This document shows, in pieces, positions 1 through 64,000 of a stretch of 64,000 nt of DNA. A program made the position numbers and the translations under genes. Below the pieces are notes generated by a model. It was not told the DNA's origin and did not search any database. It saw only the letters and a program-made list of their open reading frames with translations. Origin of the DNA: a virus (lineage: Duplodnaviria; Caudoviricetes). How positions within the stretch are numbered: position 1 is the first letter of the stretch; the number at the start of each line of letters is the position of its first letter. Location: IMG/VR virus record IMGVR_UViG_3300028886_000001; one strand, given 5' to 3'.

Positions 1-94
1 CTTTTTGAAGATATTTAGGTAGATTAAGTTCATAGCATCCTAGTCTACGATCTATCTTATTTACTAATCTAGTCATGTTGTTTGTTAAAGCCAT
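1..94 (-). CDS. 5' part of a probable virion protein (runs off the window)
   Basis: AAGGAGGTG RBS then ATG, reading MALTNNMTRLVNKIDRRLGCYELNLPKYLQK..., open to the edge; AACT-N6-TA promoter variant upstream. Confidence 0.7.
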   Translation of the reverse strand, partial: MALTNNMTRLVNKIDRRLGCYELNLPKYLQK

Positions 95-265
95 AGCTAT
101 ACACCTCCTTGTGTAAATATTAATTATTAGTTAAACTAATCAATAATTATATATTATATTATTGTAAATATATTTAATAAGGAGAGATGATTATGAATAA
201 CAATAAAGGAATAGTACAGTATATAATAAAAGCAAAGAGAGAAGAAAAGAGGGAGAAGATAAATA

Positions 266-730
266 ATGATGAATATTGCGAGTATTAAATATGATTCTTT
301 AGTAAATGGAGAAGGATTAAGAACAGTGGTATTTGCACAAGGATGCAAGCATAATTGTAAAGGATGTTTTAATCCACATACACATGAATTTGGTATTGGT
401 AGAGATTATGAAGTAGAAGACTTATATAAGATAATTAAAGAAAATTGTCTTATGAAAAAAGTTACATTCTCTGGAGGAGATCCATTATATCAAGTAGAAG
501 AATTTACTGAGTTAGCTAAATTATTAAAAGCAGATGGCTATAATATATGGTGCTATACTGGATTTACTATAGAAGAGATACAAAATGATGAAAATATGTC
601 TAAGATATTAGATTATGTAGATGTAATAGTAGATGGTAAATTTGATGAATCTAAAGCAGGAGAGTATAAATATAAAGGTTCATCTAATCAAAGGATAATA
701 AATATAAAGGAGAACATAGGAAATGAATAA
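266..730 (+). CDS. nrdG: anaerobic ribonucleotide reductase activating protein (radical SAM)
   Basis: SLVNGEGLRTVVFAQGC, CxxxCxxC, VTFSGGDP, DG-F and GSSNQR motifs. Confidence 0.95.
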   Translation: MMNIASIKYDSLVNGEGLRTVVFAQGCKHNCKGCFNPHTHEFGIGRDYEVEDLYKIIKENCLMKKVTFSGGDPLYQVEEFTELAKLLKADGYNIWCYTGFTIEEIQNDENMSKILDYVDVIVDGKFDESKAGEYKYKGSSNQRIINIKENIGNE

Positions 731-1136
731 ATTAGTAAAGTTAGTTATAATACTTAGCATGGTATTTATGATATGTGGAGGAGTATCTTATAAGCTTTGT
801 TCTACTATACAAGCTAAACCATTAGTTAGTAAAGAGCTAGTATCTAACTCTGCATGTAGAGTTATAAGAAGAAGTATGAGCTTTAAAACTATGAGAATTG
901 TTAGAGATAATACAGAATTGAAGAATTACTCATATATGGATTCTGATAATTATATAGTAACATTAGTAGATGATGAAACTAATATTGAATATAATATAGG
1001 TAGTGAGAAATACTATAATATATTCTCTAAGAATAGCATAGATAGAGATAATATTCAAGTTGATATGATGGTTATATCTAATAGTAGTAGAATAGTAGAT
1101 ATAAGTAATGTAGAAGAAACAGGATATAATGAATAA
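723..1136 (+). CDS. hypothetical protein with N-terminal membrane anchor or signal
   Basis: hydrophobic N-terminus LVKLVIILSMVFMICGGV; overlaps the nrdG stop. Confidence 0.7.
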   Translation: MNKLVKLVIILSMVFMICGGVSYKLCSTIQAKPLVSKELVSNSACRVIRRSMSFKTMRIVRDNTELKNYSYMDSDNYIVTLVDDETNIEYNIGSEKYYNIFSKNSIDRDNIQVDMMVISNSSRIVDISNVEETGYNE

Positions 1137-1176
1137 GCTATATAGCTTATTCTTTTTTGTTTGAAGGGAGATTAAT

Positions 1177-1863
1177 ATGGATAAAGAAGAAATTATATAT
1201 AAAAAGACAAAATATCAATATGGAATGTGTAATGTATTATTTAAAGGATTAGAAAAAGATAAAGTGTATAGAATGTATAAAGATATTAATTATATATACG
1301 ATATGACATTTGATAGTATATATATCATAAACAATGGGAAAAAAATATTTGCTAATACGATTAAAAGTAAACTTACAATATTTAAAAGACATAAAATAGA
1401 ATTGATACAATGTAATGATGGTAAACCTAAAACTAATATATTTGGTAAGCATAAGATTATAAAAGTTAAACTTCCTTCTCTATTAGATATAAGATTACCA
1501 GAAGAAGTTATATATGATTACTATGATAAATTTTATTCTAAATTGTATATAATGAATAGAGATAATAAAGAGTTCTTATATCCTTATAGCTATATAATAA
1601 ATTCTCTTATAGATAAAATCAATGCTATTATTAGTATTAAAGATTCTTTTGATACTAATGAAGAATATAAAGAGTTTGTAAATACATTATGTAAGATAGT
1701 ATCATATTGCTCTAAAGTTATATCTAATTTATATGGATTATACAATATTAATAAGAAGAAAACATTATTAAGTACTAATACATTAGATAATCTATTACAT
1801 GAATCTATAAAGTTATGTAATATATCTAATGACTTTATAAATGAAATGAAAGATTTGTATTAG
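1177..1863 (+). CDS. hypothetical protein
   Basis: 228 aa ORF with AAGGGAG RBS. Confidence 0.75.
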   Translation: MDKEEIIYKKTKYQYGMCNVLFKGLEKDKVYRMYKDINYIYDMTFDSIYIINNGKKIFANTIKSKLTIFKRHKIELIQCNDGKPKTNIFGKHKIIKVKLPSLLDIRLPEEVIYDYYDKFYSKLYIMNRDNKEFLYPYSYIINSLIDKINAIISIKDSFDTNEEYKEFVNTLCKIVSYCSKVISNLYGLYNINKKKTLLSTNTLDNLLHESIKLCNISNDFINEMKDLY

Positions 1864-1920
1864 TCGTTTTTTGATTATATATTATAATACTGTAATCAAA
1901 TATTAAGGGAGAGGATAGAT

Positions 1921-2643
1921 ATGTTAAAATTAAAATTCTTAGGAAGAGGTTCAGGATTAAACCCAAAGGAGGGGAATACATCTGCATACTTTGAATATAA
2001 AAATAATTTATTTATATTTGATTGTGGCGGAGATGTAGCTGGTAAGCTAATACAAAAAGGATTACTAGAAAATAAAGATAGGATAACTGTTTTTATAACT
2101 CATGTGCATGATGACCATGCTGGTTCATTAAGTACATTAATTTATTACTGTAAGTACATCTTACATAAGAGACCTATTATAGTATGCCCATGTCCATCAG
2201 GCTTGGGTGAAATTCTAAAATTGGAAGGTGTACAGCCTGAGGACTACGAACGCATAACTTTTAGAATGGCATTTAATAAAAGATTTAAAGATCTATTCAT
2301 AAGGTTACTTGTGGCTGATGTAGTACATGGTAATATGAGTGCATATAGCTACGCTATAGAATTTCTAGATGGATACTACATATACTATAGTGGTGATACA
2401 GATAGTACTATGCATTTTTTATTATCTGATTTGATTAATAATGTAAAACCAGATCACGTATTGTTATACCATGAAGCATGCATGTATGAATGTCCAGTAC
2501 ATACATCTATTTGTAGATTGTACGGACTGGTACCAGAGAGGTACAGAAGTAGCACATATATTATGCATATAGATTCAATCTTCGATGAAGAATATGCTAA
2601 GAGTTTAGGCTTCAATGTAGTACAAGTGGAAAAAGAAGAGTAA
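1921..2643 (+). CDS. MBL-fold metallo-hydrolase, Apyc1/RNase Z-like
   Basis: LGxGS, DCG, THVHDDH, YSGDT, VHTS and IMH motifs; early-type promoter at 1873. Confidence 0.85.
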   Translation: MLKLKFLGRGSGLNPKEGNTSAYFEYKNNLFIFDCGGDVAGKLIQKGLLENKDRITVFITHVHDDHAGSLSTLIYYCKYILHKRPIIVCPCPSGLGEILKLEGVQPEDYERITFRMAFNKRFKDLFIRLLVADVVHGNMSAYSYAIEFLDGYYIYYSGDTDSTMHFLLSDLINNVKPDHVLLYHEACMYECPVHTSICRLYGLVPERYRSSTYIMHIDSIFDEEYAKSLGFNVVQVEKEE

Positions 2644-2658
2644 GCATTATGCTTACTC
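2638..2658. terminator. intrinsic terminator between convergent genes
   Basis: GAGTAAGCA-tta-TGCTTACTC plus T tract. Confidence 0.8.
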
Positions 2659-2669
2659 CTTTATTTTTT

Positions 2670-3494
2670 CTATCTGTTACAATAATCTAATATTTCATTT
2701 CTTATATATGATTCAAGATTTATATTGAATACATCTCCTTCTTTACTAACCAATTGAACTCTTCTTCCATTATCTACTAGAGATGCTGTTTCATATAAAG
2801 TATCAAATGATTTTAATACAGTCTTTATATTAGCAGATTCTTCTTTGATATAATCCATTACTTGTTTATTAGTAATAGGTTCTATTATACCAGCATCGTC
2901 TTCAGGTAAGTATAATTTACTTCCTTCATTTTGAGCATATATATTTCCTGATTCTTCTACTATACCAGTCATATATGCAGCTTTATGAGATGGGAATATA
3001 ACCCAGTCCCAAGTAATAACTTTTATATTTTTTACTTCTGCTCCTCTATTAGTATTTTGAACAGAACCTAGAGCACGTAATGAAAATGATACTTTAGTAT
3101 CATCTAAAATAAAGTTATTGAAGTTTTCCCCTCTATCATTAGGAGTTCCTTTTACATGTGCTTTTATATTATTTCCTTCTTTCCAAAGTTTAAGTATCTT
3201 ATGTGATACATTATTAGGATCTATAGTTTGTTGTCTTGCTATATCCTTGCACATAGGATGTCCAGCTTCTCCACAGAAGTTTCCTGATTTTATTAATTCT
3301 ACAGTTCTAGGACATGTCAATTCTGGCATTAATTCTTTATCTGAATAGAATCTTCCATTTCTATTCTTTACATTCATATCTTGTAATACTGCTTCTATTG
3401 TTACCCTATTATTTTTTTCTCCTACTATAACTGGATCTTGTGGTTCAGAACTAGCAGTTTCGCATATTACAAATCCAATTTTACTATCTATCAT
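2670..3494 (-). CDS. prohead core protease (T4 gp21-like)
   Basis: NRNGRFY, GEAGHP (His), FSLRALG (Ser) and TWDWVIFPS (Asp) motifs. Confidence 0.9.
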   Translation of the reverse strand: MIDSKIGFVICETASSEPQDPVIVGEKNNRVTIEAVLQDMNVKNRNGRFYSDKELMPELTCPRTVELIKSGNFCGEAGHPMCKDIARQQTIDPNNVSHKILKLWKEGNNIKAHVKGTPNDRGENFNNFILDDTKVSFSLRALGSVQNTNRGAEVKNIKVITWDWVIFPSHKAAYMTGIVEESGNIYAQNEGSKLYLPEDDAGIIEPITNKQVMDYIKEESANIKTVLKSFDTLYETASLVDNGRRVQLVSKEGDVFNINLESYIRNEILDYCNR

Positions 3495-3629
3495 TATTAT
3501 TCCTCCTTTATATATAAATTAATAAGATGTTGTCTAACCTTATTTCATTTTTGTGCGTTACTATACTAGATAAGGGTAAATACGTTGAACTATATAATAA
3601 CTATAAAACTTTGAAAGGAATGATATACA

Positions 3630-6401
3630 ATGTTGATTTCAATAAATACAGTTAAGCATAGAGCTGATGGTTTAAAAAATGGAACTAAATATACAATGTC
3701 AGAAAATTGTAATATATTAAGAAATAGTATGAAAACAACTACTAATCCTGTATTGGTAGAAAGATATATTGGTAGTTGGGATTATAGAGATAATTATGCT
3801 GAAAGAACAGCATTTAGAGATATGCTTAATACAGTAAAGGAATTCTGTTTAAGAAATGATATAGGAAATAGTATAAAGGAACATGCTATATCTTATATAG
3901 GTAAAAATGCATTATATCAATTTAGTAATGCAAAACATGCTAAGGAATTAGTAAATGAAGTATTTGGTAATAGTGATGTAGAAGAAGCTAAACCACTATT
4001 AGAAGAAGTAAATACTGTAATAGCTTGTGATAGAGTAATTAATAATCAAAAAGCTCTAAATAAGAAAGTAAGCTTAGATAATACAGTAATGAGATATGAT
4101 ATGGGAAAGATATCTTTAAAAGAATGTATTGAAAACATGTGTGAACAAGTAGACAGTTTCAATATGAAATTTAAAGTTAAATATAATGTAGCATTAGAGA
4201 ATATATTATATACTCTAAGTAATCATAATATAAAATGTAGTAGAAGTACTGTACTAGAAACAGTAACAGATTACTTCCTTATGAAGAATAATAAGAAAGA
4301 GAATATAGAAGCTATGGCTGATATAATAGAAAGAACTAGTTTCTATAATGATGACGATAAAGTAGGAGTACAATATGTAATAGAGAATGTCAATAAGAAG
4401 AATGAATTAGATGATATTCTATATAGACAAGATTACTATACTGAAGAAGTAAAACAACTTGTTAAAGATAAATTAAACAATGTAAAGAAGACTGCTAAGA
4501 AGATAGCTTCTAGTAATATCTTTGATGAATTAAAATTATTATATGATAAGAAACCAGAGAAGATAAAAGCTATAGTAAATAAATTATATGTAAGAAGTCC
4601 AGAGCAAATATTAGATGAGCTTCCTAACTTCTTATCATGGTTCAGAACAGCATTAGTTCTAACAACTTTTTCTGTAAGTCCATACCTAGGTATTATATCT
4701 TTAGGTGTAGATAAATTTATACAAATGTCTCTTCAAAGAGATCATACTAAGAAAGCTATAGATAAATATAATAAAGAATTATCTAAAGCTGAAAATAAAT
4801 TAGATAGATTAGACCCTGATAGTAAAGCATATTCAAATTGTGAAGCATATATTGCTACACTTAAAAAGAATATAAGAAAACTAGAAGAATACTATGATAC
4901 ATTAAAGAGTGAAAAGGAGATTGATGAAAGTATGAATTATAATTCAACAGACCCAGAAATAGCAGGAATATTAAATGATATAAGTGTAGATGACATGAAT
5001 CTTACTGATGCACAAAAAATATATCTAGACGTAGAGAATAGTTCTGTCGATGTAGAAGAATATCTAGAATCAGAACACAAGAAGGTATTAAGAAATGTAC
5101 AAGCAGCTATGAGAAAGCTTAGAGAAACTTATATAGTAAACTCTCAATTTAATAAATTGGCTAGACAAGGATACTTCACTATGATAGATGAAGAAGAATA
5201 TAATAGATTTGCTTTAGCTAATAATACTGTAATAGAAGATTATATAGGAGGAGACAATAAGATATTCTTCTGTATAGGACATTGCTTACCATTAAAAGCA
5301 ACAGATGAAAAATACAGAGATAAAGAAACCATACGTTATTTATTAGATAGACTTACTGATATATTAGAAGAAGTATGTGATGCTTCTATTAATGTATTAT
5401 ATGAAGGTGATGATGAAGATATATATCATATATATCTATCATATATGAAACCAATAGAATGGCAAGATGATTCAGTGTACGAATCTTTTATGCATATAGA
5501 TACTAGAAAGAATGCTGCATTAGTATTAGCATTAGAAGGCACTATTAATCAATTTACTACTTATAATCCAAATGAGATAATGAGTATGATAGAGAATAAT
5601 ATAGATAAGTATGATAATGACGTAATAAATGCTATATCTATTATATCTATGAACGAATCATCAATTATAAACCCAGAAGAATTAATTGATATCTTAAAGA
5701 AAGAAAAGAATAGAGTTTATAAATTAAATGAATCAGCTGGTACTAAGTATAGTAGAACGTCTACTATTTCAGAATGTATTAGTATGCTCAAAGATACTAA
5801 GCCTAAAGAAGAAATACGAGAGACATCATTTGAATCTGTAGCACACTTAATGAATATTAATGAAGCAATACAATCTATATATGAATATAATCAATCTGTA
5901 AATGAAACATCATTAAAGACCAATGTTAAGATAGTAGCACAGAAGGTTAAGAATAAAGCTAATATATTAAACGATAAACAGAAACAAGCATCAGCTCAAT
6001 TAGATAATATGGTAGATAAATTCCAAGATTCAATACAGAAAGACTTATCAAATAAGAATAGAGAGGCAGTTATTAAAGGTAGATTATTACCTTCAGCTTC
6101 AGCAATAATTAAATTAGCATTAGCTAGTGGTATAGCTGGATTAGCAAATCCAGTATTAGGAGTTATTACAGCTCTTGGTGGTCTAGGAGCTGCTGCTGCT
6201 GGTACTAAGAAAGAAAAACAATATATACTAGATGAGATAGATATACAATTAAAATTAGTAGAAAAGAAACAACAACTTGCAGAATCTAATAATGATATGA
6301 AGTCTTTAGAAGAACTTATGAAAATAGAAAGAAAACTAAAAAGAGAAAGACAAAGAATAATGTATAGATTAAAGAACTATTATCCTGCTAGTGTAAATTA
6401 A
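3630..6401 (+). CDS. large virion/head protein with two hydrophobic hairpins
   Basis: 923 aa; head-gene context; many x-x-E|S/A sites (VYES, LNES, INEA, VNET). Confidence 0.6.
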   Translation: MLISINTVKHRADGLKNGTKYTMSENCNILRNSMKTTTNPVLVERYIGSWDYRDNYAERTAFRDMLNTVKEFCLRNDIGNSIKEHAISYIGKNALYQFSNAKHAKELVNEVFGNSDVEEAKPLLEEVNTVIACDRVINNQKALNKKVSLDNTVMRYDMGKISLKECIENMCEQVDSFNMKFKVKYNVALENILYTLSNHNIKCSRSTVLETVTDYFLMKNNKKENIEAMADIIERTSFYNDDDKVGVQYVIENVNKKNELDDILYRQDYYTEEVKQLVKDKLNNVKKTAKKIASSNIFDELKLLYDKKPEKIKAIVNKLYVRSPEQILDELPNFLSWFRTALVLTTFSVSPYLGIISLGVDKFIQMSLQRDHTKKAIDKYNKELSKAENKLDRLDPDSKAYSNCEAYIATLKKNIRKLEEYYDTLKSEKEIDESMNYNSTDPEIAGILNDISVDDMNLTDAQKIYLDVENSSVDVEEYLESEHKKVLRNVQAAMRKLRETYIVNSQFNKLARQGYFTMIDEEEYNRFALANNTVIEDYIGGDNKIFFCIGHCLPLKATDEKYRDKETIRYLLDRLTDILEEVCDASINVLYEGDDEDIYHIYLSYMKPIEWQDDSVYESFMHIDTRKNAALVLALEGTINQFTTYNPNEIMSMIENNIDKYDNDVINAISIISMNESSIINPEELIDILKKEKNRVYKLNESAGTKYSRTSTISECISMLKDTKPKEEIRETSFESVAHLMNINEAIQSIYEYNQSVNETSLKTNVKIVAQKVKNKANILNDKQKQASAQLDNMVDKFQDSIQKDLSNKNREAVIKGRLLPSASAIIKLALASGIAGLANPVLGVITALGGLGAAAAGTKKEKQYILDEIDIQLKLVEKKQQLAESNNDMKSLEELMKIERKLKRERQRIMYRLKNYYPASVN

Positions 6402-6416
6402 ATGGAGGTGAAATAG

Positions 6417-7475
6417 ATGGGATTATATAATAGAGATAGATTCCTAAGATATATATCTGAAGCAGATGATGATGACGAAAATACTTATACTATGGGTAGT
6501 GCTGATGATCCTGATGATGATACAAATGATACTGGAGACAATAATCAGGACGATACAAACCAAGATAATAATGTAGATAATAATACTAATGATACACAAG
6601 ATGACAATACCGATACTGGATATAGTATGATATCTGCTGATGATCCTGATGATGATACAAATGATAATCAGAATAATAATACAGATACACAAGATAATAC
6701 TAATGATGATAATAATCAAACTAATGATACAGATAGTTATAATATGATATCTGCTGATGATCCTGATGATAATACAAATGATACTGGAGACAATAATACA
6801 GATAATAATCAAGATGACGCAGATAGTTATAATATGATATCTGCTGATGATCCTGATGATAATACAAATGATAATAATGGAGATGACAATGCAGATGGTA
6901 ATGATAATGCTGGAGATGGTGATGATTACACTATGGGTAGTTCCGATGATCCAGACAACCAAGACCAAGACAATACTGATGGGAATACAGATAATACTGA
7001 TTCCGATAATGGAGATGATGATAGCTATAATATGGGGTCTGCAGATGATGATAACAGTGATACAGATGATACTAATACTGGAGATGATAATACTGATGAT
7101 GTATCAGATGATACTGGAGCAGATCAAGATAAGATTAAACAAATAGAAGATGATTTGTTTAAGGATTTAACTCCAGAACAATTAGCTATTAAAAATATGG
7201 AGTTAAAACAAAGATACTTGGAATTATATACTGTAATAAATGATATAATCATAAGAGTAAATAAGATTCCTAAGAGAAGTTATAATATAAAAGTATTAGA
7301 GTTTACTGGATTGAAGTTAGTAGAGTTAAGAGATTTAGTACAAACTTATCTTACTTATACATTCAACACTAAGACCTATATAGAGAATACTATAAATTAT
7401 CAACAATACTTAGCTACAATGTCTACTATTAATAGTCTTTTGAGGGAAATAACACCTAAAAATCCAGAAATATAG
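6417..7475 (+). CDS. Asp/Asn-rich repeat protein, possible scaffold/core protein
   Basis: six Y-x-M-x-S-[AS]-D-D repeats; directly upstream of the capsid gene; ISE|A site near the N-terminus. Confidence 0.6.
   Translation: MGLYNRDRFLRYISEADDDDENTYTMGSADDPDDDTNDTGDNNQDDTNQDNNVDNNTNDTQDDNTDTGYSMISADDPDDDTNDNQNNNTDTQDNTNDDNNQTNDTDSYNMISADDPDDNTNDTGDNNTDNNQDDADSYNMISADDPDDNTNDNNGDDNADGNDNAGDGDDYTMGSSDDPDNQDQDNTDGNTDNTDSDNGDDDSYNMGSADDDNSDTDDTNTGDDNTDDVSDDTGADQDKIKQIEDDLFKDLTPEQLAIKNMELKQRYLELYTVINDIIIRVNKIPKRSYNIKVLEFTGLKLVELRDLVQTYLTYTFNTKTYIENTINYQQYLATMSTINSLLREITPKNPEI
6484..7050 (+). repeat. intragenic imperfect tandem repeats
   Basis: gatagttataatatgatatctgctgatgatcctgatgataatacaaatgata occurs at about 6732 and 6822; four more degenerate copies. 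Confidence 0.9.
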
Positions 7476-7499
7476 GTTGAAGCCCAGAAAAGGCAATAT

Positions 7500-7511
7500 A
7501 ACAATATAATA
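7500..7511 (+). promoter_or_regulatory. late/nvRNAP-type promoter AACA-N6-TA (representative + strand copy)
   Basis: exact + strand copies start at 7500, 9324, 10954, 19211, 24116, 31336, 32793, 36113, 46376 and 50276, each just upstream of a gene. Confidence 0.85.
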
Positions 7512-7571
7512 AGCGTTATAAGCTGAATACAAAATAAAAAATAAAATTTTTATGAAAGGTGGTAGTTGTTT

Positions 7572-9302
7572 ATGCCAGTTATAGGTACAAGACCAAGTGA
7601 TAAAAGAAACAATGGCAAAGGTTATTTAAAAGATCCAATGTGTAAATTAACTGAATCTTTTTTAAACGTTGCCCAAGATATTGTAAATGAAAATTCTGTA
7701 GATATGTTCAGACATCCTGATATGGCTCTTATGAGAGGTACTGCAAGTAGAGACGCTATGAAGAATTTCTTCTGCAAAAACTCTTGCGATAGATCTAGCA
7801 TGGATCCAGAAGAATATGATGATCATATGGAAATGATGAGCGAACAATTTGAAAATGATTGTGATGGTTTATCATCATTTAATGAATATGCTTCAATGAA
7901 TACTTTCAACCCAGTTATTGGTATGATGTTCCCAATACATAAGAATTTACTTATGAACTGTATCTTTGATAAAGGTGCAATTCCTAAAGTAGTAATGAAA
8001 TCTCCAAAAGAAACAGTTACTATGGAAACTAGATGGTTAGTTACTCCAAAGGGAGAAAAGATAGATCTTTATAGAGATCAAAGAAAGATAAGTGATGCTG
8101 TTCAAAGCACAAACCCATTTGTAGAAGTTCCAGTTATCTTACCAGAAACAGGAACTACAGATGTATTAGCTGCTATTGGTGGTAGTTCTTTAGATAATTT
8201 ATCTATTGAAACTTCAATTTCTGCTATAATGGTTGCAGAAGACCCAGCTCATAAATTAGCTGATGCTTCATCTGAAGAAGATAAGAAAGCTGCTTTAGAA
8301 GCAGGTACATGGATAGATGTAGATATGCAATTCGTTACATCATATATGGATTATGATAGAAGTGTTATCGACCATGTAACTTATGATGATGGTAAAGGAA
8401 CAGTTAAGACTATTTGTATTTCTGCTACAATGAAGGATAACAAATTCCAAGTTGTAGATATGCAAGGAAATGCTTTAGCTGTTAAGATTAAAGCAAGATT
8501 AGATAGCTCAAATGCTATGCTTGATACTTGTAAAGTAGAATGGTCTGCTAGAACTGACTTAATTGAAGTTGGACCTGGTATTCCAATAAACGTACCAATC
8601 TCTCCTGAAGAAGTTAAAGATATTGGTGCTTTATATCAAGTTAACCAATTAACTAAGATTATGTCTATGATTAAATTAGTTATGGAAAATACTAAGGATG
8701 ATGATATCAAAGGATATCTTGATCAAAACTTTAATACTATGCCAAAGACTGATAAGATTCACAGAGTATTTGACTTTGCTCCAAGAGAAGGTTATATGCT
8801 AGACCATGTTGAATGGAGACATAAGACTTTCTTAGATGCATTAGATACTTATGTAACAGATATGCTTACAGTATTAAATGATCCAAACATGACTGTTACT
8901 ATATTTGGTAGACCAGATATCATAAGAAAGATTACTCCTACTGAATATAGCTATCAAAGTCCAAATAGTATAGGACCTGTTGAACTTGAATTCAACAAGA
9001 CTATAATGACTTCTGATAAGAGAGTATATCAATTCATGTCTTCAACTAAATTAAATGGTTCAAATGAATTAATTATAATTCTTTGCCCAAGAAATAGTGA
9101 TAGAATTATATACAGAATTTATGATTATCAAATGTATGTATCAAATGAAATCAGAAATGCTGCTAATCCTTCATTACCAGCAGTTCATGCTTTCCAAAGA
9201 TACAAAGTATGGAGTTACCAACCAGTTCAAGGAAGAGTTACTATCTTAAACCCAACTGGATTAAAAGGAGCTTACGACAGCTTAGGTTTCTCAGGTGTTT
9301 AA
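7572..9302 (+). CDS. major capsid protein precursor (probable)
   Basis: about 576 aa; own AACA-N6-TA promoter and downstream hairpin; acidic prodomain ending near FNE; near the protease and scaffold-like genes; ATG 7572 chosen by RBS spacing. Confidence 0.7.
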   Translation: MPVIGTRPSDKRNNGKGYLKDPMCKLTESFLNVAQDIVNENSVDMFRHPDMALMRGTASRDAMKNFFCKNSCDRSSMDPEEYDDHMEMMSEQFENDCDGLSSFNEYASMNTFNPVIGMMFPIHKNLLMNCIFDKGAIPKVVMKSPKETVTMETRWLVTPKGEKIDLYRDQRKISDAVQSTNPFVEVPVILPETGTTDVLAAIGGSSLDNLSIETSISAIMVAEDPAHKLADASSEEDKKAALEAGTWIDVDMQFVTSYMDYDRSVIDHVTYDDGKGTVKTICISATMKDNKFQVVDMQGNALAVKIKARLDSSNAMLDTCKVEWSARTDLIEVGPGIPINVPISPEEVKDIGALYQVNQLTKIMSMIKLVMENTKDDDIKGYLDQNFNTMPKTDKIHRVFDFAPREGYMLDHVEWRHKTFLDALDTYVTDMLTVLNDPNMTVTIFGRPDIIRKITPTEYSYQSPNSIGPVELEFNKTIMTSDKRVYQFMSSTKLNGSNELIIILCPRNSDRIIYRIYDYQMYVSNEIRNAANPSLPAVHAFQRYKVWSYQPVQGRVTILNPTGLKGAYDSLGFSGV

Positions 9303-9338
9303 AATATAAATTTATACTGAAACAACACAAATATAATA

Positions 9339-9366
9339 CAGTCTACAGTCGAAAGGCTGTAGACTG
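9339..9366 (+). terminator. terminator after the capsid gene
   Basis: CAGTCTACAGTC-gaaa-GGCTGTAGACTG plus T run. Confidence 0.85.
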
Positions 9367-9398
9367 ATTTTTTTTATTTAAGGAGGTTAAATATAGTT

Positions 9399-10553
9399 AT
9401 GGATAGAATAAGTTATAACTTTGCTGAATTAGAAAGTGCTGTTAGTGGAGTTAAGAATGATCAATCTGCTTATAAACTAAATGAACTTAAAAGACAGCTT
9501 AACAAATTCTTTAAAGGTTCTGAGTGTAAAGATGTAATATATACTCAGAATACAGATAAGTTCTTTTTCGGTATGTGTGTTATGCCAGTAATAAAACCTA
9601 ATGATGCTGTCGCTATATTGGGAGATCCAGATGAAAGAAACAAGTATATTATAGAAAAATACTATGTAGAAATAGATTCTAAGTTATTAGAACTAGGAAT
9701 GTCTACTAAAGAATTAACTGCTATATTATTGCATGAAGTAGGACATCTTGTAAATGATTCTATACCTGCTGTTACTGTAAGAAATATAGTAGATAATTTC
9801 TTAGCTAATACAGATGGAAGTTTCATAGTACAAAAGATAGATGCTGCTAATGCTTTATTAGCATTTGGTATTAAAGATGCTATGAGAAAACTTACCTCTA
9901 TATTCTATGTGGGTAAAGATGAAATAATAGCTGATGAATTTACTGTTGCTTGTGGATACGGTAGATATCTTGAATCTGCTTTTGATAAGATCATAAGAAA
10001 GAGTGGAAAGATAAATAAAGATACTACTAATAAACTAGTATTACTTCAATGGACTTTAAGGATATATTCAAGTCTTAAGACAAGAAGAATTGCATTATTA
10101 CATGCATTAAAGAGAGGTAAATTAGGTACAGGCTCTTCATTAGAAAAGAGAGAAATGGAAAATATGATTAGATATATAAATACTATCAATCCAGCAGATT
10201 TAATATCAGAATCTGCTATTGGTAAACTACTATCTAATAAGTATAAAGACTTTAAGTTTAAAGGTATAAGAGCATTAGAAGATGACTTATATGAATATAG
10301 CTTAAGATGTAAGAATGTAAATGATGAAGAAGAAGCTATTGCTATAATAAGACAAATGAACTCTAGAATAGGTATGATAGATGATTATCTTATGACAGAA
10401 AAATTATCTGATGCTGAATCTAAGAGATGGCATGAGTTATCTAGTAAGTATAGAATGCTTAGAGAAGAACTTGCTAAGAAAACAACATATTCAGAAAAAT
10501 TCTATGGATTATTTGTTCAAACACCAGTTATAAAGAGTAGATACGAAATGTAA
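9399..10553 (+). CDS. zincin-like metallopeptidase
   Basis: AILLHEVGH (HExxH) plus downstream EIIADEF. Confidence 0.75.
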   Translation: MDRISYNFAELESAVSGVKNDQSAYKLNELKRQLNKFFKGSECKDVIYTQNTDKFFFGMCVMPVIKPNDAVAILGDPDERNKYIIEKYYVEIDSKLLELGMSTKELTAILLHEVGHLVNDSIPAVTVRNIVDNFLANTDGSFIVQKIDAANALLAFGIKDAMRKLTSIFYVGKDEIIADEFTVACGYGRYLESAFDKIIRKSGKINKDTTNKLVLLQWTLRIYSSLKTRRIALLHALKRGKLGTGSSLEKREMENMIRYINTINPADLISESAIGKLLSNKYKDFKFKGIRALEDDLYEYSLRCKNVNDEEEAIAIIRQMNSRIGMIDDYLMTEKLSDAESKRWHELSSKYRMLREELAKKTTYSEKFYGLFVQTPVIKSRYEM

Positions 10554-10554
10554 T

Positions 10555-10585
10555 AATAAGAGTAAGCTAAGTGCTTACTCTTATT
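10555..10585 (+). terminator. intrinsic terminator
   Basis: AATAAGAGTAAGC / GCTTACTCTTATT plus T run. Confidence 0.85.
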
Positions 10586-10626
10586 TTTTTACGTCACTTC
10601 AGACATTTATATAGGAGGTGATTGAT

Positions 10627-10767
10627 GTGAGAAAATCAGATGAAATAATATTTACATCAATGCTTATTATTGGGGCTATAGTTGTAATTTTATTATTTTT
10701 GTCGGTGTTAGGAGGAATTGGTTATGCAATTTATAAAGGTATTATATTACTAGCTAACTTAATTTAG
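10627..10767 (+). CDS. small membrane protein (46 aa; not in the ORF track)
   Basis: GGAGGTG RBS, GTG start; MRKSDEIIFTSMLIIGAIVVILLFLSVLGGIGYAIYKGIILLANLI. Confidence 0.7.
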   Translation: MRKSDEIIFTSMLIIGAIVVILLFLSVLGGIGYAIYKGIILLANLI

Positions 10768-10783
10768 GAGGATTTTAATAATA

Positions 10784-10933
10784 ATGGGATATAAATATGA
10801 AATTTTATATAAAAATTATGAAGGAGAACCAGTTTATAAATCTTATCGAACTGAAGTATTAATTAAAGCTATATTAAAGCTAATTTCATTGATACCAAAG
10901 TTTGATATTGTAGATTTTAGATATAGAAAATAA
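10784..10933 (+). CDS. small hypothetical protein (49 aa; not in the ORF track)
   Basis: AGGAGG RBS; MGYKYEILYKNYEGEPVYKSYRTEV...YRK. Confidence 0.65.
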   Translation: MGYKYEILYKNYEGEPVYKSYRTEVLIKAILKLISLIPKFDIVDFRYRK

Positions 10934-10990
10934 TTATTTTTTATGTGTGTATTAACACACATGTAGTTCAATATATAAGGAGTGATTAAA

Positions 10991-11761
10991 ATGGCTTTAG
11001 GAAGTCAAAATACAAACAATAACGGAAATGGAAAAGGAAATTATCAACAAGAATCTTATTCAGCATATGCATTTACTAACCCATCATCTCAAGTAGATGC
11101 TACTAAATTATCTATCGGATATTGGAATAAACTACTTAAATTATCTATAGCTCCACTTAAGAAAGCTGGAGATAATGGATATAATGAATGGGATTATGCT
11201 AATGCTATGACATTATATATACCACATACTAAAGCAAGAATACTTTATAATGAAATAATGTTATTCTTAAATGATCCTAAGAAGTATAATAATGTAGGTA
11301 TTCCTTTAAAGAAAGGATGCATACTAGTATCTAATGGTACTGAATTTGGAACTACTAATCCTGTATTAGTAATGAAAGATATATCAGAAGATGGTACAGT
11401 AAATGCAACATTCTGTTATGAATTTAATAATTTCAATTACGGAATGAGAAATGTAACTGAGTCTTTAGACTTTGATAAGAATACTTATGAATTATTAGAA
11501 CTTCAAGAATTAGCTGATGTATTAAATCAATATTATTTAGCTATGACTGGAGCATATGCATATTCTGTTAGAGATGAATTGAAGTATGACTTCTCACCAA
11601 TAAATACTAAGATCGGTTTAATAGCAGAAAAACTTGGTGTTGAATTCAAAGGTGGTAATAATAAATCTAGTAATAAGAATTCTAGATCAGTATTTGACAA
11701 TAAACAACCAAAATCTAATAATACTTCATTAGAAGACTTAGAGAATGAATTAAACTATTAA
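10991..11761 (+). CDS. hypothetical protein, possibly ssDNA-binding
   Basis: beta-rich core, G/N/S linker and acidic tail (SLEDLENELNY); AAGGAG RBS favours ATG 10991. Confidence 0.45.
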   Translation: MALGSQNTNNNGNGKGNYQQESYSAYAFTNPSSQVDATKLSIGYWNKLLKLSIAPLKKAGDNGYNEWDYANAMTLYIPHTKARILYNEIMLFLNDPKKYNNVGIPLKKGCILVSNGTEFGTTNPVLVMKDISEDGTVNATFCYEFNNFNYGMRNVTESLDFDKNTYELLELQELADVLNQYYLAMTGAYAYSVRDELKYDFSPINTKIGLIAEKLGVEFKGGNNKSSNKNSRSVFDNKQPKSNNTSLEDLENELNY

Positions 11762-11821
11762 TTTATAATAAGGTATGATTAAGTTCATACCTTATATTTT
11801 TTCTTGAAAGGTGGTATTGCA

Positions 11822-12469
11822 ATGGGAACAACACTAAATAATGTATTGATAGATTTCAATATGGTAATAGATACTGATATTGGTCTATTAAGATTTATGC
11901 TTATGAATGGTTATAGTGATGATTCTTTCTTTAATAAAAAAGTAAAGAATAAAGAACAAAAAGATTTAATTAAGTTATTACAAAATAGGGATGAAGCTAA
12001 TCCATTATCACTATTCTTTAGAAAAGATAATGAAGCTATATATTCTCAGAGATACAAGCTATATAATGAATTCATAGATACTAATTATAAAGATATAATA
12101 GACTTATCTATAAAGACAAGCATGTTTGATTTGTGTAATATATGGAAGCAACTAGGAGAAATAAGACCTACTATATTATGTAAAAATATAGAAGAAGAAC
12201 ACTTAATTGAAAGCAAAGATAAGAACCTTGCTACTGTTATTTCTAATTATGAAGATATAGATTTAGATAAATACGATTCAATATTTGTAAAAGATTGTTA
12301 CAAACTATTAGACTTTCCAACAGATTCTCTTTATAGAAAAGGAATATATGTAGCAGACTATGCTTTTAATCATGATACAACTAATAGAGATTTAATCTGT
12401 ATGGATGTAGCTGAATGTATTTGTTTATTTAACGAATTCAAATTCATTTGGATATATACTGAAGATTAA
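11822..12469 (+). CDS. hypothetical protein, degenerate HAD-like N-terminus
   Basis: VLIDFNMVIDTD; RBS favours ATG 11822. Confidence 0.5.
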   Translation: MGTTLNNVLIDFNMVIDTDIGLLRFMLMNGYSDDSFFNKKVKNKEQKDLIKLLQNRDEANPLSLFFRKDNEAIYSQRYKLYNEFIDTNYKDIIDLSIKTSMFDLCNIWKQLGEIRPTILCKNIEEEHLIESKDKNLATVISNYEDIDLDKYDSIFVKDCYKLLDFPTDSLYRKGIYVADYAFNHDTTNRDLICMDVAECICLFNEFKFIWIYTED

Positions 12470-12488
12470 TTTTAAGGAGGAATTATTA

Positions 12489-14204
12489 ATGGTAATAACA
12501 AACGTTGTTAAGAAAGAACAACTAAGAAAAGTACAATTAGAAACTTTAAAATTCTTAAGTGATTCTGTAAAGAATTCCTATGGTCCAATTGGTTCTAATA
12601 CAGAAATATTTAGACCTGATTCTTTAAATAAGTATACTAAAGATGGTCACTCTATCTTAGAGAGTATACAATTCAAAGGAGAAATAGAAAGATCTGTACA
12701 AAGAGATATAACTGACATTACTAGACATGTAGTAAAGACAGTAGGAGATGGTACTACATCAGCTTCTATGCTTGCTTATGATATATTCAGTTCTCTTATA
12801 GATATAGAAAAAGGTGGTAAGTATACTTCATATGAAATTATAGCTTTATTAAAGAAGACTGTTGCTGATATAAATAAAGAGATATTAAGTAATGCTAAAG
12901 AATTTACTTCTCAATCTGCTTATGATATTACTTATATATCTACTAATGGTAATGAAGAAATAGCTAATACTATGAAGATGATATATGATAAATTTGGTAA
13001 AGATGTATTTATAGATGTAGCTATATCTAATACACCAGATAGTATGATTAAAGTATATGATGGTATGACTCTACCAAAAGGATACTGTGATAGTGTATAT
13101 ATAAATGATGCTAAGAATGGTACTTGTACTTTAAGAAATCCAAAGATATATACTTTTGAAGATCCTATAGATACTCCAGAAATGTTTAGTTTCTTTAATA
13201 CTATAATAGATAAGAATATATTTGCAGCTTATTCTCAAGATAGTAAAACTGCTCCTGTTCCTACAGTTATTATAGCTCCACATATATCTAGAGATAGTAT
13301 ATCTTATATGGATCAGCTTAATAACTTCTTATGTAGATTTACTGGAGATTTATTAGCTTCTAAACCACCAATACTATTAATAACAAATGCTGATCATTTA
13401 GATCAACTAAGCGATATTGCTAAAATGTGTGGATGTAAAGCTATAAAGAAATATATTAACCCAGACATGCAAAAGAAAGATATAGAAGCTGGACTAGCAC
13501 CAGACTTAAATACTATATTAGATTTCTGTGGTACTGCTGATGAAGTAGTTTCTGATCTATCTGCTACTAAATTTGTAAATCCTAAGATGATGAATAATGA
13601 AGATGGTACTAGAAGTACATTCTTTAAAGCTCATATAGAATTCTTAGAATCAGAATTAGCTAAAGCACAAGAAAATAGCGAAGATGCACATGTTATTGGT
13701 ACTTTAAAGAGAAGAATAAACTCTTTAAAAGCTAATATGGTTGAATATCTTATTGGTGGTATCTCTATGTCTGATAGAGATAGTCTTAGAGATTTAGTAG
13801 AAGATGCTGTATTAAACTGTAGATCTGCTGCTAGAAATGGTGTTGGATTTGGAGCTAGTACTCAAGGATATCTAGCTACTTTAAAATTATATAATGATAA
13901 ACTTAAAGAATCAGATGAAGTAGATATGCTTACTACTATACTATCTGCATATAAGAATTTATTATCATCATTATATTCTACTAAGTTCAATACTACTAAA
14001 TGTGATGAAATAATAAATCTTATAGGAGAACATGGTATTCCTTATAATATTAAGAGTGAAAAAGAAGATGATAAGATACTTTGTTCTATAACTACAGATT
14101 CTACTATACTAGAAGCTGTATGTCAAATAGTATCAATCATGTTTACTTGTAACCAATTCTTATGCTCAAATATTAATGAAAATAAATATTTAATATCACA
14201 ATAA
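12489..14204 (+). CDS. phage-encoded GroEL-like chaperonin
   Basis: SYGP-G, TKDG, VGDGTTS and VEDAV motifs; 571 aa. Confidence 0.92.
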   Translation: MVITNVVKKEQLRKVQLETLKFLSDSVKNSYGPIGSNTEIFRPDSLNKYTKDGHSILESIQFKGEIERSVQRDITDITRHVVKTVGDGTTSASMLAYDIFSSLIDIEKGGKYTSYEIIALLKKTVADINKEILSNAKEFTSQSAYDITYISTNGNEEIANTMKMIYDKFGKDVFIDVAISNTPDSMIKVYDGMTLPKGYCDSVYINDAKNGTCTLRNPKIYTFEDPIDTPEMFSFFNTIIDKNIFAAYSQDSKTAPVPTVIIAPHISRDSISYMDQLNNFLCRFTGDLLASKPPILLITNADHLDQLSDIAKMCGCKAIKKYINPDMQKKDIEAGLAPDLNTILDFCGTADEVVSDLSATKFVNPKMMNNEDGTRSTFFKAHIEFLESELAKAQENSEDAHVIGTLKRRINSLKANMVEYLIGGISMSDRDSLRDLVEDAVLNCRSAARNGVGFGASTQGYLATLKLYNDKLKESDEVDMLTTILSAYKNLLSSLYSTKFNTTKCDEIINLIGEHGIPYNIKSEKEDDKILCSITTDSTILEAVCQIVSIMFTCNQFLCSNINENKYLISQ

Positions 14205-14271
14205 CAAATAATTGATGTCGATAGCTGGCATGCTATCGACATATTTATTTAAGAGAGGTGTATTTGAATAT

Positions 14272-15039
14272 ATGGAGATGACATTCGATAATTATATAGT
14301 AAACCCTATGGGTATAAAGAATTCAGTATTTTCACAAAGAGAAATGTATAGAGAACTATACAGACAAAAGTTAGATAAGATATTAGTAAGAGAAGGAGGA
14401 AAGGTTAATTATAAATTATATAAAGATAAAGATAACTATTACGTTTGGTTTAAAATACCATCAGAAGTTATATCAAATTTTTATTATGATGTAGTAATAA
14501 AGTTTATACCTAAGTCTAATGCAGTTAAACTTACTAAATCATTAAAAGAGTATAATGTAAAGTTTTATTCTAATGACCCAGCATTTGTATTTACGTTTGC
14601 ATATGCTATGGAAAAGAATAAATTATTCATAGATGAACTAGCTCCAGTAATGAGTCAGGAAGCATTAAAAGAAAGAGCAAAAGAAAGGAATCCTAAATCA
14701 GAAGTAGGATATGTAAAATCATTATTCTTTGCTTATCTATTAATGAGACAATATAATCTATTTGACAAGTTATTATATGAAGAAAACGGGATATCTTTTA
14801 ATATCAAAGAATTATTATCTAAGATAACTCCTGCTGATAAGAAGATTAGAGATAGGCAAGAAGCACAGATAGAGCTTAATAAGAAAAATAGAATAGCAAA
14901 AGCTAAAGAAGCAAATAAAGAAAGAGACAAAGAAATGAAAACAACAAATAGTACAACTACATCTAAAATGACTAAGAATTTCAATATCAGTAAGAAGTCT
15001 AAAACTGTAGGAAGAATAAAAAGAACAAAGAAATTTTAA
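14272..15039 (+). CDS. hypothetical protein with basic tail
   Basis: AGAGGTG RBS before ATG 14272; the upstream extension overlaps a terminator hairpin. Confidence 0.75.
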   Translation: MEMTFDNYIVNPMGIKNSVFSQREMYRELYRQKLDKILVREGGKVNYKLYKDKDNYYVWFKIPSEVISNFYYDVVIKFIPKSNAVKLTKSLKEYNVKFYSNDPAFVFTFAYAMEKNKLFIDELAPVMSQEALKERAKERNPKSEVGYVKSLFFAYLLMRQYNLFDKLLYEENGISFNIKELLSKITPADKKIRDRQEAQIELNKKNRIAKAKEANKERDKEMKTTNSTTTSKMTKNFNISKKSKTVGRIKRTKKF

Positions 15040-15051
15040 ATTATATATTAT
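15039..15051 (+). promoter_or_regulatory. early/vRNAP-type promoter (A/G)ATT(A/G)TATATTAT (representative + strand copy)
   Basis: + strand copies at 145, 1873, 15039, 28588, 29940, 32191 and 33781, all upstream of non-structural genes. Confidence 0.8.
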
Positions 15052-15056
15052 TATAC

Positions 15057-16595
15057 ATGGAGGGGATAGAATTGCAAAAGATATGGAAATATGTACCTAC
15101 ACAAGAATTCATAAAAATAGATGATTGGAAACCAGAAGAAGAAGACAAAGTATTTAAACACGTTAAAAGGGCAATCATATTGCCAATACAAGAAGTATTA
15201 GGTTTAGAACCAGGAACAGCTGATTTTCTTGATAGTTTTGTGTTGCCTAAGAAAGGACATAATTCAATAAAGATAAGAAATCACATGACACATTATTTAA
15301 ACTATTTTGAAAAATTCTATGATCAAGATCATGAACTTTTAACAGTATATTCACAGATAAAATATATCATGGATATAAAGGTTAAATATTCAGAAGATCA
15401 GTTATTCTTTGATATTAAAAGATATCTATTCAATCCGTCATTAATGCTTAAATTAAGATTCTTAAATGACGATAACTATTGCTTAAATCTTACTTATGTA
15501 AATAAGAAAGAAGCAGCATTACAATATACTAATAGACATGCTAAGATGCTAATGAAACTTAGTTTTATGATGTTAATGGCATTACCATTGGTAAACCATT
15601 ATTCATATATTCATAAGAAAGACACAAACTTCTTAGTATTGAAATTATTTGATGAAGCATCATTGATGTTCTCATCTGTAGATATATATAGTAAACTATA
15701 CGAAACAGCATATAGTAATATATCTAATAATGAAAAGGTAAATCCTATATGGCAAAATCAAGATATTAGAGGTATAAATGTTACAACTCATACTCTAGCA
15801 TCTGTACGTAATATCATTGTCAATATAATACCTAAATATGTATACAATATGAATATAATCAATATGAACTTCGCTTCTATAAAGAAGAATATTGGTTATC
15901 AGATAACTGATATCAGTTATGAATATGAATTTAGACCTTTATCATCTACTAATAGAGATGAAGATAATAATAGTGAATATGATAAATTTGAATCATATCT
16001 TACTAAGTTTAATGAATCTGCATATCTATTCAATAAAGTAAATGGTAAATATGTATATGATTGTATAATGAAGGAATTTGGTCCTATAAGTAAGAAGGAA
16101 TATGATCTTTACTATTCTGAACTAGCTAAAGCTACTAATAGTGAAATAGTTCATCCATTCCAAGAAGAATTAGTATTCTATACATTCCTTGATAAATTTA
16201 GTGATCCTGCATGTATAAGATCACTACATAGAACGGATTATGTTAATCTCGTAATATGTGCTAAACGATATTTATTAAAGAAGAACTTCACTATCTTACC
16301 ATATATAGTGGGAGGTAGAATATTAAGGTTGGTTACTAAGAAAGGTTTAACTGATCAAATATTTACTAGAATGTCTAAATCGGAAGAATATAAACTCATT
16401 ATAGAAAAGTATGGTGATAATAACCGTGCTTTAATAGATTATATGCATTCTTTATGGGCTACAATCATGGCATCGGATTTCTCTGTCATAGATTCAGAAC
16501 GTAAAGAGATAAATGGAAAGTTAATAAATAAGGGTATAAACAATGTTCAACAAATTCTTGAAGAAGAACTTATGAGGTTTACTCTTATGATATAA
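15057..16595 (+). CDS. probable promoter-specificity (sigma-like) subunit of non-virion RNAP (AR9 gp226 / phiKZ gp68 class)
   Basis: 512 aa helical protein two genes from the chaperonin, as recalled for AR9 g228/g226; early-type promoter; called by synteny only. Confidence 0.5.
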   Translation: MEGIELQKIWKYVPTQEFIKIDDWKPEEEDKVFKHVKRAIILPIQEVLGLEPGTADFLDSFVLPKKGHNSIKIRNHMTHYLNYFEKFYDQDHELLTVYSQIKYIMDIKVKYSEDQLFFDIKRYLFNPSLMLKLRFLNDDNYCLNLTYVNKKEAALQYTNRHAKMLMKLSFMMLMALPLVNHYSYIHKKDTNFLVLKLFDEASLMFSSVDIYSKLYETAYSNISNNEKVNPIWQNQDIRGINVTTHTLASVRNIIVNIIPKYVYNMNIINMNFASIKKNIGYQITDISYEYEFRPLSSTNRDEDNNSEYDKFESYLTKFNESAYLFNKVNGKYVYDCIMKEFGPISKKEYDLYYSELAKATNSEIVHPFQEELVFYTFLDKFSDPACIRSLHRTDYVNLVICAKRYLLKKNFTILPYIVGGRILRLVTKKGLTDQIFTRMSKSEEYKLIIEKYGDNNRALIDYMHSLWATIMASDFSVIDSERKEINGKLINKGINNVQQILEEELMRFTLMI

Positions 16596-16613
16596 AAAGG
16601 GGGTATTAATATA

Positions 16614-16877
16614 ATGGATTTTATATTAACTAGAAAGAGCATACTAGGCTCTGAGACAAAAGTAAAGTGCATAGATGTTATTGGACATCCTTGCAAATAT
16701 GCTGGTATAGTAGGAACTATAGTAGCATGCGACTATGAAGAAAAGGAAAATCCTGAAGAGAAGGGTAAATATGTAAATGTACATTATTGGGTACAACACT
16801 ATGTGGAAGGTAAAATAGTACCTGAAATAATAGAAGTTCCAGCTATTAATGTAGATGTAATAGAATTCTCAGATTAG
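16614..16877 (+). CDS. hypothetical protein
   Basis: 87 aa; AAGGGGG RBS. Confidence 0.7.
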   Translation: MDFILTRKSILGSETKVKCIDVIGHPCKYAGIVGTIVACDYEEKENPEEKGKYVNVHYWVQHYVEGKIVPEIIEVPAINVDVIEFSD

Positions 16878-16907
16878 CAACCATTAGTAAAGGAGGAATA
16901 TGGTTAT

Positions 16908-17957
16908 ATGGCTAGTGAAATATATCAAAAGATGAAAGAACTATTACTTCATATTCCTTCTGCTAGGATTGCTTCTGGAGGAAGAGAAGTAGTTATTAGA
17001 TGTATGTACTGTGGAGATTCTAAGAAGAATAGAAGCAGTGCTCATCTATATATAAAATTACCAATAGACAATGACATTATGGTATTTAACTGTGTTAAAT
17101 GTCATACATGTGGTATTGTCACAGCAGAAAGAATACAAGAATGGTGTAACAATATAGATCCACAAGATTTAATAGATGTTTCACTTTATAATAAGAAAGT
17201 ATCTTCATTATCTAAGAACAAGAAGTACTTAGATAAAAAAGTGTATAGATTAAGTAATGATTATGTAACCAAGAATAAATTAAGTGAGATTAAATTAAAA
17301 TATATAAATGGTAGATTAGGACTTAATCTATCCTATGAAGATATTTTAAGTAAGAAGATCATACTAAGTCTAAAAGATCTTCTATCGAGTAATGGAATAA
17401 CACAGTATACTAGATATGATAATATAATGGAAGAACTCGATAGATATTTTATCGGGTTTATCTCTCAAGATAATGCATTTGTAAATATGCGTAATCTTTG
17501 GGAAGATAAAATTTCTTATGAATCCATAAGAAGACGTTATATTAATTATAATATATTCAATAAATTTAATAATCTATTGAAATATTATACACTTCCAACT
17601 AATGTAGATTTATCAAGACCAGAGCCTCTGAAAATTCATATGGCTGAAGGTGCTTTTGATATATTGTCTATATATTATAATCTTAGAAAAGAAGATATAA
17701 ATAATGTATACACAGCTATACTTGGAAGTGGGTATGTTAATATACTTAAACATTTTATTAATGGTATGGGATTTATTAATATGGAAGTACATGTATATAT
17801 GGATACAGATATTTCTAATTCAGTAATATATGAACTTAGAGATATATGTGAAGTATTTATGCTTCCATTATATATACATAAGAATATGTATCCAAATGAA
17901 AAAGACTTTGGAGTTCCAATATCAAGAATAAACGAATCGATACAAAGGATTATATAA
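16908..17957 (+). CDS. DNA primase (zinc ribbon + TOPRIM)
   Basis: CMYC..H..CVKC zinc finger; AEGAFDILS, YMDTD and KDFG motifs. Confidence 0.88.
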   Translation: MASEIYQKMKELLLHIPSARIASGGREVVIRCMYCGDSKKNRSSAHLYIKLPIDNDIMVFNCVKCHTCGIVTAERIQEWCNNIDPQDLIDVSLYNKKVSSLSKNKKYLDKKVYRLSNDYVTKNKLSEIKLKYINGRLGLNLSYEDILSKKIILSLKDLLSSNGITQYTRYDNIMEELDRYFIGFISQDNAFVNMRNLWEDKISYESIRRRYINYNIFNKFNNLLKYYTLPTNVDLSRPEPLKIHMAEGAFDILSIYYNLRKEDINNVYTAILGSGYVNILKHFINGMGFINMEVHVYMDTDISNSVIYELRDICEVFMLPLYIHKNMYPNEKDFGVPISRINESIQRII

Positions 17958-17997
17958 TCCTTTGTATTTTTATTTTTTATCTAAAGGAGGTAAAGAT

Positions 17998-19212
17998 ATG
18001 GCTGGTAAATTTATAAATACTAATCATCAAGAAACTATAGAGAATCTTATAAAAAGTCAAGTAGATCAATATAGAGCTCCATATTATAAACACCAAGACA
18101 AGCAATGCATATATGCTACTTATTATAATCAAAACTTAGATATGTCTACTCAAGATGAAGGTAGTGCATTACAAAATCAATTCATTGGTAGTGAGAGCCC
18201 ATTAAGATTTAATAAGATATATAACTTTTGTATGCTTGGAATGGAGAAAATATCTGCAGCATTAGAGAATGGTGAATATGGATTAGAATCATCTCCTATA
18301 GAAGGGGATTTAATAGTTATGCCTGATACTATTATACCTGTAGCTAATGATTATTTTATTATAGACCATGTACAACAGCATAAAGAACAAAAGAAGTTAA
18401 TATTTAAAGTAACACAAGTAGATGCTGATTCTCTAGATGATGGTTCTAGAGAATTCAAAGTTAGTTATAAACTAGATAGAGTTGGAGAAGAAGAAATAGA
18501 CAGACAAGTAGTAGAAGAGTATACTATGATTATAGATAATAATGAAACTCAATATAAATCTATAATAAAGAAAGTAGACTATGACTTAGTAAATGATTTA
18601 GGTGGTTTATGTAGAAATCTATGTAAATATTATAAGTCTCTATTCTATTCCCCTAGAGTAGATACATTTATATTTAGACATAATGGATATAATATGTATG
18701 ATCCTTATATGATAGAATTCTTAATAAGAAATGAAGTATTATCTTATGATGATGATTATCTATTCATAAATCATAAGTGTTCTAAACTTGCTACATTTCC
18801 TCTAGACTATAATAAGACTATATTTGCATTCTTAGAAGATAAAAATAGAAAGGGTAATCCTTTGATATATAGTCAAGGATTTCCTATATTAGAACCTTTA
18901 TCCGTATTTGATTGTAGAATGGAGCCTTATTTTAAGATAGAATATTGTAATGAAGTATTCGATAGAGGTAGAGGAATAATAAATAATTTCAATGAAGAAT
19001 TATTTGAAAGATGTAATACTAATACTTATTATTTAGAAGAAAAAGATAGGTATAAAAATGTGATAATACGTTACTTTAACAATGGCAAAATTGGAAAAGA
19101 TGATATATTAGATATAGAGTCCATGCAGTATAGTAATGATATTGAATTTTTTTATAATATCCCGATAATAATATACATATTAGGATTAAAAGTCGCAGAA
19201 TTAATGAAATAA
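17998..19212 (+). CDS. probable virion structural protein
   Basis: AAGGAGG RBS before ATG 17998; beta-rich N-terminal half; function not recognisable. Confidence 0.5.
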   Translation: MAGKFINTNHQETIENLIKSQVDQYRAPYYKHQDKQCIYATYYNQNLDMSTQDEGSALQNQFIGSESPLRFNKIYNFCMLGMEKISAALENGEYGLESSPIEGDLIVMPDTIIPVANDYFIIDHVQQHKEQKKLIFKVTQVDADSLDDGSREFKVSYKLDRVGEEEIDRQVVEEYTMIIDNNETQYKSIIKKVDYDLVNDLGGLCRNLCKYYKSLFYSPRVDTFIFRHNGYNMYDPYMIEFLIRNEVLSYDDDYLFINHKCSKLATFPLDYNKTIFAFLEDKNRKGNPLIYSQGFPILEPLSVFDCRMEPYFKIEYCNEVFDRGRGIINNFNEELFERCNTNTYYLEEKDRYKNVIIRYFNNGKIGKDDILDIESMQYSNDIEFFYNIPIIIYILGLKVAELMK

Positions 19213-19253
19213 CATATAGATAAAATTCTTATTAAAAAGGAGGAATTTAAGCC

Positions 19254-19379
19254 ATGATTGAAACACTAGATGATATAGCATATTTAGATCTTGTTGCAGA
19301 AGATGTAGAATATGCTATGGATATGAATTTTGGTATTATAGATGTAATAGCTGGAGAGGAGGAAGTTATAGATGTATAA
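19254..19379 (+). CDS. small acidic protein (41 aa; not in the ORF track)
   Basis: AACA-N6-TA promoter at 19211, AGGAGG RBS; MIETLDDIAYLDLVAEDVEYAMDMNFGIIDVIAGEEEVIDV. Confidence 0.7.
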   Translation: MIETLDDIAYLDLVAEDVEYAMDMNFGIIDVIAGEEEVIDV

Positions 19380-19740
19380 AATAGTAAATATTAAAACAAC
19401 AAGACCAATTAGAACAATAAGACCTGCTATACTTCAATCAGTAGAAGGTATAAAATTAACAGTAGGTGATATTAGAAGAGTAATATACTCTAGAGCTTTA
19501 GTAGATGAAGTATTATCAGATGGATCTACTGTAAGACTTACTTTAGATAACTATGATAAAGTAAATGAAAAAATAAAAGCACCTGTTAAGAAAGAAGAAG
19601 AACCAAAATTTGAAATGCCAGAAGAGGAACCAAAGGTAGAACAACCTAAGGAAGAAAAGAAACCACAAGTTTCTAATAAGCAAGAAGTTAAGCAAAATAA
19701 TAACCAAAATAACAACAATAAAAAAAATAAAGAGAGATAG
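19372..19740 (+). CDS. hypothetical protein with low-complexity E/K/P/N tail
   Basis: 122 aa; GAGGAGG RBS. Confidence 0.8.
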   Translation: MYKIVNIKTTRPIRTIRPAILQSVEGIKLTVGDIRRVIYSRALVDEVLSDGSTVRLTLDNYDKVNEKIKAPVKKEEEPKFEMPEEEPKVEQPKEEKKPQVSNKQEVKQNNNQNNNNKKNKER

Positions 19741-19760
19741 GTTAAATCCTATCTCTCTTT
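19729..19760. terminator. bidirectional terminator
   Basis: AAAGAGAGATAGG / CCTATCTCTCTTT with A and T tracts on both sides. Confidence 0.85.
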
Positions 19761-19872
19761 TCTATGTATTTTTAATGTCTCACTCCGATTGTTTCACCCA
19801 TTTTGGTCACCTCCAATCGGATATATTTTTATCAAATGTTTCACTTCCTTTCTTCTTATGTATTCTACTATT
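19729..19872 (-). ncRNA. candidate early small RNA or micro-ORF transcript
   Basis: early motif at 19873-19885 (-), terminator at 19729-19760, internal stem TCCGATTG/CAATCGGA, four GTGA-x(1-2)-CA repeats. Confidence 0.45.
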
Positions 19873-19942
19873 ATAATATATAATTATAATATCTTAGTTT
19901 TTCATATAAGAAAAGAGAAGGATAATATCCTTCTCTTATTTT

Positions 19943-21625
19943 TTAGAATTCTGGTACTCCTAATTGCTTCTCTGTTTCTGGTAATGCTAAAGTTAATGCA
20001 TATGCAGATTCTATAGCTTCTTTAGCAGATGTTCTTATATTCATGCCTCCTAAAGATACATAATGTGCTTTAGAGTTAGAATATTCTTTAAGTTCAGCAT
20101 TAGATTCATCAGTAAATGCTATCTTAGCTGTACATTGGTCTCCGTCATAGTCTCCTCCGATACCTTCTAGATATAGATTACATATTCTTAATGTATCTAC
20201 AAAAGAACTACTTGTATTAGTTCTTATATCTTCTTGCCTTATCTTTGGATAAAACTTATAATATTCATTACCTATAACCATAGGTTCTGTTTCTACAGTA
20301 GATGATACTTCTACTAATGTAGGGAATTGGTTAAAGTATGTATCCATAGGATAACGTGTGATTAATACATATTTGCCTTTTACAGCTTCTTTAGCAGCCC
20401 TAAATATTAAATCACACCAAGTTAAATCTCTATCTACTATACTGCTTTTACCTGTTAATTCTTTATCTAATTTTTCTGCATCACTTACATCTAATTCATT
20501 TAATCTTTCATTAATATGTCTTCCAACAAATCTCATATGTATTTTATACCCTTCTACAGATTCAACCTCTACTGGAATAAATCTATTAGAATAGCCATGG
20601 CAAAATCTATCTATTTCTTTTTTCAATCTAGCATCTGAGAATTGTTCTAATGGATCTTTTATTTGAACATTCTTTATACTTCCATCTTTATCTATCATTG
20701 GATACGATGCAGTACCTGAAAATTCATTTTCAAAGAAACGTCTTAAATAGAATATAATAAATGGGTATACATTACTACATAAAGATGCCAATGGTACAGC
20801 AGAATAGTCTAAGTTAACCATCATATCATCTACATGCTCTACTCTTAAATCTGGAGCAGATAGTACTAATCTAGATGCATAATCTGCTGTCTTAGACATA
20901 TTAGCTCTTCTTAATATACCATATTTCTTAGACATACCAGTACCATTCGAATCAGCATTTCCTGGCATTGAACCATCTACAAACCATTGATATATAGCAA
21001 GTAATGTTTCTTGTATTCTTCCATTAGTAGCATCTGATAAAGATATACCAAAGTCTTGTGTTTCTTTTTTACTCTTTACAGCCATTATAAGATTATCATA
21101 TAATTTATTTACATCTCCTAGAGAAACATAATGTCCATTATTGTTTACATCTCTATAATATGCTGGGATTACTATCATCTGTTTAATAAATAGCTTATCT
21201 CTAAATTTATTTAGATAAGCAACTTTATCATTATTCTTTATAGATGTAGTAGTCTTAAACTTAATCTTGTCTATATTTTGCTTTAAGAAGTTAATACCTG
21301 TTTTACCGTTCTCATCATCTACTATATTTCCTTTAGCATCTAATGACACCATTCTTTTACCATGAACTATATCTCTTACTCTTCCATCTATCGAATTCCA
21401 TATCTTATATGCAAATGGATGTAAGAACCAATCTGATAAATCTATATAAGCAAATATATTAGCTCTCTCTTCTTTAGTAATACCAAATATTTCATTAGAT
21501 AATAAACCATCATCAGTTGGTATTCCAGTAGAAGAGAAGTATATAGAATTTGTAATCTCCTTTAAATCATTAACCTTTATCAACTTATCTGGTTCTAAAG
21601 GTTCTATTTCTAAATATCTATCCAT
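19943..21625 (-). CDS. multisubunit RNA polymerase beta' subunit, N-terminal/catalytic part (probably virion RNAP)
   Basis: GLLSNEIFG, VIPAYYRD, TRYP and catalytic GGDYDGD motifs; late-type promoter at 21642-21653. Confidence 0.9.
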   Translation of the reverse strand: MDRYLEIEPLEPDKLIKVNDLKEITNSIYFSSTGIPTDDGLLSNEIFGITKEERANIFAYIDLSDWFLHPFAYKIWNSIDGRVRDIVHGKRMVSLDAKGNIVDDENGKTGINFLKQNIDKIKFKTTTSIKNNDKVAYLNKFRDKLFIKQMIVIPAYYRDVNNNGHYVSLGDVNKLYDNLIMAVKSKKETQDFGISLSDATNGRIQETLLAIYQWFVDGSMPGNADSNGTGMSKKYGILRRANMSKTADYASRLVLSAPDLRVEHVDDMMVNLDYSAVPLASLCSNVYPFIIFYLRRFFENEFSGTASYPMIDKDGSIKNVQIKDPLEQFSDARLKKEIDRFCHGYSNRFIPVEVESVEGYKIHMRFVGRHINERLNELDVSDAEKLDKELTGKSSIVDRDLTWCDLIFRAAKEAVKGKYVLITRYPMDTYFNQFPTLVEVSSTVETEPMVIGNEYYKFYPKIRQEDIRTNTSSSFVDTLRICNLYLEGIGGDYDGDQCTAKIAFTDESNAELKEYSNSKAHYVSLGGMNIRTSAKEAIESAYALTLALPETEKQLGVPEF

Positions 21626-21641
21626 ATTATAACCTCCTTTT

Positions 21642-21653
21642 TAATAAAATGTT
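21642..21653 (-). promoter_or_regulatory. late/nvRNAP-type promoter AACA-N6-TA (representative - strand copy)
   Basis: exact - strand copies at 3520-3531, 21642-21653, 24054-24065, 41618-41629, 42898-42909 and 45362-45373. Confidence 0.85.
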
Positions 21654-21683
21654 TAGGATAGATAGCATTTGCTATCTATCCTA
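21654..21683 (-). terminator. hairpin adjoining the RNAP-gene promoter
   Basis: TAGGATAGATAGCA / TGCTATCTATCCTA. Confidence 0.7.
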
Positions 21684-21972
21684 GTGTATTGTATTTTTCA
21701 CTTAATATTACATTCATAGTACTATCTACTATTGGTATAAATTGTATTGAGAATGTTATACCATATCTCGTATCTTCTACTCTTCTAAAGTCTTCTATGT
21801 ATTTAAACATAGCTTCTGGTGTTTCAAAACTTACATAATAATTCATTGGCGTATTCATTGTAATAGTGGTTTCTTCATAATTCCCGAATAAATCATACAT
21901 AACCATACCTTCAACAAAACAGTTCACTATTTCTTTTCCATAGTGTTTTTTAAAAAAGTCTTCTGTTGTCAT
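21676..21972 (-). CDS. hypothetical protein
   Basis: 98 aa; ATGA-coupled to the upstream ORF; GAGGAGG RBS. Confidence 0.75.
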   Translation of the reverse strand: MTTEDFFKKHYGKEIVNCFVEGMVMYDLFGNYEETTITMNTPMNYYVSFETPEAMFKYIEDFRRVEDTRYGITFSIQFIPIVDSTMNVILSEKYNTLG

Positions 21973-22148
21973 CTAGACATTGCCTCCTCTATTTGTTCTG
22001 CTGATTTTTTGGCTGCTATTTCTTTTTTACCATCATCTGACTCTAGCTTCTTGAATAGTTCTACATATAAGAAGTGGAATACTCTATATGGTATCTTATA
22101 CATTATATCATATAGCATAATCCTCCCCTTATAGTAGTCAGTAAACAT
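21969..22148 (-). CDS. 59 aa ORF, possible -1 frameshift extension of the upstream assembly protein
   Basis: MFTDYYKGRIMLYDIMYKIPYRVFHFLY...; fills the gap; frame stays open back through the end of the upstream gene. Confidence 0.65.
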   Translation of the reverse strand: MFTDYYKGRIMLYDIMYKIPYRVFHFLYVELFKKLESDDGKKEIAAKKSAEQIEEAMSR

Positions 22149-22150
22149 TT

Positions 22151-23644
22151 CTATTCTTGAGAGGTAGTCGCCAAAACTGCCAGCTGATGTCTGGTAAAAA
22201 GCATTTCTTGTGGTGACATTGCAGTTTCTGGTATAACTTTCTTACACTTAGCACATGTAGCTTCTGGTAATACATATGTCAAGTCTGATGATGCTGAATC
22301 ATCTAATTTATTTATATAAGCTTGTAATTGACCAAATTGATCTGAAGTTAATGTCTTTAATATTTTAGAGTATGTAACAATCTTACTCTTTAAAGTTTTA
22401 ACTTCATTATTTGGATATGTCTTAGCTTCTATTGGCACTAATGTTTGAGCATTTTGATCTATAACGTATAGAGAATCTATAAATACCATTAATGCTAGCA
22501 TATCTTGATATTTATTAGTAAACTTCTCATCTAAGATACTATTTTCAAATAGCATATTATATAGAGAAGGTTCTCTTAATGCTACAGCATATTTATCACT
22601 TAAAGGAACTATTTCTACATTGAATGTAGCATCTTCTTTAGATATTTTAGATCCGTCAAGGATATCTTTAACTCTTTGCTTTACTTTATCATTCTTATAT
22701 TTAACCATCTTTTCAAATGGAATATCATCTGATATTGTAACTTTATCACACTTAGAATCTGTACAAGAATAAGGAACAAAGTTAGAACCAGAGAAACAAG
22801 ACATATATATTCCAAACCATATATGATCTAAATCATAATAGTTTGTAGTTCTAAGCCAAGTTTCAAACACATCTGGTTTATCTTCACTTGTAATATGATC
22901 ATATATAAGCTTATATATTTGCTTTAGAGCTTGTCTTCTGCTTGTATTATAAGTTCTTATATTTAACTTTTCTATTTCATATCCAGCAAATTCTGAATAA
23001 CAAGCTGACTTGCCTGAATGATATAGTACCCATTCTGCTATAGTAGATTTCTTCTCTGGAGCAGATAATGCACTAGACATAGATACTGCTTTCTTAGATA
23101 TTGTAAAAGAAGATATATCAAAAGCTTTAGCTATTGGTTTAATCTTACTTCTGATTTGTAATTGCATATCCTTTAAAGATTTATCTCTTGAATCATCTTC
23201 TTCTTCATCTTCTTCTAATTCTTTAAAGTCTTCATCATCTAAATCTAATGATGTTTTTTCTATTACTTCTTCTTTAGTATGAATAGATATATCATCATCA
23301 TATTCATCATTAGATACTGTTTCTACAGTCTTATGTGTTTCTTCTGTATTTGTATTATCATCAGTATCTTCTCCATCTATTTCTGCTTCAAGATCCATCA
23401 TAGCTTTTTTATCTCTTAAATATTTTTGATTTAGTTCTTCTTCCATTTTAATTCTAGCTAGTTGTCCTTGTAGAGCATCCATTGGATTACCATCAGCGTG
23501 ATATGCATCTAATGGATCTTTCTTTGGAGCTTCTTTTCTTGGTGGAACTATTGAAGATATACTTACTTCTTTTGGTTCACTTTGATTAGACTTTGCATTT
23601 TTTAAGTCATTGATTGAAATATTATTTGTTGTATTATCTGACAT
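22151..23644 (-). CDS. baseplate hub / tail assembly protein (T4 gp26-like) with acidic N-terminal region
   Basis: two Cys pairs (CTDSKC, CAKC), LREPS motif; follows a gp25-like gene. Confidence 0.6.
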   Translation of the reverse strand: MSDNTTNNISINDLKNAKSNQSEPKEVSISSIVPPRKEAPKKDPLDAYHADGNPMDALQGQLARIKMEEELNQKYLRDKKAMMDLEAEIDGEDTDDNTNTEETHKTVETVSNDEYDDDISIHTKEEVIEKTSLDLDDEDFKELEEDEEEDDSRDKSLKDMQLQIRSKIKPIAKAFDISSFTISKKAVSMSSALSAPEKKSTIAEWVLYHSGKSACYSEFAGYEIEKLNIRTYNTSRRQALKQIYKLIYDHITSEDKPDVFETWLRTTNYYDLDHIWFGIYMSCFSGSNFVPYSCTDSKCDKVTISDDIPFEKMVKYKNDKVKQRVKDILDGSKISKEDATFNVEIVPLSDKYAVALREPSLYNMLFENSILDEKFTNKYQDMLALMVFIDSLYVIDQNAQTLVPIEAKTYPNNEVKTLKSKIVTYSKILKTLTSDQFGQLQAYINKLDDSASSDLTYVLPEATCAKCKKVIPETAMSPQEMLFTRHQLAVLATTSQE

Positions 23645-23658
23645 TTAAGTTGCCTCCT

Positions 23659-24027
23659 TTATAAATCTGATAATTTTAATGTAGTACCATCTGATACAAA
23701 AGAATAAACCATTGTAGTAGATGATATAGTTATAAATACAACTTTGTTATTTAGACTATCAGTTCCCATTTTACATTTTACTGAGCTTAAAAGGAATTCA
23801 GGATAATAGTCTGTTATCTGTTGTTCTATGGTAGATTCTAGATCCATAAGCATATTGTCTCCAGAATATCTCCATCTAGTATTAATACCCACACCCATAT
23901 CAGGATGATTTGGATAAGTGCCAGGTTCTAATAATATAAGCCTGGTTAAAAATAAGCATTCTGCTTCGTATCCGTCGAGATGTGCAGGTTCGTTAAAGTT
24001 ATTTGTACTCATTAAATATTCTCTCAT
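23659..24027 (-). CDS. baseplate wedge / sheath initiator (gp25-like)
   Basis: LILLEPGTYPNHPDMGVGI motif; 122 aa. Confidence 0.75.
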   Translation of the reverse strand: MREYLMSTNNFNEPAHLDGYEAECLFLTRLILLEPGTYPNHPDMGVGINTRWRYSGDNMLMDLESTIEQQITDYYPEFLLSSVKCKMGTDSLNNKVVFITISSTTMVYSFVSDGTTLKLSDL

Positions 24028-24152
24028 TCTATTTAACCCCCTTTGTATTCGACTATTATTTTGTTTAATGTATTTTTTTATACTTTAATTCATTTACATA
24101 AGTTAAAATAACAAAAACATCTAATTAAATTGATATAAGGAGGTAATATATT

Positions 24153-26756
24153 ATGATAATAAATGAATCTTCTTCAGAGAGAAAGTTTAAGTGTCCTTAT
24201 TGTAATTATAAAGGTACAAGAGAAAGATTAGTATCTCATGTGGAGAATAATCACAAAGAAATGATACCAGAAGGATATACAGCAGCCAGAGTTGTATTCA
24301 ATAGCATAAATCATAAAGAGGTTGGACATTGTGTTCAATGTAAAGTAAATGAGACTAAATGGAATGAAGATACGTGGAGATACGAAAGATTTTGTTCTGA
24401 TAAGTGTAGAGATGCATATGTAAAAATGGCTAAAGAAAGAATGATTAAGAAGTATGGTAAAATTAATCTTCTTAATGATGAAGAACAACAAAAGAAGATG
24501 TTAGCTAATAGAAGAATATCAGGCACATACAAATTCAGAGATGGAGGAGAAAGAACTTATTGTGGTTCTTATGAGAAGAAAACATTAGAATTCTATGATA
24601 AGGTTTTAAATGTTCCATCTAAAGATATAATGACACCTGGTCCTACAGTAATATATGACTATGAAGGCGAGAAACATAAGTGGATAACTGATATATATTA
24701 TATACCTTTTAATCTAGTACATGATATAAAAGATGGTGGAAGCAACCCTAATAAGAGAAAGATGGATGAATATAGAGCTAAACAATCTGCTAAAGAAGAA
24801 GCTATAGTAAAACAAAAACAATATAATTATATAAGACTTACAGATAATAACTTCTCTCAGTTATTATTGATTTTAGCTGAATTGAAAGAGCAAATGATAG
24901 ATGACTCAGATAATAAGACAGAAAGGATAGTCGCTATTAATGAGACATCGGTAAATTCTAAATTAGATCCTAATTTTAAGAAAGGATCTAAATATAGTAT
25001 ATCATCTTATAAGAAGATAGATATATCTGATAAAATTATAAAACAATATAAACCAAAATACAAAGAGTTGAAACATATAAGAATTGGTGGGACTTATAAA
25101 GGATACTTATATATAGATAAAGATGAATTAGTAGCTTTATTAAATGTAGATACAGAAAAGAAAGAGATACAAGCATTAGAAATCATGAATAAATATAAAG
25201 GTCATGGGTTATCAAAGCAATTATTAGATATAGCTACTAATGATTTACAAGCAAATTCATTATGGGTAAATAAAAATAATGAAGTGGCTTTAAATATATA
25301 TTCTAAATACGGGTTTAAAGAAGTGTCATCATCAGGATTGATGATAAAAATGCAATTAAAAGATACTATTAATGAAAATAATAAGAAGTATGAATATGAA
25401 ACTGGTATAGATATATTAGAACCTAGGATGGATCTAAATAAAGCTACAAGATATGATGCTACAGATGAGAATAGAATATACTATCATATACCTAAGAGGA
25501 AATTAAAGACTGGAGATAAGTATAAAGGATTTATATATGTAGATAAACTTTCTTTAGTAGGATTTATAAATGTATTTATGGAGTCTCACTTTATAGATAA
25601 TCTAGAAGTATATTCTCCATATGAAGGCATGGGTATAATACCACAAATGATATCTCAAGCTGTAAAAGAATTAGGTGCTAGAAATATTACTGTAAGGAGA
25701 AGTAATAAAGCTCTTGCTGAATTTGTAAAAGCTTTAGGATTTGAGAAATATAGACATACTTCTACTATGGATTACTATACTATTAAGGATACTAATAATG
25801 AAGCATGTGCTGCCGTAATGGCTGCTATACCACCATTAAATCCTAATATATATGTAGCTGGATATCCTGCTCCTAATGTATTTACTAAAGCTTTAGAATT
25901 ATGTACTGATAAATATGGTACTAATACAGTAAAGTATAAAGATGGTAAGCTTAAGAAGTCAAAGATATCTATAGATGATAATGTACAGCTATATAAATAT
26001 AAAGGTAAGAGAAATATAAATAAAATAGTAAAAGAAATATATGAAGATATGAATAATGGTATAGAAGTAGAACCTTCATATATTTATGAAGCTATTACTG
26101 GAAGAATAATGATGACGCCAGATCAAATAGAATATGATGAAGACTTTGAAAAAGTAAATGATGGATTTACTGAAGCTAAATATAAGTCTCAAATAGAATG
26201 TGCTACTTTAGTTCATCAGTTTATACATGAATTAACTAAGACTGATTTTAAATTTGACATAGTAGATTATATATTAAAAGATAAAGCAGATGAAATATTG
26301 AAAGATTATGATAATCTTACAATAAGACAAGATGGCGTTGGTAGATTCATGGTAATCAATAAGCTAGATGGAAAGTGTAGTAACTTTTATTATACTTTAG
26401 ATGAAATACCAAGAAATATACTACCAGATTTAAATGAACCACCTAAAGATAGACCAGATATGATAGAAGAAGATGTAAAGGTATTGACTAAGAATGATTT
26501 TAATCTTCCTATATATGATGCTAAGCTTTTAAAGAAGAAAGATAATATACTTCATGACTATCATAATCTAGATATAGTGCAAAATAGTGTAGGTAGATTT
26601 ATGGTGATTAATAATAAGAATAACAAAGTAAGTCCATATTATGATGATATGGATGATATACCAGAAGGTATGCTTAGAGAATTAAATAAAGGAGATGGAG
26701 ATAGTGGCAATATACAATATGAAGAACCAAAAAGAATTGGAAAACAAGGAGAATAA
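24153..26756 (+). CDS. multidomain late protein: zinc fingers, PD-(D/E)xK-like nuclease, two GNAT domains, duplicated C-terminal module
   Basis: CPYC..H..H, CVQC/FCSDKC, TDIY..DIKDG; YKGHGLSKQLL..N..A..IYSKYGF; YEGMGI..N..LGF. Confidence 0.7.
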   Translation: MIINESSSERKFKCPYCNYKGTRERLVSHVENNHKEMIPEGYTAARVVFNSINHKEVGHCVQCKVNETKWNEDTWRYERFCSDKCRDAYVKMAKERMIKKYGKINLLNDEEQQKKMLANRRISGTYKFRDGGERTYCGSYEKKTLEFYDKVLNVPSKDIMTPGPTVIYDYEGEKHKWITDIYYIPFNLVHDIKDGGSNPNKRKMDEYRAKQSAKEEAIVKQKQYNYIRLTDNNFSQLLLILAELKEQMIDDSDNKTERIVAINETSVNSKLDPNFKKGSKYSISSYKKIDISDKIIKQYKPKYKELKHIRIGGTYKGYLYIDKDELVALLNVDTEKKEIQALEIMNKYKGHGLSKQLLDIATNDLQANSLWVNKNNEVALNIYSKYGFKEVSSSGLMIKMQLKDTINENNKKYEYETGIDILEPRMDLNKATRYDATDENRIYYHIPKRKLKTGDKYKGFIYVDKLSLVGFINVFMESHFIDNLEVYSPYEGMGIIPQMISQAVKELGARNITVRRSNKALAEFVKALGFEKYRHTSTMDYYTIKDTNNEACAAVMAAIPPLNPNIYVAGYPAPNVFTKALELCTDKYGTNTVKYKDGKLKKSKISIDDNVQLYKYKGKRNINKIVKEIYEDMNNGIEVEPSYIYEAITGRIMMTPDQIEYDEDFEKVNDGFTEAKYKSQIECATLVHQFIHELTKTDFKFDIVDYILKDKADEILKDYDNLTIRQDGVGRFMVINKLDGKCSNFYYTLDEIPRNILPDLNEPPKDRPDMIEEDVKVLTKNDFNLPIYDAKLLKKKDNILHDYHNLDIVQNSVGRFMVINNKNNKVSPYYDDMDDIPEGMLRELNKGDGDSGNIQYEEPKRIGKQGE

Positions 26757-28482
26757 ACAAGAGCCTATTATAAAGAAAACTCCTATCAAAGAAGATACAA
26801 AAATATTATCAGAAAAAGAATTTCAAATACAACTAGAATCAGCTATGAATATGAATACACTAGCTAAGCCATTAGATGAATCTATATCATTAATCAATAA
26901 GTATAAAGAGTCTAATAATATATTAGGATTATATGAAGAATTATCTAAATTATCTAAGATAAAGACTAATTCTATATATGAAGATTCTGTTATATCTAAA
27001 ACCATAAGAGATGCTAAACCCAAGTTTGATTGTAATATAAATAGTATATTTGATTATGTAAATGATTTACCATACTTCTTACCAGAAGAGATGGAAGATA
27101 TGGATATAACTATAGATAGCAATGGATTAGATTTAGGTAATGATGTATCTTTGAAAGAATGGTACAATAAATATAAAGCTACATGTTTATTAGGAAGTGT
27201 AAATGAATATAGTTCTTTATGGGTTAATAAACTTAAAGAGCTTTATTCAGATTATGATAAGATATTAGAATGTGGTAATGATGATAAAATAGAACAGAGA
27301 AGACTAGATATACTTAAATTAGGATGGAATCCAGAATTGCCTTTTACTATAAAGACTAGACAGATGGTTACAGAAAGGACAAGAAATAAATTAAAAGCTA
27401 GATGTAATGATTGTTGCATAGATATATCTGAAAGTTTTAAAGATGTATCTGATAATGATATAGTATTAGAAGGAAAGTCTTCTTATAGAGAACCATTGTT
27501 TGTAGCATTAAGTTATAGTGGATATGCTTTTAGTAATCTTATAAAAGTTTATACTCATTCTAAGTATTCACATGCTGCATTAGGGTTATCTTCAGATTTA
27601 AAACAATTATATTCTTTTAATCTAAATGATGGAAGTAGAGGATTCTCTGTAGAAGGAATAGACTCTTATAGGAAGATAAATGATAAAAGCGAAATAGCAG
27701 TATTTGTTACTTTTATACCTAAATATAAATTCCAACAAGTAAAAGCTAAGATAAACGATTTTGTAAAGAATATAGATAAGACAAGTTATAGTGTTTTAAA
27801 TATATTAGGATTAGCTGCTGGAGTAAATATAGAAAGAGAAAAAAGTATGATATGCTCTCAATTTGTAGATACTATATTAAAATCTATAAATATAAATGTA
27901 ACAGATAAGCCATCTGGTATAGTTACTCCTGCAGATATATATAATAATGCAGGTAAACTTATGTATAAAGTATATGACGGTCCAGTAACTAAATATAGTA
28001 AAGCTAAAGTAGATAGCATAATTCATAAGATAGAAAATAGTTTATCCATACATGAAGCAGTATTTATGAATGTAAAATCAACTCCAATAACTTTTGATGA
28101 AGATGGTAATCTTCTTATAAAGAATATGAAGAAGTTGGATTATGAAGCAGAGTATTCTAAGTGTCATAAGTTATTAGTATCATATGAAAAGACTAATAAT
28201 ATAGAAGGAATGAAGTATGAGTTATGTAAACTATGGTTTATGAATACTTTATTAGAAAAGAAGATATATAATAATAAGAAAGATGATAAGACTAAATATC
28301 ATAAAGCAAGAGCTAAGATACTAAATGATTTCAATTATTATCTTAAATATGTATGTAAACATGATAAAGACTTTAATTTTACAGAGTATTATAATAATAC
28401 TCCATTCTCAGATGCAGCTACTAAAATAGATAAACATACACTAAAGTATGGAGTTAGACTAATTAAATCTATATTAATATAA
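26695..28482 (+). CDS. late protein with internal permuted papain-like (YiiX/YebB-type NlpC/P60) domain
   Basis: SKYSHAALG (His) precedes MICSQFV (Cys), then VTPADI; true start may be GTG 26704. Confidence 0.75.
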   Translation: MEIVAIYNMKNQKELENKENKQEPIIKKTPIKEDTKILSEKEFQIQLESAMNMNTLAKPLDESISLINKYKESNNILGLYEELSKLSKIKTNSIYEDSVISKTIRDAKPKFDCNINSIFDYVNDLPYFLPEEMEDMDITIDSNGLDLGNDVSLKEWYNKYKATCLLGSVNEYSSLWVNKLKELYSDYDKILECGNDDKIEQRRLDILKLGWNPELPFTIKTRQMVTERTRNKLKARCNDCCIDISESFKDVSDNDIVLEGKSSYREPLFVALSYSGYAFSNLIKVYTHSKYSHAALGLSSDLKQLYSFNLNDGSRGFSVEGIDSYRKINDKSEIAVFVTFIPKYKFQQVKAKINDFVKNIDKTSYSVLNILGLAAGVNIEREKSMICSQFVDTILKSININVTDKPSGIVTPADIYNNAGKLMYKVYDGPVTKYSKAKVDSIIHKIENSLSIHEAVFMNVKSTPITFDEDGNLLIKNMKKLDYEAEYSKCHKLLVSYEKTNNIEGMKYELCKLWFMNTLLEKKIYNNKKDDKTKYHKARAKILNDFNYYLKYVCKHDKDFNFTEYYNNTPFSDAATKIDKHTLKYGVRLIKSILI

Positions 28483-28488
28483 TCTTAA

Positions 28489-28514
28489 AGACCTAGTGAG
28501 AAATCACTAGGTCT
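28489..28514 (+). terminator. intrinsic terminator
   Basis: AGACCTAGTGA-gaaa-TCACTAGGTCT plus T run. Confidence 0.85.
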
Positions 28515-28651
28515 ATTTTTTTACGTTAAATATAACTTACGAGTGTTAAAAGAATAATAGAACTTCATATGTTCTAATATATTTTTTAATTATATATTAT
28601 ACATGTGATTACAATGTAATCATAAAATTTATTTTAAGGAGGTTGATCTAA

Positions 28652-28813
28652 ATGATCAATGTTAAAAGATTAGAATGGTTTAAAAACGGAGGAGTTGAAG
28701 AACAATTTGAATGTATGAACGACATCACACAAATGTATGAAGAGATTGCTAAATCTATAAGACGTAAACTACTTGAAAGGTATAGCTATTTATCTGATAT
28801 AGTTATACATTAA
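28652..28813 (+). CDS. small early protein (53 aa; not in the ORF track)
   Basis: early motif at 28588, AAGGAGG RBS; MINVKRLEWFKNGGVEEQF...VIH. Confidence 0.75.
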   Translation: MINVKRLEWFKNGGVEEQFECMNDITQMYEEIAKSIRRKLLERYSYLSDIVIH

Positions 28814-28907
28814 ATCGCTAGTAATAATTTATTATGAAAACGTATATATATAGAGCCACATGTCTGGCTCTATTTTTTTTAAAATATAATTTAAAGGAGA
28901 AAAAATA

Positions 28908-29936
28908 ATGATTAAGTTAATAAGTAATGATGAGAAAAAATTAGCAGAATTGGCAAAGAGGAATACTTATATTATACGATATATAGAAAACCCTACAGAA
29001 GATATGCAGTTAGATTTTGTACGTAAAATTGGTTATAATATACAAGGTATAAAAAACCCTACAGAAAAAGTAAAATTAGAAGCGGTAAAACAAAATGGTT
29101 CTTCTATAAAATATATAAAAAAACCTTCAAAAGAAGTACAATTAGCAGCCGTAAGGGAAGATGGCTATGCTATAGAATATATAAGTGATCCATCAGAAGA
29201 GATACAATTAGAAGCGGTAAAACAAAATGGTTCTTCTATAAAATATATAAAAAACCCTTCAAAAGAAGTACAATTAGAAGCAGTTAAACAAAATGGCTAT
29301 GCTATACAATATATAAGCGATCCATCAGAAGAAGTACAATTAGAAGCGGTAAAACGAAATGGATGTGTTATAGAATATATAGAAAACCCATCAGAAGAAG
29401 TACAATTAGCTGCTATAAAACGAGATAGTTATATTATACGATGTATAAATGAACCTTCAGAAGAGATACAATTAGCTGCCGTAAAACGAAATGGATGTGT
29501 TATAGAATATATAGAAAACCCATCAGAAGAAGTACAATTAGAAGCAGTTAAACAAAATTGCTGTGCTATAGAATATATAAGCGATCCATCAGAAGAAGTA
29601 CAATTAGAAGCAGTTAAACAACGATACCCACATGTAGTAGAAAATATTAAAATAAAATTATGTGAAAAAGCGACTGATTATCTTATAAATAATCCTATAG
29701 AGATGTATAAGATTACTAATAATATGTATGTCTTTAAAACAACAGGAAGAGATGTTGTATGTGAATATAAAGATAATCAATGGTATTATAGTTTAGGATG
29801 TCAGTATAATATAACAAAAGATGTATTTATTGATAGAATATATAATGATGGAGAAGGTGATCCTGATAAGTTCCCACATAGAAAACAGTATTTAGAAGTT
29901 ATAGATTATGTAGAAAATTTGGATATGAATAAGTAA
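28908..29936 (+). CDS. 22-aa tandem repeat protein (DUF4116-like)
   Basis: about 11 repeats of EEVQLEAVKQNGYAIEYIxxPS; unique C-terminal domain. Confidence 0.85.
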   Translation: MIKLISNDEKKLAELAKRNTYIIRYIENPTEDMQLDFVRKIGYNIQGIKNPTEKVKLEAVKQNGSSIKYIKKPSKEVQLAAVREDGYAIEYISDPSEEIQLEAVKQNGSSIKYIKNPSKEVQLEAVKQNGYAIQYISDPSEEVQLEAVKRNGCVIEYIENPSEEVQLAAIKRDSYIIRCINEPSEEIQLAAVKRNGCVIEYIENPSEEVQLEAVKQNCCAIEYISDPSEEVQLEAVKQRYPHVVENIKIKLCEKATDYLINNPIEMYKITNNMYVFKTTGRDVVCEYKDNQWYYSLGCQYNITKDVFIDRIYNDGEGDPDKFPHRKQYLEVIDYVENLDMNK

Positions 29937-29988
29937 TATAATTATATATTATATAGAAGTAATATAAATATTAATGGAGGGAATTAAA

Positions 29989-30432
29989 ATGAGTGAAATA
30001 ATTATTGAAAGAACAAAATCAAATATCCCATGTATATGGGAATCAGGAGGTGCTTATACAAACACAGCAAACTGTGTTATGGTATGTAATATGTACGGTA
30101 ATCCTAAAAAACCAGTATATATAACAAAACATGGTCCAAGAGCATGTGGTGATCATGCTTTAATACCAATCAGAGAAAATGACTATACAATAAGTATGAC
30201 TAAAGATAGATATGGTATGAATGCTAGCATATATAAAATTATTAAAATCAATGATAATAATACATGTGAAGTAGAAAGAATAAATCAATACATAGAAGAT
30301 GAAGATAATGAAATAAGAGGTTGGACAGAAGAGTATGATCCTATGTTTGATAATGTTATTCAAGCAGGTAAAGAAAAAATGAATGATTATCATTGTAGAA
30401 ATCCATATTATATAATAGAGGGGGAAATATAA
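29989..30432 (+). CDS. hypothetical early protein
   Basis: early motif at 29940; GGAGGG RBS before ATG 29989; WESGGAYTNT. Confidence 0.75.
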   Translation: MSEIIIERTKSNIPCIWESGGAYTNTANCVMVCNMYGNPKKPVYITKHGPRACGDHALIPIRENDYTISMTKDRYGMNASIYKIIKINDNNTCEVERINQYIEDEDNEIRGWTEEYDPMFDNVIQAGKEKMNDYHCRNPYYIIEGEI

Positions 30433-31080
30433 ATGATTTATGTAACACTAGGTAGATTAAGAAAGAACGGGCATAATATAAAACTTATAGAAAACCCAAC
30501 TATAGAGGAACAATTAGTAGCAGTTAGTGCTAATGGCTATGCTATACAATATATAAACGAACCTTCTGAGGAAATACAATTAGCTGCTATAAATAATGAG
30601 GCAGATGCTATAAAGTATATAAAAGATCCTTCAGAAGAGATAAAAAGAAAAGCTGTTAGAAATAAATCTACATCTATAAAGTATATAAAGAATCCTTCTA
30701 AGGATATACAACTATTATCAATTAGACAAGATCCAAAAAATATACATTTTATAGAAAATCCATGTAAAGATGCTGTATTAGAAGCTTTAAAACATGGAGT
30801 AGGTATTAATAATATAGAGTCTACTTACATGACTAAAGTATATATAAAGAAATTCTTTAGTGTTCTTACTGAAGATGAGCTTTTTTATGTATTACAAGAA
30901 ATATTCTTATATAGAAATAAGAATGAAAAAATAAATGATGCAATAAAATGGGCTATGACATTCGGAGAAGAATATGATCTAAATATTTATAATAGGATAG
31001 TAGATAAATATGGAGAAGTGCAAGAAGGAGTAGATTATAAAATATATGGAAAAAGTTATGAGGAGGATGACGAATGTTAA
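30433..31080 (+). CDS. second DUF4116-like repeat protein
   Basis: about 5 repeats of the same 22-aa unit; unrelated C-terminus. Confidence 0.8.
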   Translation: MIYVTLGRLRKNGHNIKLIENPTIEEQLVAVSANGYAIQYINEPSEEIQLAAINNEADAIKYIKDPSEEIKRKAVRNKSTSIKYIKNPSKDIQLLSIRQDPKNIHFIENPCKDAVLEALKHGVGINNIESTYMTKVYIKKFFSVLTEDELFYVLQEIFLYRNKNEKINDAIKWAMTFGEEYDLNIYNRIVDKYGEVQEGVDYKIYGKSYEEDDEC

Positions 31081-31298
31081 TAGTATATATGATATTCTTT
31101 ACACTTAATGCTTTACTACTAATTTATACTATTGTAGGATCAATATGTATATATAAGGATAAGAATAAAGGAACAATACTTATTAGATTGGATAAAGGTA
31201 AAGTAGTTAGATGGTTAGGAAGAATAGCTAAAATAGATTTTGCAGCTATGATAATTCAGATTATATTATTAATCATTACTGGTGTAATGAATATATAA
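31074..31298 (+). CDS. small two-TM membrane protein
   Basis: two hydrophobic segments with a basic loop; GAGGAGG RBS. Confidence 0.7.
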   Translation: MLIVYMIFFTLNALLLIYTIVGSICIYKDKNKGTILIRLDKGKVVRWLGRIAKIDFAAMIIQIILLIITGVMNI

Positions 31299-31382
31299 AG
31301 AAAGCTTGAACAGCTTTCTTTTTTATTTTTTGGTGAACATTTTAGTATTATACTAAAATAATATATTATGGAGGGGTTACAT

Positions 31383-32153
31383 ATGATCTTAACAGGAAAA
31401 GAAATAGTAAAACAAGTAAAGGAAGGAAATATATTTATAGAAGGATTTGATGAAAATAAAGCTAATCCTAATAGCTATAATCTTACATTGAATAATAAAC
31501 TATTAGTATATACTTCTAATATATTAGACATGAAGCATCAAAATAATACTACAGAAATAACTATTCCAGAAGAAGGCTTAGTATTACAACCAGGCACATT
31601 ATATTTAGGAAAGACTAATGAAAGAACTTTTACAGATAAATATGTTCCTATGTTAGAAGGAAGATCTTCTATAGGTAGATTAGGAATATATATACATGTA
31701 ACAGCTGGATTTGGAGATATAGGATTTAATGGTAATTGGACATTAGAAATACAATGCGTACAACCAGTAAGAATATATCCTAATGTAGATATATGTCAAA
31801 TATACTATCATACTCCAGAAGGAGATACTTCTATACAATATGATGGAAAGTATCAAGGAGATACAGAAATAGGTTCTAGTAAATTATATGAAGATTTTAA
31901 TGAAGGACTTACAGCAGATGAGAAGTTAGATAAATTCTTTACTGCATGGTGTGATAATATACATGCTTCTAAATATAATGCTAAATCAGATGTAAGTGAT
32001 AAAATGCTTATGATATGTAGAGCTCATCGCAAAGCTGTAGAAGATACTGGTATAGATGATGATGATCTTACTATAAAGTGTATACATAAGTTTAAGAATG
32101 ATGAAGTTAAAGAAATAGCTTTATTATGGTTTAACCATATACTAATAAAATAA
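31383..32153 (+). CDS. dcd: dCTP deaminase with C-terminal extension
   Basis: MILTGKEI, NPNSYNL, EGRSSIGRLG, TAGFGDIGFNGNWTLEI and YDGKYQG motifs. Confidence 0.92.
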   Translation: MILTGKEIVKQVKEGNIFIEGFDENKANPNSYNLTLNNKLLVYTSNILDMKHQNNTTEITIPEEGLVLQPGTLYLGKTNERTFTDKYVPMLEGRSSIGRLGIYIHVTAGFGDIGFNGNWTLEIQCVQPVRIYPNVDICQIYYHTPEGDTSIQYDGKYQGDTEIGSSKLYEDFNEGLTADEKLDKFFTAWCDNIHASKYNAKSDVSDKMLMICRAHRKAVEDTGIDDDDLTIKCIHKFKNDEVKEIALLWFNHILIK

Positions 32154-32236
32154 TACATAGTATAGACCAGTAAAGGTCTATACTATTTTTAATTGTATAT
32201 TATTATATAGTAATAATATATACAGAGGAGGATAAA

Positions 32237-32794
32237 ATGAGATATAGGTATTCACAAATAAAGAAATTAAAAACGATAGAGATATTAGACACAGATACAC
32301 TAGTAAAGAGTATATCAATAGTAAAGGAGAATGATCCAGACGTTACAGATAATATATTATATTTAGTTCCTTATACTAAGATAGTAATAAAATCTAAATT
32401 TTCATCTAATAGTAATATAATACATTATATGATATTAGAAGCAGATAAGAAAGACGAAGTAACACTTTATCATTATACCTGGGATGGAATAAACCCATTA
32501 AAAGAAATACTAATAGTAAACTTCATAAGTGTAGATGATAAATTAAAGTATCGTATAATAATGAGTAAATTATCAGAAGATGCTGTAGGAGCTTTTATAA
32601 ATGTAGTGGTTAGTATTCTTATGTATTATTCTTATATAAGTAATAATAATATAAAGGATAGCAATATAAAAGAATACAATATGAATAATAAAGAGTATAT
32701 AGAAGTAAAAGGACATCTTAGACATTATAAGAATGGCACAGTTAGATGGATAAACCCATATAAGATTAAACGTAAAAATATAAGTAAGTCTTAA
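32237..32794 (+). CDS. hypothetical early protein
   Basis: early motif at 32191; C-terminal VKGHLRHYKNG..WINPY basic motif. Confidence 0.75.
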   Translation: MRYRYSQIKKLKTIEILDTDTLVKSISIVKENDPDVTDNILYLVPYTKIVIKSKFSSNSNIIHYMILEADKKDEVTLYHYTWDGINPLKEILIVNFISVDDKLKYRIIMSKLSEDAVGAFINVVVSILMYYSYISNNNIKDSNIKEYNMNNKEYIEVKGHLRHYKNGTVRWINPYKIKRKNISKS

Positions 32795-32828
32795 CAAATG
32801 TATATAGATATAAATAGGAGGTTTTATA

Positions 32829-33770
32829 ATGGAAACAATTAGATTGGGTGATCGTTTTTATAGATTTATAGATAATAAAGAAGATCAACTAGAATTACTA
32901 CGTGTAATTAAAATGAAGAATGAAAATAAATTTACATGTGTTAATATGGAAACAAATGAAACAGTATCTATTACTAGATCTGATTTGAGAGAAGGTAAAT
33001 ATACTAAATTAATACCTGATGGATTAATAGCTTTCTGTATTGTAGATTTACAACAAGGAACAGATGTAATAGTTATGAATTATCTAATGGATGACTTAGT
33101 TAGAAGAGATAGTCTTCCATATTCAGTATGTAGACAGAATGTATATGATCTATTTACTAATAATCTACCAAAGAAATCTAAAGAAGATATATATGTAGGT
33201 ATGAGTGTAAATAGAGATAATATACCAGATGGGACTCCATTTGAAATAATGCTAGCGTGTGAAAATATTAAAAGAACTGTAAATATAGATGTATATATAG
33301 ATGATACATTAGATGATATGCTTAGTCTTATAGATACTACTCCATTCGACCAAGTATTACAATCTAATAAACAACATGTATTACCATGTGCCAAAGGATA
33401 TTGTTCTTCATTAGAAGAACTATTAAAACAATGTAACTTTATGTATGACTTTTATAAGGGATATAATATAATACAAGTTCCTTTTAAAGTTCAAATAGCT
33501 AAAGATACTAAACAACTTATGCCAAGACAAAGATCATATTTAGAAAGTCAAACAGGTATTCCTATGTTACAGAATATGATTGCTGAGTACACTAAACTAT
33601 TTGATCCTGATGAGTTTAAAGATATTAAATATATGCTAATAGGAGACAAAGAAGAAAGAGTGTATGTATTAGTTTATGATGAAGGTAACTATTTAAGTGA
33701 GGCAGAGTTTGAAGCTAGAATGAATATGCGTGATTCACTAGCCGCAATAAACTACATTAACAACAAGTAA
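32829..33770 (+). CDS. hypothetical protein
   Basis: 313 aa; AGGAGG RBS; AACA-N6-TA at 32793. Confidence 0.8.
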   Translation: METIRLGDRFYRFIDNKEDQLELLRVIKMKNENKFTCVNMETNETVSITRSDLREGKYTKLIPDGLIAFCIVDLQQGTDVIVMNYLMDDLVRRDSLPYSVCRQNVYDLFTNNLPKKSKEDIYVGMSVNRDNIPDGTPFEIMLACENIKRTVNIDVYIDDTLDDMLSLIDTTPFDQVLQSNKQHVLPCAKGYCSSLEELLKQCNFMYDFYKGYNIIQVPFKVQIAKDTKQLMPRQRSYLESQTGIPMLQNMIAEYTKLFDPDEFKDIKYMLIGDKEERVYVLVYDEGNYLSEAEFEARMNMRDSLAAINYINNK

Positions 33771-33858
33771 ATACTATTTTAATTATATATTATATATTTG
33801 ATTAGTATTAATAATAATCAAAAAGTAATTACAAAAAAATATTAAGGAGGAAGAGATT

Positions 33859-34605
33859 ATGCAATATAATCCAAATAGCCGTTATGCAAAATTTGTTAAC
33901 GGTGGTGCAAAAAATGAAAAAGACCAAAGAAAGAAGGCAAGAATGGTAGTATCAGAAACTGCTAAATTTGATTCAACAATTGAATCACATCTTACTGATA
34001 TGAGTGAGATAAACAACTTAGTGAATGATTTACTAGGTAGTGTATTTAGTGACTTTGCTGGTTCTTATGTTAGCTTTAATCAAACTGGAGGAATCCAAAT
34101 TGAAGCTTACTTCGAAGACAGAAAAGAAACTAATGATGGAAGGATAAAATCACTTCAATCTGCTGCAGACTTAAATAAAGCTAAGAAAGAAAATTCTGCT
34201 ATGGCTGTAATCAATGCTGTAAATGCATTAAGAAGTGAAAATACTTATGTTCTTAATCAAGAAACTAAGGACATGCTAGAAGAACTTATTACAGTTCCTA
34301 ATGGTAATTATAACTGGAAACAATTAGCTACAGAATGCTTGGATAGAACTGGTTATGGACAAAGAGTATTAGTTAGAGTAATTGGTATCGATATTTTAAA
34401 AGTACTAAAGAAAATATATGGTGCTAAAAACAATGATGGTGCTAATTATGCTTATCAAATTAATCCAATCAATGCTATGCCAGGTAATGTACTATTATAT
34501 GTAGCTAGATTAAATGTAAAAGATGTTGAAGCATTATCAAGAAAATATGGTATGGCTCCTAATACTGGAAGTATTAGAATGGTTCCATACGTATCAAAAC
34601 AATAA
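33859..34605 (+). CDS. hypothetical early protein (monocistronic)
   Basis: early motif at 33781, strong RBS, own terminator. Confidence 0.8.
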   Translation: MQYNPNSRYAKFVNGGAKNEKDQRKKARMVVSETAKFDSTIESHLTDMSEINNLVNDLLGSVFSDFAGSYVSFNQTGGIQIEAYFEDRKETNDGRIKSLQSAADLNKAKKENSAMAVINAVNALRSENTYVLNQETKDMLEELITVPNGNYNWKQLATECLDRTGYGQRVLVRVIGIDILKVLKKIYGAKNNDGANYAYQINPINAMPGNVLLYVARLNVKDVEALSRKYGMAPNTGSIRMVPYVSKQ

Positions 34606-34616
34606 TCAAAATCATA

Positions 34617-34642
34617 AAGACGTAGTCATATGACTACGTCTT
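34617..34642 (+). terminator. intrinsic terminator
   Basis: AAGACGTAGTCA / TGACTACGTCTT plus T run. Confidence 0.85.
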
Positions 34643-34669
34643 ATTTTTTTATTTAGGAGGTACAATGAA

Positions 34670-35050
34670 ATGGCTTTTGAATATACAGTAAATCCAGAAT
34701 TGGATAGAATAGTAGAAGAGAAAGGTAATACTTATATATCTTTCAGAAAGATTACATGGGGTCCAGAAATAGATGAAGAAAAAGAAAAGTTAGATATAAG
34801 AAAGTATTATACTAATGCAGACGGGGAAGAAGTAGTTGGTAAAGGAGTGTCATTCTTAACTGATGAAGGTCCGCATGAATTAACTAAAATCTTATTAGAA
34901 GAAGGTTATGGACATAGTGATGATATAGCTGAAGCTATAAAGAATAGAGATGATTATAATGATATAGTAGAAGCTATAACAAATAATGATAATAAATCTG
35001 AAGGATACTTTGATCCTAATACATTTATAGGTGATGATATAGATGCTTAA
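34670..35050 (+). CDS. PC4/YdbC-like ssDNA-binding protein
   Basis: ITWG..KLDIRKY..GKGVSFLTDE pattern; acidic tail. Confidence 0.65.
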   Translation: MAFEYTVNPELDRIVEEKGNTYISFRKITWGPEIDEEKEKLDIRKYYTNADGEEVVGKGVSFLTDEGPHELTKILLEEGYGHSDDIAEAIKNRDDYNDIVEAITNNDNKSEGYFDPNTFIGDDIDA

Positions 35051-36107
35051 TCATTCTAAAAAAGTATCAGTATCTCAGATTATTAATTCATCTCTTACTA
35101 GATATAATGAACTTCACGCTATAGTAAATGAAGCTTTTGTAGGATCCTCAGCTACTCATTTAGATATTTATGTAGATATTAATTCTTTAACTAAGTCTTT
35201 ATATAATAGAGAGAATGAAGTATTTATAGAAGACTATGCTGTTGTAGCATCATGTCTTATAAATCTATGTGCTCATTATAGAGATTTCTTTAATAGAGCT
35301 CCTTATCATGTAGATACTACATTTTATCTAGTATATTGTAATAACTATTCTGATATGTATACTGGAATTATAAAGACTTATAATAAGACTATGGTTGATT
35401 ATATGAAGAATAAGACTATTATAAGAGATCTTATAATGAAGAATGTATTATTATTAGATACATTATGTCCATACTTACCAGATATACATTTCATATATGA
35501 TGATGAATATGAAACAGCTACTATTATGAATCATCTAATGGAAATAAATCAAAATGCTAGTATGGTTATAACCAAAGACATGTATACTTATCAATTAATA
35601 AATAATCCAGAGACTATTATACTTAGACCTAAGAAGTCTAATGGATTAGATAAATCTTATTATGTAAATAGTCTTAATGTATATCAAATATTAGCTGCTG
35701 AAAGAAACAATAAGATATTTGATACTGGTCTAAGCAGTGAATTACTTAGTGCTGTATATACATTATCTTCTTGTGTTACTAGAAATATATATTCAGTATA
35801 TAGTCTTAGACAAGCAGTATCTCTATTAGAGCAGTCTATTAAAGGAGGATTTATGCTTAATCAATATAATGCAGATCCTCATACATTATTCTATAGAGGA
35901 CTATTTGATATGAGAAGAGATTTAAAGATAAGTGATCATGATTTCATAAAAAGATTTGAAGTTATAGATGTACCTTATCAGACTAATATATATAATAACT
36001 ATACACATAATGAGATAAATATAACTAATCTTACAGACCCAGAAGCTGTACAAGCTATAAACAATAAGTATTTTAAAAAGGTTCCATTAGACTTAAATAG
36101 ACTATAA
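35043..36107 (+). CDS. divergent 5'-3' exonuclease / flap nuclease-like protein
   Basis: YVDINS, EYETAT and VITKDMYTYQL resemble degenerate FEN/T4 RNase H motifs. Confidence 0.45.
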   Translation: MLNHSKKVSVSQIINSSLTRYNELHAIVNEAFVGSSATHLDIYVDINSLTKSLYNRENEVFIEDYAVVASCLINLCAHYRDFFNRAPYHVDTTFYLVYCNNYSDMYTGIIKTYNKTMVDYMKNKTIIRDLIMKNVLLLDTLCPYLPDIHFIYDDEYETATIMNHLMEINQNASMVITKDMYTYQLINNPETIILRPKKSNGLDKSYYVNSLNVYQILAAERNNKIFDTGLSSELLSAVYTLSSCVTRNIYSVYSLRQAVSLLEQSIKGGFMLNQYNADPHTLFYRGLFDMRRDLKISDHDFIKRFEVIDVPYQTNIYNNYTHNEINITNLTDPEAVQAINNKYFKKVPLDLNRL

Positions 36108-36170
36108 TGGAAAACATAGTAGTAAGGACTAGTTTCCTTACTACTATTTTTATTTTTTTGAGGTGATAAG

Positions 36171-37340
36171 ATGACTATATATAAATATGATATATCTATG
36201 ACTTATATATACAATAATGCCCCTATTACTTTTAAAGCAGAAAACTTTCATAATTTATTAATAGATTATGATTATGATGATAAGAATATGCCAGTAATGT
36301 ATGCTACGGTTACAATAGATAAGAATGTGTTAGATGATATGGTAATAAACTCTACTAAGAAGTATGTAGTTCTTACAGTAAAGAAGTATGTAGGAGAATC
36401 TTCTACTGCTTTAAGAGACTATTATATACATGATGAGTTTATGTATTTCTTACCTAAGAGTATAAATGCAGATAGAAATGTAGATTATAATGCTACTAAT
36501 ACTAATGATGTAGTAAATAAAACAATCACTATGGGATTTATAAGTTTAAAGATTATGAATAATAATAAACAATTGATAAATGATATATTTGTAGATACTA
36601 ATGTAACAGGTATGATATGTAAGTATGCTAGTAATATGAATCTATTATTAGAACCACCTGCACATAATGAAAAGAAGAATAGGTTTATAATACCTCCATT
36701 ATCTTCCTTTACTGAATTTGTATCTTATATCAATAATAAGATAGGATTGTATAATACTAATTATAGATTGTTTTATGACTTTGATAAGACATATCTAATA
36801 TCTTCATCTGGTAATATAGTAAAGAGTAAATCTGATAAAGCTGATACTATAATACTAGGTATAAAAGATACTAATAAAGAAGAATCTAAAGTACAAGGTA
36901 TGGAATTAGTAAATGGTTCTTATAGTATAAATATAGATATGGATGATGTATCAGTATTTACTAATGAAGTAAATACATTACAATTTAATTCTCTTATTGG
37001 AATAAATAGTGATGGTAAGTTTAAGAAAGTAGATTTATCAGATGAAAGAATTGATAATAAAGAGAAGTTTAATATAGTAAGATATACTACAGATACATTA
37101 AATAACGTAGATATATCTAAAAGTAATATAGAAGGTAATACCGATAGTGTAAATATCGTTAAATCAGATTTAGATGGCTCTGTATTTACGATAAATAAGG
37201 AATATAAGATAATGAATTATTATAAATTAGATTATCTTACTGGTAATTATATGCTAAAAAGAAAAAGAGAAATATATACTTCATATGGAAATAAATTTAC
37301 TTTAAGTACTATGCTAAGTTTAAACAAAATAAAATCCTAG
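36171..37340 (+). CDS. probable baseplate hub / tail protein
   Basis: beta-rich 389 aa; late-type promoter at 36113. Confidence 0.45.
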   Translation: MTIYKYDISMTYIYNNAPITFKAENFHNLLIDYDYDDKNMPVMYATVTIDKNVLDDMVINSTKKYVVLTVKKYVGESSTALRDYYIHDEFMYFLPKSINADRNVDYNATNTNDVVNKTITMGFISLKIMNNNKQLINDIFVDTNVTGMICKYASNMNLLLEPPAHNEKKNRFIIPPLSSFTEFVSYINNKIGLYNTNYRLFYDFDKTYLISSSGNIVKSKSDKADTIILGIKDTNKEESKVQGMELVNGSYSINIDMDDVSVFTNEVNTLQFNSLIGINSDGKFKKVDLSDERIDNKEKFNIVRYTTDTLNNVDISKSNIEGNTDSVNIVKSDLDGSVFTINKEYKIMNYYKLDYLTGNYMLKRKREIYTSYGNKFTLSTMLSLNKIKS

Positions 37341-37361
37341 TAGAGAAATCTCTACTAGGAT
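37334..37361. terminator. bidirectional terminator between convergent genes
   Basis: ATCCTAGTAGAGA / TCTCTACTAGGAT. Confidence 0.85.
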
Positions 37362-37396
37362 ATTTATTGTGAAATATATTATTTATTACCATTCTG

Positions 37397-38644
37397 TTAT
37401 TGTGGTTGTTCGTTATTGTTAGGTAGATTTAGATTAGTGTTACCTTTAGCAGCTTGATCATCATCTTTATCGTTTGTACCAACATAATGTCTTACATGGT
37501 TCTTTATAACTTCCATGAATTTCTTTTCTGCTTCTTGTGCTACAGTTAATTTAGCAGCAAAATATTGTCCACCAATTTCAAAGTATACTTTTGCTCTTTC
37601 TTGTAGTGTATTATAAGTATTCTTATTTTGTTCTACATTAGCATCAGCATTATCTTTTGTATTTTGCTGATAATTAGCAGCTGTATTACCATTATTGACA
37701 GTAGCGTTGTTATTATTATTATTTTGGTTTTGCTGTTGTTGTTTAGCAGCATTAGCTTTGTCTTGTTGCTCTTGTTCTTTTTTACCTTCTTTAGCTGCTT
37801 GTTCCATAGCATTATTATTATCTACTGGTGGTTCATTATTTTTATCTTTATCATCGGCTTCTGTTATATATTGTTCAAATATAGCAGAATAATACTTTCT
37901 ATCTTCAAATATGGATAAAGCACTTTCATGTTGTTCTTGTTGCTGTTGTTTTAATTCATTATTATTATTCATAGAAGCTAGTTTACTATCAAACTTCTTT
38001 TGTGCTTCTTGGAATGCATTGATATCTCTTTGTATCTTATCTTTTAAACTACCATAGTTTATACAATAATTATACATATCAGTCATATTTACATTAGCAG
38101 CAACTTTACTAACTTCGTCTCCGCCACCTCTAAATGCAGCAGTAGCTAAATCAGTAATAGAATCAAAAGGACCTTTACCGAATTTAGTAAAATCTCTAAA
38201 TCTTTGTGTTATAAATGTATTCTTATCATCAAGAACACTCTTACCTTCTTCAGCATTAATATCTTGATCGGTTAATTGTGGGCAAGAGTTGTTAAGAAGT
38301 AATTGAATTCCTCCATTATAATAATCATATATAATGATATCGTCTGCTGGTTTCTTCTTAAGAATAATATCTTTATATCTTTCAAGATAAGCTTTATCGT
38401 TCTTAATAAGAGTATTCATAGCTTCTATAAATTTACCCCATAATTTACCTATGAAAGTAAGAAGTTTATGTATAACTTTCTTTACACTTTCACTAAATGA
38501 TTCTTGTATAAGTTCTATATTTTCTATAGTATCTGCTCCTTCACCAATAAGAACAGCTTCATTTATTATTCTTTCCATACGAACTTGCTGAGTTGTTCTC
38601 TCAGCAAGGAATGTTAAATATTCATATTGTTGTGAATAGTTCAT
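37397..38644 (-). CDS. internal head protein paralogue with Q/N-rich insert
   Basis: IQE|S followed by the family amphipathic helix; INEA, QHES and ITEA sites. Confidence 0.65.
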   Translation of the reverse strand: MNYSQQYEYLTFLAERTTQQVRMERIINEAVLIGEGADTIENIELIQESFSESVKKVIHKLLTFIGKLWGKFIEAMNTLIKNDKAYLERYKDIILKKKPADDIIIYDYYNGGIQLLLNNSCPQLTDQDINAEEGKSVLDDKNTFITQRFRDFTKFGKGPFDSITDLATAAFRGGGDEVSKVAANVNMTDMYNYCINYGSLKDKIQRDINAFQEAQKKFDSKLASMNNNNELKQQQQEQHESALSIFEDRKYYSAIFEQYITEADDKDKNNEPPVDNNNAMEQAAKEGKKEQEQQDKANAAKQQQQNQNNNNNNATVNNGNTAANYQQNTKDNADANVEQNKNTYNTLQERAKVYFEIGGQYFAAKLTVAQEAEKKFMEVIKNHVRHYVGTNDKDDDQAAKGNTNLNLPNNNEQPQ

Positions 38645-38656
38645 TAATTACACCTC

Positions 38657-40342
38657 CTAATTAAATTCTACACCAGATACAAATGTATCGGCATAAGAAT
38701 CTATAAATGAAGATACACTATCAGAATAGCTTTCTAATACATCAATATTATCTTCACTATTTATAGCAGCTTCTGTTTTAACTTTTAATTCAGATAAAGA
38801 TCTTTCTAATGCTCTCTTCATCATCTTCTTTTCTTTAGAATCAGGCATCTTGTTTACTTTCTTTAGAGTTCTTTCTAAATCATTCTTTAATCCATTAATA
38901 TCACTACCAGAACCTTTAACTGTTGAACCCACAGTAGAACTAATAGCCATTACCATTCCACCAATTAATATTGGTAAGAAAGATATTACTAATCCTAATA
39001 CTCCAGTAGCCATTACTAATCCACCAGATACCATTCCTATTAGTATAATTATATTACCTATAGTCTTTCTAATTATAGCTAATGGAGATTTTTTGATAAA
39101 TTGATTTACTTTTATAGCAGCTTCTGTTTGAGAATCTCTTACATCTACTCCAATAGCATTGCATATCTTAACAGCTAAAGCTTCAGAAGTTGATTCTTCT
39201 ATATAAGAGTAATCTGTTACATCAGAATACTTATCTATCATAGATTCTAACTTTAAGTCTTTAGTTACTTTACTTAATGCTGTATATAATATCTTCTTAT
39301 CTTGTTTAGTTCTATCTGTAATAGCATCTAATTTATAAGAGAAAGCCATAGAATGAATAGAAGACATCTTAACTACTTGGTCTGCTTTAGCTTTCATATA
39401 TAAATCTAATTTATTTAAAGTATCTTGAGATACTACTAATTCACCAGGAGCTGGAGTATATCCATCTCTTACAGTTATAGGTATAGCAGTTTTAGATAAA
39501 TCTCTATCTTTATTTCTAGATATCATCTTTTCTATATCTTTCTTTATTCTTTCATAGTCTTTTTCTATCTTGCTCTTTGTCTTCTTTACATCTTCTTCTA
39601 ACTTTTTATAAGTTTCAAGATTATGCAAAGAATCCATTACTATAGAATTTGTTACAGTAATAGTAGATTCTGTATTCTCTCCATCTCTATATACTCTAAA
39701 TAATTCATCAGCAAAGTCTTCTTCATCTATAGGATCTGTTTGTCCTATACAATCAGCTCTGAATTGGTCATACCATTCACCATTATCTAATGATTCTAAT
39801 AAATCATCATATGCTGAAGACACTTTATCTGTTATATCCTTATTCTTACCAGTAGTATCATTTAAACTACTTAAATCTAAACCAACAAAGCTTTGATTAA
39901 ATTCTGCTAAAGCATGTATAGCAGGTACGTTAGATACAAATGTATAATTATATCCGTCTATATCAAATTCATGATCTGAATTAAATTTATTAAGTTTATC
40001 TTTCTTCTTTAAGATATACTTCTCAGAACCTACAAACTTATGTAGTTGAGCAATAAATCTTTCAAATAAAGATTTAATCCATTTTAAGAATTTAACTATA
40101 ATATCTTTTACCTTTTCAAAGAAATCAGAAAATCCTTCGTTTACTATTTCAATATCATTTTCACTTTCTAATATACTTCTATATAAGATCTTATTAGCTT
40201 GGTTTAATTCTTCATGCATTTCTAATATGTGTTGCATAGCTAAAGATCTATATGATTTAGTCATAGATAATGTAGTATTAGTTATACTAGTATGATCCAT
40301 AACTGTTTCAGTTAATAGATTTTCCATATTAAATAATGACAT
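38657..40342 (-). CDS. internal head protein paralogue with C-terminal hydrophobic hairpin
   Basis: VNE|GFSDFFEKVKDIIVKFLKWI; LTET, ILES, KLES, IEES and VLES sites. Confidence 0.65.
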   Translation of the reverse strand: MSLFNMENLLTETVMDHTSITNTTLSMTKSYRSLAMQHILEMHEELNQANKILYRSILESENDIEIVNEGFSDFFEKVKDIIVKFLKWIKSLFERFIAQLHKFVGSEKYILKKKDKLNKFNSDHEFDIDGYNYTFVSNVPAIHALAEFNQSFVGLDLSSLNDTTGKNKDITDKVSSAYDDLLESLDNGEWYDQFRADCIGQTDPIDEEDFADELFRVYRDGENTESTITVTNSIVMDSLHNLETYKKLEEDVKKTKSKIEKDYERIKKDIEKMISRNKDRDLSKTAIPITVRDGYTPAPGELVVSQDTLNKLDLYMKAKADQVVKMSSIHSMAFSYKLDAITDRTKQDKKILYTALSKVTKDLKLESMIDKYSDVTDYSYIEESTSEALAVKICNAIGVDVRDSQTEAAIKVNQFIKKSPLAIIRKTIGNIIILIGMVSGGLVMATGVLGLVISFLPILIGGMVMAISSTVGSTVKGSGSDINGLKNDLERTLKKVNKMPDSKEKKMMKRALERSLSELKVKTEAAINSEDNIDVLESYSDSVSSFIDSYADTFVSGVEFN

Positions 40343-40425
40343 ATTTAATACCTCCTTTTAAATAAAAAATAGGAGATTACCTTAATGGTAATCTCCTTAA
40401 ACTACCGTTAAGTAGTTGAATTGTA

Positions 40426-41562
40426 CTAAATAAAGTTTAATTCTGATAAGAAGCTAGCTCCTTCATTATAAGAATAATCATCATATGATTCTTTAATAGA
40501 CTTTCTTCCTACTAAAGCAACACAGATAGCTTTTGCTTGTCTATTTCTATCTTTAATAGCTGTTAATTTAGCTCCATTAACTACTTGAGCTATAGCTAAT
40601 GCATCTTTACGTATTTTTGCCCAGATATTAACAACTTGAACAGCAATTGACATCGCTTCTTGCTCATCTTTATTTTTATCTTTATCTGGTATAGCATTAG
40701 TTAAGTCTCTAGATGCTTTATCTAAAGCTTTAGTTATATCTTTTATTGATCTTTCGAAATCAGATAAATCTTTCTTAGTTAAATCTATTGTTTTCTTAGT
40801 AGTAGAAATTATTGATAATAAATCAGAAGGATTAGTTCCTAAATCTGATAATTCTTTTTCTTCTTTAGATGTTTCATCATCTCTAAAATATTTAAATAGT
40901 TCTTCTGTAAATTCAGTAGAAGTACAAGAACCACAATTGATAGTTGCTCCTCTAGCCTCTTCTAAAAGATCTTGTTCATCTTCATTAAACTTTTCTACAG
41001 CTCTTTTGATCTCTTCTTTTTTTGAATCATTGTTCATATTAACAGAATTTACAATAGAACCATAATCCTTATTATAAGTTGCAAATGTGTTTCCACCATC
41101 TAGTTTTCCTAATGCTGCATTGAACATATCTTTAGCTTGAGCACTATTACTATCTAAATTAGTAAATTTAAATCCTTTAAATTTAAAATCTTTTAGATTA
41201 GCATTAATAACTCTATCTTTATACTTATCTGCAAATTTCTTATCATCTATAAGATAAGAATTTATCTTAGCAAAGAATTTTCTAAATAATCCTTTGATCT
41301 TTTCCCATATCTTTAAGAAAAATGCTTTAAGTTTTTCTATAAAACCAGATGCAGTACCTGATTCATAAACCATTTCTACTCCATTTTCTTGTAAGTAGCC
41401 TAGTTCATCTTTAGCAACAGCTTGCATTAATTTATTAAAATTTAATTCACTTTCAGCAACTATATTTAAAGCAGCTTCCATTCCTGGTTCATATTGGCAT
41501 TCAACAATACCAGTATTATCGAAATCTCTTGAATAATTTCTTCCTATTGAATATACACCCAT
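40426..41562 (-). CDS. internal head protein paralogue
   Basis: VYE|S..FIEKLKAFFLKIWEKIKGL; VAES, IKES and YNEG sites. Confidence 0.65.
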   Translation of the reverse strand: MGVYSIGRNYSRDFDNTGIVECQYEPGMEAALNIVAESELNFNKLMQAVAKDELGYLQENGVEMVYESGTASGFIEKLKAFFLKIWEKIKGLFRKFFAKINSYLIDDKKFADKYKDRVINANLKDFKFKGFKFTNLDSNSAQAKDMFNAALGKLDGGNTFATYNKDYGSIVNSVNMNNDSKKEEIKRAVEKFNEDEQDLLEEARGATINCGSCTSTEFTEELFKYFRDDETSKEEKELSDLGTNPSDLLSIISTTKKTIDLTKKDLSDFERSIKDITKALDKASRDLTNAIPDKDKNKDEQEAMSIAVQVVNIWAKIRKDALAIAQVVNGAKLTAIKDRNRQAKAICVALVGRKSIKESYDDYSYNEGASFLSELNFI

Positions 41563-41631
41563 TGTATTATTCCTCCTTTTAATTTATAATATTATTAGGT
41601 TCTAAATTAATAGAACCTAATATAATGTTTC

Positions 41632-42840
41632 TTAATATTCGTAATCTTCGAATGCTGATTCTATTTCAAAACCTGCTGATTCTGCTACAGCATCTAAATA
41701 TACATAATCACTATACATACTTTCATTAGTAGCTCTATAAGCAGCAGCTTTAGCAAATACTGTTCTAGCTTGTTTTATTTTAAATTTAGTTTCAGCCATT
41801 AAAGCAGAACAAGTTCTTGTAAAACAAGTATTATATAAAGATGCCATTCTGTGTGCAACACTTAATCTTTGATTATTTAATGCATTTGTTCCTACACCAG
41901 ATGGAAATGGATTTCCGTGTGAATCAACTAAACTAGTTGGTTTACCTTTAACTTCAATGTTTCTAGTTTCATTATCATCTTTATGAGTATATGATATAGT
42001 ATATGCATCTGCTGTACTATTTGCATTTTTAGGTATTTTTTTCATTATATCTTTTTGAGCCTTATCGATAGAATTAAGAAGAGATTTAAAAACCTTATCT
42101 ATATTATCTTGAGCTTTCTTAATATTTTCTATTTCTTTCTTGCTACCTACAAGAGTTGACATAATATCAGTTAATCTAGAACTATCTAATCCTTCTTCTT
42201 CTGTTTCACTATCAAAACACTCTTCATGTACATCTTTTGTAAATGATGATGAATCTGTTGATACACCTGCTAATAATGTCAATACTTCATCTTCTTTAGT
42301 TCCATCATCTATATTATCATTAATTTCTTGTAATTGCTTTTCATCCATATTAAATACATTTGATGCTCCTGATAATACAGTATCTATATTTGAACTTGAT
42401 ATTCTACTTGCAAGACCAGAAATTTTTGAATTGTCTGGTTCGCACCATTTATATTTCATCTTAGAAAGATTTTTCTTTAGTACATCATTCTTATATTTTT
42501 CAACAAATTTCTTATTATCAGTAATAACAACTTTGTTTAATTTTACAATAAAAGAATGTAAAAGACCTTTGATCTTTTCCCAAATCTTCTTTATGAAAGC
42601 TTTTAATTTATCAAAAGCTCCTCCTAATCCAGATTCTGTAACAATTTCTAATTCACAACCTTCTGAGAAAGCATAAGCTTCAGCAAAGTCTTGTCCTATA
42701 ACAGCTTCAAATATTGCTTGGTCATTTACATAGCCTTCAGTTAAAGCTACTAATGCACCATCTACGCCTCTATAATTTTCGTTAGCTACAACATCGTAAT
42801 GTCCACCAAGAGATGTTGAATTTCTTCCATATAAACCCAT
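41632..42840 (-). CDS. internal head protein paralogue
   Basis: VTE|S..FDKLKAFIKKIWEKIKGL; LTEG, TNES and VAES sites. Confidence 0.65.
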   Translation of the reverse strand: MGLYGRNSTSLGGHYDVVANENYRGVDGALVALTEGYVNDQAIFEAVIGQDFAEAYAFSEGCELEIVTESGLGGAFDKLKAFIKKIWEKIKGLLHSFIVKLNKVVITDNKKFVEKYKNDVLKKNLSKMKYKWCEPDNSKISGLASRISSSNIDTVLSGASNVFNMDEKQLQEINDNIDDGTKEDEVLTLLAGVSTDSSSFTKDVHEECFDSETEEEGLDSSRLTDIMSTLVGSKKEIENIKKAQDNIDKVFKSLLNSIDKAQKDIMKKIPKNANSTADAYTISYTHKDDNETRNIEVKGKPTSLVDSHGNPFPSGVGTNALNNQRLSVAHRMASLYNTCFTRTCSALMAETKFKIKQARTVFAKAAAYRATNESMYSDYVYLDAVAESAGFEIESAFEDYEY

Positions 42841-42954
42841 AGATTTATCATTCCTTTCATTATTTAATTAATTTTGCAGAATATAAGTACTGCAATTTAC
42901 TTGTATGTTTATTAATAAGATTATGGATAGAATTAAAATCATCCATAATTATTG

Positions 42955-43959
42955 TTAAAATAGTACTGAAGATGCAGAGTCTGGTACTGTATCTATTAAT
43001 TCATCAGTCTTAACTTTCTTAGTTTCCTTTTGAATTTCTTTTGTAGTATCAATTTCTGCCTTCTTAGATGTTACTTGAACTTTATTTGCTATGGTTCTAA
43101 ATCTTTGAGCAATAGATAGTTGCTTCTTAGCAATCTTATCTCTCTTATATTTATCCATAGTAGTATTATTCTTAACGTTATATGCATTCATTGTTAATAA
43201 GTCTGATTGCATATCAAAATAGTCAGATATTCTAGTTCTACTATAATAGAAGAAGAATATAAGTTCTCTTATAATTGGTATTATTGTTAATAATAAACCA
43301 ACTAAAGCTATACTACCAACTGCTATAGTTGTTCCAGTAAAATTCTTAGCATTAGCTTTTATAAAAGCATTTACACAAGAATCTATTTGTCCTTTATCAC
43401 AAGCAATATTAAACTTCTTAAGATTATCAAATAATAAATGATCTTTAGTTCTTACTAGAGAAACTTTATCAATCATTGTATCAAATGTTTCATCACTAGG
43501 AGTCTTTATATATTCTATAGAACTAGCTATCATAAATGAAGTAGCACTTACTATAGCTAATACTATAGTAGAATATAATACTATTGGTAATTCTATTTCA
43601 TATCTAAAAGCTTTCTCAAACATATCTTTTCTTACTAAGACATTGTTTATAGCTTTCTCTATAGTAATTATAGAATCAGCAGATTGTTTATATTCGTCTA
43701 ATATACCATGTATAGTTTTTACACAATCTACTAACTTCTCATAACTTTCAAGTTTAGTAATATCTCCCTTAGTCTTTGGTATATCTCCAAAGTCTATATC
43801 ATCAACTTTATCTACTATATGGTCATATAGTTTAGCAGTCAATGAAGATAATACAGCATTTTGATCTGCTTCATTTATAGCAAGCATGATCTTTCTTGTT
43901 TTAGTATCTGTAATATCAAAATATTCTTTTAATATTTGATTATAATCAGCACTGTACAT
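42955..43959 (-). CDS. virion protein with two hydrophobic segments
   Basis: INE|A site; IVLYSTIVLAIVSA and IAVGSIALVGLLLTIIPII. Confidence 0.6.
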   Translation of the reverse strand: MYSADYNQILKEYFDITDTKTRKIMLAINEADQNAVLSSLTAKLYDHIVDKVDDIDFGDIPKTKGDITKLESYEKLVDCVKTIHGILDEYKQSADSIITIEKAINNVLVRKDMFEKAFRYEIELPIVLYSTIVLAIVSATSFMIASSIEYIKTPSDETFDTMIDKVSLVRTKDHLLFDNLKKFNIACDKGQIDSCVNAFIKANAKNFTGTTIAVGSIALVGLLLTIIPIIRELIFFFYYSRTRISDYFDMQSDLLTMNAYNVKNNTTMDKYKRDKIAKKQLSIAQRFRTIANKVQVTSKKAEIDTTKEIQKETKKVKTDELIDTVPDSASSVLF

Positions 43960-43978
43960 TCTTTATTCACCTCCTTTA

Positions 43979-45334
43979 TTATCTAGCCATCTTAGTCATT
44001 AGATTAACTACTTTTCTGTCTAGACCATTATTATTTTCTCTTTCAAGATGATTAAATGATAATACTTCATATATATCATCTCCAGTATCATACATAAACT
44101 TAGCTGTTTCAGCAGCTTCGTCTACTATACATACTCCCATTAAGTTATAAGATTCCATTATAGGTCTCATAACATTTGGTTTTTCTAAATCTATATTCTC
44201 TGTTTTCTTTAAGTATTCTACTTCTTCTTGAGATATTACTAAAGTAGATATAGCAGAAGCATCATTAACTTGACCTAAAGATCTTCTTACTTTACTCTTT
44301 AATGATCTTCTTTCTAATATCTTCCATAGCTTAGAAGAAGAGCCTCTCTTTGATTGTGATAAAGCATCTACCTTAGCTTTATCGATAGCAAATAAGAAAT
44401 CTCTACAGAAAGATATTTCTCTTGTAGTAGCTCTTACTAATCCGAATAGTTTATTCTTATCTTTATTCTTTATTACTATTCTATTTAGTACATCTACAGA
44501 ATCTACTGGATATAATTTAGCTTTAACACCAATTACCATGTTTTGTGCAACTGGGTTATCTTCATACATATTAACAAAGTTTACTATCATCATAGTAGGA
44601 ACTAATTCATTAGCCTTCTTTACATCTGATGATATTAATTGATTTCTTAATAAATTATTGGCTTTATCTCTTGCATCTGCCATATTCTTTGCCCTTTGAG
44701 AATCATCAGAATAAGTATAATTATATTTAGTTATGGTTTGTTTTTTTGGTGCAGTTTTAATATACACTTCTTTAGATTGATTATCTTTACCAGCTTCTTT
44801 TACTACTCTAAGTTCTCCATTAGAAATAAAATTTGGTAATATTGAATAATCAGCAATAGAGTTTTCTGAAATACTCTCTGGTAATACATTGTTTATATTT
44901 CTTAAATCTCTTATTACGGCATCATACATACCTCTATTTACAACTGCTGATTCATTTTTAGCTACATAAGTATCTACTAAATCTACAAATGCATCTACAG
45001 ATATATCACTATCCATTTTAAGATTAGTATGGAACTTCTTTACATAGTCTATACCATCTTCTACAGCATCTACTGACATTGCACTAAAAAGAATCTGTAA
45101 TAAACTTACAGCTTTTCTTTCTGTTGCTTTAGCTATCATACTTGCATTTTCTATTGAAATATTATTACTGCATATAACAGGGAATACTAAAGTAAGATTT
45201 GATGTAGCACTAGCTACAGATTTGAATGATTTTTTTCTACCAAATAAACCTGCTATATTATCAGAATCTTTTACATCTGATATTACATCTATTATGTCTC
45301 GTATTACAGTTTCGTGAATCATATGTGAATTCAT
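43979..45334 (-). CDS. virion structural protein
   Basis: late promoter at 45362-45373; IHET, KNES and VKEA sites. Confidence 0.6.
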   Translation of the reverse strand: MNSHMIHETVIRDIIDVISDVKDSDNIAGLFGRKKSFKSVASATSNLTLVFPVICSNNISIENASMIAKATERKAVSLLQILFSAMSVDAVEDGIDYVKKFHTNLKMDSDISVDAFVDLVDTYVAKNESAVVNRGMYDAVIRDLRNINNVLPESISENSIADYSILPNFISNGELRVVKEAGKDNQSKEVYIKTAPKKQTITKYNYTYSDDSQRAKNMADARDKANNLLRNQLISSDVKKANELVPTMMIVNFVNMYEDNPVAQNMVIGVKAKLYPVDSVDVLNRIVIKNKDKNKLFGLVRATTREISFCRDFLFAIDKAKVDALSQSKRGSSSKLWKILERRSLKSKVRRSLGQVNDASAISTLVISQEEVEYLKKTENIDLEKPNVMRPIMESYNLMGVCIVDEAAETAKFMYDTGDDIYEVLSFNHLERENNNGLDRKVVNLMTKMAR

Positions 45335-45456
45335 ATTATTATTCCTCCTTATTATAAATTTTATTTTTATGTTAAACTATAAAAAATAAAGATTACTCAA
45401 TTAAGTGTAAATATTAATGTTTAGGCAAAAAATAAAACCTATGGATATTATAGATA

Positions 45457-45675
45457 TTATATTTCTATTACAATACGATCAACGTCTGGAAATTTTTTGT
45501 CCACCATATCTATAATTTTTCCTATATATTCTAAATCTAATTCTTGTTGCCTTCTTTCATCTTCTTCAGCCCATCTTCTCATACGTTCAATCTCTCTTTC
45601 TGTTTGTCTTTGCATTGCTTTATGGACTTCTATTTCTCCTCTACAAAAATAATTTGTTGGTCTTTCTATTCTCAT
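45457..45675 (-). CDS. small early protein, paralogue 3
   Basis: MRIERPTNYFCRG..AMQRQTEREI..MRRWA; GGAGGAG RBS. Confidence 0.85.
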   Translation of the reverse strand: MRIERPTNYFCRGEIEVHKAMQRQTEREIERMRRWAEEDERRQQELDLEYIGKIIDMVDKKFPDVDRIVIEI

Positions 45676-45823
45676 AATTACTATCTCCTCCGAATTTGTT
45701 TATTTATTATATCACTATTGTGTATACCTATTATGTGGGGATCGGATAATAATTAATTGAATATCCATAGGTCACAATTATAATATATAATTATAATTGT
45801 GATTACCTATAGATAAACTTACC

Positions 45824-46039
45824 TTATAAATTTATCTCTATTTCGGCATCAGGATATTTTGTCTTTATCATATCTATAACACTTTCTATATATTCTAACT
45901 TTAATTTTTGTCTACTTCTTTCATCTTCTTCAGCCCATCTTCTCATACGTTTAATTTCTCTTTCAGTTTGTCTTTGCATTGCATCGTGAAGTAATTGTCC
46001 TCCTCTGCAAAAATTATTTAATGGTCTTTCTATTCTCAT
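45824..46039 (-). CDS. small early protein, paralogue 2
   Basis: same N-terminal motif; AAGGAG RBS favours the MRIER start. Confidence 0.85.
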   Translation of the reverse strand: MRIERPLNNFCRGGQLLHDAMQRQTEREIKRMRRWAEEDERSRQKLKLEYIESVIDMIKTKYPDAEIEINL

Positions 46040-46060
46040 GATAACCACTCTCCTTATATT

Positions 46061-46309
46061 TTATTTATGCATAATAATATTAATAGTGTTAATATTAACA
46101 GTATTACAATTTATATTTCCAAATATATCCGAAAGAACCCCTCTAGCAATAGCCTGACCGTCTATATTATTAGCAATATCATTTTGTTCTGCATCTTCCC
46201 TAGCCCATCTTCTCATACGTTTAATTTCTCTTTCTGTTTGTCTTTGCATTGCTTTATGGACTTCAATTTCTCCTCTACAAAAATAATTTGTTGATCTTTC
46301 TATTCTCAT
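46061..46309 (-). CDS. small early protein, paralogue 1
   Basis: same N-terminal motif with a different C-terminus; early motif at 46342-46354. Confidence 0.85.
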   Translation of the reverse strand: MRIERSTNYFCRGEIEVHKAMQRQTEREIKRMRRWAREDAEQNDIANNIDGQAIARGVLSDIFGNINCNTVNINTINIIMHK

Positions 46310-46341
46310 AATAACCACTCTCCTTATATTTTATTTCATTA

Positions 46342-46354
46342 ATAATATACAATT
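46342..46354 (-). promoter_or_regulatory. early-type promoter (representative - strand copy)
   Basis: - strand copies at 19873-19885, 45780-45792 and 46342-46354. Confidence 0.75.
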
Positions 46355-46417
46355 AAAATATTATTTACATAGAGCAACATAACTATAATACATTTAATGA
46401 AAGGAGATGACGACAGT

Positions 46418-47581
46418 ATGGCTAATGAATCCAAATTTGATAAAAAAGAAATATATAGAGTGAAACAAGCACAAGATGATAAAATAGATCAACATATAGA
46501 TCCAGTAGAAGAAAGAATTCGTTGGGCTTCATATGGATTTGATAAAAAGTATCTTGTTAATAATGGTGAAGGTAAGAAAAAAGAATTTGATGATGCTATA
46601 GATAAAGCTAGAAAGCAAGCTATGTACTATACAAGATCTGAATATGAATGGTTTACTAAATTTCATAGATTTGGAGGAGGATTTACTCCTTCTAATATAT
46701 TTGGTCCTACAAGAGAATATGTGTTCTTTGTTAAACCAGATTTACATTTATATGATGTAGCAGATTCTTTCCATTTAAATGGAGATAAAGTACAAGAAGG
46801 ACAGCCTAATCCAGAATTAGCAGATATAGCATTCTTTAAAGATATGTATGATGATTACCCAGATGTATTAAATCAATTACAATCATCTCATAATGGACCT
46901 TATAATACAGGACCATTTATGAATTTATTATCTTCAGCAGCTCAATCAGAAGTAGATATGGGTTCTATATCTGTAACTGATGTAGATGGACCATTAACTG
47001 TATATGGTGATAGTATTATATATTCTGGTAACTCTCTTACTGAAGAATATAATAAAGACTTCTCATTAGATTTTAAAGATACTAAATACTTAGAAGTATA
47101 TAGATTATTTAAGACATGGGACCTATATAGAAATTATAAACAAATGGGAGCTGTTACTCCTACTAAGCAAGACTATATAATACATAAAAGACTTCATGAC
47201 CAATGCTGTGCATATAAGATAGTAGTTGGAGAAGATGGAGAAAGTATAATATATTGGGCTAAACTATGGGGAGTATACAATACAAATGTACCAAGAGATA
47301 CATTTTCTTCTATGCCTAAAGATGGTACTCTTAATTTTACAGTAAATTTCAATGCTACATTTACAAGAGACTTAGATCCATTCAGTTTATTTGAATTTAA
47401 TAAACTTACAGAGAGTATACCTAGAAATGAATCTCATATAGCAATTCATAATAATTTTAAAGACGATGCAGATTTAGATTCTCATGTAAATTATGATTGG
47501 GTTGGTTGTCCTTATATAATAAGTAGTAGAGATGAGTTAGAAGGTAGAAATATATATAAATTGAAATGGAGGAAAGCATAA
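46418..47581 (+). CDS. tail-tube-like baseplate protein
   Basis: FSLDFKDTKYLEVYRLFKTW and IIYWAKLWGVY..VP patterns resemble the tube fold; start codon uncertain (46397 or 46418). Confidence 0.55.
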   Translation: MANESKFDKKEIYRVKQAQDDKIDQHIDPVEERIRWASYGFDKKYLVNNGEGKKKEFDDAIDKARKQAMYYTRSEYEWFTKFHRFGGGFTPSNIFGPTREYVFFVKPDLHLYDVADSFHLNGDKVQEGQPNPELADIAFFKDMYDDYPDVLNQLQSSHNGPYNTGPFMNLLSSAAQSEVDMGSISVTDVDGPLTVYGDSIIYSGNSLTEEYNKDFSLDFKDTKYLEVYRLFKTWDLYRNYKQMGAVTPTKQDYIIHKRLHDQCCAYKIVVGEDGESIIYWAKLWGVYNTNVPRDTFSSMPKDGTLNFTVNFNATFTRDLDPFSLFEFNKLTESIPRNESHIAIHNNFKDDADLDSHVNYDWVGCPYIISSRDELEGRNIYKLKWRKA

Positions 47582-50277
47582 TGGCTAATGAAATAAAAAC
47601 CGATATATATGATATATCTAGTATGGTTGATACTATACAGAAGAAGTATATGGAATGCTTAGATCAAGATACAATGTATGTATCATTATATGGATACTTA
47701 AATGAAATGTTTTCTAATATAATTCAAAATTCTATTATGACTTCAATAGAATGGGGTAATGAGTCATTCCCATTAAGAGCTAAGTTTGAAAGAAGTATAA
47801 TAACTACAGCTATAAATTATGGAATAGAAGTATTAAAGGCTACTCCATCTCATATAGATGTAATGATAGGATTTATAGAGCATGAATTGGTTAAATTAAT
47901 GACATCTACTGATTTAGATAAAGCTAATACTATAATAATAGATAAAGATACTAAATTTAATATAGAAAGTTATGAATTCCATTTAGATTATGACTTAATG
48001 ATTACTAGAAGAATGGTTAAAACTGGTAATAAGATAAAGAATGATGATGGTGTTATAGTAGATGAGTATACTAATATATATAATGCTTCATATATAATGG
48101 ATAAGAAGAATAATATATCTGATGTAGATACACCATATTTACCATTACCAATTGTTCTTACAGTAAATGAAGATAACTTCTTATTTATAAGTCTTACTTT
48201 AAGACAAGTTAAACATTGTGTGTCTGAAGGAAAGATAATATCTACTAATGAATTAGATAATATTACTTATGACTTTACTTTTGATGAGCAATTAGCAGAT
48301 TTTACAGTTACAGTAAAAGAACCAGATGGCACTACTATAGACTTAGAGCCTATATATGAAGGTATGCCAAGTGATACTTATGAGCACTACTGTTTCTATA
48401 CTTATACTACAGCTAATTCTATAAGATTAAAATTCGATAGAAGTTCATATCAACCTACATTGAATTCTAATATAATAGTAAATTACAAGACTACGTTAGG
48501 CTCTAAAGGTAATTTCTCATATAATGAAGATATTACTATGAATATTAATCCTTCTAATGCTTATGCTGGTTCTACTATAGGTATAGTATTAAGACCTAGT
48601 GGTGATGCTCAAATGGGATTAGATAAAAAGAGTGTAGACGAATTAAAACAAATAATTCCAAAAGAAATGTTATCTAGAGGATGTATATCTACTCTTACAG
48701 ATTTACAGAATTACTTTGATACTTATGATGATACTAGATTAAAATTCTTTAAGAAGAGAGATAATCAATTTGAAAGATTATATTATGCATATCTATTAGC
48801 TAAAGATAGTTATGGTAATATAATACCTACAAATACTTTAAGATTAAAGATTACACTAGACGACTTTGATTCTTGCAAAGATAATAGATATACTCTTAAT
48901 GCAGGACATCTATTTGAATTAAATACTACTACAAATGAAATGACTATAAGAGATGATCTTATAGATGAAGAACATGGTATAACACCAGAAGTTATAGAAG
49001 AAAGTAAGTTCATATATAGTTGTCCATATCAAATAGTAGTAAATAGACAACCATCATTATCTTACTATCTTACTTATATAGACGATACTTATCCAGTAGT
49101 ATTCAAGTATAATAATTCTGATAGTCCAATGCAATTTATAATATCATCTGTAAGATGTACTAAACCTTATAAAGAAGGAGTATATACTATATCTTGTACA
49201 GCTACTAGAACAGTAAATAGCGAATTCCCTGTAGTAGAAATGGACTCTGAAGGAAAGATAACTAAGTCTTATCTAAAACCTGTATTAATATTAAATAGAG
49301 GGGAGTTTAAATATTATACTTTTGGTAAAGTAGTAGGTATAAATGAAATAGGATATGAATTAGAATTTACATTGAAGTCTGATAATACTATAGATATGGC
49401 TAATAATATCCATATATCAGATATATATTTTGGAGGAGATACTGCTCTTACTAATGTATTTATGCCAGAGTCTATAGGATGTACTATAGCACTATATACT
49501 TTAATGGATATAGATTACGATAATCCTACAACAGGAAGTAGCTTAGATGATATAGTAAAATCTAATCCTAATGAGGATTTTGATACTTCTACATGGACAT
49601 TAAGTAATATATATGATTTAGGAACAAAGCTTAATCTATTTTATAATTATTCTAATGTATTGAATTCTACTATAGTATTACAAGAGAATACTAAAACTGG
49701 TGGATATGATTATATAATAAAGAGTGTACCATGTGTAAGATACTCTTATATAAATGATCCTATAAAGTGTAAAGAGTTTATAGATTATATTAAATTCAGA
49801 AAGACTTATATAGATACATGCTTAGAATATCTAGAGAATAATTTATCTATAGACTTTAAGTTCTTCAATACTTATGGTCCAGCTAAGTTATTTAAGATAG
49901 ATGTTGTAGATGCTGATGGTAATGATGCTGGTACTACTGAATTAGATAGAGTTAATATTAAATTAGTATTTAGAACTAAGCTTACTACTAATGCTGTAGA
50001 TGAAACTATAAGTAAGATGAAGCAATCTATAAAAGGATATGTAGAAGATTTAAATAAGCTTACTAGTATCCATATGACTAATCTTACTACATATCTTACT
50101 AATGAATATAAAGAAGATATAGAATTTATAGAATTCGTTAAAGTAAACAACTATAATGCTCTTACACAGTATCTTAAGAGAAATGAAGTAGAAAATGTAG
50201 AAGATGTTCCAGAATTCCTTAATATAGACTTATCTACAGATACATTAGAACCACAGATAGATATTAAGGTAATTTAA
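47581..50277 (+). CDS. baseplate wedge protein (T4 gp6-like)
   Basis: ESFPLRAK..SI, YKTTLGSKGN and G-DKKSVDELK..DLQNYF motifs; GGAGG RBS before ATG 47581. Confidence 0.75.
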   Translation: MANEIKTDIYDISSMVDTIQKKYMECLDQDTMYVSLYGYLNEMFSNIIQNSIMTSIEWGNESFPLRAKFERSIITTAINYGIEVLKATPSHIDVMIGFIEHELVKLMTSTDLDKANTIIIDKDTKFNIESYEFHLDYDLMITRRMVKTGNKIKNDDGVIVDEYTNIYNASYIMDKKNNISDVDTPYLPLPIVLTVNEDNFLFISLTLRQVKHCVSEGKIISTNELDNITYDFTFDEQLADFTVTVKEPDGTTIDLEPIYEGMPSDTYEHYCFYTYTTANSIRLKFDRSSYQPTLNSNIIVNYKTTLGSKGNFSYNEDITMNINPSNAYAGSTIGIVLRPSGDAQMGLDKKSVDELKQIIPKEMLSRGCISTLTDLQNYFDTYDDTRLKFFKKRDNQFERLYYAYLLAKDSYGNIIPTNTLRLKITLDDFDSCKDNRYTLNAGHLFELNTTTNEMTIRDDLIDEEHGITPEVIEESKFIYSCPYQIVVNRQPSLSYYLTYIDDTYPVVFKYNNSDSPMQFIISSVRCTKPYKEGVYTISCTATRTVNSEFPVVEMDSEGKITKSYLKPVLILNRGEFKYYTFGKVVGINEIGYELEFTLKSDNTIDMANNIHISDIYFGGDTALTNVFMPESIGCTIALYTLMDIDYDNPTTGSSLDDIVKSNPNEDFDTSTWTLSNIYDLGTKLNLFYNYSNVLNSTIVLQENTKTGGYDYIIKSVPCVRYSYINDPIKCKEFIDYIKFRKTYIDTCLEYLENNLSIDFKFFNTYGPAKLFKIDVVDADGNDAGTTELDRVNIKLVFRTKLTTNAVDETISKMKQSIKGYVEDLNKLTSIHMTNLTTYLTNEYKEDIEFIEFVKVNNYNALTQYLKRNEVENVEDVPEFLNIDLSTDTLEPQIDIKVI

Positions 50278-50313
50278 CATCTGATTAAATAAGATTAAGG
50301 AGGTTTATTGAAT

Positions 50314-51234
50314 ATGAAAATTAGACAAATATCAGATAAAGAGTATCTAGCTGCTATCCAAAAAGCTAACCAAGTTAAGCCAGCTTCTATTACAGAAGCT
50401 GCAAATCTTGAAGGAGATAAAAAAATACATGACCAAAATAAATTATTAAGAGAGGCAGCATTAAATACTACTATAGTAAATAAGAAATGGAGTGACTTCT
50501 GCAATGATGTAAAACAATCATTATTATCAGAATGTATCTATGGTCTTATGGAAGATGCTTTCTTCTATCAACATAATAAAGCTAGAGCAGAACTTATTGG
50601 AAGAAATGTAGTTAATAATTATATTAAAGAACAAGGAACTACTACTTTATTAAAGAAATTCGAAAGTAAATCTTATGTATTATCAGAATTTGCTAGAGTA
50701 ATAGAAGAATCTACACAAAGAATATTAGAGAAATGTGATAAATCTAAGCCAGATACATTCTGCATAGATATGGAAGATAGAGATGAATTCTTTAATAATC
50801 TTAAATCCAATGATGCAGATGAAGTAGCTACTGCTATTAAAATGAGAGTATCAGATGCTTTAGATAAATTTATACAAGATGGAAAAGATCAAAGATCTGA
50901 ATTAGAAGATATCTTAACTCAAACTCAAGAGAAGATAGATGGAGCTAAAACAGAAAATATGAAAGAATCATATAATATGCTTGGCAAGAGAAAGATGTAC
51001 GTTTCTAAGATGAAAAAGAAGAAATCAGTATTAGAAACTATGGTATATAATCTAGCATCTAAGTCTTTTACTAATCAAGCTTTAAAAGAAGCTTATTGTA
51101 AAGATAATAAATTAGATATGGATTCTATAGTAGAAAACTGTACTGTATTATATGCTTTCTTAGAAACTCTTAATACGGCTAAGATAGAAAATGTAAATGA
51201 AGCATTTATAATTAAGACTTTAAAAGAGATGTAA
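50314..51234 (+). CDS. virion protein
   Basis: late promoter at 50276; ITEA, LREA and IEES sites. Confidence 0.6.
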   Translation: MKIRQISDKEYLAAIQKANQVKPASITEAANLEGDKKIHDQNKLLREAALNTTIVNKKWSDFCNDVKQSLLSECIYGLMEDAFFYQHNKARAELIGRNVVNNYIKEQGTTTLLKKFESKSYVLSEFARVIEESTQRILEKCDKSKPDTFCIDMEDRDEFFNNLKSNDADEVATAIKMRVSDALDKFIQDGKDQRSELEDILTQTQEKIDGAKTENMKESYNMLGKRKMYVSKMKKKKSVLETMVYNLASKSFTNQALKEAYCKDNKLDMDSIVENCTVLYAFLETLNTAKIENVNEAFIIKTLKEM

Positions 51235-51238
51235 AATT

Positions 51239-51265
51239 TCCCTATAGGATTTATTCCTATAGGGA
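51239..51265. terminator. bidirectional terminator
   Basis: TCCCTATAGGA / TCCTATAGGGA between convergent genes. Confidence 0.8.
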
Positions 51266-51273
51266 TTTCTTTT

Positions 51274-51690
51274 TTATAATTTTATTATTATGATATTATC
51301 TAATAAAGTAGTTAAGCTATACATATTACTTATAAAGCTATCTGATGATAAGAATTCTGTTATATCATCAACTCCAAATATATCTACAAGTTCATTTTTA
51401 TAAGTATTAAATAGTGTTTTAAATATACTATTTATTATCGGATAGTAGTATTGTGTACAATGTACATATGAACTATCGTTCTTCTTTAAATTAGTTTTCT
51501 TTATTTTTATATTAATTGCATTTGTATTGCAATCATATAAAACTGTAAATGTTTCAAATGTATTTTGTATTAATTGTATTAGGTTGTTTATAATATCTTC
51601 ATTATAAAACCATCTATTCAATGCTATTCTTGCTGAAGATATCATATTGAAATTATATTTTAATTGTGATGTAGTTTCTGCTATATTCAT
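51274..51690 (-). CDS. hypothetical protein
   Basis: GGGAGG RBS before ATG 51690. Confidence 0.7.
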   Translation of the reverse strand: MNIAETTSQLKYNFNMISSARIALNRWFYNEDIINNLIQLIQNTFETFTVLYDCNTNAINIKIKKTNLKKNDSSYVHCTQYYYPIINSIFKTLFNTYKNELVDIFGVDDITEFLSSDSFISNMYSLTTLLDNIIIIKL

Positions 51691-51691
51691 A

Positions 51692-52420
51692 TTAATATGG
51701 TCCTCCCTTATAATCAAAGTATTGTATTTGTTGTTCTGTTTGCTTAGATATAGAATTATACTGATACTTATTATATAGCATATTCAAATAGCTAAGTCTT
51801 ATCTCTACTCTTGGTAGTATAGAATAGTACTTATTAACTGTTCCGCTTACTACTAATGTATCATCTAGCCATACATTATGATTAAACATATCTGAATACT
51901 TCTTTCCTATATTATCCCAATCTGGTTTCTTTATAGGTCTATCTAATCCTAATTCGGCTAAAAATGTACTTACTGTATTATATGTACTAGGTGTCTTTTG
52001 ATATATATTATATTGCATTATACATGGAGTATAGATTAGATTATTTAATTGTATCAATTCTTCATCTACTAATCTTCTCATATATAAACTATCTTCTTTA
52101 GCATTAATACTATATACATGAACAAATTGTCCATTACTTAATGCTTCATTAACAAAATTAGTTCTATTTACTAATCTAAATCTTGGTCTTGGAGTACCTT
52201 CTGGTTCTTCAAATAATACTATAGTTATATCTGTATATTGTAATTCTCTAAGCATCATATATCTTGCATTAAGTATTTCTCTTTGCTTGGCTTCTGTTAC
52301 ATGATAATGATCATACATCCAAGATAATCTCTCATTAAAGTCTACTGGAATATGTGAATACTTCTCTTTATATTCTAATTCCTTTTGAGCTCTATTTTTT
52401 CTTTTTCTTCTTTGAGTCAT
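51692..52420 (-). CDS. RusA-like Holliday junction resolvase
   Basis: PRPRF, KPDWDNIGK, WLDD and KYYS..PRVEI motifs. Confidence 0.85.
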   Translation of the reverse strand: MTQRRKRKNRAQKELEYKEKYSHIPVDFNERLSWMYDHYHVTEAKQREILNARYMMLRELQYTDITIVLFEEPEGTPRPRFRLVNRTNFVNEALSNGQFVHVYSINAKEDSLYMRRLVDEELIQLNNLIYTPCIMQYNIYQKTPSTYNTVSTFLAELGLDRPIKKPDWDNIGKKYSDMFNHNVWLDDTLVVSGTVNKYYSILPRVEIRLSYLNMLYNKYQYNSISKQTEQQIQYFDYKGGPY

Positions 52421-52550
52421 AATTATTGTATTCTCCTTTTGTACTAGGTTTCTTAGGTTTTATTTTCTGTATACGTTCTTCTTCGTAGTCATTAAAATAT
52501 TCTTCGTCTGTCCAATCTAAATCTCTCATTTTACTAAAATCTTTTTTCAT
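52392..52550 (-). CDS. small hypothetical protein
   Basis: MKKDFSKMRDLDW..; start chosen by RBS. Confidence 0.6.
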   Translation of the reverse strand: MKKDFSKMRDLDWTDEEYFNDYEEERIQKIKPKKPSTKGEYNNYDSKKKKKK

Positions 52551-52648
52551 ACTCTCTTTACCCCTTTTTTGAATCATAAAATTTTAGTGTAGAGCGTTAT
52601 GCTCTACACTCTTATTATTAAGTTACATATATTGTATATTTTAATATA

Positions 52649-54484
52649 TCATGGTTTAGAATATATACTCTTAAGTAATCCTACTACAGATTTATTAATT
52701 GACCAAGCTACATTAGTAACTGAAGTCTTAACGAAGTTTAAATATCTATAATAGAATAATGTTATAGATCTTACTGCATCTGGTTTATTAATATTCAAAC
52801 CACACATATTAGCTATATAATCTAACTCTTGATTATTTCTAGCAAAGTCTTTAGGATTAGTCTCGTTAGATAAAGATAATGTTTGATATAAGTCTTTAAT
52901 ACTTATAGTTACATCTACTTCTGTTGGAAGACCATCCATTGTCCATTTACATTTATCTCCTTTAGATATAGACATATCTGTTATTATAGCCATATCAGTA
53001 GTAAAGAATCCTTTATAATGAGCTCTTACTATAAATGGAGACATAATACCATTCACTCCATTTTGTAATGGAATCATAAGTCCTAATAAATGTGCTATTG
53101 GTACTAATATATTATAATATATACTAAGTTTATCACTATCTGGTGTTCTTAATTTTATAGTACAACTATATGATCTAGAGAAAGAACTATCTGCCCATAT
53201 CTCTGGAAATATAATCTTACCACCAGATGCTACATTTAATATTCCTTGAGATAAATTAGCTTGGAATTTCTTAGTAAACATAGATGAATATTTCTTTACA
53301 AATGAATTTATCTCATTACTAAACTCTGTTGCATTCTCTTGCTTTAGCTTTTCAAATTGTAATCCAGAAGAACCGCCTATAAGAAATTGTATTTCTCTAG
53401 ACATAGAAGATAATGAGTTAATACCAGATGCAAGTTGGCTTTCTGTAGTACTATTACCAAAAGATTCTGATATTTGTGTTTCTGAATCTATATAGAATGC
53501 TACAGTATCTGCTGCTGAATAATATGTTTTAAATGATTCACTAGCATACTTCTTCCAATCATAATCTCCTAATGATGCACCTAATATTCCTTTAGCTGTA
53601 GGAGAATCTTCACTAGCTATTCTTAAGTATTGTGCCATAAGATGACATATAGGATTTACATAGTTAAAATACTCTATGTACTTATAATCAAAACTATAGA
53701 ATTTACCTGTCTCTTCTCCTAATATAGCTTCTAATGAAGGCATATCTGCTCCGCTGCCATCAAGCATTCTGGTAAGCATTCCTCTGGCAGTACCTGAAGA
53801 ATAATCAGACATAAAGTTTGGTCTACCTGGGGATAATAGTAATACTGGTAAGTGTTGTATTATCTTTTCTGTATACATAGAACCAAATGTAGATCCTTCT
53901 ATTGGATAATCATTAGATTCTAAGTATTGATAAGGCATACCAAATACTCCTTTAGGATCTCTCAAGAATGCTGTAGCATCTTTTAATGATAAATCTCCTA
54001 TACTTTTAGCAGTTACACTAATATCATCTTCTGTCATACTGTCGTTTACATCATATGCAGTACTTAATGCATATTCTATACCTTCACTATCACGATTACC
54101 TCTAGATTTATCACGATCATCTACAGTATTTGCACCAGATGCTTTATTTTCTTTATCAAGCTTATTATCTTTAACTACTGCATCATATGCTTCTTTATTC
54201 ATTTTAGCATATGCTATATCTAGATTACTGGCATCTGGAATCTGTAACCATCCTTTAGTTGTACAAGCATATAGATAACCATTAGCTCTATATGTTAATC
54301 CACCAATTGCATTTAAATAATTACCATCTGGATGATATATACCAATATAACTAGCATTATTAGCAGAAGAAGAGAATATATTACATTCATCTTTTACTTT
54401 AATCATAGTTATTAATACATCACCATCAGCTTCTAATTGTTCATCTGTAACTTGACTACCATCTACTAATGTATGTGTTGCCAT
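52649..54484 (-). CDS. baseplate / tail-tube initiator-like protein
   Basis: FPEIWADSSFSRSY, SPFIVR and GLPTEVDVTISIKDL; follows the tape-measure gene. Confidence 0.6.
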   Translation of the reverse strand: MATHTLVDGSQVTDEQLEADGDVLITMIKVKDECNIFSSSANNASYIGIYHPDGNYLNAIGGLTYRANGYLYACTTKGWLQIPDASNLDIAYAKMNKEAYDAVVKDNKLDKENKASGANTVDDRDKSRGNRDSEGIEYALSTAYDVNDSMTEDDISVTAKSIGDLSLKDATAFLRDPKGVFGMPYQYLESNDYPIEGSTFGSMYTEKIIQHLPVLLLSPGRPNFMSDYSSGTARGMLTRMLDGSGADMPSLEAILGEETGKFYSFDYKYIEYFNYVNPICHLMAQYLRIASEDSPTAKGILGASLGDYDWKKYASESFKTYYSAADTVAFYIDSETQISESFGNSTTESQLASGINSLSSMSREIQFLIGGSSGLQFEKLKQENATEFSNEINSFVKKYSSMFTKKFQANLSQGILNVASGGKIIFPEIWADSSFSRSYSCTIKLRTPDSDKLSIYYNILVPIAHLLGLMIPLQNGVNGIMSPFIVRAHYKGFFTTDMAIITDMSISKGDKCKWTMDGLPTEVDVTISIKDLYQTLSLSNETNPKDFARNNQELDYIANMCGLNINKPDAVRSITLFYYRYLNFVKTSVTNVAWSINKSVVGLLKSIYSKP

Positions 54485-54501
54485 AATTTATTACCTCCTT
54501 A

Positions 54502-54535
54502 AATACTCCTAGTGGAATATTCCACTAGGAGTATT
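54502..54535 (-). terminator. hairpin after the tape-measure gene
   Basis: AATACTCCTAGTGGAA / TTCCACTAGGAGTATT. Confidence 0.75.
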
Positions 54536-54538
54536 ATA

Positions 54539-57500
54539 TTATTCTACTGCCAATTTATTTAATAATTCCATTAGATATGCATTATCTGGATTTTGGTCTT
54601 GATTAGCATCTCTCATTACAGTCATAATTGAATTAGCAGTATTAGCATTATCAGCTGCTGTATTACCTGATCTATTAGCTAGTATTTCTACTATCTTATT
54701 TAATAGATTTGTATTATCTGATATCTTTAATAGAGTTTGTATTATAACTTTCAATAACTTGTTATAGTCTTGAGTTTTTAATGTAGTATTGTTGTTTTCT
54801 ATAGTAGTACTATCTGTAGGTCCGAATCCCATACCCTTAGAATTGTATGGTGTTCTCTTATTCTTAATCTTAGAATTCATAGGATTATCTGGTCCTGAAC
54901 CAGCATCTAATTTACTAATATATCCATCTAAATTATCTGTATCATTCATAGATATATCGGTTTTCATCTTAGAATCCATAGGATTATCTGGTCCTGAACC
55001 AGCATCCTTATTTTCACTATCACTGCTAGCATTTTCATCAGTATTCTTGAATCCCATTAAGCTATTAAATGCTCTAGTTGCTTTTGTTCCAAGTGTACTA
55101 AAGAATTCATATAATGAAGGTTTACTTTCAGTAGATTTACTAGATGAAGAATCAGATGATGAATTGCTATCACTAGAACCTGATGCTTTAGAACCATCTA
55201 ATTTCTTATCTGATATCCAAGCATGCATCATTCCAGCGTTCTTTAAATCTGTCATAGATACGGTTAATGGTTGATCTCTATATCCAGGATTGTTTATTCT
55301 TACATTACCATCTTTATCTGCATTTACTGCAAATACTAAATGTCCACCACTTGAGAATGGTCTACTTCCTTGTCCTGATAATATAGCTGGTCTATTGTCT
55401 TGTAAAGCTGGCAATAAAGTTCCATCATAGTCTGTTGTTTCTACCATGTTTATACCATATACTTTACCTTGTTTAGCAAAGTAATCCCATGAAGTACCTG
55501 CACCACTAATATATCCTCCATTATTTGTAGACCAATCAGCTGTTTCATCTGGAGTTACTGAATTATTAGTTACTGAATCTATAAGCATAGCCATAGATGT
55601 TGGTCCACAACCTGATCTTTGAACTGTTGAACTTCCGTATGGGTGACTAGCCCATCTTTCATCAAATTGCTGGAAGTATACTGCACCATTTTGTTTATCA
55701 GAGTCTTTTACATTACCGAATCCTACTCCAATACCTTTATGGTTAACTTGTTTGTCTGATTTACTATTTTGTACTCCTCCTATATTTAATAGTGAATTCT
55801 TCTTACCTTTATCTATATCTTTATCAGACTTAGAGTTTTGTACTCCACCTTTACCGAATCTTGATGTAAATGATTGATCACCACTTAAGTATGCATTAGG
55901 ATCAAATCTAGCTTGGTCTTTACTATCTCTTACTTCATAATGTAAATGAGGACCACTAGAGTTACCAGTACTACCTACCTGTCCTAATTTATCACCCATA
56001 CTTATCTTATCACCAGATTTAAATGTTATTCCGTTTCTATTAGGTAATGATTGCATATGAGCAAAGTAATGATAATTACCATTATGAGCATCATCAGAAT
56101 TAGTTTCAGCTACTTTTAATAAGTTTCCATATCCTCCACTAGATTCTGGAGATAATGATGATACAACTACACCATCTATAGGTGATATTATATCTTTTCC
56201 TTCTATATCTGATTTACTATAATCTATTCCTGTGTGTTTATGATCCCCTCTTTGCTCTTCATATGGTCCTGTAACTACTGCTCCACCTAATGTAGAATTA
56301 TACCAAGCATCTGAATCGTATTTACCTGTAGCAGATTTATATCCTGTTGTATTTGAAGAAGAACTACTTGACTTAGATGACTTATCACCATATCCAAATA
56401 ATGAATTTATTGATTTAGAAGCCAATGTAGCTAAATCTGTAAAGAAGTTCATTACACTTGGTTCAGATTCACTTGATTTAGAATTAGATGCCTTGCCATC
56501 ATAACTTGCATTATTATTTTCAGCTTTTGAAGGGTCATATGAACCATTAGTATTATCTACAGTATGTCCAGCTTCACCGCTTCTTGTTGTAGGTGTATTC
56601 CACATTATACTACTGATATTATTAATCCATTCTTCATTAGGGGAACCATCATCCATTTCTGCATACATATGATGCTTATCTGCATATTCCATCTTTTGTA
56701 ATGTATCTTGACCAGGAGTAGTAAAGTTATCTTTAATCCATTGAGCACCTTTAACAACACCGTCTTCTGGACTAGCAAAATCATAAGCTGAACTATAAGG
56801 AGTTGCATTATAAGCTGCTATACCAAATGGGTTATTTTTATCTTTCCATATTGTAGAACTACCCCAACCAGTTTCAAGCATACAATGTGCAAATATATAT
56901 TTAGGATCCAATCCAGATTTTTGACCAGCTTGTATAAATGCATCTGATAATTGAGATATACCAGTATCTTTATGCATTTTATCCATATAGTTTCTTAGCA
57001 AATCTGCATTAGTATCATATCCTATTTTTGAATCAAGTTTAGCATATCTTAAACTATTAGAATTATCAAATCCTGGATAATCTTCTGCTCCTCCTATATT
57101 TTTATTTACACCTTGAGCCATGGCTAATTGCTTATCTGTAACTATTCCACTAGCTTTAGCCATTCGATTTATTGTATTTATATCGTTATAAGGTTTAGCT
57201 CCAGAGCCTATTCTTATATTTGATTTCTTTTTATTTCCTTTAGCAAAGTCTTTATTTGCTTGTAATACTTTGTATGCTAATTGAGATTTATTTTCTGTAG
57301 AAGTTCTTGATCTTAATTGGTCTTTTGATAAAGTTCTATAATCATGATCAAATATAGGAGATCTCTTTCCTTTTGCTATATCTTTATCAGATTTACTATC
57401 TTGAACTCCACCCCATCCAAATGCTGAAGCAATTTTATCTTTTACAGCTTTTACACCATATAGCCATGGCATTGCAATAAATGCTCCTTTCTTTATACCA

Positions 57501-60500
57501 GACCATACTTTACTCATTATTCCTTGTTTTTTAGTATTATTATTAGATGGATCTCCATCTTTATCTTCATTCTTATCTGCATCTATGTCTCCGTTTTCTA
57601 CTGCATTATTATAATCTTCTAATGTATATGATACACCATATTTATCATTAAACTCTGCTAGTTTAGCTTGAGCTTTTTCTCTTTGTTTTAATAAATCCAT
57701 ATCAGTTTTACCACATACATTTCCTACTATAGTTGTAAATAATGATATCCACCACTTAGTAGGGAATAATCCTAAAGTAACTACCCCATTTAATGCATTT
57801 ACTAAACCAGCTATAATCTTAGATGAAGTAGATGGTTCTTCTGTTATTCCTAATATATTCTTTGCATCACTATAACCAGTTATGAAGTCATATACTGCAA
57901 ATGCTATATTTATCAAACCTGCTGATCCTATAAATCCTGCTATCTTACCTATAGCTTTTGCTAATGTCTTACCAACAAGCTTTTCTGCTAATTCTTTAAG
58001 CAAAGTTGGAAGTCCTTTTTCTACTAAAGCTTTAGCTACATTTTCTCCTAATAGCTTTTGTACTTTTGAATTACCTACTATTTTCTTAAATAAAGAACCT
58101 ACTTTAGCAAGGAATTTTCCTTTTAATGCACTATGTTCGGCTGAATTAGCAGCTGTTTCTACTACCTTCTCTACTCCTTTTTGTCCTGCTTCTGCTACTT
58201 TAGTAGCCCCTTTACCTAATGTATCTGCTGCTATATTTGTACCAGTCTTTGCTAGTTGTTTATTAGCTTTAGCTGTAGCAAAGTCTATTACTTTTGCTCC
58301 GCCTTTAGATGCTTCTTTTGCTACTTCTTCTGTAGCTTCTTTAGTAGTATTTTTAATAGTCTGCTCTACTGCTTCTTGTCCAGCATTTTTACCTATACCG
58401 AAACTACGATCTAGTACATTATGCACACTATATTTACCGTTACCTATTTTATCTATTGCAGACATTGCACCTTGTTTAACTGTTCTGAATGGATGCATTA
58501 CCTTTCCTAAAGTAGATGTGGCTTTAAGTGATTTAGTAGCTGAATTAAATATAGGTTTAAATATAGATCCTCTACCACCTGTAAGAGCATATTTACCAAG
58601 TGCTTTAACAGATCTTTTGCCTAGATTTCCTAAAGAAGAAGTACCTACTTCTTCTGCATTTACTTGATTTCCTTCAGAGTCCACATATGTTTGACTATCT
58701 TCATCATAATGAACATCTTTAGCATCTATTTGATTTCCTTCTGCATCTGTATATATTGTTTGTCTAGTATCTTGGAAACCTAATTTCTTAAGCCCCCAAT
58801 TAGCTATACCCTTTGCTGATTTGCCAAGGAAACTTAGTATAGCTTTACTTATATTTCCTATAGTTCCGTCTCCACCAAATATAGATCCTATTATAGAACC
58901 ACCAAGAACTAATTTAAGTATTTTGCCTAATCCACTAAATCCACCTAATAATTCACTTATCTTAGATTTAGCTTTATCTTTTACTTCTTCTCCTTTTATT
59001 ACTGCTGCTTGTCCTACTGCTGCTCCAACCTTTCCAAGGTTTTCTAAAGCCTTTTGTCTTAGTTCTTTATTTGATTGTATATCTTTTATTGTCTTTCTAG
59101 TCTCTGGATCAGATTTATCTGGTTCTAAGTCACCATCTTTATTTCTTTCTACTCTATATACTTGCATATCTGAAGTAAGCAAATCTGTCTTGTGATCATT
59201 AGGATTATCATCAAGTATACCACCAGAAGGTCCATTATCTGCTTCTTGTTGTTTCTTAGCTTTATCTATACCACTAGTATTAGTATTTTGAGTAGCTTTA
59301 TCTACTGCTTGTTGCCCTTCTGTCTTTTTGCCATGTCTATCATTATAATAGTCTAATGCGTCATTAGCTACATCTATATCTTTAGTTTCTGTAGTATTAT
59401 CTTCTTCTGGTTTTTCATTAGCTTTAGCTTGTTCAAGTGCTTCAGCATTTTCTTTAATCTTATCTTGTAAGCTTGGTAATTTACCAGTTTTAGCTAATGC
59501 TTGTTCTTCTGGTGTTGGTACATAATTTGGATCTGCAGCCATCTTTAATTGAAGTGATACTGTTTGTACTACTGATAATAATTCTGTTTGGAATTTACTA
59601 TCACGTGCTTCTTGAGCTTTTAATAATTCATTTTGCTTATATTGTAATTTTTCTGTTTCTGTCATTCCTGCTAACTTTTCTTGTTTTCTAGCTTCTCTAT
59701 TTACTTTTTCAGATCCTAATAATTCTAATAACTTACCACTATCAAGACTCTTAGTAATATCTACACCAAACTTTTCTTTCATAGTTTGTTCTAGTTTACT
59801 CATATCTTCTTCTGAAGTCTTATAAGAACCATTTATGAACTTATCATATTCTTTGGCTTGCTTTTCCATAGTTTCTATTATGGATTTTCTCTTAGCACTT
59901 TCCATTTCTCTCTTAGCTATATTTGATAATTCTTCGTCTGATTTATCACTATAACGTCCATTCTTTCTAGCATCCATAATAAATCTATCTACATCGTCTT
60001 GAAGTTCATTTCTATTAGCATAGTCAAATTTAAGAGTACTTGCTAGTATCTTAGCACCTTCAATATCTCCATTATGAACTGCATTAAGTATTTTCTTAGC
60101 ATTGCCACCTTTGAAATATGGATTAACAGTATTAGCTAAGTCTTTAACTTGCTCTTTTCTCATATCAAAGTTCTTATCTTTTACTTGTCTATATCCTATT
60201 AAGTTTTCTCTTAATTTAGATAAGCCTTCATCATCTAATTGAACTATACCTTCATCGACTTTTCTAGCTCTAGTAGCTGTATCATTATCTAATGTCTTTA
60301 TAACTCCTTCTGGTACTCCAAAACTTCTTGCTAAGTCTTGTATTGCACCGCCAGCAAGATTTCCGTATCTTATATATTTATTATAGACATTCTTATTTCT
60401 TTCGTCCATTCTTTCTTGAGCTGTAGTATTTCTAGAGTATCCTCTATTAATATTGAATGTCTTTTCTCTATTAGATATAAATTTAGCTACACCACCTATA

Positions 60501-63500
60501 GCTTTAGGTCCTAAACCTAATAATCCTATAGCCGCTTTACCTACTAATCTAAATGGTGATAATATAGGTTTAAGCAATTTATCTTCTAGCCATTTTCTGA
60601 ATGGAACACCTTTAGATTTCATAAATCTTTCATCTAAGAAATCTTTAAGTGAACGAGCCGCACTTTTAAATAATCCAGTAACCATGTCTTTTGTATTAGA
60701 CATTAATTCCTTAAGTGGATTAAACAATACTTCATTAAGTTTTGATTTAAGTTTATCTTTAGTTTTAACTAAAGATTTCTTTAATGGATTGATTAAGTTA
60801 TCTCTTATAGTAGGTAATAATCCTCCTTGATATTCTCCATTATCATCTTGAACGCCAAGTACATATTCTCTAAATTTATTATTTGTTGTAGCTAGTCCTG
60901 CTGCTGCTCCTAAAGCAACACTAGGTAATAATCCAAGTCCAAATGGAGTTGTTACTGCTCCTAATAGTGCTCCTATACCAGCATGAGGTGCATATTTATC
61001 TACTTTCTTCTTAAACTCTTCTTTATCTCCAAATAAAGAATTCTTTGAATCTCCAAATAGTAAATCTTGCACTGTATTACTATTCTTAACAAATCCTGCT
61101 GTAGCTCCTAATATCATACCACCTACAGGTCCTAAAGGTCCAAATGGTAATAATCCAGCTACTCCACCTACTATACCAAGTCTTTTAGCATCTGGGAATG
61201 CTTTATTTATAAACTTAGTAGCTTTCTTAGAGAAGACTCCGCCTTCTCTTTCTCCGTCTTTTCCTACTTCTCCAAATAACCAATTTTGCATAGCATCGCT
61301 TTTCTTAGTAATTGCTATACCTGCTCCTACAGCTGCTCCTAATAATGGACCACCTATAGCTCCAGTTAATAATGAAACTCCTCCACCAATTAAGCCACCT
61401 GTTATAGCTTCTGGTGCATATTTATTTATATCTTTAGTAATACTATCTGCAGCTTTCTTAAAGTTCTCTTTGTTCTTTTTAGAGCTCTTACCAAATAATG
61501 AATCTGAGAATGTAGTTACACCATTTATTGCTGTTTCATACATTTTTTCTACATATGGTCTAGCTTGTTCATATGATGCTCTTAATTGAGGATCTAATGG
61601 AATACCGTTTTCATCGAAGTCTTGTTTATTATGAAGTGCTATCTTATTATAAGTATTCTTTATTGCCTGAGTAGCATATTCAGCTTTTCCAGATTCTTTT
61701 AATTTTCTAAATGCATTTCTTACATTAGCATCTTTAAAACCTTCGCCTTCTATTATACTTCTATCTTCGAAACCACCCATTTCATCATTTAAGTTTTGCA
61801 TATCAGTAGCAAACTTATTGAAAGCATTAGTTCTTTCTTTTTGACTATCTGATTGTAAAGCTTTAAATAATGTAGTTAATCCTTGTTGAATCATTGTACT
61901 AGATTTACTTATTTCTTGTACACTATCAGCAGATACTACCATTTCGCCTTCACTTAATGTAGCTACTGTAGATTCATTTACACCTTTAGCACCTGTACCT
62001 TTAGCAAAGTGTGGTGTAGAACCCCACATATAGTCATACATAGCTTTAATTAAGCCTTTAAGTTTATCCTTCATTGCATTAGATTCTTCTTCATAACCTG
62101 GCTCTGTTCCTAAATCCATATCTCCAGGTAATACAATACCAGAATTAGTAGCCTTCTTAGGTTTACTTGATTTACCTAATAACTTATCTCTTATGTCTTT
62201 TACATATTCTAATATCTTAGAAGTTGTATCTGTTTGAATATTTATTTGGTCGTTAAATCCACCTACAAGTCCTGGATGTTGTTCTACAAATTCATCAACA
62301 GAACCACTAGTATCTTGTGCCATCTTTAGATTATCATTAGATATTACATCTAGTATTGACATCTTAGTTTTATCTATTTTATTATCAGATGTAAATTTAT
62401 TTAATACATCCATAGTCTTCTTATAAGATGCAAATTTATTTTCTATCTTTTTAACTTCTTCTGGAGATTTAGCATTCTTCTTTGCAGATTCTATCATTTT
62501 AGTATATTTATCATTACCAGAAGAAAGATCATTATATAAATCATTTAGTGTATAACTATCTAATTTATCATAATCATTTATATCAGTAATATTATTAGTC
62601 TGATTTCTTAAGATTGATTTTAATACATTCTTACCAGCTATGTCTAATCCTAATTTATCAGCTAACTTGTCATATCTATCTCCAAATTCATTTCGTAAAA
62701 GTTCCCTTTCATTAGCTTTGATACCAGGCATGACATCTTTATAATGTCTTAAGTACTTATTGTTTTGGAGATAAGTTAAGTATTCATCTGTATTGTAGTA
62801 TTGTTTTCTATTACTTAATTTACTCTGTAATTCATTTATCTTTTTAACTACAGCTTCAGGTATATTTTTCTTATTATTTGGATTAGTATATTTAGATAAT
62901 AATCTATCTAATTCTTTCTTATCTTTTTGTGCTTGCCACTTACCTTTTTGGATTTGCTTTAATATTGTAGGTCTTAACTCAGCATTTTGCTTCTTTGCAT
63001 CATTATAATTGAACTCCATATATTTAGATTTTACTGATTCTGAAGCAGCTGCATCATTATATGGATCAAAGCTAAAATTAGAATAATAATCTGATGATTT
63101 TCTTTCTCCATCTGTCATACTGAAATTATCATGTACAACACCATTTTCATCCATAGATGCATATTCATCAGTTTCATCTTCTTTGATAGCATTCCTACTT
63201 AATTTATTTGGTTTTTTCTTACTCTTTATTTTATTAATCAGAGGTCCGAAGGTATCACTAAACGCTCCTTTGACACTATCCTTAACTGTTCCCCATGCAG
63301 ATTTTAAAGAGTCCTTTATACCTGTACCTAAACCTTTGAACCTATCTTTTAATGGGTTTATAATAGTATCTTTAAAGAAGTCTTTTATGTTCTTCTTTAA
63401 ACTATCTATTCCTGTAGCTTCTTTTAAAGGCTTTAATACTTTCTCATCTAAGAATTCATTGAATCTTTTAAAAGTATCTTGCATCTTTTTTATTAAATGA

Positions 63501-64000
63501 TCTAGGAATCCTTTGGCTGTCTTATTGTCGTCTCCTTCTTTACCATAGATAACTTCATATAATCTCTTATCTGCTTTATCTATAATCTTAGTAAAGAAAT
63601 CTAATGGTTTCTTAGAGAAATCTCTTAGTCTATTTATTACTACATCGGCTTTTTTAGTAATACTATCAGCATATAAAAGTTTATCTATTAATGTCTTAGG
63701 CTCTTTAGCTCTATTTGCATTGTATTCAATTTCTCTCTGTGTTTGATCAATCATTCCTGCTGTTTTAATAGCTGATTGTAAAGCACCTTCATCATCATAT
63801 TCAGAGAAGTTTACATAAGAAGATAGTTTAGCTTCCTTTCTCTTCTTTCTTCTATTCTCTTCATTTCTAAGGAAAGTTCTTTCTTGTCTTTCTCTTTCTT
63901 CTCTATCTTTAGTAGCATATGTTTTCTTAGAATCATCCTTTATAACTATATCATCTACAGAAGGAGCTTGATAAGAAACTCTTCCACTATAAGCACTACC
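54539..64000 (-). CDS. giant tape-measure / tail lysin (over 3150 aa, 5' end outside the window) with GH73 glucosaminidase, M23 peptidase and C39-like peptidase domains
   Basis: frame open from 63754 to 64000; HFAKG..LSEGEMVV; G/A-rich hydrophobic repeats; LETGWG..NNPFGI; HTGID..HM..GPHLHYE; QFDERW..SGCGPTSMAM..GH. Confidence 0.88.
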   Translation of the reverse strand, partial: GSAYSGRVSYQAPSVDDIVIKDDSKKTYATKDREERERQERTFLRNEENRRKKRKEAKLSSYVNFSEYDDEGALQSAIKTAGMIDQTQREIEYNANRAKEPKTLIDKLLYADSITKKADVVINRLRDFSKKPLDFFTKIIDKADKRLYEVIYGKEGDDNKTAKGFLDHLIKKMQDTFKRFNEFLDEKVLKPLKEATGIDSLKKNIKDFFKDTIINPLKDRFKGLGTGIKDSLKSAWGTVKDSVKGAFSDTFGPLINKIKSKKKPNKLSRNAIKEDETDEYASMDENGVVHDNFSMTDGERKSSDYYSNFSFDPYNDAAASESVKSKYMEFNYNDAKKQNAELRPTILKQIQKGKWQAQKDKKELDRLLSKYTNPNNKKNIPEAVVKKINELQSKLSNRKQYYNTDEYLTYLQNNKYLRHYKDVMPGIKANERELLRNEFGDRYDKLADKLGLDIAGKNVLKSILRNQTNNITDINDYDKLDSYTLNDLYNDLSSGNDKYTKMIESAKKNAKSPEEVKKIENKFASYKKTMDVLNKFTSDNKIDKTKMSILDVISNDNLKMAQDTSGSVDEFVEQHPGLVGGFNDQINIQTDTTSKILEYVKDIRDKLLGKSSKPKKATNSGIVLPGDMDLGTEPGYEEESNAMKDKLKGLIKAMYDYMWGSTPHFAKGTGAKGVNESTVATLSEGEMVVSADSVQEISKSSTMIQQGLTTLFKALQSDSQKERTNAFNKFATDMQNLNDEMGGFEDRSIIEGEGFKDANVRNAFRKLKESGKAEYATQAIKNTYNKIALHNKQDFDENGIPLDPQLRASYEQARPYVEKMYETAINGVTTFSDSLFGKSSKKNKENFKKAADSITKDINKYAPEAITGGLIGGGVSLLTGAIGGPLLGAAVGAGIAITKKSDAMQNWLFGEVGKDGEREGGVFSKKATKFINKAFPDAKRLGIVGGVAGLLPFGPLGPVGGMILGATAGFVKNSNTVQDLLFGDSKNSLFGDKEEFKKKVDKYAPHAGIGALLGAVTTPFGLGLLPSVALGAAAGLATTNNKFREYVLGVQDDNGEYQGGLLPTIRDNLINPLKKSLVKTKDKLKSKLNEVLFNPLKELMSNTKDMVTGLFKSAARSLKDFLDERFMKSKGVPFRKWLEDKLLKPILSPFRLVGKAAIGLLGLGPKAIGGVAKFISNREKTFNINRGYSRNTTAQERMDERNKNVYNKYIRYGNLAGGAIQDLARSFGVPEGVIKTLDNDTATRARKVDEGIVQLDDEGLSKLRENLIGYRQVKDKNFDMRKEQVKDLANTVNPYFKGGNAKKILNAVHNGDIEGAKILASTLKFDYANRNELQDDVDRFIMDARKNGRYSDKSDEELSNIAKREMESAKRKSIIETMEKQAKEYDKFINGSYKTSEEDMSKLEQTMKEKFGVDITKSLDSGKLLELLGSEKVNREARKQEKLAGMTETEKLQYKQNELLKAQEARDSKFQTELLSVVQTVSLQLKMAADPNYVPTPEEQALAKTGKLPSLQDKIKENAEALEQAKANEKPEEDNTTETKDIDVANDALDYYNDRHGKKTEGQQAVDKATQNTNTSGIDKAKKQQEADNGPSGGILDDNPNDHKTDLLTSDMQVYRVERNKDGDLEPDKSDPETRKTIKDIQSNKELRQKALENLGKVGAAVGQAAVIKGEEVKDKAKSKISELLGGFSGLGKILKLVLGGSIIGSIFGGDGTIGNISKAILSFLGKSAKGIANWGLKKLGFQDTRQTIYTDAEGNQIDAKDVHYDEDSQTYVDSEGNQVNAEEVGTSSLGNLGKRSVKALGKYALTGGRGSIFKPIFNSATKSLKATSTLGKVMHPFRTVKQGAMSAIDKIGNGKYSVHNVLDRSFGIGKNAGQEAVEQTIKNTTKEATEEVAKEASKGGAKVIDFATAKANKQLAKTGTNIAADTLGKGATKVAEAGQKGVEKVVETAANSAEHSALKGKFLAKVGSLFKKIVGNSKVQKLLGENVAKALVEKGLPTLLKELAEKLVGKTLAKAIGKIAGFIGSAGLINIAFAVYDFITGYSDAKNILGITEEPSTSSKIIAGLVNALNGVVTLGLFPTKWWISLFTTIVGNVCGKTDMDLLKQREKAQAKLAEFNDKYGVSYTLEDYNNAVENGDIDADKNEDKDGDPSNNNTKKQGIMSKVWSGIKKGAFIAMPWLYGVKAVKDKIASAFGWGGVQDSKSDKDIAKGKRSPIFDHDYRTLSKDQLRSRTSTENKSQLAYKVLQANKDFAKGNKKKSNIRIGSGAKPYNDINTINRMAKASGIVTDKQLAMAQGVNKNIGGAEDYPGFDNSNSLRYAKLDSKIGYDTNADLLRNYMDKMHKDTGISQLSDAFIQAGQKSGLDPKYIFAHCMLETGWGSSTIWKDKNNPFGIAAYNATPYSSAYDFASPEDGVVKGAQWIKDNFTTPGQDTLQKMEYADKHHMYAEMDDGSPNEEWINNISSIMWNTPTTRSGEAGHTVDNTNGSYDPSKAENNNASYDGKASNSKSSESEPSVMNFFTDLATLASKSINSLFGYGDKSSKSSSSSSNTTGYKSATGKYDSDAWYNSTLGGAVVTGPYEEQRGDHKHTGIDYSKSDIEGKDIISPIDGVVVSSLSPESSGGYGNLLKVAETNSDDAHNGNYHYFAHMQSLPNRNGITFKSGDKISMGDKLGQVGSTGNSSGPHLHYEVRDSKDQARFDPNAYLSGDQSFTSRFGKGGVQNSKSDKDIDKGKKNSLLNIGGVQNSKSDKQVNHKGIGVGFGNVKDSDKQNGAVYFQQFDERWASHPYGSSTVQRSGCGPTSMAMLIDSVTNNSVTPDETADWSTNNGGYISGAGTSWDYFAKQGKVYGINMVETTDYDGTLLPALQDNRPAILSGQGSRPFSSGGHLVFAVNADKDGNVRINNPGYRDQPLTVSMTDLKNAGMMHAWISDKKLDGSKASGSSDSNSSSDSSSSKSTESKPSLYEFFSTLGTKATRAFNSLMGFKNTDENASSDSENKDAGSGPDNPMDSKMKTDISMNDTDNLDGYISKLDAGSGPDNPMNSKIKNKRTPYNSKGMGFGPTDSTTIENNNTTLKTQDYNKLLKVIIQTLLKISDNTNLLNKIVEILANRSGNTAADNANTANSIMTVMRDANQDQNPDNAYLMELLNKLAVE

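Follow-up and report, generated by a model that had tools for sequence, protein, structure and literature searches.

A phage genome that pairs AR9-type late promoters with homologues of the polymerase that reads them probably runs this system on ordinary thymine DNA, as a thymine-tolerant natural variant of a machinery described from uracil-DNA phages. The genome is that of a complete jumbo phage, 213,202 bp long with a 109-bp direct terminal repeat and a GC content of 28%; the stretch of 64,000 nt that was analyzed here (the window) is a part of it. The phage lies within a large uncultivated clade of distant kin of Bacillus phage AR9/PBS1, in which 254 homologues of the sigma-like subunit were found and several genomes are complete, at 200 to 275 kb. 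An AR9 counterpart exists for 61 of its 209 ORFs, at protein identities of 23 to 40%, and 148 have no AR9 match. Searched at the DNA level with a 5.7-kb portion of the window, a phage collection gave no match, relatives being found at the protein level only; most window proteins were without a Pfam match, 15 structural or unknown window ORFs were without an NCBIfam match, and a search of the window for tRNA genes was negative.

Late and early promoters and their polymerases

The late promoters of AR9/PBS1, 5'-AACA-N6-T(A/G)-3', are read by a non-virion RNA polymerase (nvRNAP) holoenzyme containing gp226 (PDB 7S01, 7UM0, 7UM1; PMC9209446, PMC7598289), with A or G at +1 (PMC7598289). Recognition in that system is on the template strand and extends to ssDNA. 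A pattern search of the window recovered 44 copies of AACA-N6-TA against 82.8 ± 8.7 in shuffles, which is an overall depletion. Non-coding DNA makes up 3,787 bases, or 5.9% of the window, yet has 17 of the 44 copies, and 16 of these 17 are followed, in the direction they face, by a start codon within 150 nt (Table 1). This reproduces both the count and the span of the exact, gene-oriented copies reported by an earlier reading of the sequence alone (the sequence-only reading). Genome-wide, 64 of 172 copies are intergenic, compared with 26.2 ± 4.8 (at most 41) when the intergenic segments were shuffled; 58 of the 64 point toward a gene and 6 do not (binomial P = 9e-12), and the start codon follows the TA at a median distance of 28 nt. 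Patterns with N5 or N7 spacing or a single changed base gave only 5 to 20 oriented sites in this genome (N5, 11; N7, 5). AR9, used as a positive control, had 274 total, 77 intergenic, and 64 oriented copies vs. 172, 64, and 58 here, with controls at 5 to 28.

The start dinucleotide was TA at 58 sites, TG at 14, TT at 4, and TC at 2, and the AACA-N6-TG class has 14 oriented sites among 16 intergenic ones genome-wide. Inside genes, AACA-N6-T[AG] is about 2-fold rarer than in codon shuffles on both strands (sense, 114 vs. 213 ± 14 expected; antisense, 49 vs. 110 ± 10). A direct promoter precedes 16 of the 24 virion or virion-RNAP homologues vs. 4 of the 20 replication or nvRNAP homologues (Fisher P = 0.003), and the AACA-N6-T[A/G] consensus is kept in three complete relatives. 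Together, these patterns support the reading of the motifs as true late promoters of the AR9 type. The AACT variants mentioned in the sequence-only reading do exist near 130, 3588, and 52620, but AACT-N6-TA as a class (15 oriented, 25 intergenic) stays within the 10 to 20 of the control patterns in this genome and was dropped as a distinct promoter class here; its enrichment equals that of AACA-N6-TA in three relatives.

AR9-type early promoters, AATT[A/G]TATATTAT-N4-5-TG, occur in 33 copies, of which 32 are intergenic and 30 oriented. The early core TATATTAT-N5-TG is thus common to this phage and AR9, as are the late consensus, its spacing, and the A/G start, and AR9 g226 has an annotated early promoter, as the sigma-like subunit gene here has one of the early type. 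In the proposed scheme, early genes (including those for the nvRNAP subunits and nrdG) would be expressed from these early promoters, of which the injected virion RNAP is the presumed reader, and late genes, such as those for capsid, tail, and virion RNAP, from AACA-N6-T[A/G], presumably read by the nvRNAP holoenzyme with the gp226 homologue as its specificity subunit. Late transcripts would begin at the T[A/G], giving leaders of ~28 nt that carry the RBS.

All five AR9 nvRNAP subunits (g105, g089, g270, g154, and g226) have homologues here, so that the AR9-type assignment of the promoters made by the sequence-only reading is borne out at the level of the polymerase as well. Four are the split β/β' core subunits, with tblastn E values of 6e-40 (g105), 1e-84 (g089), 3e-30 (g270), and 5e-38 (g154), and AR9 virion-RNAP subunits also have homologues in the genome. 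The fifth, sigma-like subunit matches AR9 gp226 by BLASTP (E = 4e-14) and hhalign (99.8% over 445 columns), its predicted model (pLDDT 85) has 7S01_A as the best Foldseek match (3e-14), followed by 7UM0_A and then phiKZ gp68, and its gene lies in the order GroEL-g227-g226-primase, as in AR9. The phiKZ nvRNAP with gp68 (PDB 8QUE, 7OGP) resembles the system described here in having a thymine genome (probable here), two RNAPs, and a homologous fifth subunit (Foldseek, 2.6e-6). However, phiKZ uses TATG late promoters instead of the AR9-type consensus, the sigma-like subunit of this phage is far nearer gp226 than gp68, and the gene content and synteny are AR9-like.

Table 1. Promoters and genes discussed in the text. 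Positions are those of the window, except where complete-genome numbering (CG) is indicated.
Feature	Position	Strand	Associated gene or evidence
AACT-N6-TA variant	121-132	-	Pattern search
AACT-N6-TA variant	134-145	+	Pattern search
Early-type promoter	145-157	+	Upstream of nrdG
NrdG, anaerobic ribonucleotide reductase activase	266-730	+	Fer4_12 138 bits; TIGR02491 161.5 > 126.1; motif GCKHNCKGC (radical-SAM CxxxCxxC)
Late promoter AACATCTTATTA	3520-3531	-	26 nt upstream of prohead protease gene 2670-3494 (AR9 g114 homologue; Peptidase_S77 match)
Candidate AACT-N6-TA variant promoter	3588-3599	+	31 nt upstream of 923-aa gene 3630-6401
Late promoter	7500-7511	+	Major head protein gene 7566-9302 (phrog_20655; AR9 g117 homologue)
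Late promoter	9324-9335	+	Zincin/M48 protease gene 9399-10553
Late promoter	10954-10965	+	ORF 10982-11761
Candidate late promoter, AACA-N6-TG type	14203-14214	+	g227 homologue 14212/14272-15039
Early (virion-RNAP type) promoter AATTATATATTAT	15039-15051	+	Sigma-like subunit gene 15057-16595
Sigma-like promoter-specificity subunit of nvRNAP (AR9 gp226 family)	15057-16595	+	BLASTP, hhalign, Foldseek, synteny
AACA-N6-TA copy	19211-19222	+	ORF 19372-19740, at 150 nt; by distance the weakest among the 16
Virion RNAP β'-N (AR9 g145 homologue)	19943-21625	-	phrog_2986 at 5e-74; tblastn vs. AR9-like phages, 27-31% identity
Late promoter	21642-21653	-	17 nt upstream of virion-RNAP β'-N gene
Late promoter	24054-24065	-	Baseplate wedge gp25-like gene 23659-24027 (AR9 g232)
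Late promoter	24116-24127	+	Endonuclease-GNAT multidomain gene 24153-26756; divergent from promoter 24054-24065
Early-type promoter AATTATATATTAT	28588-28600	+	
Early-type promoter	29940-29952	+	ORF 29974-30432
Late promoter	31336-31347	+	dcd gene
DCD-fold dCTP deaminase, 261 aa, ~85-aa C-terminal extension	31368-32153	+	PF22769 136 bits; TIGR02274 106.8 > 92.8
Early-type promoter	32191-32203	+	ORF 32237-32794
Late promoter	32793-32804	+	ORF 32829-33770
Early-type promoter	33781-33793	+	ORF 33859-34605
Late promoter	36113-36124	+	AR9 g218 homologue 36171-37340
Late promoter	41618-41629	-	ORF 40426-41562
Late promoter	42898-42909	-	ORF 41632-42840
Late promoter	45362-45373	-	Minor virion structural protein gene 43979-45334 (AR9 g214)
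Early-type promoter	45780-45792	-	ORF 45457-45675
Early-type promoter	46342-46354	-	ORF 46061-46318
Late promoter	46376-46387	+	Virion protein gene 46397/46418-47581 (AR9 g213)
Late promoter	50276-50287	+	ORF 50308-51234
Candidate AACT-N6-TA variant promoter	52613-52624	-	36 nt upstream of ORF 52392-52577
g270 homologue (nvRNAP core)	CG 45385-47094		tblastn
ThyX	CG 75257-76435		PF02511 104.7 bits; TIGR02170 106.3 > 87.9 (equivalog)
g154 homologue (nvRNAP core)	CG 157364-159475		tblastn
g105 homologue (nvRNAP core)	CG 198429-200186		tblastn
g089 homologue (nvRNAP core)	CG 203868-206060		tblastn

Thymidylate synthesis and the -10 pocket

U and T are indistinguishable in sequence data, and we infer thymine DNA here from gene content; it is the most likely state because the phage encodes its own thymidylate synthesis and every known uracil-DNA enzyme is absent. 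Judged by its motifs, ThyX is intact (HESxxEH as HESILEH, RHR-x7-S-x-RY as RHRNAITQASQRY at residue 233, and ARxxLP as ARAYLP), with an insertion of ~120 aa common to relatives, in which the gene adjoins that of thymidylate kinase. ThyX or ThyA is present in 22 of 26 large relatives and in 15 of the 17 that are ≥90% complete, and ThyX, ThyA, and the DCD-fold gene are found in none of five reference phages with proven dU-DNA (PBS1, phiR1-37, DSS3_VP1, S6, and LPJP1; PMC12697855, PMC8150378).

The dcd gene of the sequence-only reading is confirmed as a gene; as a sign of dU-DNA it fails, its product being of the DCD fold and the dCTP deaminase of dU phages being a CDA-fold protein, AR9 g221 (PMC12697855). 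Against PDB sequences, the DCD protein scored 73 bits with the bifunctional enzyme of M. tuberculosis, 58 with that of B. halodurans, and 57 with that of M. jannaschii vs. 29 with E. coli Dcd, which suggests that it is probably of the dUMP-forming bifunctional type and feeds ThyX: DCD would convert dCTP to dUMP, and ThyX dUMP to dTMP. Among relatives, DCD occurs only in ThyX-bearing genomes. Searches of the complete genome gave no CDA-fold deaminase (PF00383, or tblastn with AR9 g221), no match to the thymidine-nucleotide hydrolases Dtm (PF06941, PF12917) and Dtt (PF01725), and no tblastn match to the AR9 g104 Ugi, UNG inhibitors being small, mutually unrelated, and easily missed. Trimeric (PF00692) and dimeric (PF08761) dUTPase, UDG (PF03167), and thymidylate kinase (PF02223) were also absent from the genome, which is neutral or mildly informative; with neither a thymidylate kinase nor a stand-alone dUTPase, the pathway needs host enzymes or a bifunctional DCD. 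The sequence-only reading had named dUTPase and thymidylate synthase as genes that would speak against dU-DNA: the latter is encoded, as ThyX, but no classical dUTPase was found. AR9, in contrast, has uracil DNA, a CDA-fold Dcd, Dtm (g151), and Ugi. With the proven dU phages, this phage shares a dCTP-deaminating enzyme and (DSS3_VP1 excepted) a jumbo myovirus-type genome of the same broad RNAP-encoding lineage, and it differs from them in its DCD instead of CDA fold, in having thymidylate synthase and no Dtm/Dtt, and in a V-I-W motif that is not conserved.

This last difference lies in the promoter reader. In AR9, the uracil-specific -10 pocket comprises gp226 V206, which excludes thymine, together with βN R363 and K375. 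With residue equivalences set at 23% identity by alignment anchors (I-W; K..K..Y), AR9 V206-I207-W208 corresponds to P230-I231-W232 and βN R363 to Met; V206 is not conserved in three independent alignments of the sigma-like subunit, and the I207-W208 anchor and βN K375 are kept. In addition, Y210 is replaced by Asn, and an invariant QDIRG motif is new relative to AR9. In dU phages, V206 is reported to be invariant, and all five reference dU phages have D-x-V-I-W; across 43 scored relatives of this phage, the position is occupied by Gly (10), Val (9), Pro (6), Ile (5), Lys (5), and others. Val at this position does not mark those clade members that are without a thymidylate synthase, as it occurs alongside ThyX in three relatives and alongside ThyA in one; therefore, the residue at this position alone does not predict base content.

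One precedent is engineered: in AR9 gp226 V206G, the valine side chain is lost from the -10 pocket, as here, and the nvRNAP accepts thymine at -10 (PMC9209446). The engineered protein is one residue away from its uracil-specific parent, whereas here the whole 2.1bis helix region and the βN wall have diverged and the residue is Pro; the 10 relatives with Gly are its natural counterparts. We infer that the promoter reader of this phage tolerates thymine. Given its remodeled -10 pocket (P for V206, Met for R363, Asn for Y210, and the added QDIRG), the same consensus would probably be read with T instead of U, on the template strand as 3'-TTGT-5' and not 3'-UUGU-5'. The -11 position of AR9 also excludes thymine, via DNA-backbone packing and not V206 alone, so a pocket change by itself may not confer thymine tolerance.

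Other explanations and what the clade implies

The sequence-only reading had proposed a dU-substituted genome whose nvRNAP needs deoxyuridines in the template strand, which would require ThyX to be inactive, otherwise employed, or stage-limited. The identity of the late and early consensuses with those of AR9 favors this, as do the wider AR9-related lineage, in which the cultured characterized members are all reported to have dU-DNA (PMC7598289, PMC9209446), the plausible dCTP deaminase activity of the DCD protein, and the lack of a phage dUTPase or UDG in the genome. It is nevertheless quite improbable, and neither the dU-substituted genome nor uracil-dependent promoter reading is upheld, for the following reasons: (i) ThyX is intact, and none of the five reference dU phages has any thymidylate synthase; (ii) the CDA-fold Dcd, Dtm, and Dtt families are all missing and no Ugi homologue was found with AR9 g104; (iii) the DCD protein, of a fold missing from dU phages, is nearest to dUMP-forming enzymes, which also destroy dUTP; and (iv) V206 is Pro, at a position hypervariable in the clade, with R363 and Y210 altered.

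Another pyrimidine modification, arising from thymidine or introduced once the DNA is replicated and exemplified by a hypermodified T, could also account for a pocket remodeled relative to AR9, which would then read the modified base; ThyX would in that case not conflict with non-canonical DNA. Chemical protection of DNA is common among jumbo phages without a nucleus, and this genome holds many genes of no assigned function, with most of its ORFs lacking an AR9 match. However, the genome gave no match to a ThyA-type dUMP hydroxymethylase, a non-exhaustive search saw no modification enzyme, and the hypervariability of the -10 pocket position argues against a pocket that closely reads one particular C5 substituent, making this explanation very improbable. 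It is more doubtful still, to the point of being extremely improbable, that AACA-N6-TA is a signal of another kind near 5' ends, whether a -10-like element for a host sigma factor, a site of RNA processing, or a piece of the translation initiation region. Its closeness to the RBS and start codon and the AT-richness of the intergenic DNA would fit such a signal, but the N6 spacing and every AACA base are specific, the consensus is that of the experimentally mapped AR9 late promoters with similar statistics in AR9, the complete cognate polymerase is encoded, and the sites are biased to virion genes and avoided within genes on both strands.

A thymine-DNA phage with AR9-type promoters would depart from the pairing found in the literature, where AACA-N6-T(A/G) and close gp226 orthologues go with uracil genomes and TATG goes with thymine phiKZ-type jumbo phages, and where the uracil requirement is explained as avoiding transcription of host DNA (PMC7598289, PMC9209446). 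The large, widespread, uncultivated clade described here breaks this pairing, keeping the AR9 promoter and polymerase and encoding thymidylate synthesis. This raises the question of how a 6-base consensus provides specificity without a uracil mark and of which residues set U/T selectivity, for which the clade supplies natural variants, among them those with Gly in place of V206. It also calls for caution: neither promoter motifs nor a dcd annotation is a safe basis for calling dU-DNA, as dU phages draw their dCTP deaminase from another protein family.

Tentatively, the clade may represent the template-strand base-flipping recognition of AR9 re-tooled from deoxyuridine to thymidine with an identical consensus, with at least one sister that may have dU-DNA. 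This sister genome, IMGVR_UViG_3300029305_004606, has no thymidylate synthase, a CDA-fold deaminase, and V-I-W in its sigma-like subunit. If it is a dU-DNA phage, a U-to-T or T-to-U switch would have taken place within one clade and could be traced residue by residue.

Host

The host is probably a Clostridium-like anaerobe and not Bacillus, as judged from the nearest named homologues of NrdG, which are from Clostridium, Sarcina, and Paeniclostridium (47 to 55% identity), the low GC content, and the absence of a class I RNR homologue from the genome; AR9, in contrast, has the aerobic NrdEF/NrdI. This agrees with the suggestion of the sequence-only reading that the host is unlike aerobic Bacillus. 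The nrdG gene cited there is confirmed, although it lies outside the span of 3520-50287 to which that reading referred. NrdD (PF13597) is absent from the complete genome, so host NrdD would be needed as the partner of NrdG. Fusobacterium phages JD-Fnp1/4/6/7, whose paper does not mention uracil or RNAP, gave no gp226-like match with either the window protein or AR9 gp226 as the query, and they have a virion-RNAP subunit and an endonuclease domain in common with this phage.

An AR9-like transcription programme

The window is part of a single virus record of 213,202 bp (28% GC, scored 100% complete) with exact direct terminal repeats of 109 bp. Protein searches placed it nearest to a group formed by AR9/PBS1, Staphylococcus S6, Listeria LPJP1 and Yersinia phiR1-37, at 23-40% identity. 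In a local comparison with the annotated genome of AR9, a Bacillus jumbo phage with deoxyuridine in place of thymidine (dU-DNA), 61 of the 209 ORFs in the whole genome had AR9 homologues. The non-virion RNA polymerase (nvRNAP) is represented by all four core subunits (AR9 g105, g089, g270 and g154; homologues at G000 198429-200186, 203868-206060, 45385-47094 and 157364-159475, respectively) and by g226, on which its promoter specificity depends; of the virion RNAP, g145, g189, g264 and g078 have homologues.

Features discussed in the text (G000, the complete genome IMGVR_UViG_3300028886_000001; L010, its locus with ThyX)
Feature	Position	Strand	Remark
Window	G000 85203-149202	minus	one virus record
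ThyX	G000 75257-76435 (L010:886-2064)	+	~8.8 kb past the window's end
nrdG	window 266-730	+	above equivalog cut-off
Early-type promoter of nrdG	window 145-157
g022 homologue	window 1921-2643	+	metallo-beta-lactamase fold
g226 homologue	window 15057-16595		synteny GroEL-g227-g226-primase conserved
Endonuclease-GNAT fusion	window 24153-26756	+	867 aa
DUF4116 repeat proteins	window 28908-29936 and 30433-31080	+	first with 7 repeats, 132 bits
dcd	window 31368-32153	+	DCD/dUTPase-fold enzyme
AACA-N6-TA copy facing no gene	window 37387-37398	-	between convergent 3' ends of 36171-37340 and 37397-38644
Giant ORF	window 54539-64000	-	runs past the window

The sequence-only reading had listed 16 exact, gene-directed copies of AACA-N6-TA between 3520 and 50287, and a pattern search recovered the same copies. 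Over the window the motif is rarer than expected (44 copies versus 82.8 +/- 8.7 in shuffles); the non-coding share, 5.9%, holds 17 of the 44, and 16 of these aim at a start codon at most 150 nt away. The sole intergenic copy in the window facing no gene lies between two convergent genes. Across the whole genome, where the non-coding fraction is 7.2%, 64 of 172 copies are intergenic, compared with 26.2 +/- 4.8 (maximum 41) in shuffled intergenic segments; 58 of the 64 are gene-directed and 6 are not (p = 9e-12), with a median distance of 28 nt from TA to the start codon. Control patterns with N5 or N7 spacing, or with any AACA base changed, gave 5-20 oriented sites in this genome; the signal is thus specific in spacing and bases. 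The identical pipeline returned 274 total, 77 intergenic and 64 oriented copies in AR9. The extended logo is AACAT-N3-A-(A/G)-TA, and the last-base counts (TA 58, TG 14, TT 4, TC 2) obey the A/G rule of AR9 late promoters (PMC7598289). AACT variants, also pointed out earlier, do exist, but as a class AACT-N6-TA shows no excess over control patterns here; in three complete relatives it is enriched equally with AACA-N6-TA.

Within genes, codon shuffling yields about twice as many late motifs on either strand as are observed, a pattern that selection against stray promoters would produce. A late site lies directly upstream of 16 of the 24 homologues of AR9 virion and virion-RNAP genes and within the transcription unit of 22, versus only 4 of 20 replication and non-virion-RNAP homologues (Fisher p = 0.003). 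The AACA-N6-T[A/G] sites therefore behave as late promoters, and we hold with high confidence that they are real late promoters of the nvRNAP. A second pattern, AATT[A/G]TATATTAT-N4-5-TG, occurs in 33 copies (32 intergenic, 30 oriented) and fits the consensus of the annotated AR9 early promoters, AAATATATATTAT-N5-TG; the genes behind it are non-virion RNAP subunits, gyrB, nrdG and small early ORFs. Since both classes are AR9-like, both AR9 transcription programmes are conserved.

Thymidylate synthase and the deaminase

The promoter set and the dcd gene had been taken as signs of a uracil-DNA genome, to be checked by the absence of thyA/thyX from the remaining sequence. That search found a ThyX, which scores 105 bits, over the NCBIfam equivalog cut-off, and contains the HESxxEH, RHR-x7-S-x-RY and ARxxLP motifs. 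Neither ThyX nor ThyA was found in any of five reference dU phages (AR9, BpSp, LPJP1, S6 and phiR1-37). Among 26 large relatives, 14 encode ThyX and 8 a ThyA-family gene, and one or the other is present in 15 of the 17 with a completeness of 90% or more; in close relatives ThyX adjoins thymidylate kinase. In the protein, which is 392 aa long, about 120 inserted residues separate the HESxxEH segment of the N-terminal part from the RHR motif; the same two-part match recurs in relatives, in frames of 394-488 aa, which makes the insertion a clade feature.

The dcd gene is present as stated, but its value as a dU sign is undercut by its fold. Li et al. 2025 (PMC12697855) showed that in PBS1, phiR1-37 and DSS3_VP1 dCTP is deaminated by enzymes of the CDA fold, which resemble dCMP deaminases and are partnered by a phosphatase acting on dTMP (PF06941 or PF12917) or a pyrophosphatase acting on dTTP (PF01725); the window enzyme is DCD-fold. 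The CDA-fold deaminase and all three partner families are absent from the whole genome, and no DCD-fold gene was found in the reference dU phages. The window enzyme scores best against bifunctional, dUMP-forming enzymes (M. tuberculosis 73, B. halodurans 58 and M. jannaschii 57 bits), versus 29 bits for the monofunctional E. coli Dcd, and every relative with DCD also has ThyX. The simplest reading of these genes is that DCD and ThyX would form a dCTP -> dUMP -> dTMP supply line for a genome of 72% A+T. The dcd promoter is late-type, not early-type, and the last ~85 residues of the protein (178-261), a C-terminal extension, match no family.

The sigma-like subunit and the template base

Assignment of the g226 homologue to the gp226 family rests on BLASTP (E = 4e-14), profile-profile comparison (99.8% probability over 445 columns) and the fold of an AlphaFold model (pLDDT 85), which in the PDB significantly matches only AR9 gp226 (7S01_A, 3e-14; 7UM0_A) and, after it, phiKZ gp68. 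In AR9, V206 of gp226 leaves no room for the methyl group of a thymine at -10; V206G removes the U preference of the enzyme, and dU phages keep this valine without exception (Fraser et al. 2022, PMC9209446). Our alignments likewise gave D-x-V-I-W in five of five dU phages. In contrast, the window protein has proline at this position (P230-I231-W232), and 43 scored relatives vary widely (G10, V9, P6, I5, K5, R3, others). Two further AR9 residues are replaced. Y210, the stacking partner of -9G, gives way to Asn, followed by a new invariant QDIRG motif; in betaN, Met takes the place of R363, the stacking partner of the -10 base, with K375 retained.

Reviews couple the AACA-N6-T(A/G) promoter with uracil genomes. 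Here the encoded ThyX, the missing dU-pathway families and the proline in place of V206 speak against substitution of the DNA with dU. A comparison of the genome with AR9 turned up no Ugi homologue; given how diverse UNG inhibitors are, this carries little weight. Judged from its genes, the genome fails several independent tests of the dU proposal, which we consider improbable; its DNA very probably contains thymine, and the AR9 transcription system apparently runs on thymine DNA. We found no paper on gp226-family subunits or AACA-N6-T(A/G) promoters in phages encoding a thymidylate synthase.

In the scheme we propose, the injected virion RNAP would transcribe early genes from TATATTAT-type promoters, among them those for the nvRNAP subunits and the sigma-like subunit. 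Next, the nvRNAP holoenzyme would start at AACA-N6-T[A/G], about 28 nt upstream of late start codons, and by homology would read the template strand, with a remodelled -10 pocket that may tolerate thymine. In AR9, the -11 position also bars thymine, through DNA-backbone packing (PMC9209446), so the DNA path must differ here too.

One relative, IMGVR_UViG_3300029305_004606 (200,990 bp, 100% complete; loci L016 and L116-L126), is one of only two at least 90% complete without ThyX and ThyA. Its genes include a deaminase of the CDA fold (85 bits), and its sigma-like subunit reads V-I-W; in gene content its profile is that of a dU-DNA phage, inside a clade otherwise equipped with a thymidylate synthase.

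Host and accessory genes

The nrdG gene is driven by an early-type promoter. Its product is the activase of class III RNR, yet no NrdD (PF13597) partner was found in the complete genome; the orphan NrdG would need a reductase supplied by the host. AR9 carries the aerobic NrdEF/NrdI, whereas this genome has no homologues of them. The nearest named NrdG homologues (47-55% identity) are all from Clostridium sensu stricto, Sarcina or Paeniclostridium, and one sigma-like homologue is from a Paraclostridium MAG. The host is likely a clostridial anaerobe, in line with the earlier suggestion of a host unlike aerobic Bacillus.

Followed past the window, the giant ORF is 3,807 aa long, with an N-terminal match to g204, the tape measure protein of AR9. 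The g022 homologue weakly resembles the anti-Pycsar nuclease Apyc1, at 20 bits, below the cut-off of 50. The AR9 endonuclease g233 stands alone (238 aa), whereas its Zn-finger counterpart here (residues 12-246, ~40% identical to AR9, S6 and LPJP1) is fused to GNAT acetyltransferase domains. Besides the two DUF4116 repeat proteins here, one NrdG homologue elsewhere (P0160) is fused to a DUF4116 domain.

Follow-up and report, generated by a model that had tools for sequence, protein, structure and literature searches.

The minus-strand interval between the gene for an RNA polymerase (RNAP) β′ subunit and a convergent late structural gene of an uncultured giant phage probably constitutes a self-contained early gene, the product of which is likely to be a nine-residue peptide, encoded by the micro-ORF here termed ORF2, that belongs to a new phage family. 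Uncultured AR9-like jumbo phages with RNAP proteins that are 45-60% identical yielded counterparts of ORF2 in at least 11 other lineages, and nine of these counterparts are situated directly after the virion-RNAP β′ gene and behind an early promoter. From these comparisons of sequences we conclude that ORF2 is a real gene that appears to be under constraint at the level of the peptide. A description of the peptide family was sought in the literature and none was found. The family, with peptides of 8-35 residues from AR9-like jumbo phages of animal guts and bioreactors, thus appears to be new and previously undescribed.

Genomic setting

The window, namely the entire 64,000-nt stretch of DNA that was analyzed, is taken from the minus strand of a complete virus record of 213,202 bp, which has terminal repeats and a G+C content of about 27%. 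The phage encodes split multisubunit RNAPs of the AR9/PBS1 kind and possesses two multisubunit RNAP sets. The gene immediately upstream of the unit codes for a 560-residue RNAP protein whose best AR9 counterpart, g145, bears the annotation virion RNAP β′ subunit, N-terminal part; no cultured relative of this protein exceeds approximately 31% identity. It is carried by a late operon that ends at a terminator-like hairpin, and the unit itself is bounded on its other side by a bidirectional terminator shared with the convergent late gene (Table 1).

About a dozen studies of bovine and pig guts have yielded metagenomes that contain near-identical DNA. The strain set used below comprises 29 near-identical copies from public assemblies, which stem from many studies and collapse into 23 haplotypes, to which a contig comparison added three further strains. 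In protein searches, homologues of the RNAP had identities of 99% and above or of 60% and below, with none falling between these values. Because the nearest RNAP relatives are at most 60% identical, the intergenic DNA is not alignable between lineages; a blastn search of the region against deposited phages and a search of IMG/VR with exact and gapped DNA patterns of the unit both returned no match. A tRNA and tmRNA scan found none. A plus-strand ORF of 75 residues (19789-20016) was rejected as a candidate gene, given that strain differences in the length of an A-run shift its frame.

Table 1. Predicted features of the early unit and its immediate neighbors (positions in the window)
Feature	Position	Strand	Remarks
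RNAP β′ gene, 560 residues	21625-19943	-	Matches the PHROG for RNAP β/β′ subunit
Terminator-like hairpin, 11-bp stem and T-run	19937-19913	-	Ends the late RNAP operon and insulates the unit
Early (virion-RNAP type) promoter motif, 13 nt, AT-rich	19885-19873	-	Matches the AR9 early consensus
Predicted monocistronic early transcript, about 140-146 nt	19866-19721	-	Bounded by promoter motif and terminator
SD1, strong ribosome-binding site near the 5′ end	19848-19841	-	5 nt before the ORF1 start
ORF1, TTG start, 13 codons	19835-19794	-	SD1-led upstream ORF
Hairpin, 8-bp stem, 22-nt loop	19821-19814 with 19791-19784	-	Loop holds SD2 and the ORF2 start codon
SD2, near-perfect extended Shine-Dalgarno of ORF2	19814-19807	-	Duplex energy -17.9 kcal/mol
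ORF2, ATG start, 9 codons and stop	19801-19772	-	Met-Gly-Glu-Thr-Ile-Gly-Val-Arg-His
Bidirectional intrinsic terminator, 13-bp stem	19760-19729, T-run to 19721	both	T-runs on both strands
Convergent late structural gene	19372-19740	+	Shares the bidirectional terminator with the 140-nt unit

Promoter, terminators and the predicted transcript

The promoter motif of the unit is nearly identical to the early, virion-RNAP consensus of AR9, a consensus that dRNA-seq and primer extension have validated (PMC5312081), and it is unchanged in all 23 haplotypes. Its 11-nt core is found 40 times across the 213 kb of the genome; most copies stand 45-140 nt ahead of an ORF and have N6-G after them. The predicted start point lies at 19866, 7 nt downstream of the motif, and is an A followed by a G at 19865. 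This A is present in all strains, whereas nearly all other genomic copies of the motif have a G at the equivalent position; one active early promoter of AR9 likewise deviates at its start point (PMC5312081). The hairpin that insulates the unit from the RNAP gene is kept in all 23 haplotypes, with changes in the loop and a single G-C to G-U change in the stem, and the bidirectional terminator is both conserved among the strains and very strong, combining its 13-bp stem with an 8-T run. Terminator-like sites in the region number four, against 0.6 expected. The body of the unit, between promoter motif and terminator, spans approximately 105 nt.

Taken from the promoter motif and the terminator, the most likely prediction is thus a tiny early mRNA of about 140 nt. 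The initial annotation of this DNA had proposed an early motif, terminators, an 8-bp stem and SD-led micro-ORFs, all of which were recovered at the same minus-strand positions. Its further proposal of a stand-alone early transcript of about 140 nt holds for the predicted anatomy, that is, for the promoter motif and terminators only. The contigs from a single RNA run, a bovine gut metatranscriptome, left the unit uncovered and are uninformative on its transcription; they comprised low-identity, AT-rich matches at 19694-19731 and one identical 208-nt contig inside the convergent late gene.

The proposed micropeptide family in relatives

Around 90 loci surrounding RNAP homologues were gathered from IMG/VR, from Logan/ENA/JGI assemblies and from metagenome contigs, the roughly 80 related contigs being read as 6.6-kb pieces. 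The gene order seen in the window, namely the RNAP gene, an early-promoter motif, a short unit with an SD-led ATG micro-ORF, and convergent late genes, recurs in L016/17, L026/27, L028, L037, L077, L079, L082 and L089. The early-promoter motif precedes the micro-ORF in L016, L026, L028, L037, L077, L079, L082, L089 and L013. Elsewhere the micro-ORF is displaced: it is found 1.2 kb downstream of the RNAP gene in L023-25, and in L013-15 it occupies the opposite strand at a distance of 2.6 kb and has an early promoter of its own; a further member, L106, was found by means of a degenerate DNA pattern. In a quick RNAP tree the micro-ORF is present in seven of the seven evaluable members of the window's own clade, as well as in two other clades. 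A limited pattern search of AR9 and Listeria phage LPJP1 gave five one-mismatch matches, none of which is an SD-led micro-ORF.

Members of the family, which provisionally takes its name from an Asp-Asp...Thr-x-Gly pattern, are defined as ATG-started ORFs of 8-35 codons with a strong SD located 6-9 nt upstream, a description that also fits ORF2. The family peptides brought together in alignment A2 are 8-15 residues long and start with Met-Asp-Asp-(Asn/Thr/Phe)-x-(Thr/Ala/Ser)-(Ile/Val/Met)-Gly, the shared N-terminal motif being acidic-acidic-x-x-Thr-(Ile/Val/Met)-Gly. L037 encodes a longer peptide of 35 residues that starts in the same way. Two further phages carry this long form as a conserved protein, an HMMER library search having retrieved only two close relatives of it besides two low-complexity matches. 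The ORF2 peptide aligns best with that of L028, with which it shares Thr-Ile-Gly-Val. Only one member is shorter and none is more divergent than the ORF2 peptide, which lacks the acidic pair plus Asn. Relative to the family motif it has two residues missing and a single acidic residue. A hidden Markov model built from four relatives, with ORF2 left out, nevertheless ranks it first among the 8,669 small ORFs of its own genome (6-45 codons, three start codons, both strands), yet with an E-value of 0.81. As only about five of these 8,669 ORFs lie in the unit, the probability of a top rank falling there by chance is, by our own count, roughly 6e-4. The same four-relative model detects the L023 member at E = 0.028 among 27,723 small ORFs.

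Within the seven-codon core of the family, pairwise differences at codon positions 1, 2 and 3 number 53, 31 and 89, respectively, and four of the codons vary only at the third position. The untranslated 5′ and 3′ flanks of different lineages are unalignable. Comparison of L026 with L027 shows one synonymous change in the ORF as against 22 differences in the 117 nt downstream. This codon pattern across lineages favors constraint on the peptide over constraint on the RNA. Two local resemblances within the motif, namely a bacterial N-glycosylation sequon and an EF-hand-like loop, were dropped as they are not common to all members of alignment A2. An invariant 18-nt piece of ORF2 was also scanned against 185,579 species genomes for a clue to the host or an instance of CRISPR capture, and yielded nothing beyond chance: the six matches come from unrelated phyla, have flanks at chance level and appear to be random.

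The placement of the ORF2 stop codon lends itself to a different reading, namely that the unit is a cis-acting leader in which translation of the micro-ORF sets read-through of the terminator, and with it the synthesis of early antisense RNA into the convergent late genes. The stop codon precedes the terminator stem by 11 nt, a distance at which a terminating ribosome would cover the stem base; the corresponding distance is also short in L037, L079 and L028 (about 9-18 nt, counted by eye), and the sequence past the terminator is only antisense of late genes. However, more than 100 nt separate stop and terminator in L026, L016 and L089, a leader of this kind would have no need of the conserved N-terminal peptide motif, the folds offer no alternative antiterminator pairing, and the great strength of the terminator likewise speaks against regulated read-through. 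Given these observations, we attach little probability to the leader explanation.

Ribosome-binding sites, repeats and hairpin

In both ORF1 and ORF2 the SD core is placed 8 nt before the start codon. With duplex energies computed against a Firmicutes-type 16S tail, SD1 reaches -15.6 kcal/mol, which is in the top 7% of 175 genes, SD2 is in the top 1.7%, and a common strain variant of SD2 attains -21.7 kcal/mol, beyond any of the 175 genes. The SD1 core is kept in 22 of the 23 haplotypes with a variable spacer, while SD2 shows optimal spacing and the site is unchanged in all 23.

Four SD-like repeats had been pointed out earlier in this region, and in the present strain they are real: an 8-mer common to three of the four has three copies within 70 nt, as against about two expected in the whole 64-kb window. 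The first and second repeats are the ribosome sites of ORF1 and ORF2, respectively, and the third and fourth correspond to ORF2 codons 2-4 and 6-9. They are not maintained across haplotypes, with copy 1 altered in 13 and copy 4 in 20 of the 23, and the repeats as such are therefore not what selection keeps. An 8-nt direct repeat flanking the unit (19864-19857 and 19770-19763), likewise noted before, is present and conserved among the strains, but by a rough estimate lies within chance expectation for so AT-rich a stretch.

The 8-bp stem has a pairing probability of 0.99 in all folded haplotypes, and the fold of the unit body has a z-score of -2.8. The stem is unchanged in 22 of the 23 haplotypes; its loop varies, with a short inner helix being re-formed in the variant. 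Since the 3′ arm of the stem consists of the Thr-Ile-Gly codons of ORF2, conservation at the strain level cannot separate constraint on the RNA from constraint on the peptide. In most of the other lineages an anti-SD-like segment pairs with the SD that serves the micro-ORF; this segment is situated either upstream or just after the stop codon, and in the latter arrangement the whole micro-ORF sits in a hairpin loop. This recurrent theme points to restrained or conditional initiation, or else to stabilization of a very small mRNA, as its candidate roles.

Given the prominence of these sites, the unit might alternatively specify a non-coding regulatory RNA, with its SD-like or GGA motifs serving as decoys for the 30S subunit or for a CsrA-type protein, or with the RNA acting as an anti-SD partner, in which case the ORFs would be incidental. 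The mimicry of ribosome sites is extremely strong, extending in the SD2 variant beyond every gene compared, the hairpin is stable and invariant, pairing of the micro-ORF SD with an anti-SD-like segment recurs in most relatives, and other jumbo phages are known to contain short units, each with a promoter and a terminator, that have been designated sRNAs (PMC11512511). These points are offset by the loss of the repeats among the haplotypes and by the fact that the peptide motif is kept with synonymous changes, whereas no RNA sequence or secondary structure common across lineages was found in the compared relatives. A scan of positions 19000-20600 against Rfam at a permissive threshold gave only sub-threshold matches to terminator-like parts, the best clan match being CsrC, which scores 11.9 bits where the gathering score is 61 and covers only the terminator, on the other strand. 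Furthermore, a CsrA gene was sought in the phage genome and none was found. On these grounds a regulatory RNA of this type appears improbable, and the GGA sponge or ribosome-decoy sRNA put forward in the initial annotation is not borne out.

Strain-level variation and the status of ORF1

The leader of the unit is unusually variable, with 12 polymorphic sites in 65 nt compared to 22 in 475 nt of RNAP coding sequence (p = 2e-4), and also carries one 4-nt and one 6-nt indel. ORF1 and the leader together vary approximately four times faster than the flanking genes, and the leader changes fall in both SD-to-start spacers and in ORF1. The promoter, both SD cores, the stem and both terminators are essentially unchanged among the strains. 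Polymorphism in ORF2 is confined to one synonymous change in the Val codon (20 of the 23 haplotypes), one ATG-to-GTG change of the start codon, and a change of the last residue in a single strain, although the contrast between leader and ORF2 polymorphism is by itself not significant (p = 0.21).

ORF1 starts with TTG or ATG in all haplotypes, and its stop overlaps the start region of ORF2. Its residues 3, 4, 11 and 12 change among strains, almost only by non-synonymous substitutions; one strain has a two-codon insertion and another, represented by a low-coverage contig (L116), a stop at codon 5. This variation matches that expected for neutral change. A counterpart of ORF1 was sought in the relatives and none was found. 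Accordingly, of the two micro-ORFs that had been suggested as micropeptide genes, ORF1 falls away, while ORF2, the peptide of which is conserved both across relatives and among strains, is retained. ORF1 is probably a non-conserved upstream ORF whose role would be only that of a ribosome-loading site. Translational coupling from ORF1 to ORF2 as the main mechanism was downgraded, in that one haplotype truncates ORF1 and the relatives are without this arrangement.

The rapid evolution of the leader is also what might be seen in a decaying remnant, that is, an early promoter and ribosome site of a lost accessory gene stranded between two terminators. In keeping with such a history, L004 and L013 have ordinary ORFs, of 95 and 101 residues, under the equivalent promoter, and several short frames occur within a 530-nt stretch of L016. 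All 23 haplotypes, which stem from many studies, have nevertheless retained the promoter, the two ribosome sites, ORF2 and the terminators in intact form, and the micro-ORF persists across its deeply separated lineages with its own start, stop and strong SD in each. A remnant is therefore highly unlikely.

Possible mechanism and significance

For the preferred reading of the unit as an early peptide gene, the following course of events may be envisaged. The injected virion-type RNAP would initiate at about 19866 at the early promoter and stop at the terminator (19760-19721), yielding an mRNA of approximately 140 nt, the functional product of which, going by conservation, would be the nine-residue ORF2 peptide. 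SD1, near the 5′ end, might load a ribosome that protects the tiny mRNA and/or melts the 8-bp hairpin at the ORF2 start. Binding of ribosomes at the 5′ end is a means by which mRNAs are protected in Firmicutes. The conserved start signals of ORF1, combined with a body that is free to vary, hint at such a ribosome-loading role, but weakly so because one strain truncates ORF1.

The peptide itself could be a trans-acting early effector, serving either the take-over of the host or the control of the phage's own transcription; this is a working guess prompted by its timing and by its persistent linkage to the virion RNAP β′ gene. A more specific version is that the predicted nine-residue product acts on transcription, for example as an early feedback inhibitor or modulator of the virion RNAP or of the host polymerase. 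Such an activity would explain the position of the gene beside that for RNAP β′ in at least nine deeply diverged lineages, though we regard this particular function as rather unlikely. Nine-residue peptides are usually short-lived in cells, which counts against the peptide reading in general.

Genes of 8-13 codons escape gene callers and protein databases, and as a consequence this family is present in no annotation, even though a broad clade of giant phages, common in the guts of cattle and pigs, has retained it together with a promoter of its own and a ribosome site of exceptional strength. Should the peptide be produced, it would be among the first products of infection, and would offer a compact, chemically synthesizable handle on AR9-like host take-over or on the switch-off of the early program. 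If it is indeed the product of the unit, the gene would rank among the smallest conserved genes known from viruses. More generally, before a short sRNA-like promoter-terminator unit of a jumbo phage is called non-coding, its conservation at the codon level should be examined.

Comparison with known systems

The closest parallels in transcriptional layout are the early units of AR9/PBS1 (PMC5312081), which have nearly the same 13-nt promoter and, as here, a start 6-7 nt downstream of it. They differ in driving ordinary protein genes, with no nine-codon gene annotated in AR9, and in having a G as the start base in place of the A seen here. Among other jumbo phages, 11 short promoter-terminator units of 201phi2-1 have been called sRNAs (PMC11512511), and sORF predictions were made but discarded in phiKZ (PMC8244752). 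The phiKZ-like sRNA units likewise measure less than 250 nt and come from jumbo phages that encode RNAPs of their own; they have a mapped start and a terminator, and one unit is conserved by position across genera. They have, however, been read as non-coding and conserved as RNA structure, whereas in the present family the peptide frame is conserved and the structure is not shared.

The CsrB/RsmZ sponges resemble the unit in presenting several GGA motifs in one short RNA, one of these in a hairpin loop, but the unit has only four such motifs, two of which are accompanied by start codons at optimal spacing, and they are not conserved as repeats. The bar minigenes of phage lambda are ORFs of two or three codons that act through peptidyl-tRNA drop-off with no constraint on the peptide; the ORFs of the unit, in contrast, have nine and 13 codons, and the peptide motif of ORF2 is conserved.

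Several dual-function sRNAs of Firmicutes, such as SR1 with SR1P and RNAIII with delta-haemolysin, encode peptides of 26-39 residues and have documented base-pairing targets. Like the unit, SR1 and RNAIII are short structured transcripts with their own promoter and terminator and a small ORF, but their peptides are longer than the nine residues of ORF2. In the STAB-SD of Bacillus mRNAs, a strong 5′-proximal SD stabilizes the transcript and need not serve a meaningful ORF. The predicted unit similarly has a strong SD close to its 5′ end, with stabilization being putative in this case. Peptides of comparable size to ORF2, with active species of 5-10 residues, are furnished by phages and mobile elements in the arbitrium AimP and Phr systems. 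These, however, arise from pre-pro-peptides of about 40 residues that include a signal sequence, and their genes adjoin a receptor gene, whereas the nine codons of ORF2 leave no room for a signal sequence and its neighbors are RNAP subunit and structural genes; a receptor-like family match was sought among the neighbors of the unit and none was found.

The smallest translated genes include mccA, the seven-codon precursor gene of microcin C, and the attenuator leader peptides of 8-9 codons that precede cat, cmlA and erm. ORF2 resembles both in its dedicated SD and start codon and its length below 15 codons, and its stop codon is also close to a hairpin. It is distinguished from mccA by the absence of an mccB-like neighbor or modifying-enzyme operon and of a terminal Asn, and from the attenuator leaders by having no downstream sense gene to regulate: past the terminator the minus strand is antisense of the convergent late gene, and the folds contain no alternative pairing. 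ORF2 and its relatives thus appear to represent a new family within a known kind, the very small translated ORFs, with translation being predicted for the present members.

Variation of the early unit among strains and relatives

Comparison of strains that are otherwise about 99% identical showed that the leader of the predicted early unit (window 19802-19866, minus strand) is a polymorphism hot spot, with 12 of its 65 sites variable and two additional indels, a level about four times that of the adjacent coding sequence. The cores of the ribosome sites within this leader are unchanged despite the surrounding polymorphism.

In a more distant relative with 57% identity in the RNAP (locus L016), the equivalent early unit extends over about 530 nt (L016:5705-6250; likewise in L017) and contains four or more micro-ORFs, each 7-15 codons long and preceded by an SD; among them is the member of the proposed micropeptide family of ORF2. 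In two other relatives, the early promoter located after the RNAP gene drives an ordinary small protein, namely a soluble protein of 101 residues (L013:5636-5983) and a membrane protein of 95 residues (L004:5690-6000). The post-RNAP site thus behaves like a point of exchange for accessory genes of the early class.

Convergent late gene and other short early units

The late gene convergent with the early unit has its stop codon within the shared terminator stem, and a length variant of its product with 119 residues is found in strains. A bovine-gut metatranscriptome run yielded one contig of 208 nt identical to window 19480-19687, which lies inside this gene; hence the phage, or its DNA, was present in the RNA library.

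A second stand-alone short early unit was observed outside the window, in the phage's own complete genome record (G000:C1). The same record contains an early region in which no SD-led ORF was found in the approximately 190 nt following the early-promoter motif, and the next gene has its own early promoter placed after the hairpin and terminator stretch. This region is a candidate for a non-coding early RNA.

Convergent gene and short early regions of the phage genome
Feature	Position	Strand	Description
Convergent gene	window 19372-19740	+	122-residue protein, tail Lys/Glu/Pro- and Asn-rich
Short early unit	G000:C1 about 150,029	minus	early-promoter motif, SD-led 14-codon ORF and strong terminator, all in about 130 nt
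Early region	G000:C1 about 157,325	minus	early-promoter motif, then about 190 nt with hairpins and terminator

Possibly interrupted RNAP beta-prime genes

In several relatives (L037, L079, L090, L093 and L095-L097) the RNAP beta-prime homologue gives either a match split into two parts or one that stops short and continues after a gap of 1-1.5 kb. This pattern suggests introns or inserted elements of the kind seen in AR9 g145, which is assembled from three segments and has genes for homing endonucleases.

Follow-up and report, generated by a model that had tools for sequence, protein, structure and literature searches.

P0001, a protein of an AR9/phiR1-37-like jumbo phage, is a chain of folded modules with glutamate sites in the disordered segments between them. 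Among its relatives the Glu residue and the hydrophobic character of the P3 position are conserved, modules turn over at these sites and the same motif is found at the maturation positions of the capsid protein. We think it probable that P0001 is a late, virion-destined polyprotein that is packaged in the capsid and cut there by the head protease, its enzymes being delivered with the DNA. No published description of such a polyprotein was found in the literature searched; the nearest concept is that of the polyvalent proteins of phages and conjugative elements (Iyer, Burroughs, Anand, de Souza & Aravind, 2017; PMC5512222).

The gene and its surroundings

The window, i.e. the whole stretch of 64,000 nucleotides analysed, comes from a phage that occurs in bovine and pig gut metagenomes. 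A sequence-only reading of it had proposed the open reading frame and a series of features; the frame, its coordinates and all of the features listed are present (Table 1). The proposed late-type promoter matches the AR9 late-promoter consensus (PMC5312081), and its AACA-N6-TA motif lies no more than 120 nt upstream of 61 of the 199 ORFs of the genome (about 10 expected); it also precedes the protease, major capsid protein, gp25-like and internal-protein genes. Of four independent runs of gut metagenomes, three have the gene stretch intact in their contigs, with 24–34 substitutions and no indels, and the fourth covers it in several pieces only; no insertion or deletion was seen in the contigs of the four runs, and the cassette polymorphism described below was not seen again there.

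Table 1. Features of the polyprotein gene and of related genes in the window
Feature	Residues of P0001	Nucleotides	Strand	Basis or remark
Polyprotein ORF (P0001)	867 aa	24153..26756	+	Read from sequence
Late-type promoter AACA-N6-TA		24116..24127	+	37 nt 5' of ATG; AR9 late-promoter consensus match
Ribosome-binding site AAGGAGG		24137..24143	+	Read from sequence
Possible 5-residue N-terminal propeptide, ends I-N-E	1–5	24153..24167	+	pLDDT <50 over residues 1–8
C2H2 finger, C4 ribbon and PD-(D/E)xK nuclease, ends I-N-E264	6–264	24168..24944	+	PHROG 15137
GNAT1 cassette, ends I-N-E408	265–408	24945..25376	+	Pfam Acetyltransf_10, E 1e-14
GNAT2 cassette, diverged paralogue, ends N-N-E550	409–550	25377..25802	+	Paralogy and fold
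Conserved C-module, no assigned fold, ends I-E-E773	551–773	25803..26471	+	Carried by 35 of 83 relatives
Second copy of terminal subdomain and disordered tail	774–867	26472..26753	+	Repeat of 710–761
INE site	3–5
INE site	262–264	24936–24944
INE site	406–408	25368–25376
NNE site	548–550	25794–25802
IEE site	771–773	26463–26471
Head-maturation protease, presumed processing enzyme		2670..3494	-	Pfam and PHROG 207/3014
Major capsid protein, two conserved Glu sites in N-terminal region		7572..9302	+	Sites at nt 7677–7694 and 7872–7889
gp25-like baseplate wedge gene, divergent neighbour		23659..24027	-	Weak Pfam GPW_gp25 match
595-aa gene, probable second cargo gene		26695..28482	+	Overlaps polyprotein by 62 nt, other frame

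Structural genes flank the polyprotein gene. The divergent pairing of a gp25-like gene with the nuclease recurs in AR9, phiR1-37, Staphylococcus phage DC4 and 51 of 78 IMG/VR loci. The positional orthologue in phiR1-37, g237, carries the annotation ‘phage structural protein’, head or tail not being specified; the phiR1-37 transcriptome paper makes no mention of g237, and the DC4 proteome paper makes no statement on the nuclease in the virion. Downstream, the homologue of the 595-residue protein is a separate gene in about 40 loci, whereas in L057/L058, L014, L075, L061 and P0036 it forms an in-frame part of the nuclease polyprotein.

Domain structure of P0001

The layout that had been read from the sequence, a zinc-finger/nuclease followed by two acetyltransferases and further modules with two C-terminal repeats, is borne out by profile, paralogy and repeat matches. 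The nuclease matches PHROG 15137 (E 1e-43; residues 12–242 against profile positions 4–232 of 236) and is predicted by AlphaFold to fold with a pLDDT of ∼88 over residues 9–252. It is ∼40% identical to AR9 g233 and 35% identical to phiR1-37 g237, and tblastn retrieved 25 phage records at 35–41% identity. In an alignment of 36 sequences Cys14, Cys17, His29, His34, Cys60, Cys63, Cys81, Cys85, Glu141, Asp180 and Lys193 are invariant and Asp191 is conserved in at least 90%; both the metal-binding Cys/His set and the catalytic D...(D/E)xK motif are kept, and nuclease activity is predicted.

GNAT1 is recognized by PF13673 over residues 305–393 (54.9 bits against a cut-off of 23.6) and appears RimI-like in NCBIfam, with an equivalog score below the cut-off. 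The predicted fold covers residues 280–403 and is followed by a disordered linker (404–442). GNAT2 is weak in Pfam and is identified by its similarity to GNAT1 (31% identity over 102 residues, E 1e-17); it is folded over residues 443–548 with pLDDT values of 50–79, and the acetyl-CoA G-x-G loop is kept in both copies.

The C-module is predicted with high confidence (pLDDT 80–95), and Foldseek searches against the PDB and BFVD, together with Pfam, gave no PDB, annotated BFVD or Pfam match; a protein atlas held nothing usable. All the relatives that a library-wide phmmer search found have it at the C-terminus or as a stand-alone protein. Its terminal part (residues 710–761) is repeated in the second copy with 52% identity over 52 residues; this copy is folded over 790–847 and the tail (848–867) is disordered. 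Domain profile searches found no peptidase domain in P0001.

Glutamate sites and the head-maturation protease

All five Glu sites that had been proposed are found in their places, and each lies within a segment of pLDDT <50 between folded domains in the AlphaFold model. Within P0001 alone the motif is too short, and too common in an AT-rich proteome, to be remarkable: [ILV]NE occurs 89 times in the proteome against ∼76 expected, and [ILV]xE occurs ∼19 times in P0001, mostly inside folded domains (∼14 beyond the sites). In this one protein the linkers are enriched in sites no more than about twofold, and no claim is built on that; the significance of the motif comes only from the comparison with relatives. 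Two of the sites are also less typical than the others, NNE550 having Asn at P3 and IEE↓D773 having Asp at P1'. The sites had been described as near-identical. The resemblance is real, but that between the two KDT(I/N)NE tails is partly a product of duplication, since the GNAT cassette was duplicated together with its tail; the 15-nucleotide stretches concerned differ by one base.

The gp21-like protease that had been noted in the window is confirmed on the minus strand by matches above the cut-offs to both PF03420 (Peptidase_S77; 43.4 bits) and PF20034 (S80; 40.3 bits). The protease itself has a V-E-E↓S-G site (nt 2946–2966) at the very point where the S77 match ends, residue 181. In the capsid protein, site 1 has Leu at P3 in 100 of 108 sequences, Glu at P1 in all 108 and Ser at P1' in 94, with P2 variable. 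Site 2 has Glu at P1 in 107 of 108 and aligns with the sole cut mapped in this phage group, before Ser87 of the phiR1-37 capsid protein (L-Q-E↓S; Ser87 is the mature N-terminus). The capsid logo of the lineage is I-L-x-E↓S-G, and four internal-head paralogues carry the motif right before their conserved helix. Judged by sequence, the linker sites of the polyprotein match the protease specificity set by the capsid substrates of the phage group, NNE550 being atypical.

Conservation and module turnover among relatives

Roughly 500 relatives are known. The 83 non-redundant relatives compared here range from 254 to 1879 residues and include GNAT, HAD, NUDIX, transglutaminase-like (also DUF553) and P-loop cassettes; the number of modules in relatives runs from two to about ten. 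Domain order is not fixed among homologues, and the Glu at the junction is conserved. In 36 diverse homologues Glu264 is invariant and Asn263 is more than 90% conserved whichever module comes next, and in IMG/VR an [ILVM]xE motif stands at the end of the nuclease in 64 of 70 distinct ORFs; the five nucleases that are exactly stand-alone have a Lys followed by the stop codon at the position of Glu264. A hydrophobic-x-E site is also found in relatives right ahead of the zinc finger. Across the polyproteins the junction logo is I, L or V at P3, Glu at P1 and Ser or Asn at P1'. The rule is wider than the x-N-E suggested earlier: a hydrophobic residue, any residue and Glu, followed mostly by Ser or Asn.

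We collected 402 module-swap breakpoints from the 83 relatives, counting true swaps backed by several partners. Of these, 42% lie within four residues of [ILVM]xE (20% expected; z = 10.7) and 27% equally close to [ILVM]xE with Ser, Gly, Ala, Asn or Thr at P1' (7.6% expected; z = 14.4), although the relatives have common ancestry and their breakpoints hence are not independent events. The enrichment persists without the nuclease region (z = 7.2), and the control motifs xD, xK, xN and [SAG]xE gave no signal. A simpler test that counted every end of a BLAST alignment showed weak enrichment and was replaced by this one.

That cassettes vary at the sites is borne out by these breakpoints and by an exact indel in a near-identical strain. 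In P0031, which otherwise agrees with P0001 at 97–98% identity, an additional cassette of 95 residues follows directly on Glu408 and has an I-N-E of its own at its end. In four loci (L022, L010, L029 and L037) and in several library proteins the C-module is encoded separately, and these genes begin either with a few residues and x-x-E↓S or directly at P1'; gene fission thus also falls at the sites. Eight of the 83 relatives start with an MG[ILV][YF] leader, which elsewhere in the genome is found only in two internal-head paralogues, an acidic protein encoded beside the capsid gene and one further protein. P0001 itself lacks this MG-x-Y leader.

Proposed maturation and alternatives

In the proposed scheme the virion nuclease that is constant in this phage group, orthologous to AR9 g233 and phiR1-37 g237, would act as the carrier for swappable enzyme cassettes, in P0001 two RimI-like acetyltransferases and then the conserved C-module. 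The precursor would be made late from the AACA-N6-TA promoter and built into the prohead, where the S77/S80 protease would cut after Glu5, Glu264 and Glu408, with Glu550 and Glu773 as less certain positions. The products would be a free nuclease of ∼30 kDa, two acetyltransferases of ∼16 kDa and C-terminal pieces, which would remain in the head, enter the cell with the DNA and act on host DNA and host proteins. Delivery with the DNA is suggested by the late type of the promoter, by the structural genes around the ORF and by the orthologue annotated as a virion protein. Points against the scheme are the lack of a recognizable head-targeting leader in P0001, the phiR1-37 annotation, which names neither head nor tail, and the baseplate gene next door.

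The same linkers could belong to an uncut polyvalent protein, a single 100-kDa multi-enzyme chain that is packaged or acts in the cell and in which the Glu linkers are flexible joints or shuffling hot spots. Some polyvalent proteins are known to be transferred uncut, N4 vRNAP and TraC1 among them (PMC5512222), and the 14 of 15 nucleotides common to the two GNAT tails could serve as a recombination substrate. The conservation is, however, at the protein level: the P1 Glu is invariant, P3 may be any of Ile, Leu, Val or Met and P2 is free (Asn, Lys, Tyr, Thr and others), so that the sites have no fixed DNA word. Joints or hot spots of this kind also leave aside the Lys that replaces Glu in the stand-alone nucleases, the short x-x-E↓S peptide with which separately encoded modules still start and the occurrence of the motif at the maturation positions of the capsid and internal proteins, and we consider an uncut chain unlikely.

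A late multi-enzyme that is not packaged at all and works in the cytoplasm, for instance in the metabolism of nucleotides or DNA, would account for the missing head-targeting leader, and the HAD, NUDIX and kinase-like cassettes of the relatives could serve metabolism. This is very unlikely given that the phiR1-37 orthologue is a virion protein by annotation, that the gene has a late promoter and structural genes on both sides, that the leader of some relatives recurs on internal-head paralogues and that cassettes turn over quickly, as in conflict systems. It is more improbable still that the cuts are made by another protease, either a host enzyme or a cysteine-protease-like cassette of some family members: although embedded peptidases usually release polyvalent proteins and large relatives have transglutaminase-like/DUF553 cassettes, P0001 has no peptidase domain and its motif equals the mapped maturation site of the phiR1-37 capsid.

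If P0001 is indeed cut by the head protease, a single late gene would give rise to several separate enzymes delivered by the capsid, and polyprotein processing would be a second task of the head-maturation protease, a combination that we did not find described in the searchable literature. Cleavage would also explain a quick exchange of injected effectors, because a cassette moves as a whole and takes its cut site along. The sequence rule would then predict the mature virion proteome of a large group of uncultured phages from livestock and human guts, and nature would have its own version of the T4 expression-packaging-processing system, which was engineered to load capsids with foreign proteins. 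Early host takeover or counter-defence are candidate roles of the cassettes (GNAT, NUDIX, HAD, transglutaminase-like and kinase-like).

A wider proposal, to which we give slightly less than an even chance, is that the AR9-like jumbo phages of the gut have a natural plug-in system for cargo. Whatever module stands between hydrophobic-x-Glu↓Ser linkers, be it on the nuclease carrier or in the cargo gene beside it, would be packaged along with the rest, set free by the protease and injected, and strains could swap counter-defence enzymes cassette by cassette. The 95-residue indel between nearly identical strains would then be a swap caught in the act, and a DNA phage would be following a polyprotein strategy with its capsid protease instead of an embedded one.

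Comparison with known systems

P0001 has at least two unrelated effector-type domains and variable architectures among its relatives, as polyvalent proteins do. Like these proteins it joins unrelated enzyme domains (RimI-like GNATs and nucleases) in one chain encoded among late or virion genes, shows rapid domain turnover and, by prediction, reaches the host cell together with the DNA. Release of polyvalent proteins, if any, is attributed to an embedded peptidase, whereas the joints of P0001 carry the motif of the head-maturation protease; an AR9-type Zn-finger nuclease carrier was not found among the polyvalent architectures described.

In T4, Alt and IPI–III have a capsid targeting sequence and are trimmed by gp21, Alt losing a 7-residue N-terminal propeptide and also a C-terminal piece (PMC9026906); an association with baseplate genes is known for the Alt family. 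Head-packed enzymes, S77 trimming after Glu in L/I-x-E and ejection with the DNA are the features that P0001 would have in common with T4, here proposed from sequence. T4 uses one gene and one targeting peptide per cargo and removes only propeptides, whereas several enzymes would come from the single chain of P0001. The jumbo phages phiKZ, 201phi2-1 and SPN3US have a MEROPS S80 protease (gp175/gp245) that likewise cuts after Glu, at redundant sites and with Ser preferred at P1', and they too have paralogous internal proteins, theirs with N-terminal propeptides. Their P3 residue is Ser, Ala or Gly in phiKZ and Ala in SPN3US, unlike the Ile, Leu or Val found here, and their cuts remove N-terminal propeptides and the C-terminal propeptide of the protease itself without separating enzymes. 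Of the two proteases named in the earlier reading, the sites are closer to those of T4 gp21 (L/I-x-E) than to those of phiKZ gp175 (S/A/G-x-E).

The N-terminal 250 residues of P0001 are homologous, at 35–41% identity, to the proteins of AR9 (g233), PBS1 and phiR1-37 (g237) known as an ‘endonuclease fused to N-terminal Zn finger’. Unlike P0001, these proteins are only ∼237–239 residues long and have neither the linker Glu site nor the extra modules, and no homologue of the C-module or of the GNATs was found beside AR9 g233 or phiR1-37 g237. The hydrophobic-R-I-N tail belongs to the conserved C-terminus of the nuclease domain itself and is shared by the stand-alone forms; only the Glu is specific to the junction.

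The polyprotein and its genome

The reading frame proposed from the sequence alone is real: it encodes an 867-residue protein, P0001, behind a strong ribosome-binding site. All five glutamate sites (INE5, INE264, INE408, NNE550 and IEE773) lie where the sequence-only reading had placed them, and the duplicated C-terminal repeat is present in two copies with 52% identity. The proposed zinc-finger/nuclease and two GNAT domains were recovered by HMM search and comparison: PHROG 15137 ('endonuclease'; C2H2 zinc finger plus nuclease) covers residues 12–242 (E 1e-43), a GNAT domain is clear at residues 305–393, and the second GNAT, although it gives a weak Pfam match, has 31% identity to the first over 102 residues (E 1e-17).

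The source genome is a single contig of 213 kb (27% G+C) with the split RNA polymerase beta subunit and GroEL that are hallmarks of AR9/phiR1-37-type jumbo phages. Further hallmarks of this type are a capsid protein distantly related to its phiR1-37 and AR9 counterparts, a tandem set of four paralogues that give weak matches to phiKZ internal-head proteins, and a protease, described earlier as gp21-like, that passes both Pfam S77 (T4 gp21) and S80 (phiKZ gp175). The P0001 gene is found in bovine, pig and other gut metagenome runs from at least nine studies, a possible source sample not being counted. Four independent runs were compared: in three the whole 2.7 kb lies in one contig with 24–34 substitutions, in the fourth the gene region is covered in several pieces, and no indels in the gene were seen across the four.

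The N-terminal 250 residues have 35–41% identity to jumbo-phage stand-alone proteins annotated as 'endonuclease fused to N-terminal Zn finger', with orthologues in AR9/PBS1, Staphylococcus jumbo phages, Listeria LPJP1 and Yersinia phiR1-37. The nuclease gene is divergent to an adjoining gp25-like baseplate wedge gene in AR9, phiR1-37, Staphylococcus phage DC4 and here, as it is in 51 of 78 IMG/VR loci. Judged from the alignment, the nuclease of P0001 keeps its catalytic residues; these and the metal-binding residues are invariant in 36 relatives.

Positions of the features discussed (window coordinates unless a contig or locus is named)
Feature	Position	Strand	Remark
P0001 ORF	24153-26756	+	867 aa; AAGGAGG ribosome-binding site
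595-aa neighbour gene	26695-28482	+	overlaps last 62 nt of the polyprotein ORF in another frame
Capsid protein Glu sites	7677-7694, 7872-7889	+	both in N-terminal 105 residues
Protease site V-E-E|S-G	2946-2966	-	residue 181
Four internal-head paralogues	37397-42840	-	tandem; Glu sites after aa 48, 69, 67, 69
MG[ILV]Y proteins, internal-head	41632-42840, 40426-41562	-	
MG[ILV]Y protein, acidic repeats	6417-7475	+	352 aa
MG[ILV]Y protein, other	C1:12528-13913	+	in genome
TATATTAT/ATATTATA, upstream examples	266, 1921, 29974, 30433, 32237		
Stand-alone nucleases	L068, L069, L070, L072, L077 (IMG/VR loci)		254-255 aa; end ...R-I-N-K-stop
342-aa protein	28908-29936	+	seven DUF4116 repeats (Pfam E 7e-39)
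Very long ORF	54539-63754	-	3071 aa; possibly longer, being open at window end

Module exchange at glutamate sites

A search of 5.8 billion proteins gave 481 relatives of 476–1217 aa, in which the nuclease is 50–66% identical and the remaining modules (GNAT, HAD, NUDIX and P-loop, at times N-terminal to the nuclease) vary in kind, number and order; IMG/VR relatives, with ORFs of 254 to 1879 aa, include transglutaminase-like and kinase-like cassettes. Irrespective of the next module, the last residues of the nuclease read hydrophobic-x-[IV]-N-E; Glu264 is invariant in 36 aligned sequences and the site is present in 64 of 70 distinct IMG/VR ORFs. The AR9/phiR1-37-type stand-alone nucleases (∼237–239 aa) end directly after the nuclease fold. 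Five forms of 254–255 aa stop exactly at the nuclease end, and their tail is identical to that of the polyprotein forms with Lys replacing the junction Glu. The junction Glu is therefore found only where something follows to be cut off.

Within P0001 on its own the motif is not above chance: the proteome is rich in Ile, Asn, Glu and Lys (89 [ILV]NE where about 76 would be expected). P0001 holds about 19 [ILV]xE, the majority within folded domains. The support comes from comparison of the relatives. Breakpoints, defined as points where two relatives cease to align while both go on (at least three partner proteins each), numbered 402 among 83 non-redundant proteins. [ILVM]xE lies within 4 aa of 42% of these against 20% of random positions (z 10.7), and the same motif with S/G/A/N/T at P1' near 27% against 7.6% (z 14.4), although these z-scores inflate the count of independent events because breakpoints share ancestry. 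The control motifs [ILVM]xD, -xK and -xN and [SAG]xE were not enriched at breakpoints in the 83 proteins, and the signal persists (z 7.2) with the nuclease and 25 residues on each side excluded. The 88 distinct breakpoint contexts have I/L/V/M at P3, a free P2 (Asn and Lys most frequent), Glu at P1 and, at P1', Ser first and Asn second. Many module joints carry two sites spaced by 4–6 residues, resembling the redundant sites reported in giant-phage propeptides (PMC9026906). In the AlphaFold model of P0001 all five glutamate sites, flanked by folded domains, fall inside the segments with pLDDT below 50 (residues 1–8, 253–279, 404–442, 549–563 and 766–789).

The idea that cassettes are gained at the proposed cleavage sites is supported by P0031, a polyprotein relative that is 97–98% identical to P0001 outside 95 additional residues placed exactly after Glu408. 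The insert starts with Ser at P1', ends in its own I-N-E and is followed by P0001 sequence again; a module with 57% identity to it occurs in a second relative, P0046, and likewise lies between Glu sites. In several loci the C-module (residues 551–773) has a gene of its own immediately downstream of the nuclease gene, beginning either with a few residues to x-x-E and then Ser/Thr or at P1' itself. At least six relatives have a homologue of the 595-aa neighbour fused in frame into the nuclease polyprotein, and in ∼40 loci the homologue stands downstream as a gene of its own. Domains thus vary at the sites, as had been proposed: module order is unfixed, the junction Glu is conserved and breakpoints fall at the sites. 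The neighbour itself has a His...Cys papain-like core and Glu sites of its own, and its homologue in locus L055 has an N-terminal GNAT.

The site rule in head proteins and the protease

Across 108 distinct capsid N-termini of the lineage, the first capsid site is I-L-x-E|S-G, with Glu in all 108 and P2 varying freely; the second, seven residues upstream of a conserved N-P-V, has Glu in 107. According to the GenBank record, the mature capsid protein of phiR1-37 begins at Ser87, which places a cut at L-Q-E|S, with N-P-I six residues downstream. This cut aligns with the second site; the only mapped cut found in the phage group therefore fits the rule. The TTG start at 7566 assigned to the capsid gene by the ORF finder is probably incorrect, because relatives start at ATG 7572. 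Each internal-head paralogue has hydrophobic-hydrophobic-x-E and then Ser/Gly immediately upstream of a conserved amphipathic helix, and the weak phiKZ_IP (PF12699) matches in two of the four start at the Glu site. The S77 match of the protease ends at Glu181, in V-E-E|S-G, a likely C-terminal self-cleavage point that may be the counterpart of the self-processing of SPN3US gp245 at its C-terminus; there is an extra site, V-I-C-E|T, at residue 12.

The appearance of the motif in capsid, internal-head and protease precursors, kinds of protein that are established protease substrates in related systems, links the polyprotein sites to the head protease. The sequence-only reading had cited T4 gp21 and phiKZ gp175 as cutting after Glu in short x-x-E motifs; the rule found here is closer to that of T4 gp21 (L/I-x-E) than to that of phiKZ (S/A-x-E) or of SPN3US (A-x-E with Ser at P1').

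Expression and targeting

The late-type promoter noticed earlier is AACA-N6-TA, 37 nt upstream of the P0001 ATG, which is the AR9 late-promoter consensus (PMC5312081). It stands upstream of 61 of the 199 ORFs where about 10 would be expected, and the genes for the protease, the capsid protein, the gp25-like protein and the internal proteins are among them. Early motifs of the TATATTAT type precede small ORFs, ATATTATA occurs in 41 copies in upstream regions against 8 expected, and TATATTAT/ATATTATA resembles the AR9 early-promoter core. This division between small ORFs and structural genes suggests that the two-polymerase programme of AR9 is conserved here.

An MG[ILV]Y start together with a hydrophobic-x-E site is found in four of the 199 proteins, where 0.2 would be expected, with no internal occurrences of the leader motif in the 199. 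Of the four, two are internal-head paralogues, one is an acidic repeat protein beside the capsid gene and one is the protein at C1:12528-13913; eight of the 83 polyprotein relatives have a start of this type. It may be a head-targeting leader. P0001 lacks it and begins instead with a five-residue peptide ending in I-N-E, for which T4 Alt, which sheds seven N-terminal residues (PMC9026906), is a precedent as a short propeptide. The nuclease part may itself carry P0001 into the virion, since the stand-alone nuclease of phiR1-37, g237, carries the annotation 'phage structural protein' (head or tail not being specified).

The genes that follow the stand-alone nucleases of L069 and L070 also have starts of the MG[ILV]Y type. 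The acidic repeat protein, encoded between the genes for a 923-aa protein and the capsid protein, has an MGLY leader, an I-S-E|A site and then highly acidic D/N/T-rich repeats in which a unit S-A-D-D-P-D-D is repeated. Its role in the head may be that of a scaffold-like or DNA-mimicking protein.

Comparison with known systems

The nearest published concept is that of the polyvalent proteins (Iyer et al., 2017, PMC5512222), which have many effector domains per chain and for which packaging and injection are predicted. They are likened there to RNA-virus polyproteins; their release is by embedded peptidases. T4 Alt and internal proteins and the ejection proteins of phiKZ and SPN3US are packaged and trimmed after Glu by S77/S80 proteases, but each has its own gene and loses only propeptides, whereas P0001 is a multi-enzyme chain. 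Full-text literature searches gave no account of enzyme cassettes with head-protease sites between them.

The original observation of enzyme cassettes bracketed by prohead-protease-type sites is confirmed, and all computationally testable predictions of its interpretation are supported; the cleavage, packaging and injection that it proposes are inferred. We consider it rather probable that at least the Glu264 and Glu408 linkers are cut by the phage head protease and that the precursor is packaged in the head. The weak points of this reading are the atypical NNE550 and IEE|D773 sites, the absent leader and an orthologous virion nuclease that may belong to head or tail. The chief alternative is a polyvalent protein that stays uncut and whose linkers are conserved; set against the Lys-stop of the exact-end nucleases and a site rule shared with the head precursors, it appears unlikely.

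Among the pieces that cutting would release, both GNATs are nearest to RimI-type protein acetyltransferases, with scores under the family cut-offs. The C-module is confidently folded in the predicted model, and the searches gave no recognizable relative of it outside this polyprotein family. The precedents of T4 Alt and of the GNATs in polyvalent proteins make host DNA and host proteins plausible as targets.

Follow-up and report, generated by a model that had tools for sequence, protein, structure and literature searches.

A permuted papain-like domain between candidate head-protease sites in a three-domain jumbo-phage protein

P0001, from an uncultured 213-kb phage that is distantly related to AR9, PBS1, and phiR1-37, is modelled as a protein of three domains (N, M, and C), the middle one of which is, as judged by family profiles and the predicted fold, a divergent permuted NlpC/P60 cysteine enzyme of the YaeF/YiiX (C92) type. 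The linkers carry I/V/L-x-E↓S/A motifs (the arrow marks the proposed cut), whose sequence matches the specificity of T4 gp21-type head proteases, which cut after Glu. This fit to the preference of head-maturation proteases indicates that P0001 is probably cut up inside the capsid. On balance, and with somewhat more confidence than doubt, we infer that P0001 is cut by the head protease, packaged, and ejected, with M acting as an acyl-lipid-type enzyme. The window is a stretch of 64,000 nucleotides, which contains the following genes and protein regions:

24153 to 26756, plus strand: P0002, 867 aa, with a Zn finger/nuclease, two GNAT domains, and C-terminal repeats
26695 to 28482, plus strand: open reading frame of P0001, 595 aa
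26695 to 26982, plus strand: N-terminal low-confidence, propeptide-like region (residues 1 to 96; pLDDT mostly below 60)
27031 to 27429, plus strand: N domain (residues 113 to 245), helical
27430 to 27477, plus strand: Linker 1 (residues 246 to 261)
27478 to 28050, plus strand: M domain (residues 262 to 452), papain-like, His before Cys
28051 to 28086, plus strand: Linker 2 (residues 453 to 464)
28087 to 28479, plus strand: C domain (residues 465 to 595), β-hairpin and helical bundle

The AlphaFold2 model of P0001 shows three independently folding domains connected by flexible linkers (pTM 0.44), with pLDDT values below 50 at residues 255 to 261 and 453 to 464. The N domain contains a nearly invariant G-W-N-P motif (residues 210 to 213) and reaches a pLDDT of 88.6 and a pTM of 0.79 when modelled alone. 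It has no match in Pfam, no PDB representative at Z 5, and no ESM Atlas match at TM 0.4. Structure searches with the C domain return only generic three-helix-bundle matches. In nearly all homologues having it, this domain reaches the C terminus or stops a few residues short of it (median overhang, 5 aa). No paralogue of the N or the C domain is found in any other protein of the phage's own genome.

The first-pass annotation had proposed a papain-like domain with His before Cys at 27472 to 28056 and assigned it to the permuted NlpC/P60 enzymes. Both proposals hold: the domain is present and folded at residues 262 to 452, profile and fold agree on a YaeF/YiiX (C92)-like enzyme, and the annotated span corresponds exactly to residues 260 to 454, between both proposed cuts. 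The family profile matches PDB 3kw0 with E values of 1e-7 and 4e-8, with His, Tyr, and Cys aligned. Structural comparison of M (VIA) gives Z 15.2 to 2if6 (YiiX) and 3kw0 and 10.4 to TseH (6v98), and the same three entries rank first in Foldseek. Among the BFVD matches of M are C92 proteins that stand alone in phages, giant viruses, and poxviruses (OPG091) and share its fold. The key residues and motifs of M are located as follows:

27565 to 27585, plus strand: YSHAALG (residues 291 to 297)
27571 to 27573, plus strand: His293
27652 to 27654, plus strand: Glu320
27787 to 27789, plus strand: Tyr365
27853 to 27855, plus strand: Cys387
27853 to 27867, plus strand: CSQFV (residues 387 to 391)
Residues 411 to 415, plus strand: TPADI

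The Cys-His pair is intact: His293 and Cys387 are kept in 225 of 225 homologues, compared to 221 for Glu320 and 216 for Tyr365. M has the His-before-Cys order typical of the YaeF/YiiX enzymes (PF05708, Peptidase_C92; 2if6 YiiX, 3kw0 BcPPNE, and poxvirus G6R/OPG091), and their signature Tyr and Cys-Ser-x-Phe-Val are aligned in it. In contrast to these enzymes, the canonical third catalytic position of M (His+15) is Phe or Tyr, with the invariant Glu320 located one strand further on, and the sequence has diverged below the Pfam thresholds. P0001 shows no match to Pfam C92 even at an E value of ≤1, and PF05708 is the commonest Pfam match of family members (6 of 61 at an E value of ≤0.1; best E value, 2e-4). 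Whereas YaeF/YiiX proteins stand alone (∼180 aa), M is embedded between two helical domains without detectable relatives.

Lipids are the substrates of permuted NlpC/P60 enzymes, whose S1 pocket is hydrophobic (PMC3142127, PMC7387801, PMC12994826). By analogy with YiiX, LnsA, LRAT/PLAAT, Tox-Act1, and TseH, M would most likely act on a lipid or lipidated protein by hydrolyzing or transferring a fatty-acyl group. The first-pass annotation had suggested host membrane lipids, lipoproteins, or defence proteins as possible targets of the injected enzyme. LnsA, LRAT/PLAAT, the T6SS effector Tox-Act1, and TseH share the permuted catalytic core with M but belong to different permuted clades with different delivery routes; in analogy to the T6SS effectors, M would be delivered into another cell (PMC12994826, PMC7387801). 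It seems unlikely that M is instead a virion-borne cell-wall hydrolase which, comparable to NlpC/P60 and tail-associated lysins, cuts peptide bonds of peptidoglycan for DNA entry. NlpC/P60 enzymes are common virion-associated lysins of jumbo phages (PMC7824862), and an ORF adjoining the gene pair (23659 to 24027) is placed like AR9 g232, "base plate wedge subunit," by position only. TseH, the structural neighbor at Z 10.4, was first proposed as a cell-wall endopeptidase but is now described with phospholipase activity (PMC12994826), and the closest matches, YiiX and 3kw0, have a reported lipid-type pocket and bound fatty acid (PMC3142127). Furthermore, a Pfam search finds no cell-wall-binding domain in P0001, and a location in the tail would leave the head-protease motifs unexplained.

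The Glu-ending motifs that are candidate cleavage sites are found in the linkers and the N-terminal region:

27460 to 27474, plus strand: IVLEG (residues 256 to 260) in Linker 1, with the conserved candidate site VLE259↓G260 at 27463 to 27474
28045 to 28059, plus strand: SIHEA (residues 451 to 455) at the start of Linker 2, with the candidate site IHE454↓A455 at 28048 to 28059
Residues 244 to 247 (ISES), plus strand: candidate site ISE246↓S, Linker 1
N-terminal region, plus strand: candidate sites QLE49↓S (QLES, residues 46 to 49), LDE62↓S (LDES, residues 60 to 63), YKE72↓S (YKES, residues 70 to 73), and IYE96↓D

All the flanking motifs quoted in the first-pass annotation are present, and VLE259↓G and IHE454↓A fall within the two linkers with pLDDT below 50. 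P0001 alone contains five [LIVMFY]xE[SAG] motifs compared to 2.2 expected, a marginal excess (P about 0.06); all five lie within the low-confidence 24% of its residues (0.24^5, about 8e-4). Across the family, a hydrophobic-x-E motif occurs within 22 aa before M in 208 of 225 homologues (92%) and within 25 aa before C in 218 of 219 (99.5%), compared to 47% of background windows in both cases. The linker motifs keep fixed distances from the domain anchors across ∼220 diverged homologues, and the top three linker peaks of a motif-conservation scan of the family alignment are those before M, after M, and before C. Unbiased logos show Glu at P1 in 59 of 74 sequences before M (P3 I/L/V in 67 of 74; P1' mostly S/A/E/G), in 58 of 60 just after M (P3 I/V/F in 47 of 60), and in 68 of 74 before C (P3 I/L/V in 66 of 74). 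Most homologues contain a second site, I/V-x-E↓A-K, 5 aa before Pro464. This site ahead of the C domain, the most conserved one, is lost in P0001 through Asn459 in place of Glu. Nearer the N terminus, [IY]-Y-E recurs in homologues ∼26 to 30 aa before the N-domain anchor.

The window also encodes the proposed cutting enzyme and a major capsid protein (MCP):

2670 to 3494, minus strand: head-maturation protease, T4 gp21-like (Pfam Peptidase_S77)
7566 to 9302, plus strand: MCP precursor, with a phrog_20655 match from residue 112 on

The protease scores 44.5 bits with PF03420 (cut-off, 27; E value, 1e-12) and also matches phrog_207 (E value, 9e-29) and phrog_3014 (E value, 4e-26), "head maturation protease." The head proteases of T4, phiKZ, and SPN3US cut after Glu, with a preference of the SPN3US enzyme for serine at P1' (PMC10052503, PMC5694885). 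The N-terminal region of the MCP contains DIVNE42↓N and, just before the conserved mature part, SFNE↓Y; both positions are conserved in the MCP of the window and in 23 relatives, the first as I-L/V-x-E↓S/N and the second as A-[IV]-x-E↓Y/H. DIVNE↓N resembles DIVLE↓G of P0001 within the same phage.

Self-processing, in which M is a peptidase cutting its own linkers and those of P0002 in trans, analogous to the zincins of polyvalent proteins or the papain-like proteases of viral polyproteins, appears decidedly improbable. Polyvalent proteins are proposed to bring their own processing peptidase (PMC5512222), and M, a cysteine enzyme of the papain fold whose Cys-His pair is invariant, stays constant while the other domains of the family vary, with conserved sites within about 10 residues of either of its ends. 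However, the narrow hydrophobic S1 pocket of permuted NlpC/P60 enzymes has been judged unfit for peptides (PMC3142127), and the P1 residue of the sites is Glu. Conservation of the motif extends to the propeptide region of the MCP, which is unconnected with M, and P0209, a family variant without M, retains both sites. The phage, moreover, already has a protease of a family known to cut after Glu.

The N-M-C block forms the constant core of a jumbo-phage family with 1,511 cluster representatives and protein lengths of 500 to 1,900 aa. M is detected in 227 of 230 homologues recovered with a seed protein containing M, His293 and Cys387 are always there, and the N-M-C order is strictly kept. The earlier view of M as swappable cargo is therefore abandoned; the variable parts are N-terminal extensions and inserted cassettes (GNAT, P-loop kinases, Metallophos, NUDIX, HD, transglutaminase, and others). 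It is exactly at the N-M and M-C junctions, where P-loop kinases, GNAT, and DUF6582 are found, that homologues insert or drop domains, and each examined cassette is bracketed by the motif. Of the two properties named as speaking against a released domain, near invariance in the family is found, whereas structural integration is not, given the pTM of 0.44 and the flexible linkers. No homologue of P0001 is found by tblastn in the cultured relatives AR9, PBS1, Staphylococcus S6-type phages, and phiR1-37.

Similar to polyvalent proteins (Iyer et al. 2017, PMC5512222), the family members are long proteins in which GNAT, kinase, NUDIX, HD, phosphoesterase, and further effector domains occur in varying order. 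In contrast to them, the P0001 family has no MuF, zincin, or other hallmark domain, and the proposed processing enzyme is a separate head protease. The terms "papain," "NlpC," "YaeF," and "LRAT" are absent from the text of that study (PMC5512222).

Three elements concern the expression of the two genes:

24116 to 24127, plus strand: promoter-like element AACA-N6-TA, 26 nt 5' of the P0002 start
26690 to 26694, plus strand: ribosome-binding site AGGAG, upstream of GTG 26704
28489 to 28522, plus strand: intrinsic terminator with an 11-bp stem, a 4-nt loop, and a T run, rated strong

The true start of P0001 is likely GTG 26704, giving 592 aa; the database protein P0003, 98% identical, begins at P0001 residue 4. 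The resulting N terminus, MAIY..., fits the M-x-I-[FY] leader of 26 of 230 family members, at most a hint of a capsid-targeting signal. P0002 and P0001 overlap by 62 nt in different reading frames with no terminator between them, and the terminator after P0001 closes this two-gene unit. Motifs of the class AACA-N6-T[AG] are located 5 to 90 nt 5' of 18 ORF starts (2.1 expected), including the head protease and MCP genes as well as the P0002-P0001 unit. Since the element also precedes nonstructural genes (that for dCTP deaminase, for example), late expression of the unit is not proven.

This distribution would also suit an uncleaved, unpackaged cytoplasmic enzyme, for example one that remodels membranes or lipoproteins in the infected cell, with the I-x-E-S/A motifs as docking or structural elements. 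The strict N-M-C order, as for a protein working as one chain, and the loss of one conserved site in P0001 point the same way. This explanation is nonetheless given a low probability: the motif looks exactly like a gp21-type cleavage site, is located in disordered linkers and not in folded parts, brackets every examined inserted cassette, and recurs in the MCP precursor.

In the favored mechanism of head-protease cleavage, P0001 and the GNAT/nuclease protein P0002 would be expressed from the two-gene unit, and P0001 would be incorporated in the prohead, where the head protease would cut it into N, M, and C pieces; the extra enzyme cassettes of relatives would be released likewise. Together with the DNA, the pieces would then be ejected into the host cell, analogous to T4 Alt and internal proteins or the SPN3US/phiKZ ejection proteins. 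A protease of the gp21 family, as encoded by this phage, is shared with the systems of T4 (Alt, IPI-III) and of the phiKZ/SPN3US head ejection proteins; in T4, gp21 processes the ejection proteins (PMC7411985). As in these systems, the candidate sites end in Glu and have a small P1', their hydrophobic P3 is as in T4, and the N-terminal region with its several candidate sites resembles the long propeptides of SPN3US (PMC10052503, PMC7411985). Contrary to the removal of N-terminal propeptides in T4, phiKZ, and SPN3US, the conserved sites of P0001 are located between folded domains, so that processing would be polyprotein-like and release several enzymes. A strict N-M-C order is not obviously required if the pieces come apart.

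P0002 shows the same layout as P0001, as the first-pass annotation had suggested, with Glu-ending motifs between its Pfam domains and an I-N-E directly C-terminal to the Zn-finger/nuclease domain that is kept in four of four phages. The homologous gene pair is also adjacent in the relatives G003, G004, and G005, and in G001, a GNAT domain is fused to the P0001 homologue. The small ORF at 23659 to 24027 adjoins the unit in divergent orientation. With the shared Zn-finger nuclease gene as reference, it occupies the place of AR9 g232, a correspondence of position only.

P0001, a protein encoded in the window, belongs to a large, unannotated family of modular jumbo-phage proteins whose conserved core is the papain-like domain M.

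26695-28482, + strand, P0001 open reading frame (ORF), 595 amino acids (aa)

An AlphaFold2 model of P0001 built with 75 homologues shows three confident domains, N (residues 113 to 245), M (262 to 452), and C (465 to 595), separated by linkers at residues 255 to 261 and 453 to 464 with pLDDT values of <50. The full-length model has a pTM of 0.44 and features no confident interdomain packing. The low linker pLDDT and this pTM suggest that N, M, and C behave as beads on a string. The motifs quoted in the first-pass annotation are all found at their positions in P0001, the span marked there for the papain-like domain (27472-28056) corresponds exactly to residues 260 to 454, and both cuts proposed around it, VLE259↓G and IHE454↓A (the arrow denotes the proposed cut, P1↓P1'), fall within low-confidence linkers of the AlphaFold2 model. 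The first 96 residues of P0001 are poorly ordered and contain QLE↓S, LDE↓S, YKE↓S, and a recurrent IYE↓D. The N domain folds confidently (pLDDT of 88.6) and carries a nearly invariant G-W-N-P at residues 210 to 213 (window 27322-27333). The search for relatives of N yielded no PDB representative at Z 5 and no ESM Atlas model at TM 0.4, results that do not in themselves prove a novel fold; N is a candidate for a new domain family. Comparison of the C domain gave generic three-helix-bundle matches alone, and an ESM Atlas search with it was unhelpful. No paralogues of N, M, or C were found in the phage's own genome.

Single-sequence searches with P0001 gave no Pfam match at an E value of ≤1 and a best PDB match at an E value of 2. 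The family profile matches PDB entry 3kw0, a YaeF/YiiX-like "cysteine peptidase" from Bacillus cereus, with E values of 1e-7 and 4e-8, aligning the His, the signature Tyr, and the Cys-Ser-x-Phe-Val motif. M shows the permuted order, with H293 preceding C387; in the alignment they fall on the His and Cys of 3kw0, and both are present in all 225 homologous M domains. Y365, found in 216 of these 225 homologues and replaced by Phe in the remainder, corresponds in the alignment to the Tyr of "GYD" in 3kw0; the signature tyrosine of the YaeF/YiiX group is Tyr127 in BcPPNE and Tyr115 in YiiX (PMC3142127). The third triad residue of BcPPNE is Glu64, 15 residues past the His (PMC3142127). The corresponding position is F308 in P0001 and Phe (160) or Tyr (65) among the homologues, and PPPDE1 likewise has a Phe there (PMC3142127). 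The acidic residue E320 on the next strand is Glu in 221 and Asp in 4 of the 225 homologues. Structure comparison of M with YiiX (2if6) and 3kw0 gives a Z score of 15.2 and an rmsd of 2.7 to 2.8 over 145 to 152 residues, and that with the T6SS effector TseH gives a Z score of 10.4. The earlier assignment of M as papain-like is borne out by a Foldseek check, with 3kw0, 2if6, and 6v98 as the top matches. Viral look-alikes of M include C92 proteins from phages, giant viruses, and poxviruses (OPG091) in which the domain stands alone. PF05708 is the commonest Pfam match among the M domains of the family, yet it is reached by only 6 of 61 at an E value of ≤0.1, the best being 2e-4. The weak or absent Pfam matches, taken together with the profile-to-PDB and fold evidence, place M in a divergent branch of the permuted NlpC/P60 (YaeF/YiiX, C92) group.

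The only PHROG matching the C92-like domain (P0001 residues 277 to 418) is phrog_1128, labeled "enoyl-CoA hydratase/carnithine racemase-like." This label, probably a mislabel, is at odds with what the fold and the profile indicate; correcting it is a practical gain, as is the definition of N and C as two new conserved domains that currently have no family assignment. Against cultured phages, tblastn found just a 26%-identical, 290-aa "cysteine peptidase" of Fusobacterium JD-Fnp phages, in which M alone is covered; the full N-M-C module was not found in cultured relatives by this search. Published work ties the permuted group to lipids: YiiX binds a fatty acid in a hydrophobic S1 pocket (PMC3142127), LnsA carries out lipoprotein N-acylation (PMC7387801), and Tox-Act1 and TseH show phospholipase activity (PMC12994826). 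By analogy, M would be lipid directed.

An exhaustive search (E value of ≤1e-3) recovered 1,511 cluster representatives of the P0001 family at 50% identity, with lengths of ∼300 to 1,900 aa. Among 230 recovered proteins, the domain order is N-M-C in 172 and M-C in 44. In nearly all carriers, the C domain ends at the C terminus or a few residues short of it (median overhang of 5 aa). N-terminal extensions reach 1,092 aa (median, 245 aa), and insertions at the M-C junction reach 1,100 aa or more, those at the N-M junction being smaller. These variable parts carry GNAT domains, P-loop kinases, metallophosphatase (Metallophos), DUF6582, NUDIX, HD, and transglutaminase domains; a further N-terminal domain with the motif LEELExxW is found in ∼50 homologues and is absent from P0001. 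The first-pass annotation had regarded M as cargo. Since extensions and insertions vary while M is constant across the family, M is not the exchanged part; the idea that domains are exchanged at the motif junctions stands for everything except M. Of such enzyme domains, P0001 itself contains the C92 domain alone, and its operon partner P0002 (24153-26756, + strand) contributes a nuclease and two GNATs. Five related jumbo phages each contain one family copy per genome, and the gene is usually located directly 3' of a P0002-like gene or is fused at its own N terminus to a GNAT domain. IMG/VR contigs carrying the family reach 210 to 290 kb. In one relative (G003, L035:6683-9319), an 878-aa homologue appears to have two tandem M domains and no C domain.

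The linker motifs, which the first-pass annotation had read as protease sites, are real and nonrandom. A hydrophobic-x-Glu motif is present within 22 aa before M in 208 of 225 homologues and within 25 aa before C in 218 of 219, compared to 47% of background windows. Its distances are fixed: it precedes the Pro267 anchor by 8 to 10 aa and Pro464 by 5 aa. In a column-by-column scan, no motif position outside folded helices is more strongly conserved than the three linker sites. Unbiased logos show I/L/V at P3 in 67/74 and 66/74 sequences at two of the sites and I/V/F in 47/60 at the one following M; P1 is Glu in 59/74, 58/60, and 68/74 at the three sites, and the P1' residues are S/A/E/G ahead of M and A/V ahead of C. 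Between the two sites of the M-C linker, the spacer length ranges from 0 to ∼90 aa, inserted kinase or GNAT cassettes are flanked on both sides by the motif, and a family member without M retains both sites. In P0001, residue 459 (window 28069-28071) is Asn; in 68 of 74 homologues, this position is the Glu of an I/V-x-E↓A-K site immediately ahead of C. The upstream site, IHE454↓A, is the one left in this linker of P0001. The reading of the motifs as putative protease sites is well supported by their conservation.

The proposed cutter is encoded in the same window.

2670-3494, − strand, Peptidase_S77 (T4 gp21-like) protease, PF03420 above the cutoff, with matches to the PHROG "head maturation protease"

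Black, Showe, and Steven are said to have described, in 1994, a preference of the T4 head protease for Leu or Ile at P3. Glu is the P1 residue for the head proteases of T4, phiKZ, 201phi2-1, and SPN3US alike, and the SPN3US enzyme prefers A-x-E with Ser at P1' (PMC10052503, PMC5694885). Self-processing by M would offer a different origin for cuts at these sites; it is less likely because the S1 pocket of permuted NlpC/P60 enzymes is hydrophobic while P1 here is Glu. In the N-terminal 110 residues of the major capsid protein (MCP; precursor at 7566-9302, + strand), two Glu-ending motifs are conserved in the window MCP and 23 relatives: I-L/V-x-E↓S/N around residue 42, and A-[IV]-x-E↓Y/H directly ahead of the conserved mature portion. 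In this phage, the first of them has the form DIVNE↓N, compared to DIVLE↓G in P0001, and the PHROG capsid match to the precursor begins only at residue 112. These motifs are candidate maturation sites. Likewise, I-N-E is found right behind the Zn-finger/nuclease domain of P0002 homologues in 4/4 phages. The simplest reading of these motifs is that a single protease would act on the P0001 family, the MCP, and the P0002 homologues.

Directly upstream of the MCP gene, an extremely acidic protein of 352 aa (6417-7475, + strand) begins with ...RYISE↓A and features approximately six Y-[STN]-M-[IG]-S-[AS]-D-D-P-D-[DN] repeats. Its C-terminal tail is helical, and the protein resembles a scaffold or core protein.

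The virus record containing the window comprises 213,202 bp with direct terminal repeats and 28% G+C. The window MCP shows 20 to 23% identity with those of phiR1-37, AR9/PBS1, and large Staphylococcus myoviruses, and further window genes encode a split multisubunit RNA polymerase beta subunit, a GroEL-like chaperonin, and the T4 gp21-type head-maturation protease. These identities and genes mark the source as an uncultured jumbo phage and a distant relative of the AR9 group. A giant ORF of >3,071 aa (54539-64000, − strand) continues past the window end.

The injected, protease-released enzyme of the first-pass annotation turns into a proposal with several steps, namely, packaging of the protein into the head, cutting by the head protease, ejection, and action as a lipid-directed enzyme; as a whole, this sequence of events is somewhat favored. 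A broader scenario for the AR9-related jumbo-phage clade (210 to 290 kb) is tentative and falls short of being probable. Here, the head protease would serve as a polyprotein processor: long cassette proteins would enter the prohead and be split there at I-x-E↓S/A. Besides two undescribed helical domains, the products would include host-takeover enzymes that can replace one another (GNAT, kinases, NUDIX, HD, and others) and a C92 enzyme that is obligatory and lipid directed. All of these pieces would reach the host together with the DNA, and the C92 enzyme would modify host membrane lipids or lipoproteins at entry.

The family resembles the polyvalent proteins (Iyer et al. 2017) in mixing variable effector enzyme domains in one phage polypeptide. 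The hallmarks of those proteins, a built-in peptidase (zincin MPTase, assemblin-like, or similar) or MuF/ArdC, are absent from the 25 commonest of 48 variable-region Pfam families and from P0001 and P0002. With respect to known substrates of gp21-type proteases, the P0001 phage encodes a protease of the gp21/S77-S80 family, and the linkers hold a candidate after-Glu motif. The family can be regarded as a variant of protease-processed ejection proteins and polyvalent proteins. If the proposed processing and delivery hold true, its 1,511 representatives would constitute a large unannotated pool of phage proteins that enter the host at infection, and I/V/L-x-E↓S/A in linkers would be a simple sequence rule for the borders of the delivered enzymes. 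The role of the capsid protease would widen from propeptide trimming to the release of several enzymes per chain, and the phage proteins that the host encounters earliest would include a lipid-directed papain-like enzyme.

The ORFs of P0001 and of the upstream, 867-aa P0002 share 62 nucleotides (nt) in different frames, with P0001 in the +1 frame. The preferred start of P0001 is GTG 26704, nine bases past AGGAG, and a database protein 98% identical to P0001 starts at this position. A frameshift fusion of P0002 and P0001, for which the 62-nt overlap and the existence of fused GNAT forms speak, is rejected as the default reading because the +1 frame has no evident slippery site, the ribosome-binding site at GTG 26704 is good, and the database homologue starts there. 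No terminator is located between the two genes, and a strong one follows P0001 (28489-28522). A small ORF of ∼53 aa with its own ribosome-binding site (28653-28814, + strand) lies between this intrinsic terminator and another strong one at 28850-28881.

An AACA-N6-TA element is found 26 nt upstream of P0002. Elements of the AACA-N6-T[AG] class occur on both strands, for example:

3520-3531, − strand, AACA-N6-T[AG]
7500-7511, + strand, AACA-N6-T[AG]
24116-24127, + strand, AACA-N6-T[AG], the element upstream of P0002

Of 58 hits to this class, 18 lie 5 to 90 nt upstream of same-strand ORF starts, compared to 2.1 expected, and AACA-N6-TA is depleted in the window overall (44 versus 83 expected). 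The element stands before the protease and MCP genes and also before nonstructural genes, with no separation of the classes. It fits a promoter of an AR9-type phage RNA polymerase, and a sigma-70 promoter scan gave fewer matches than shuffled sequence.

An M-[AGPST]-I-[FY] N terminus recurs in 26 of 230 P0001-family proteins, compared to ∼1 expected by composition. This type of N terminus is located at the following positions, among others:

window 26704-26715, M-[AGPST]-I-[FY] N terminus of P0001
L032:4837-4848, M-[AGPST]-I-[FY] N terminus

The P0002 homologue of the related phage G005 likewise starts with M-x-I-[FY] (MGIF...), and this recurrent start may be a shared leader or targeting tag.
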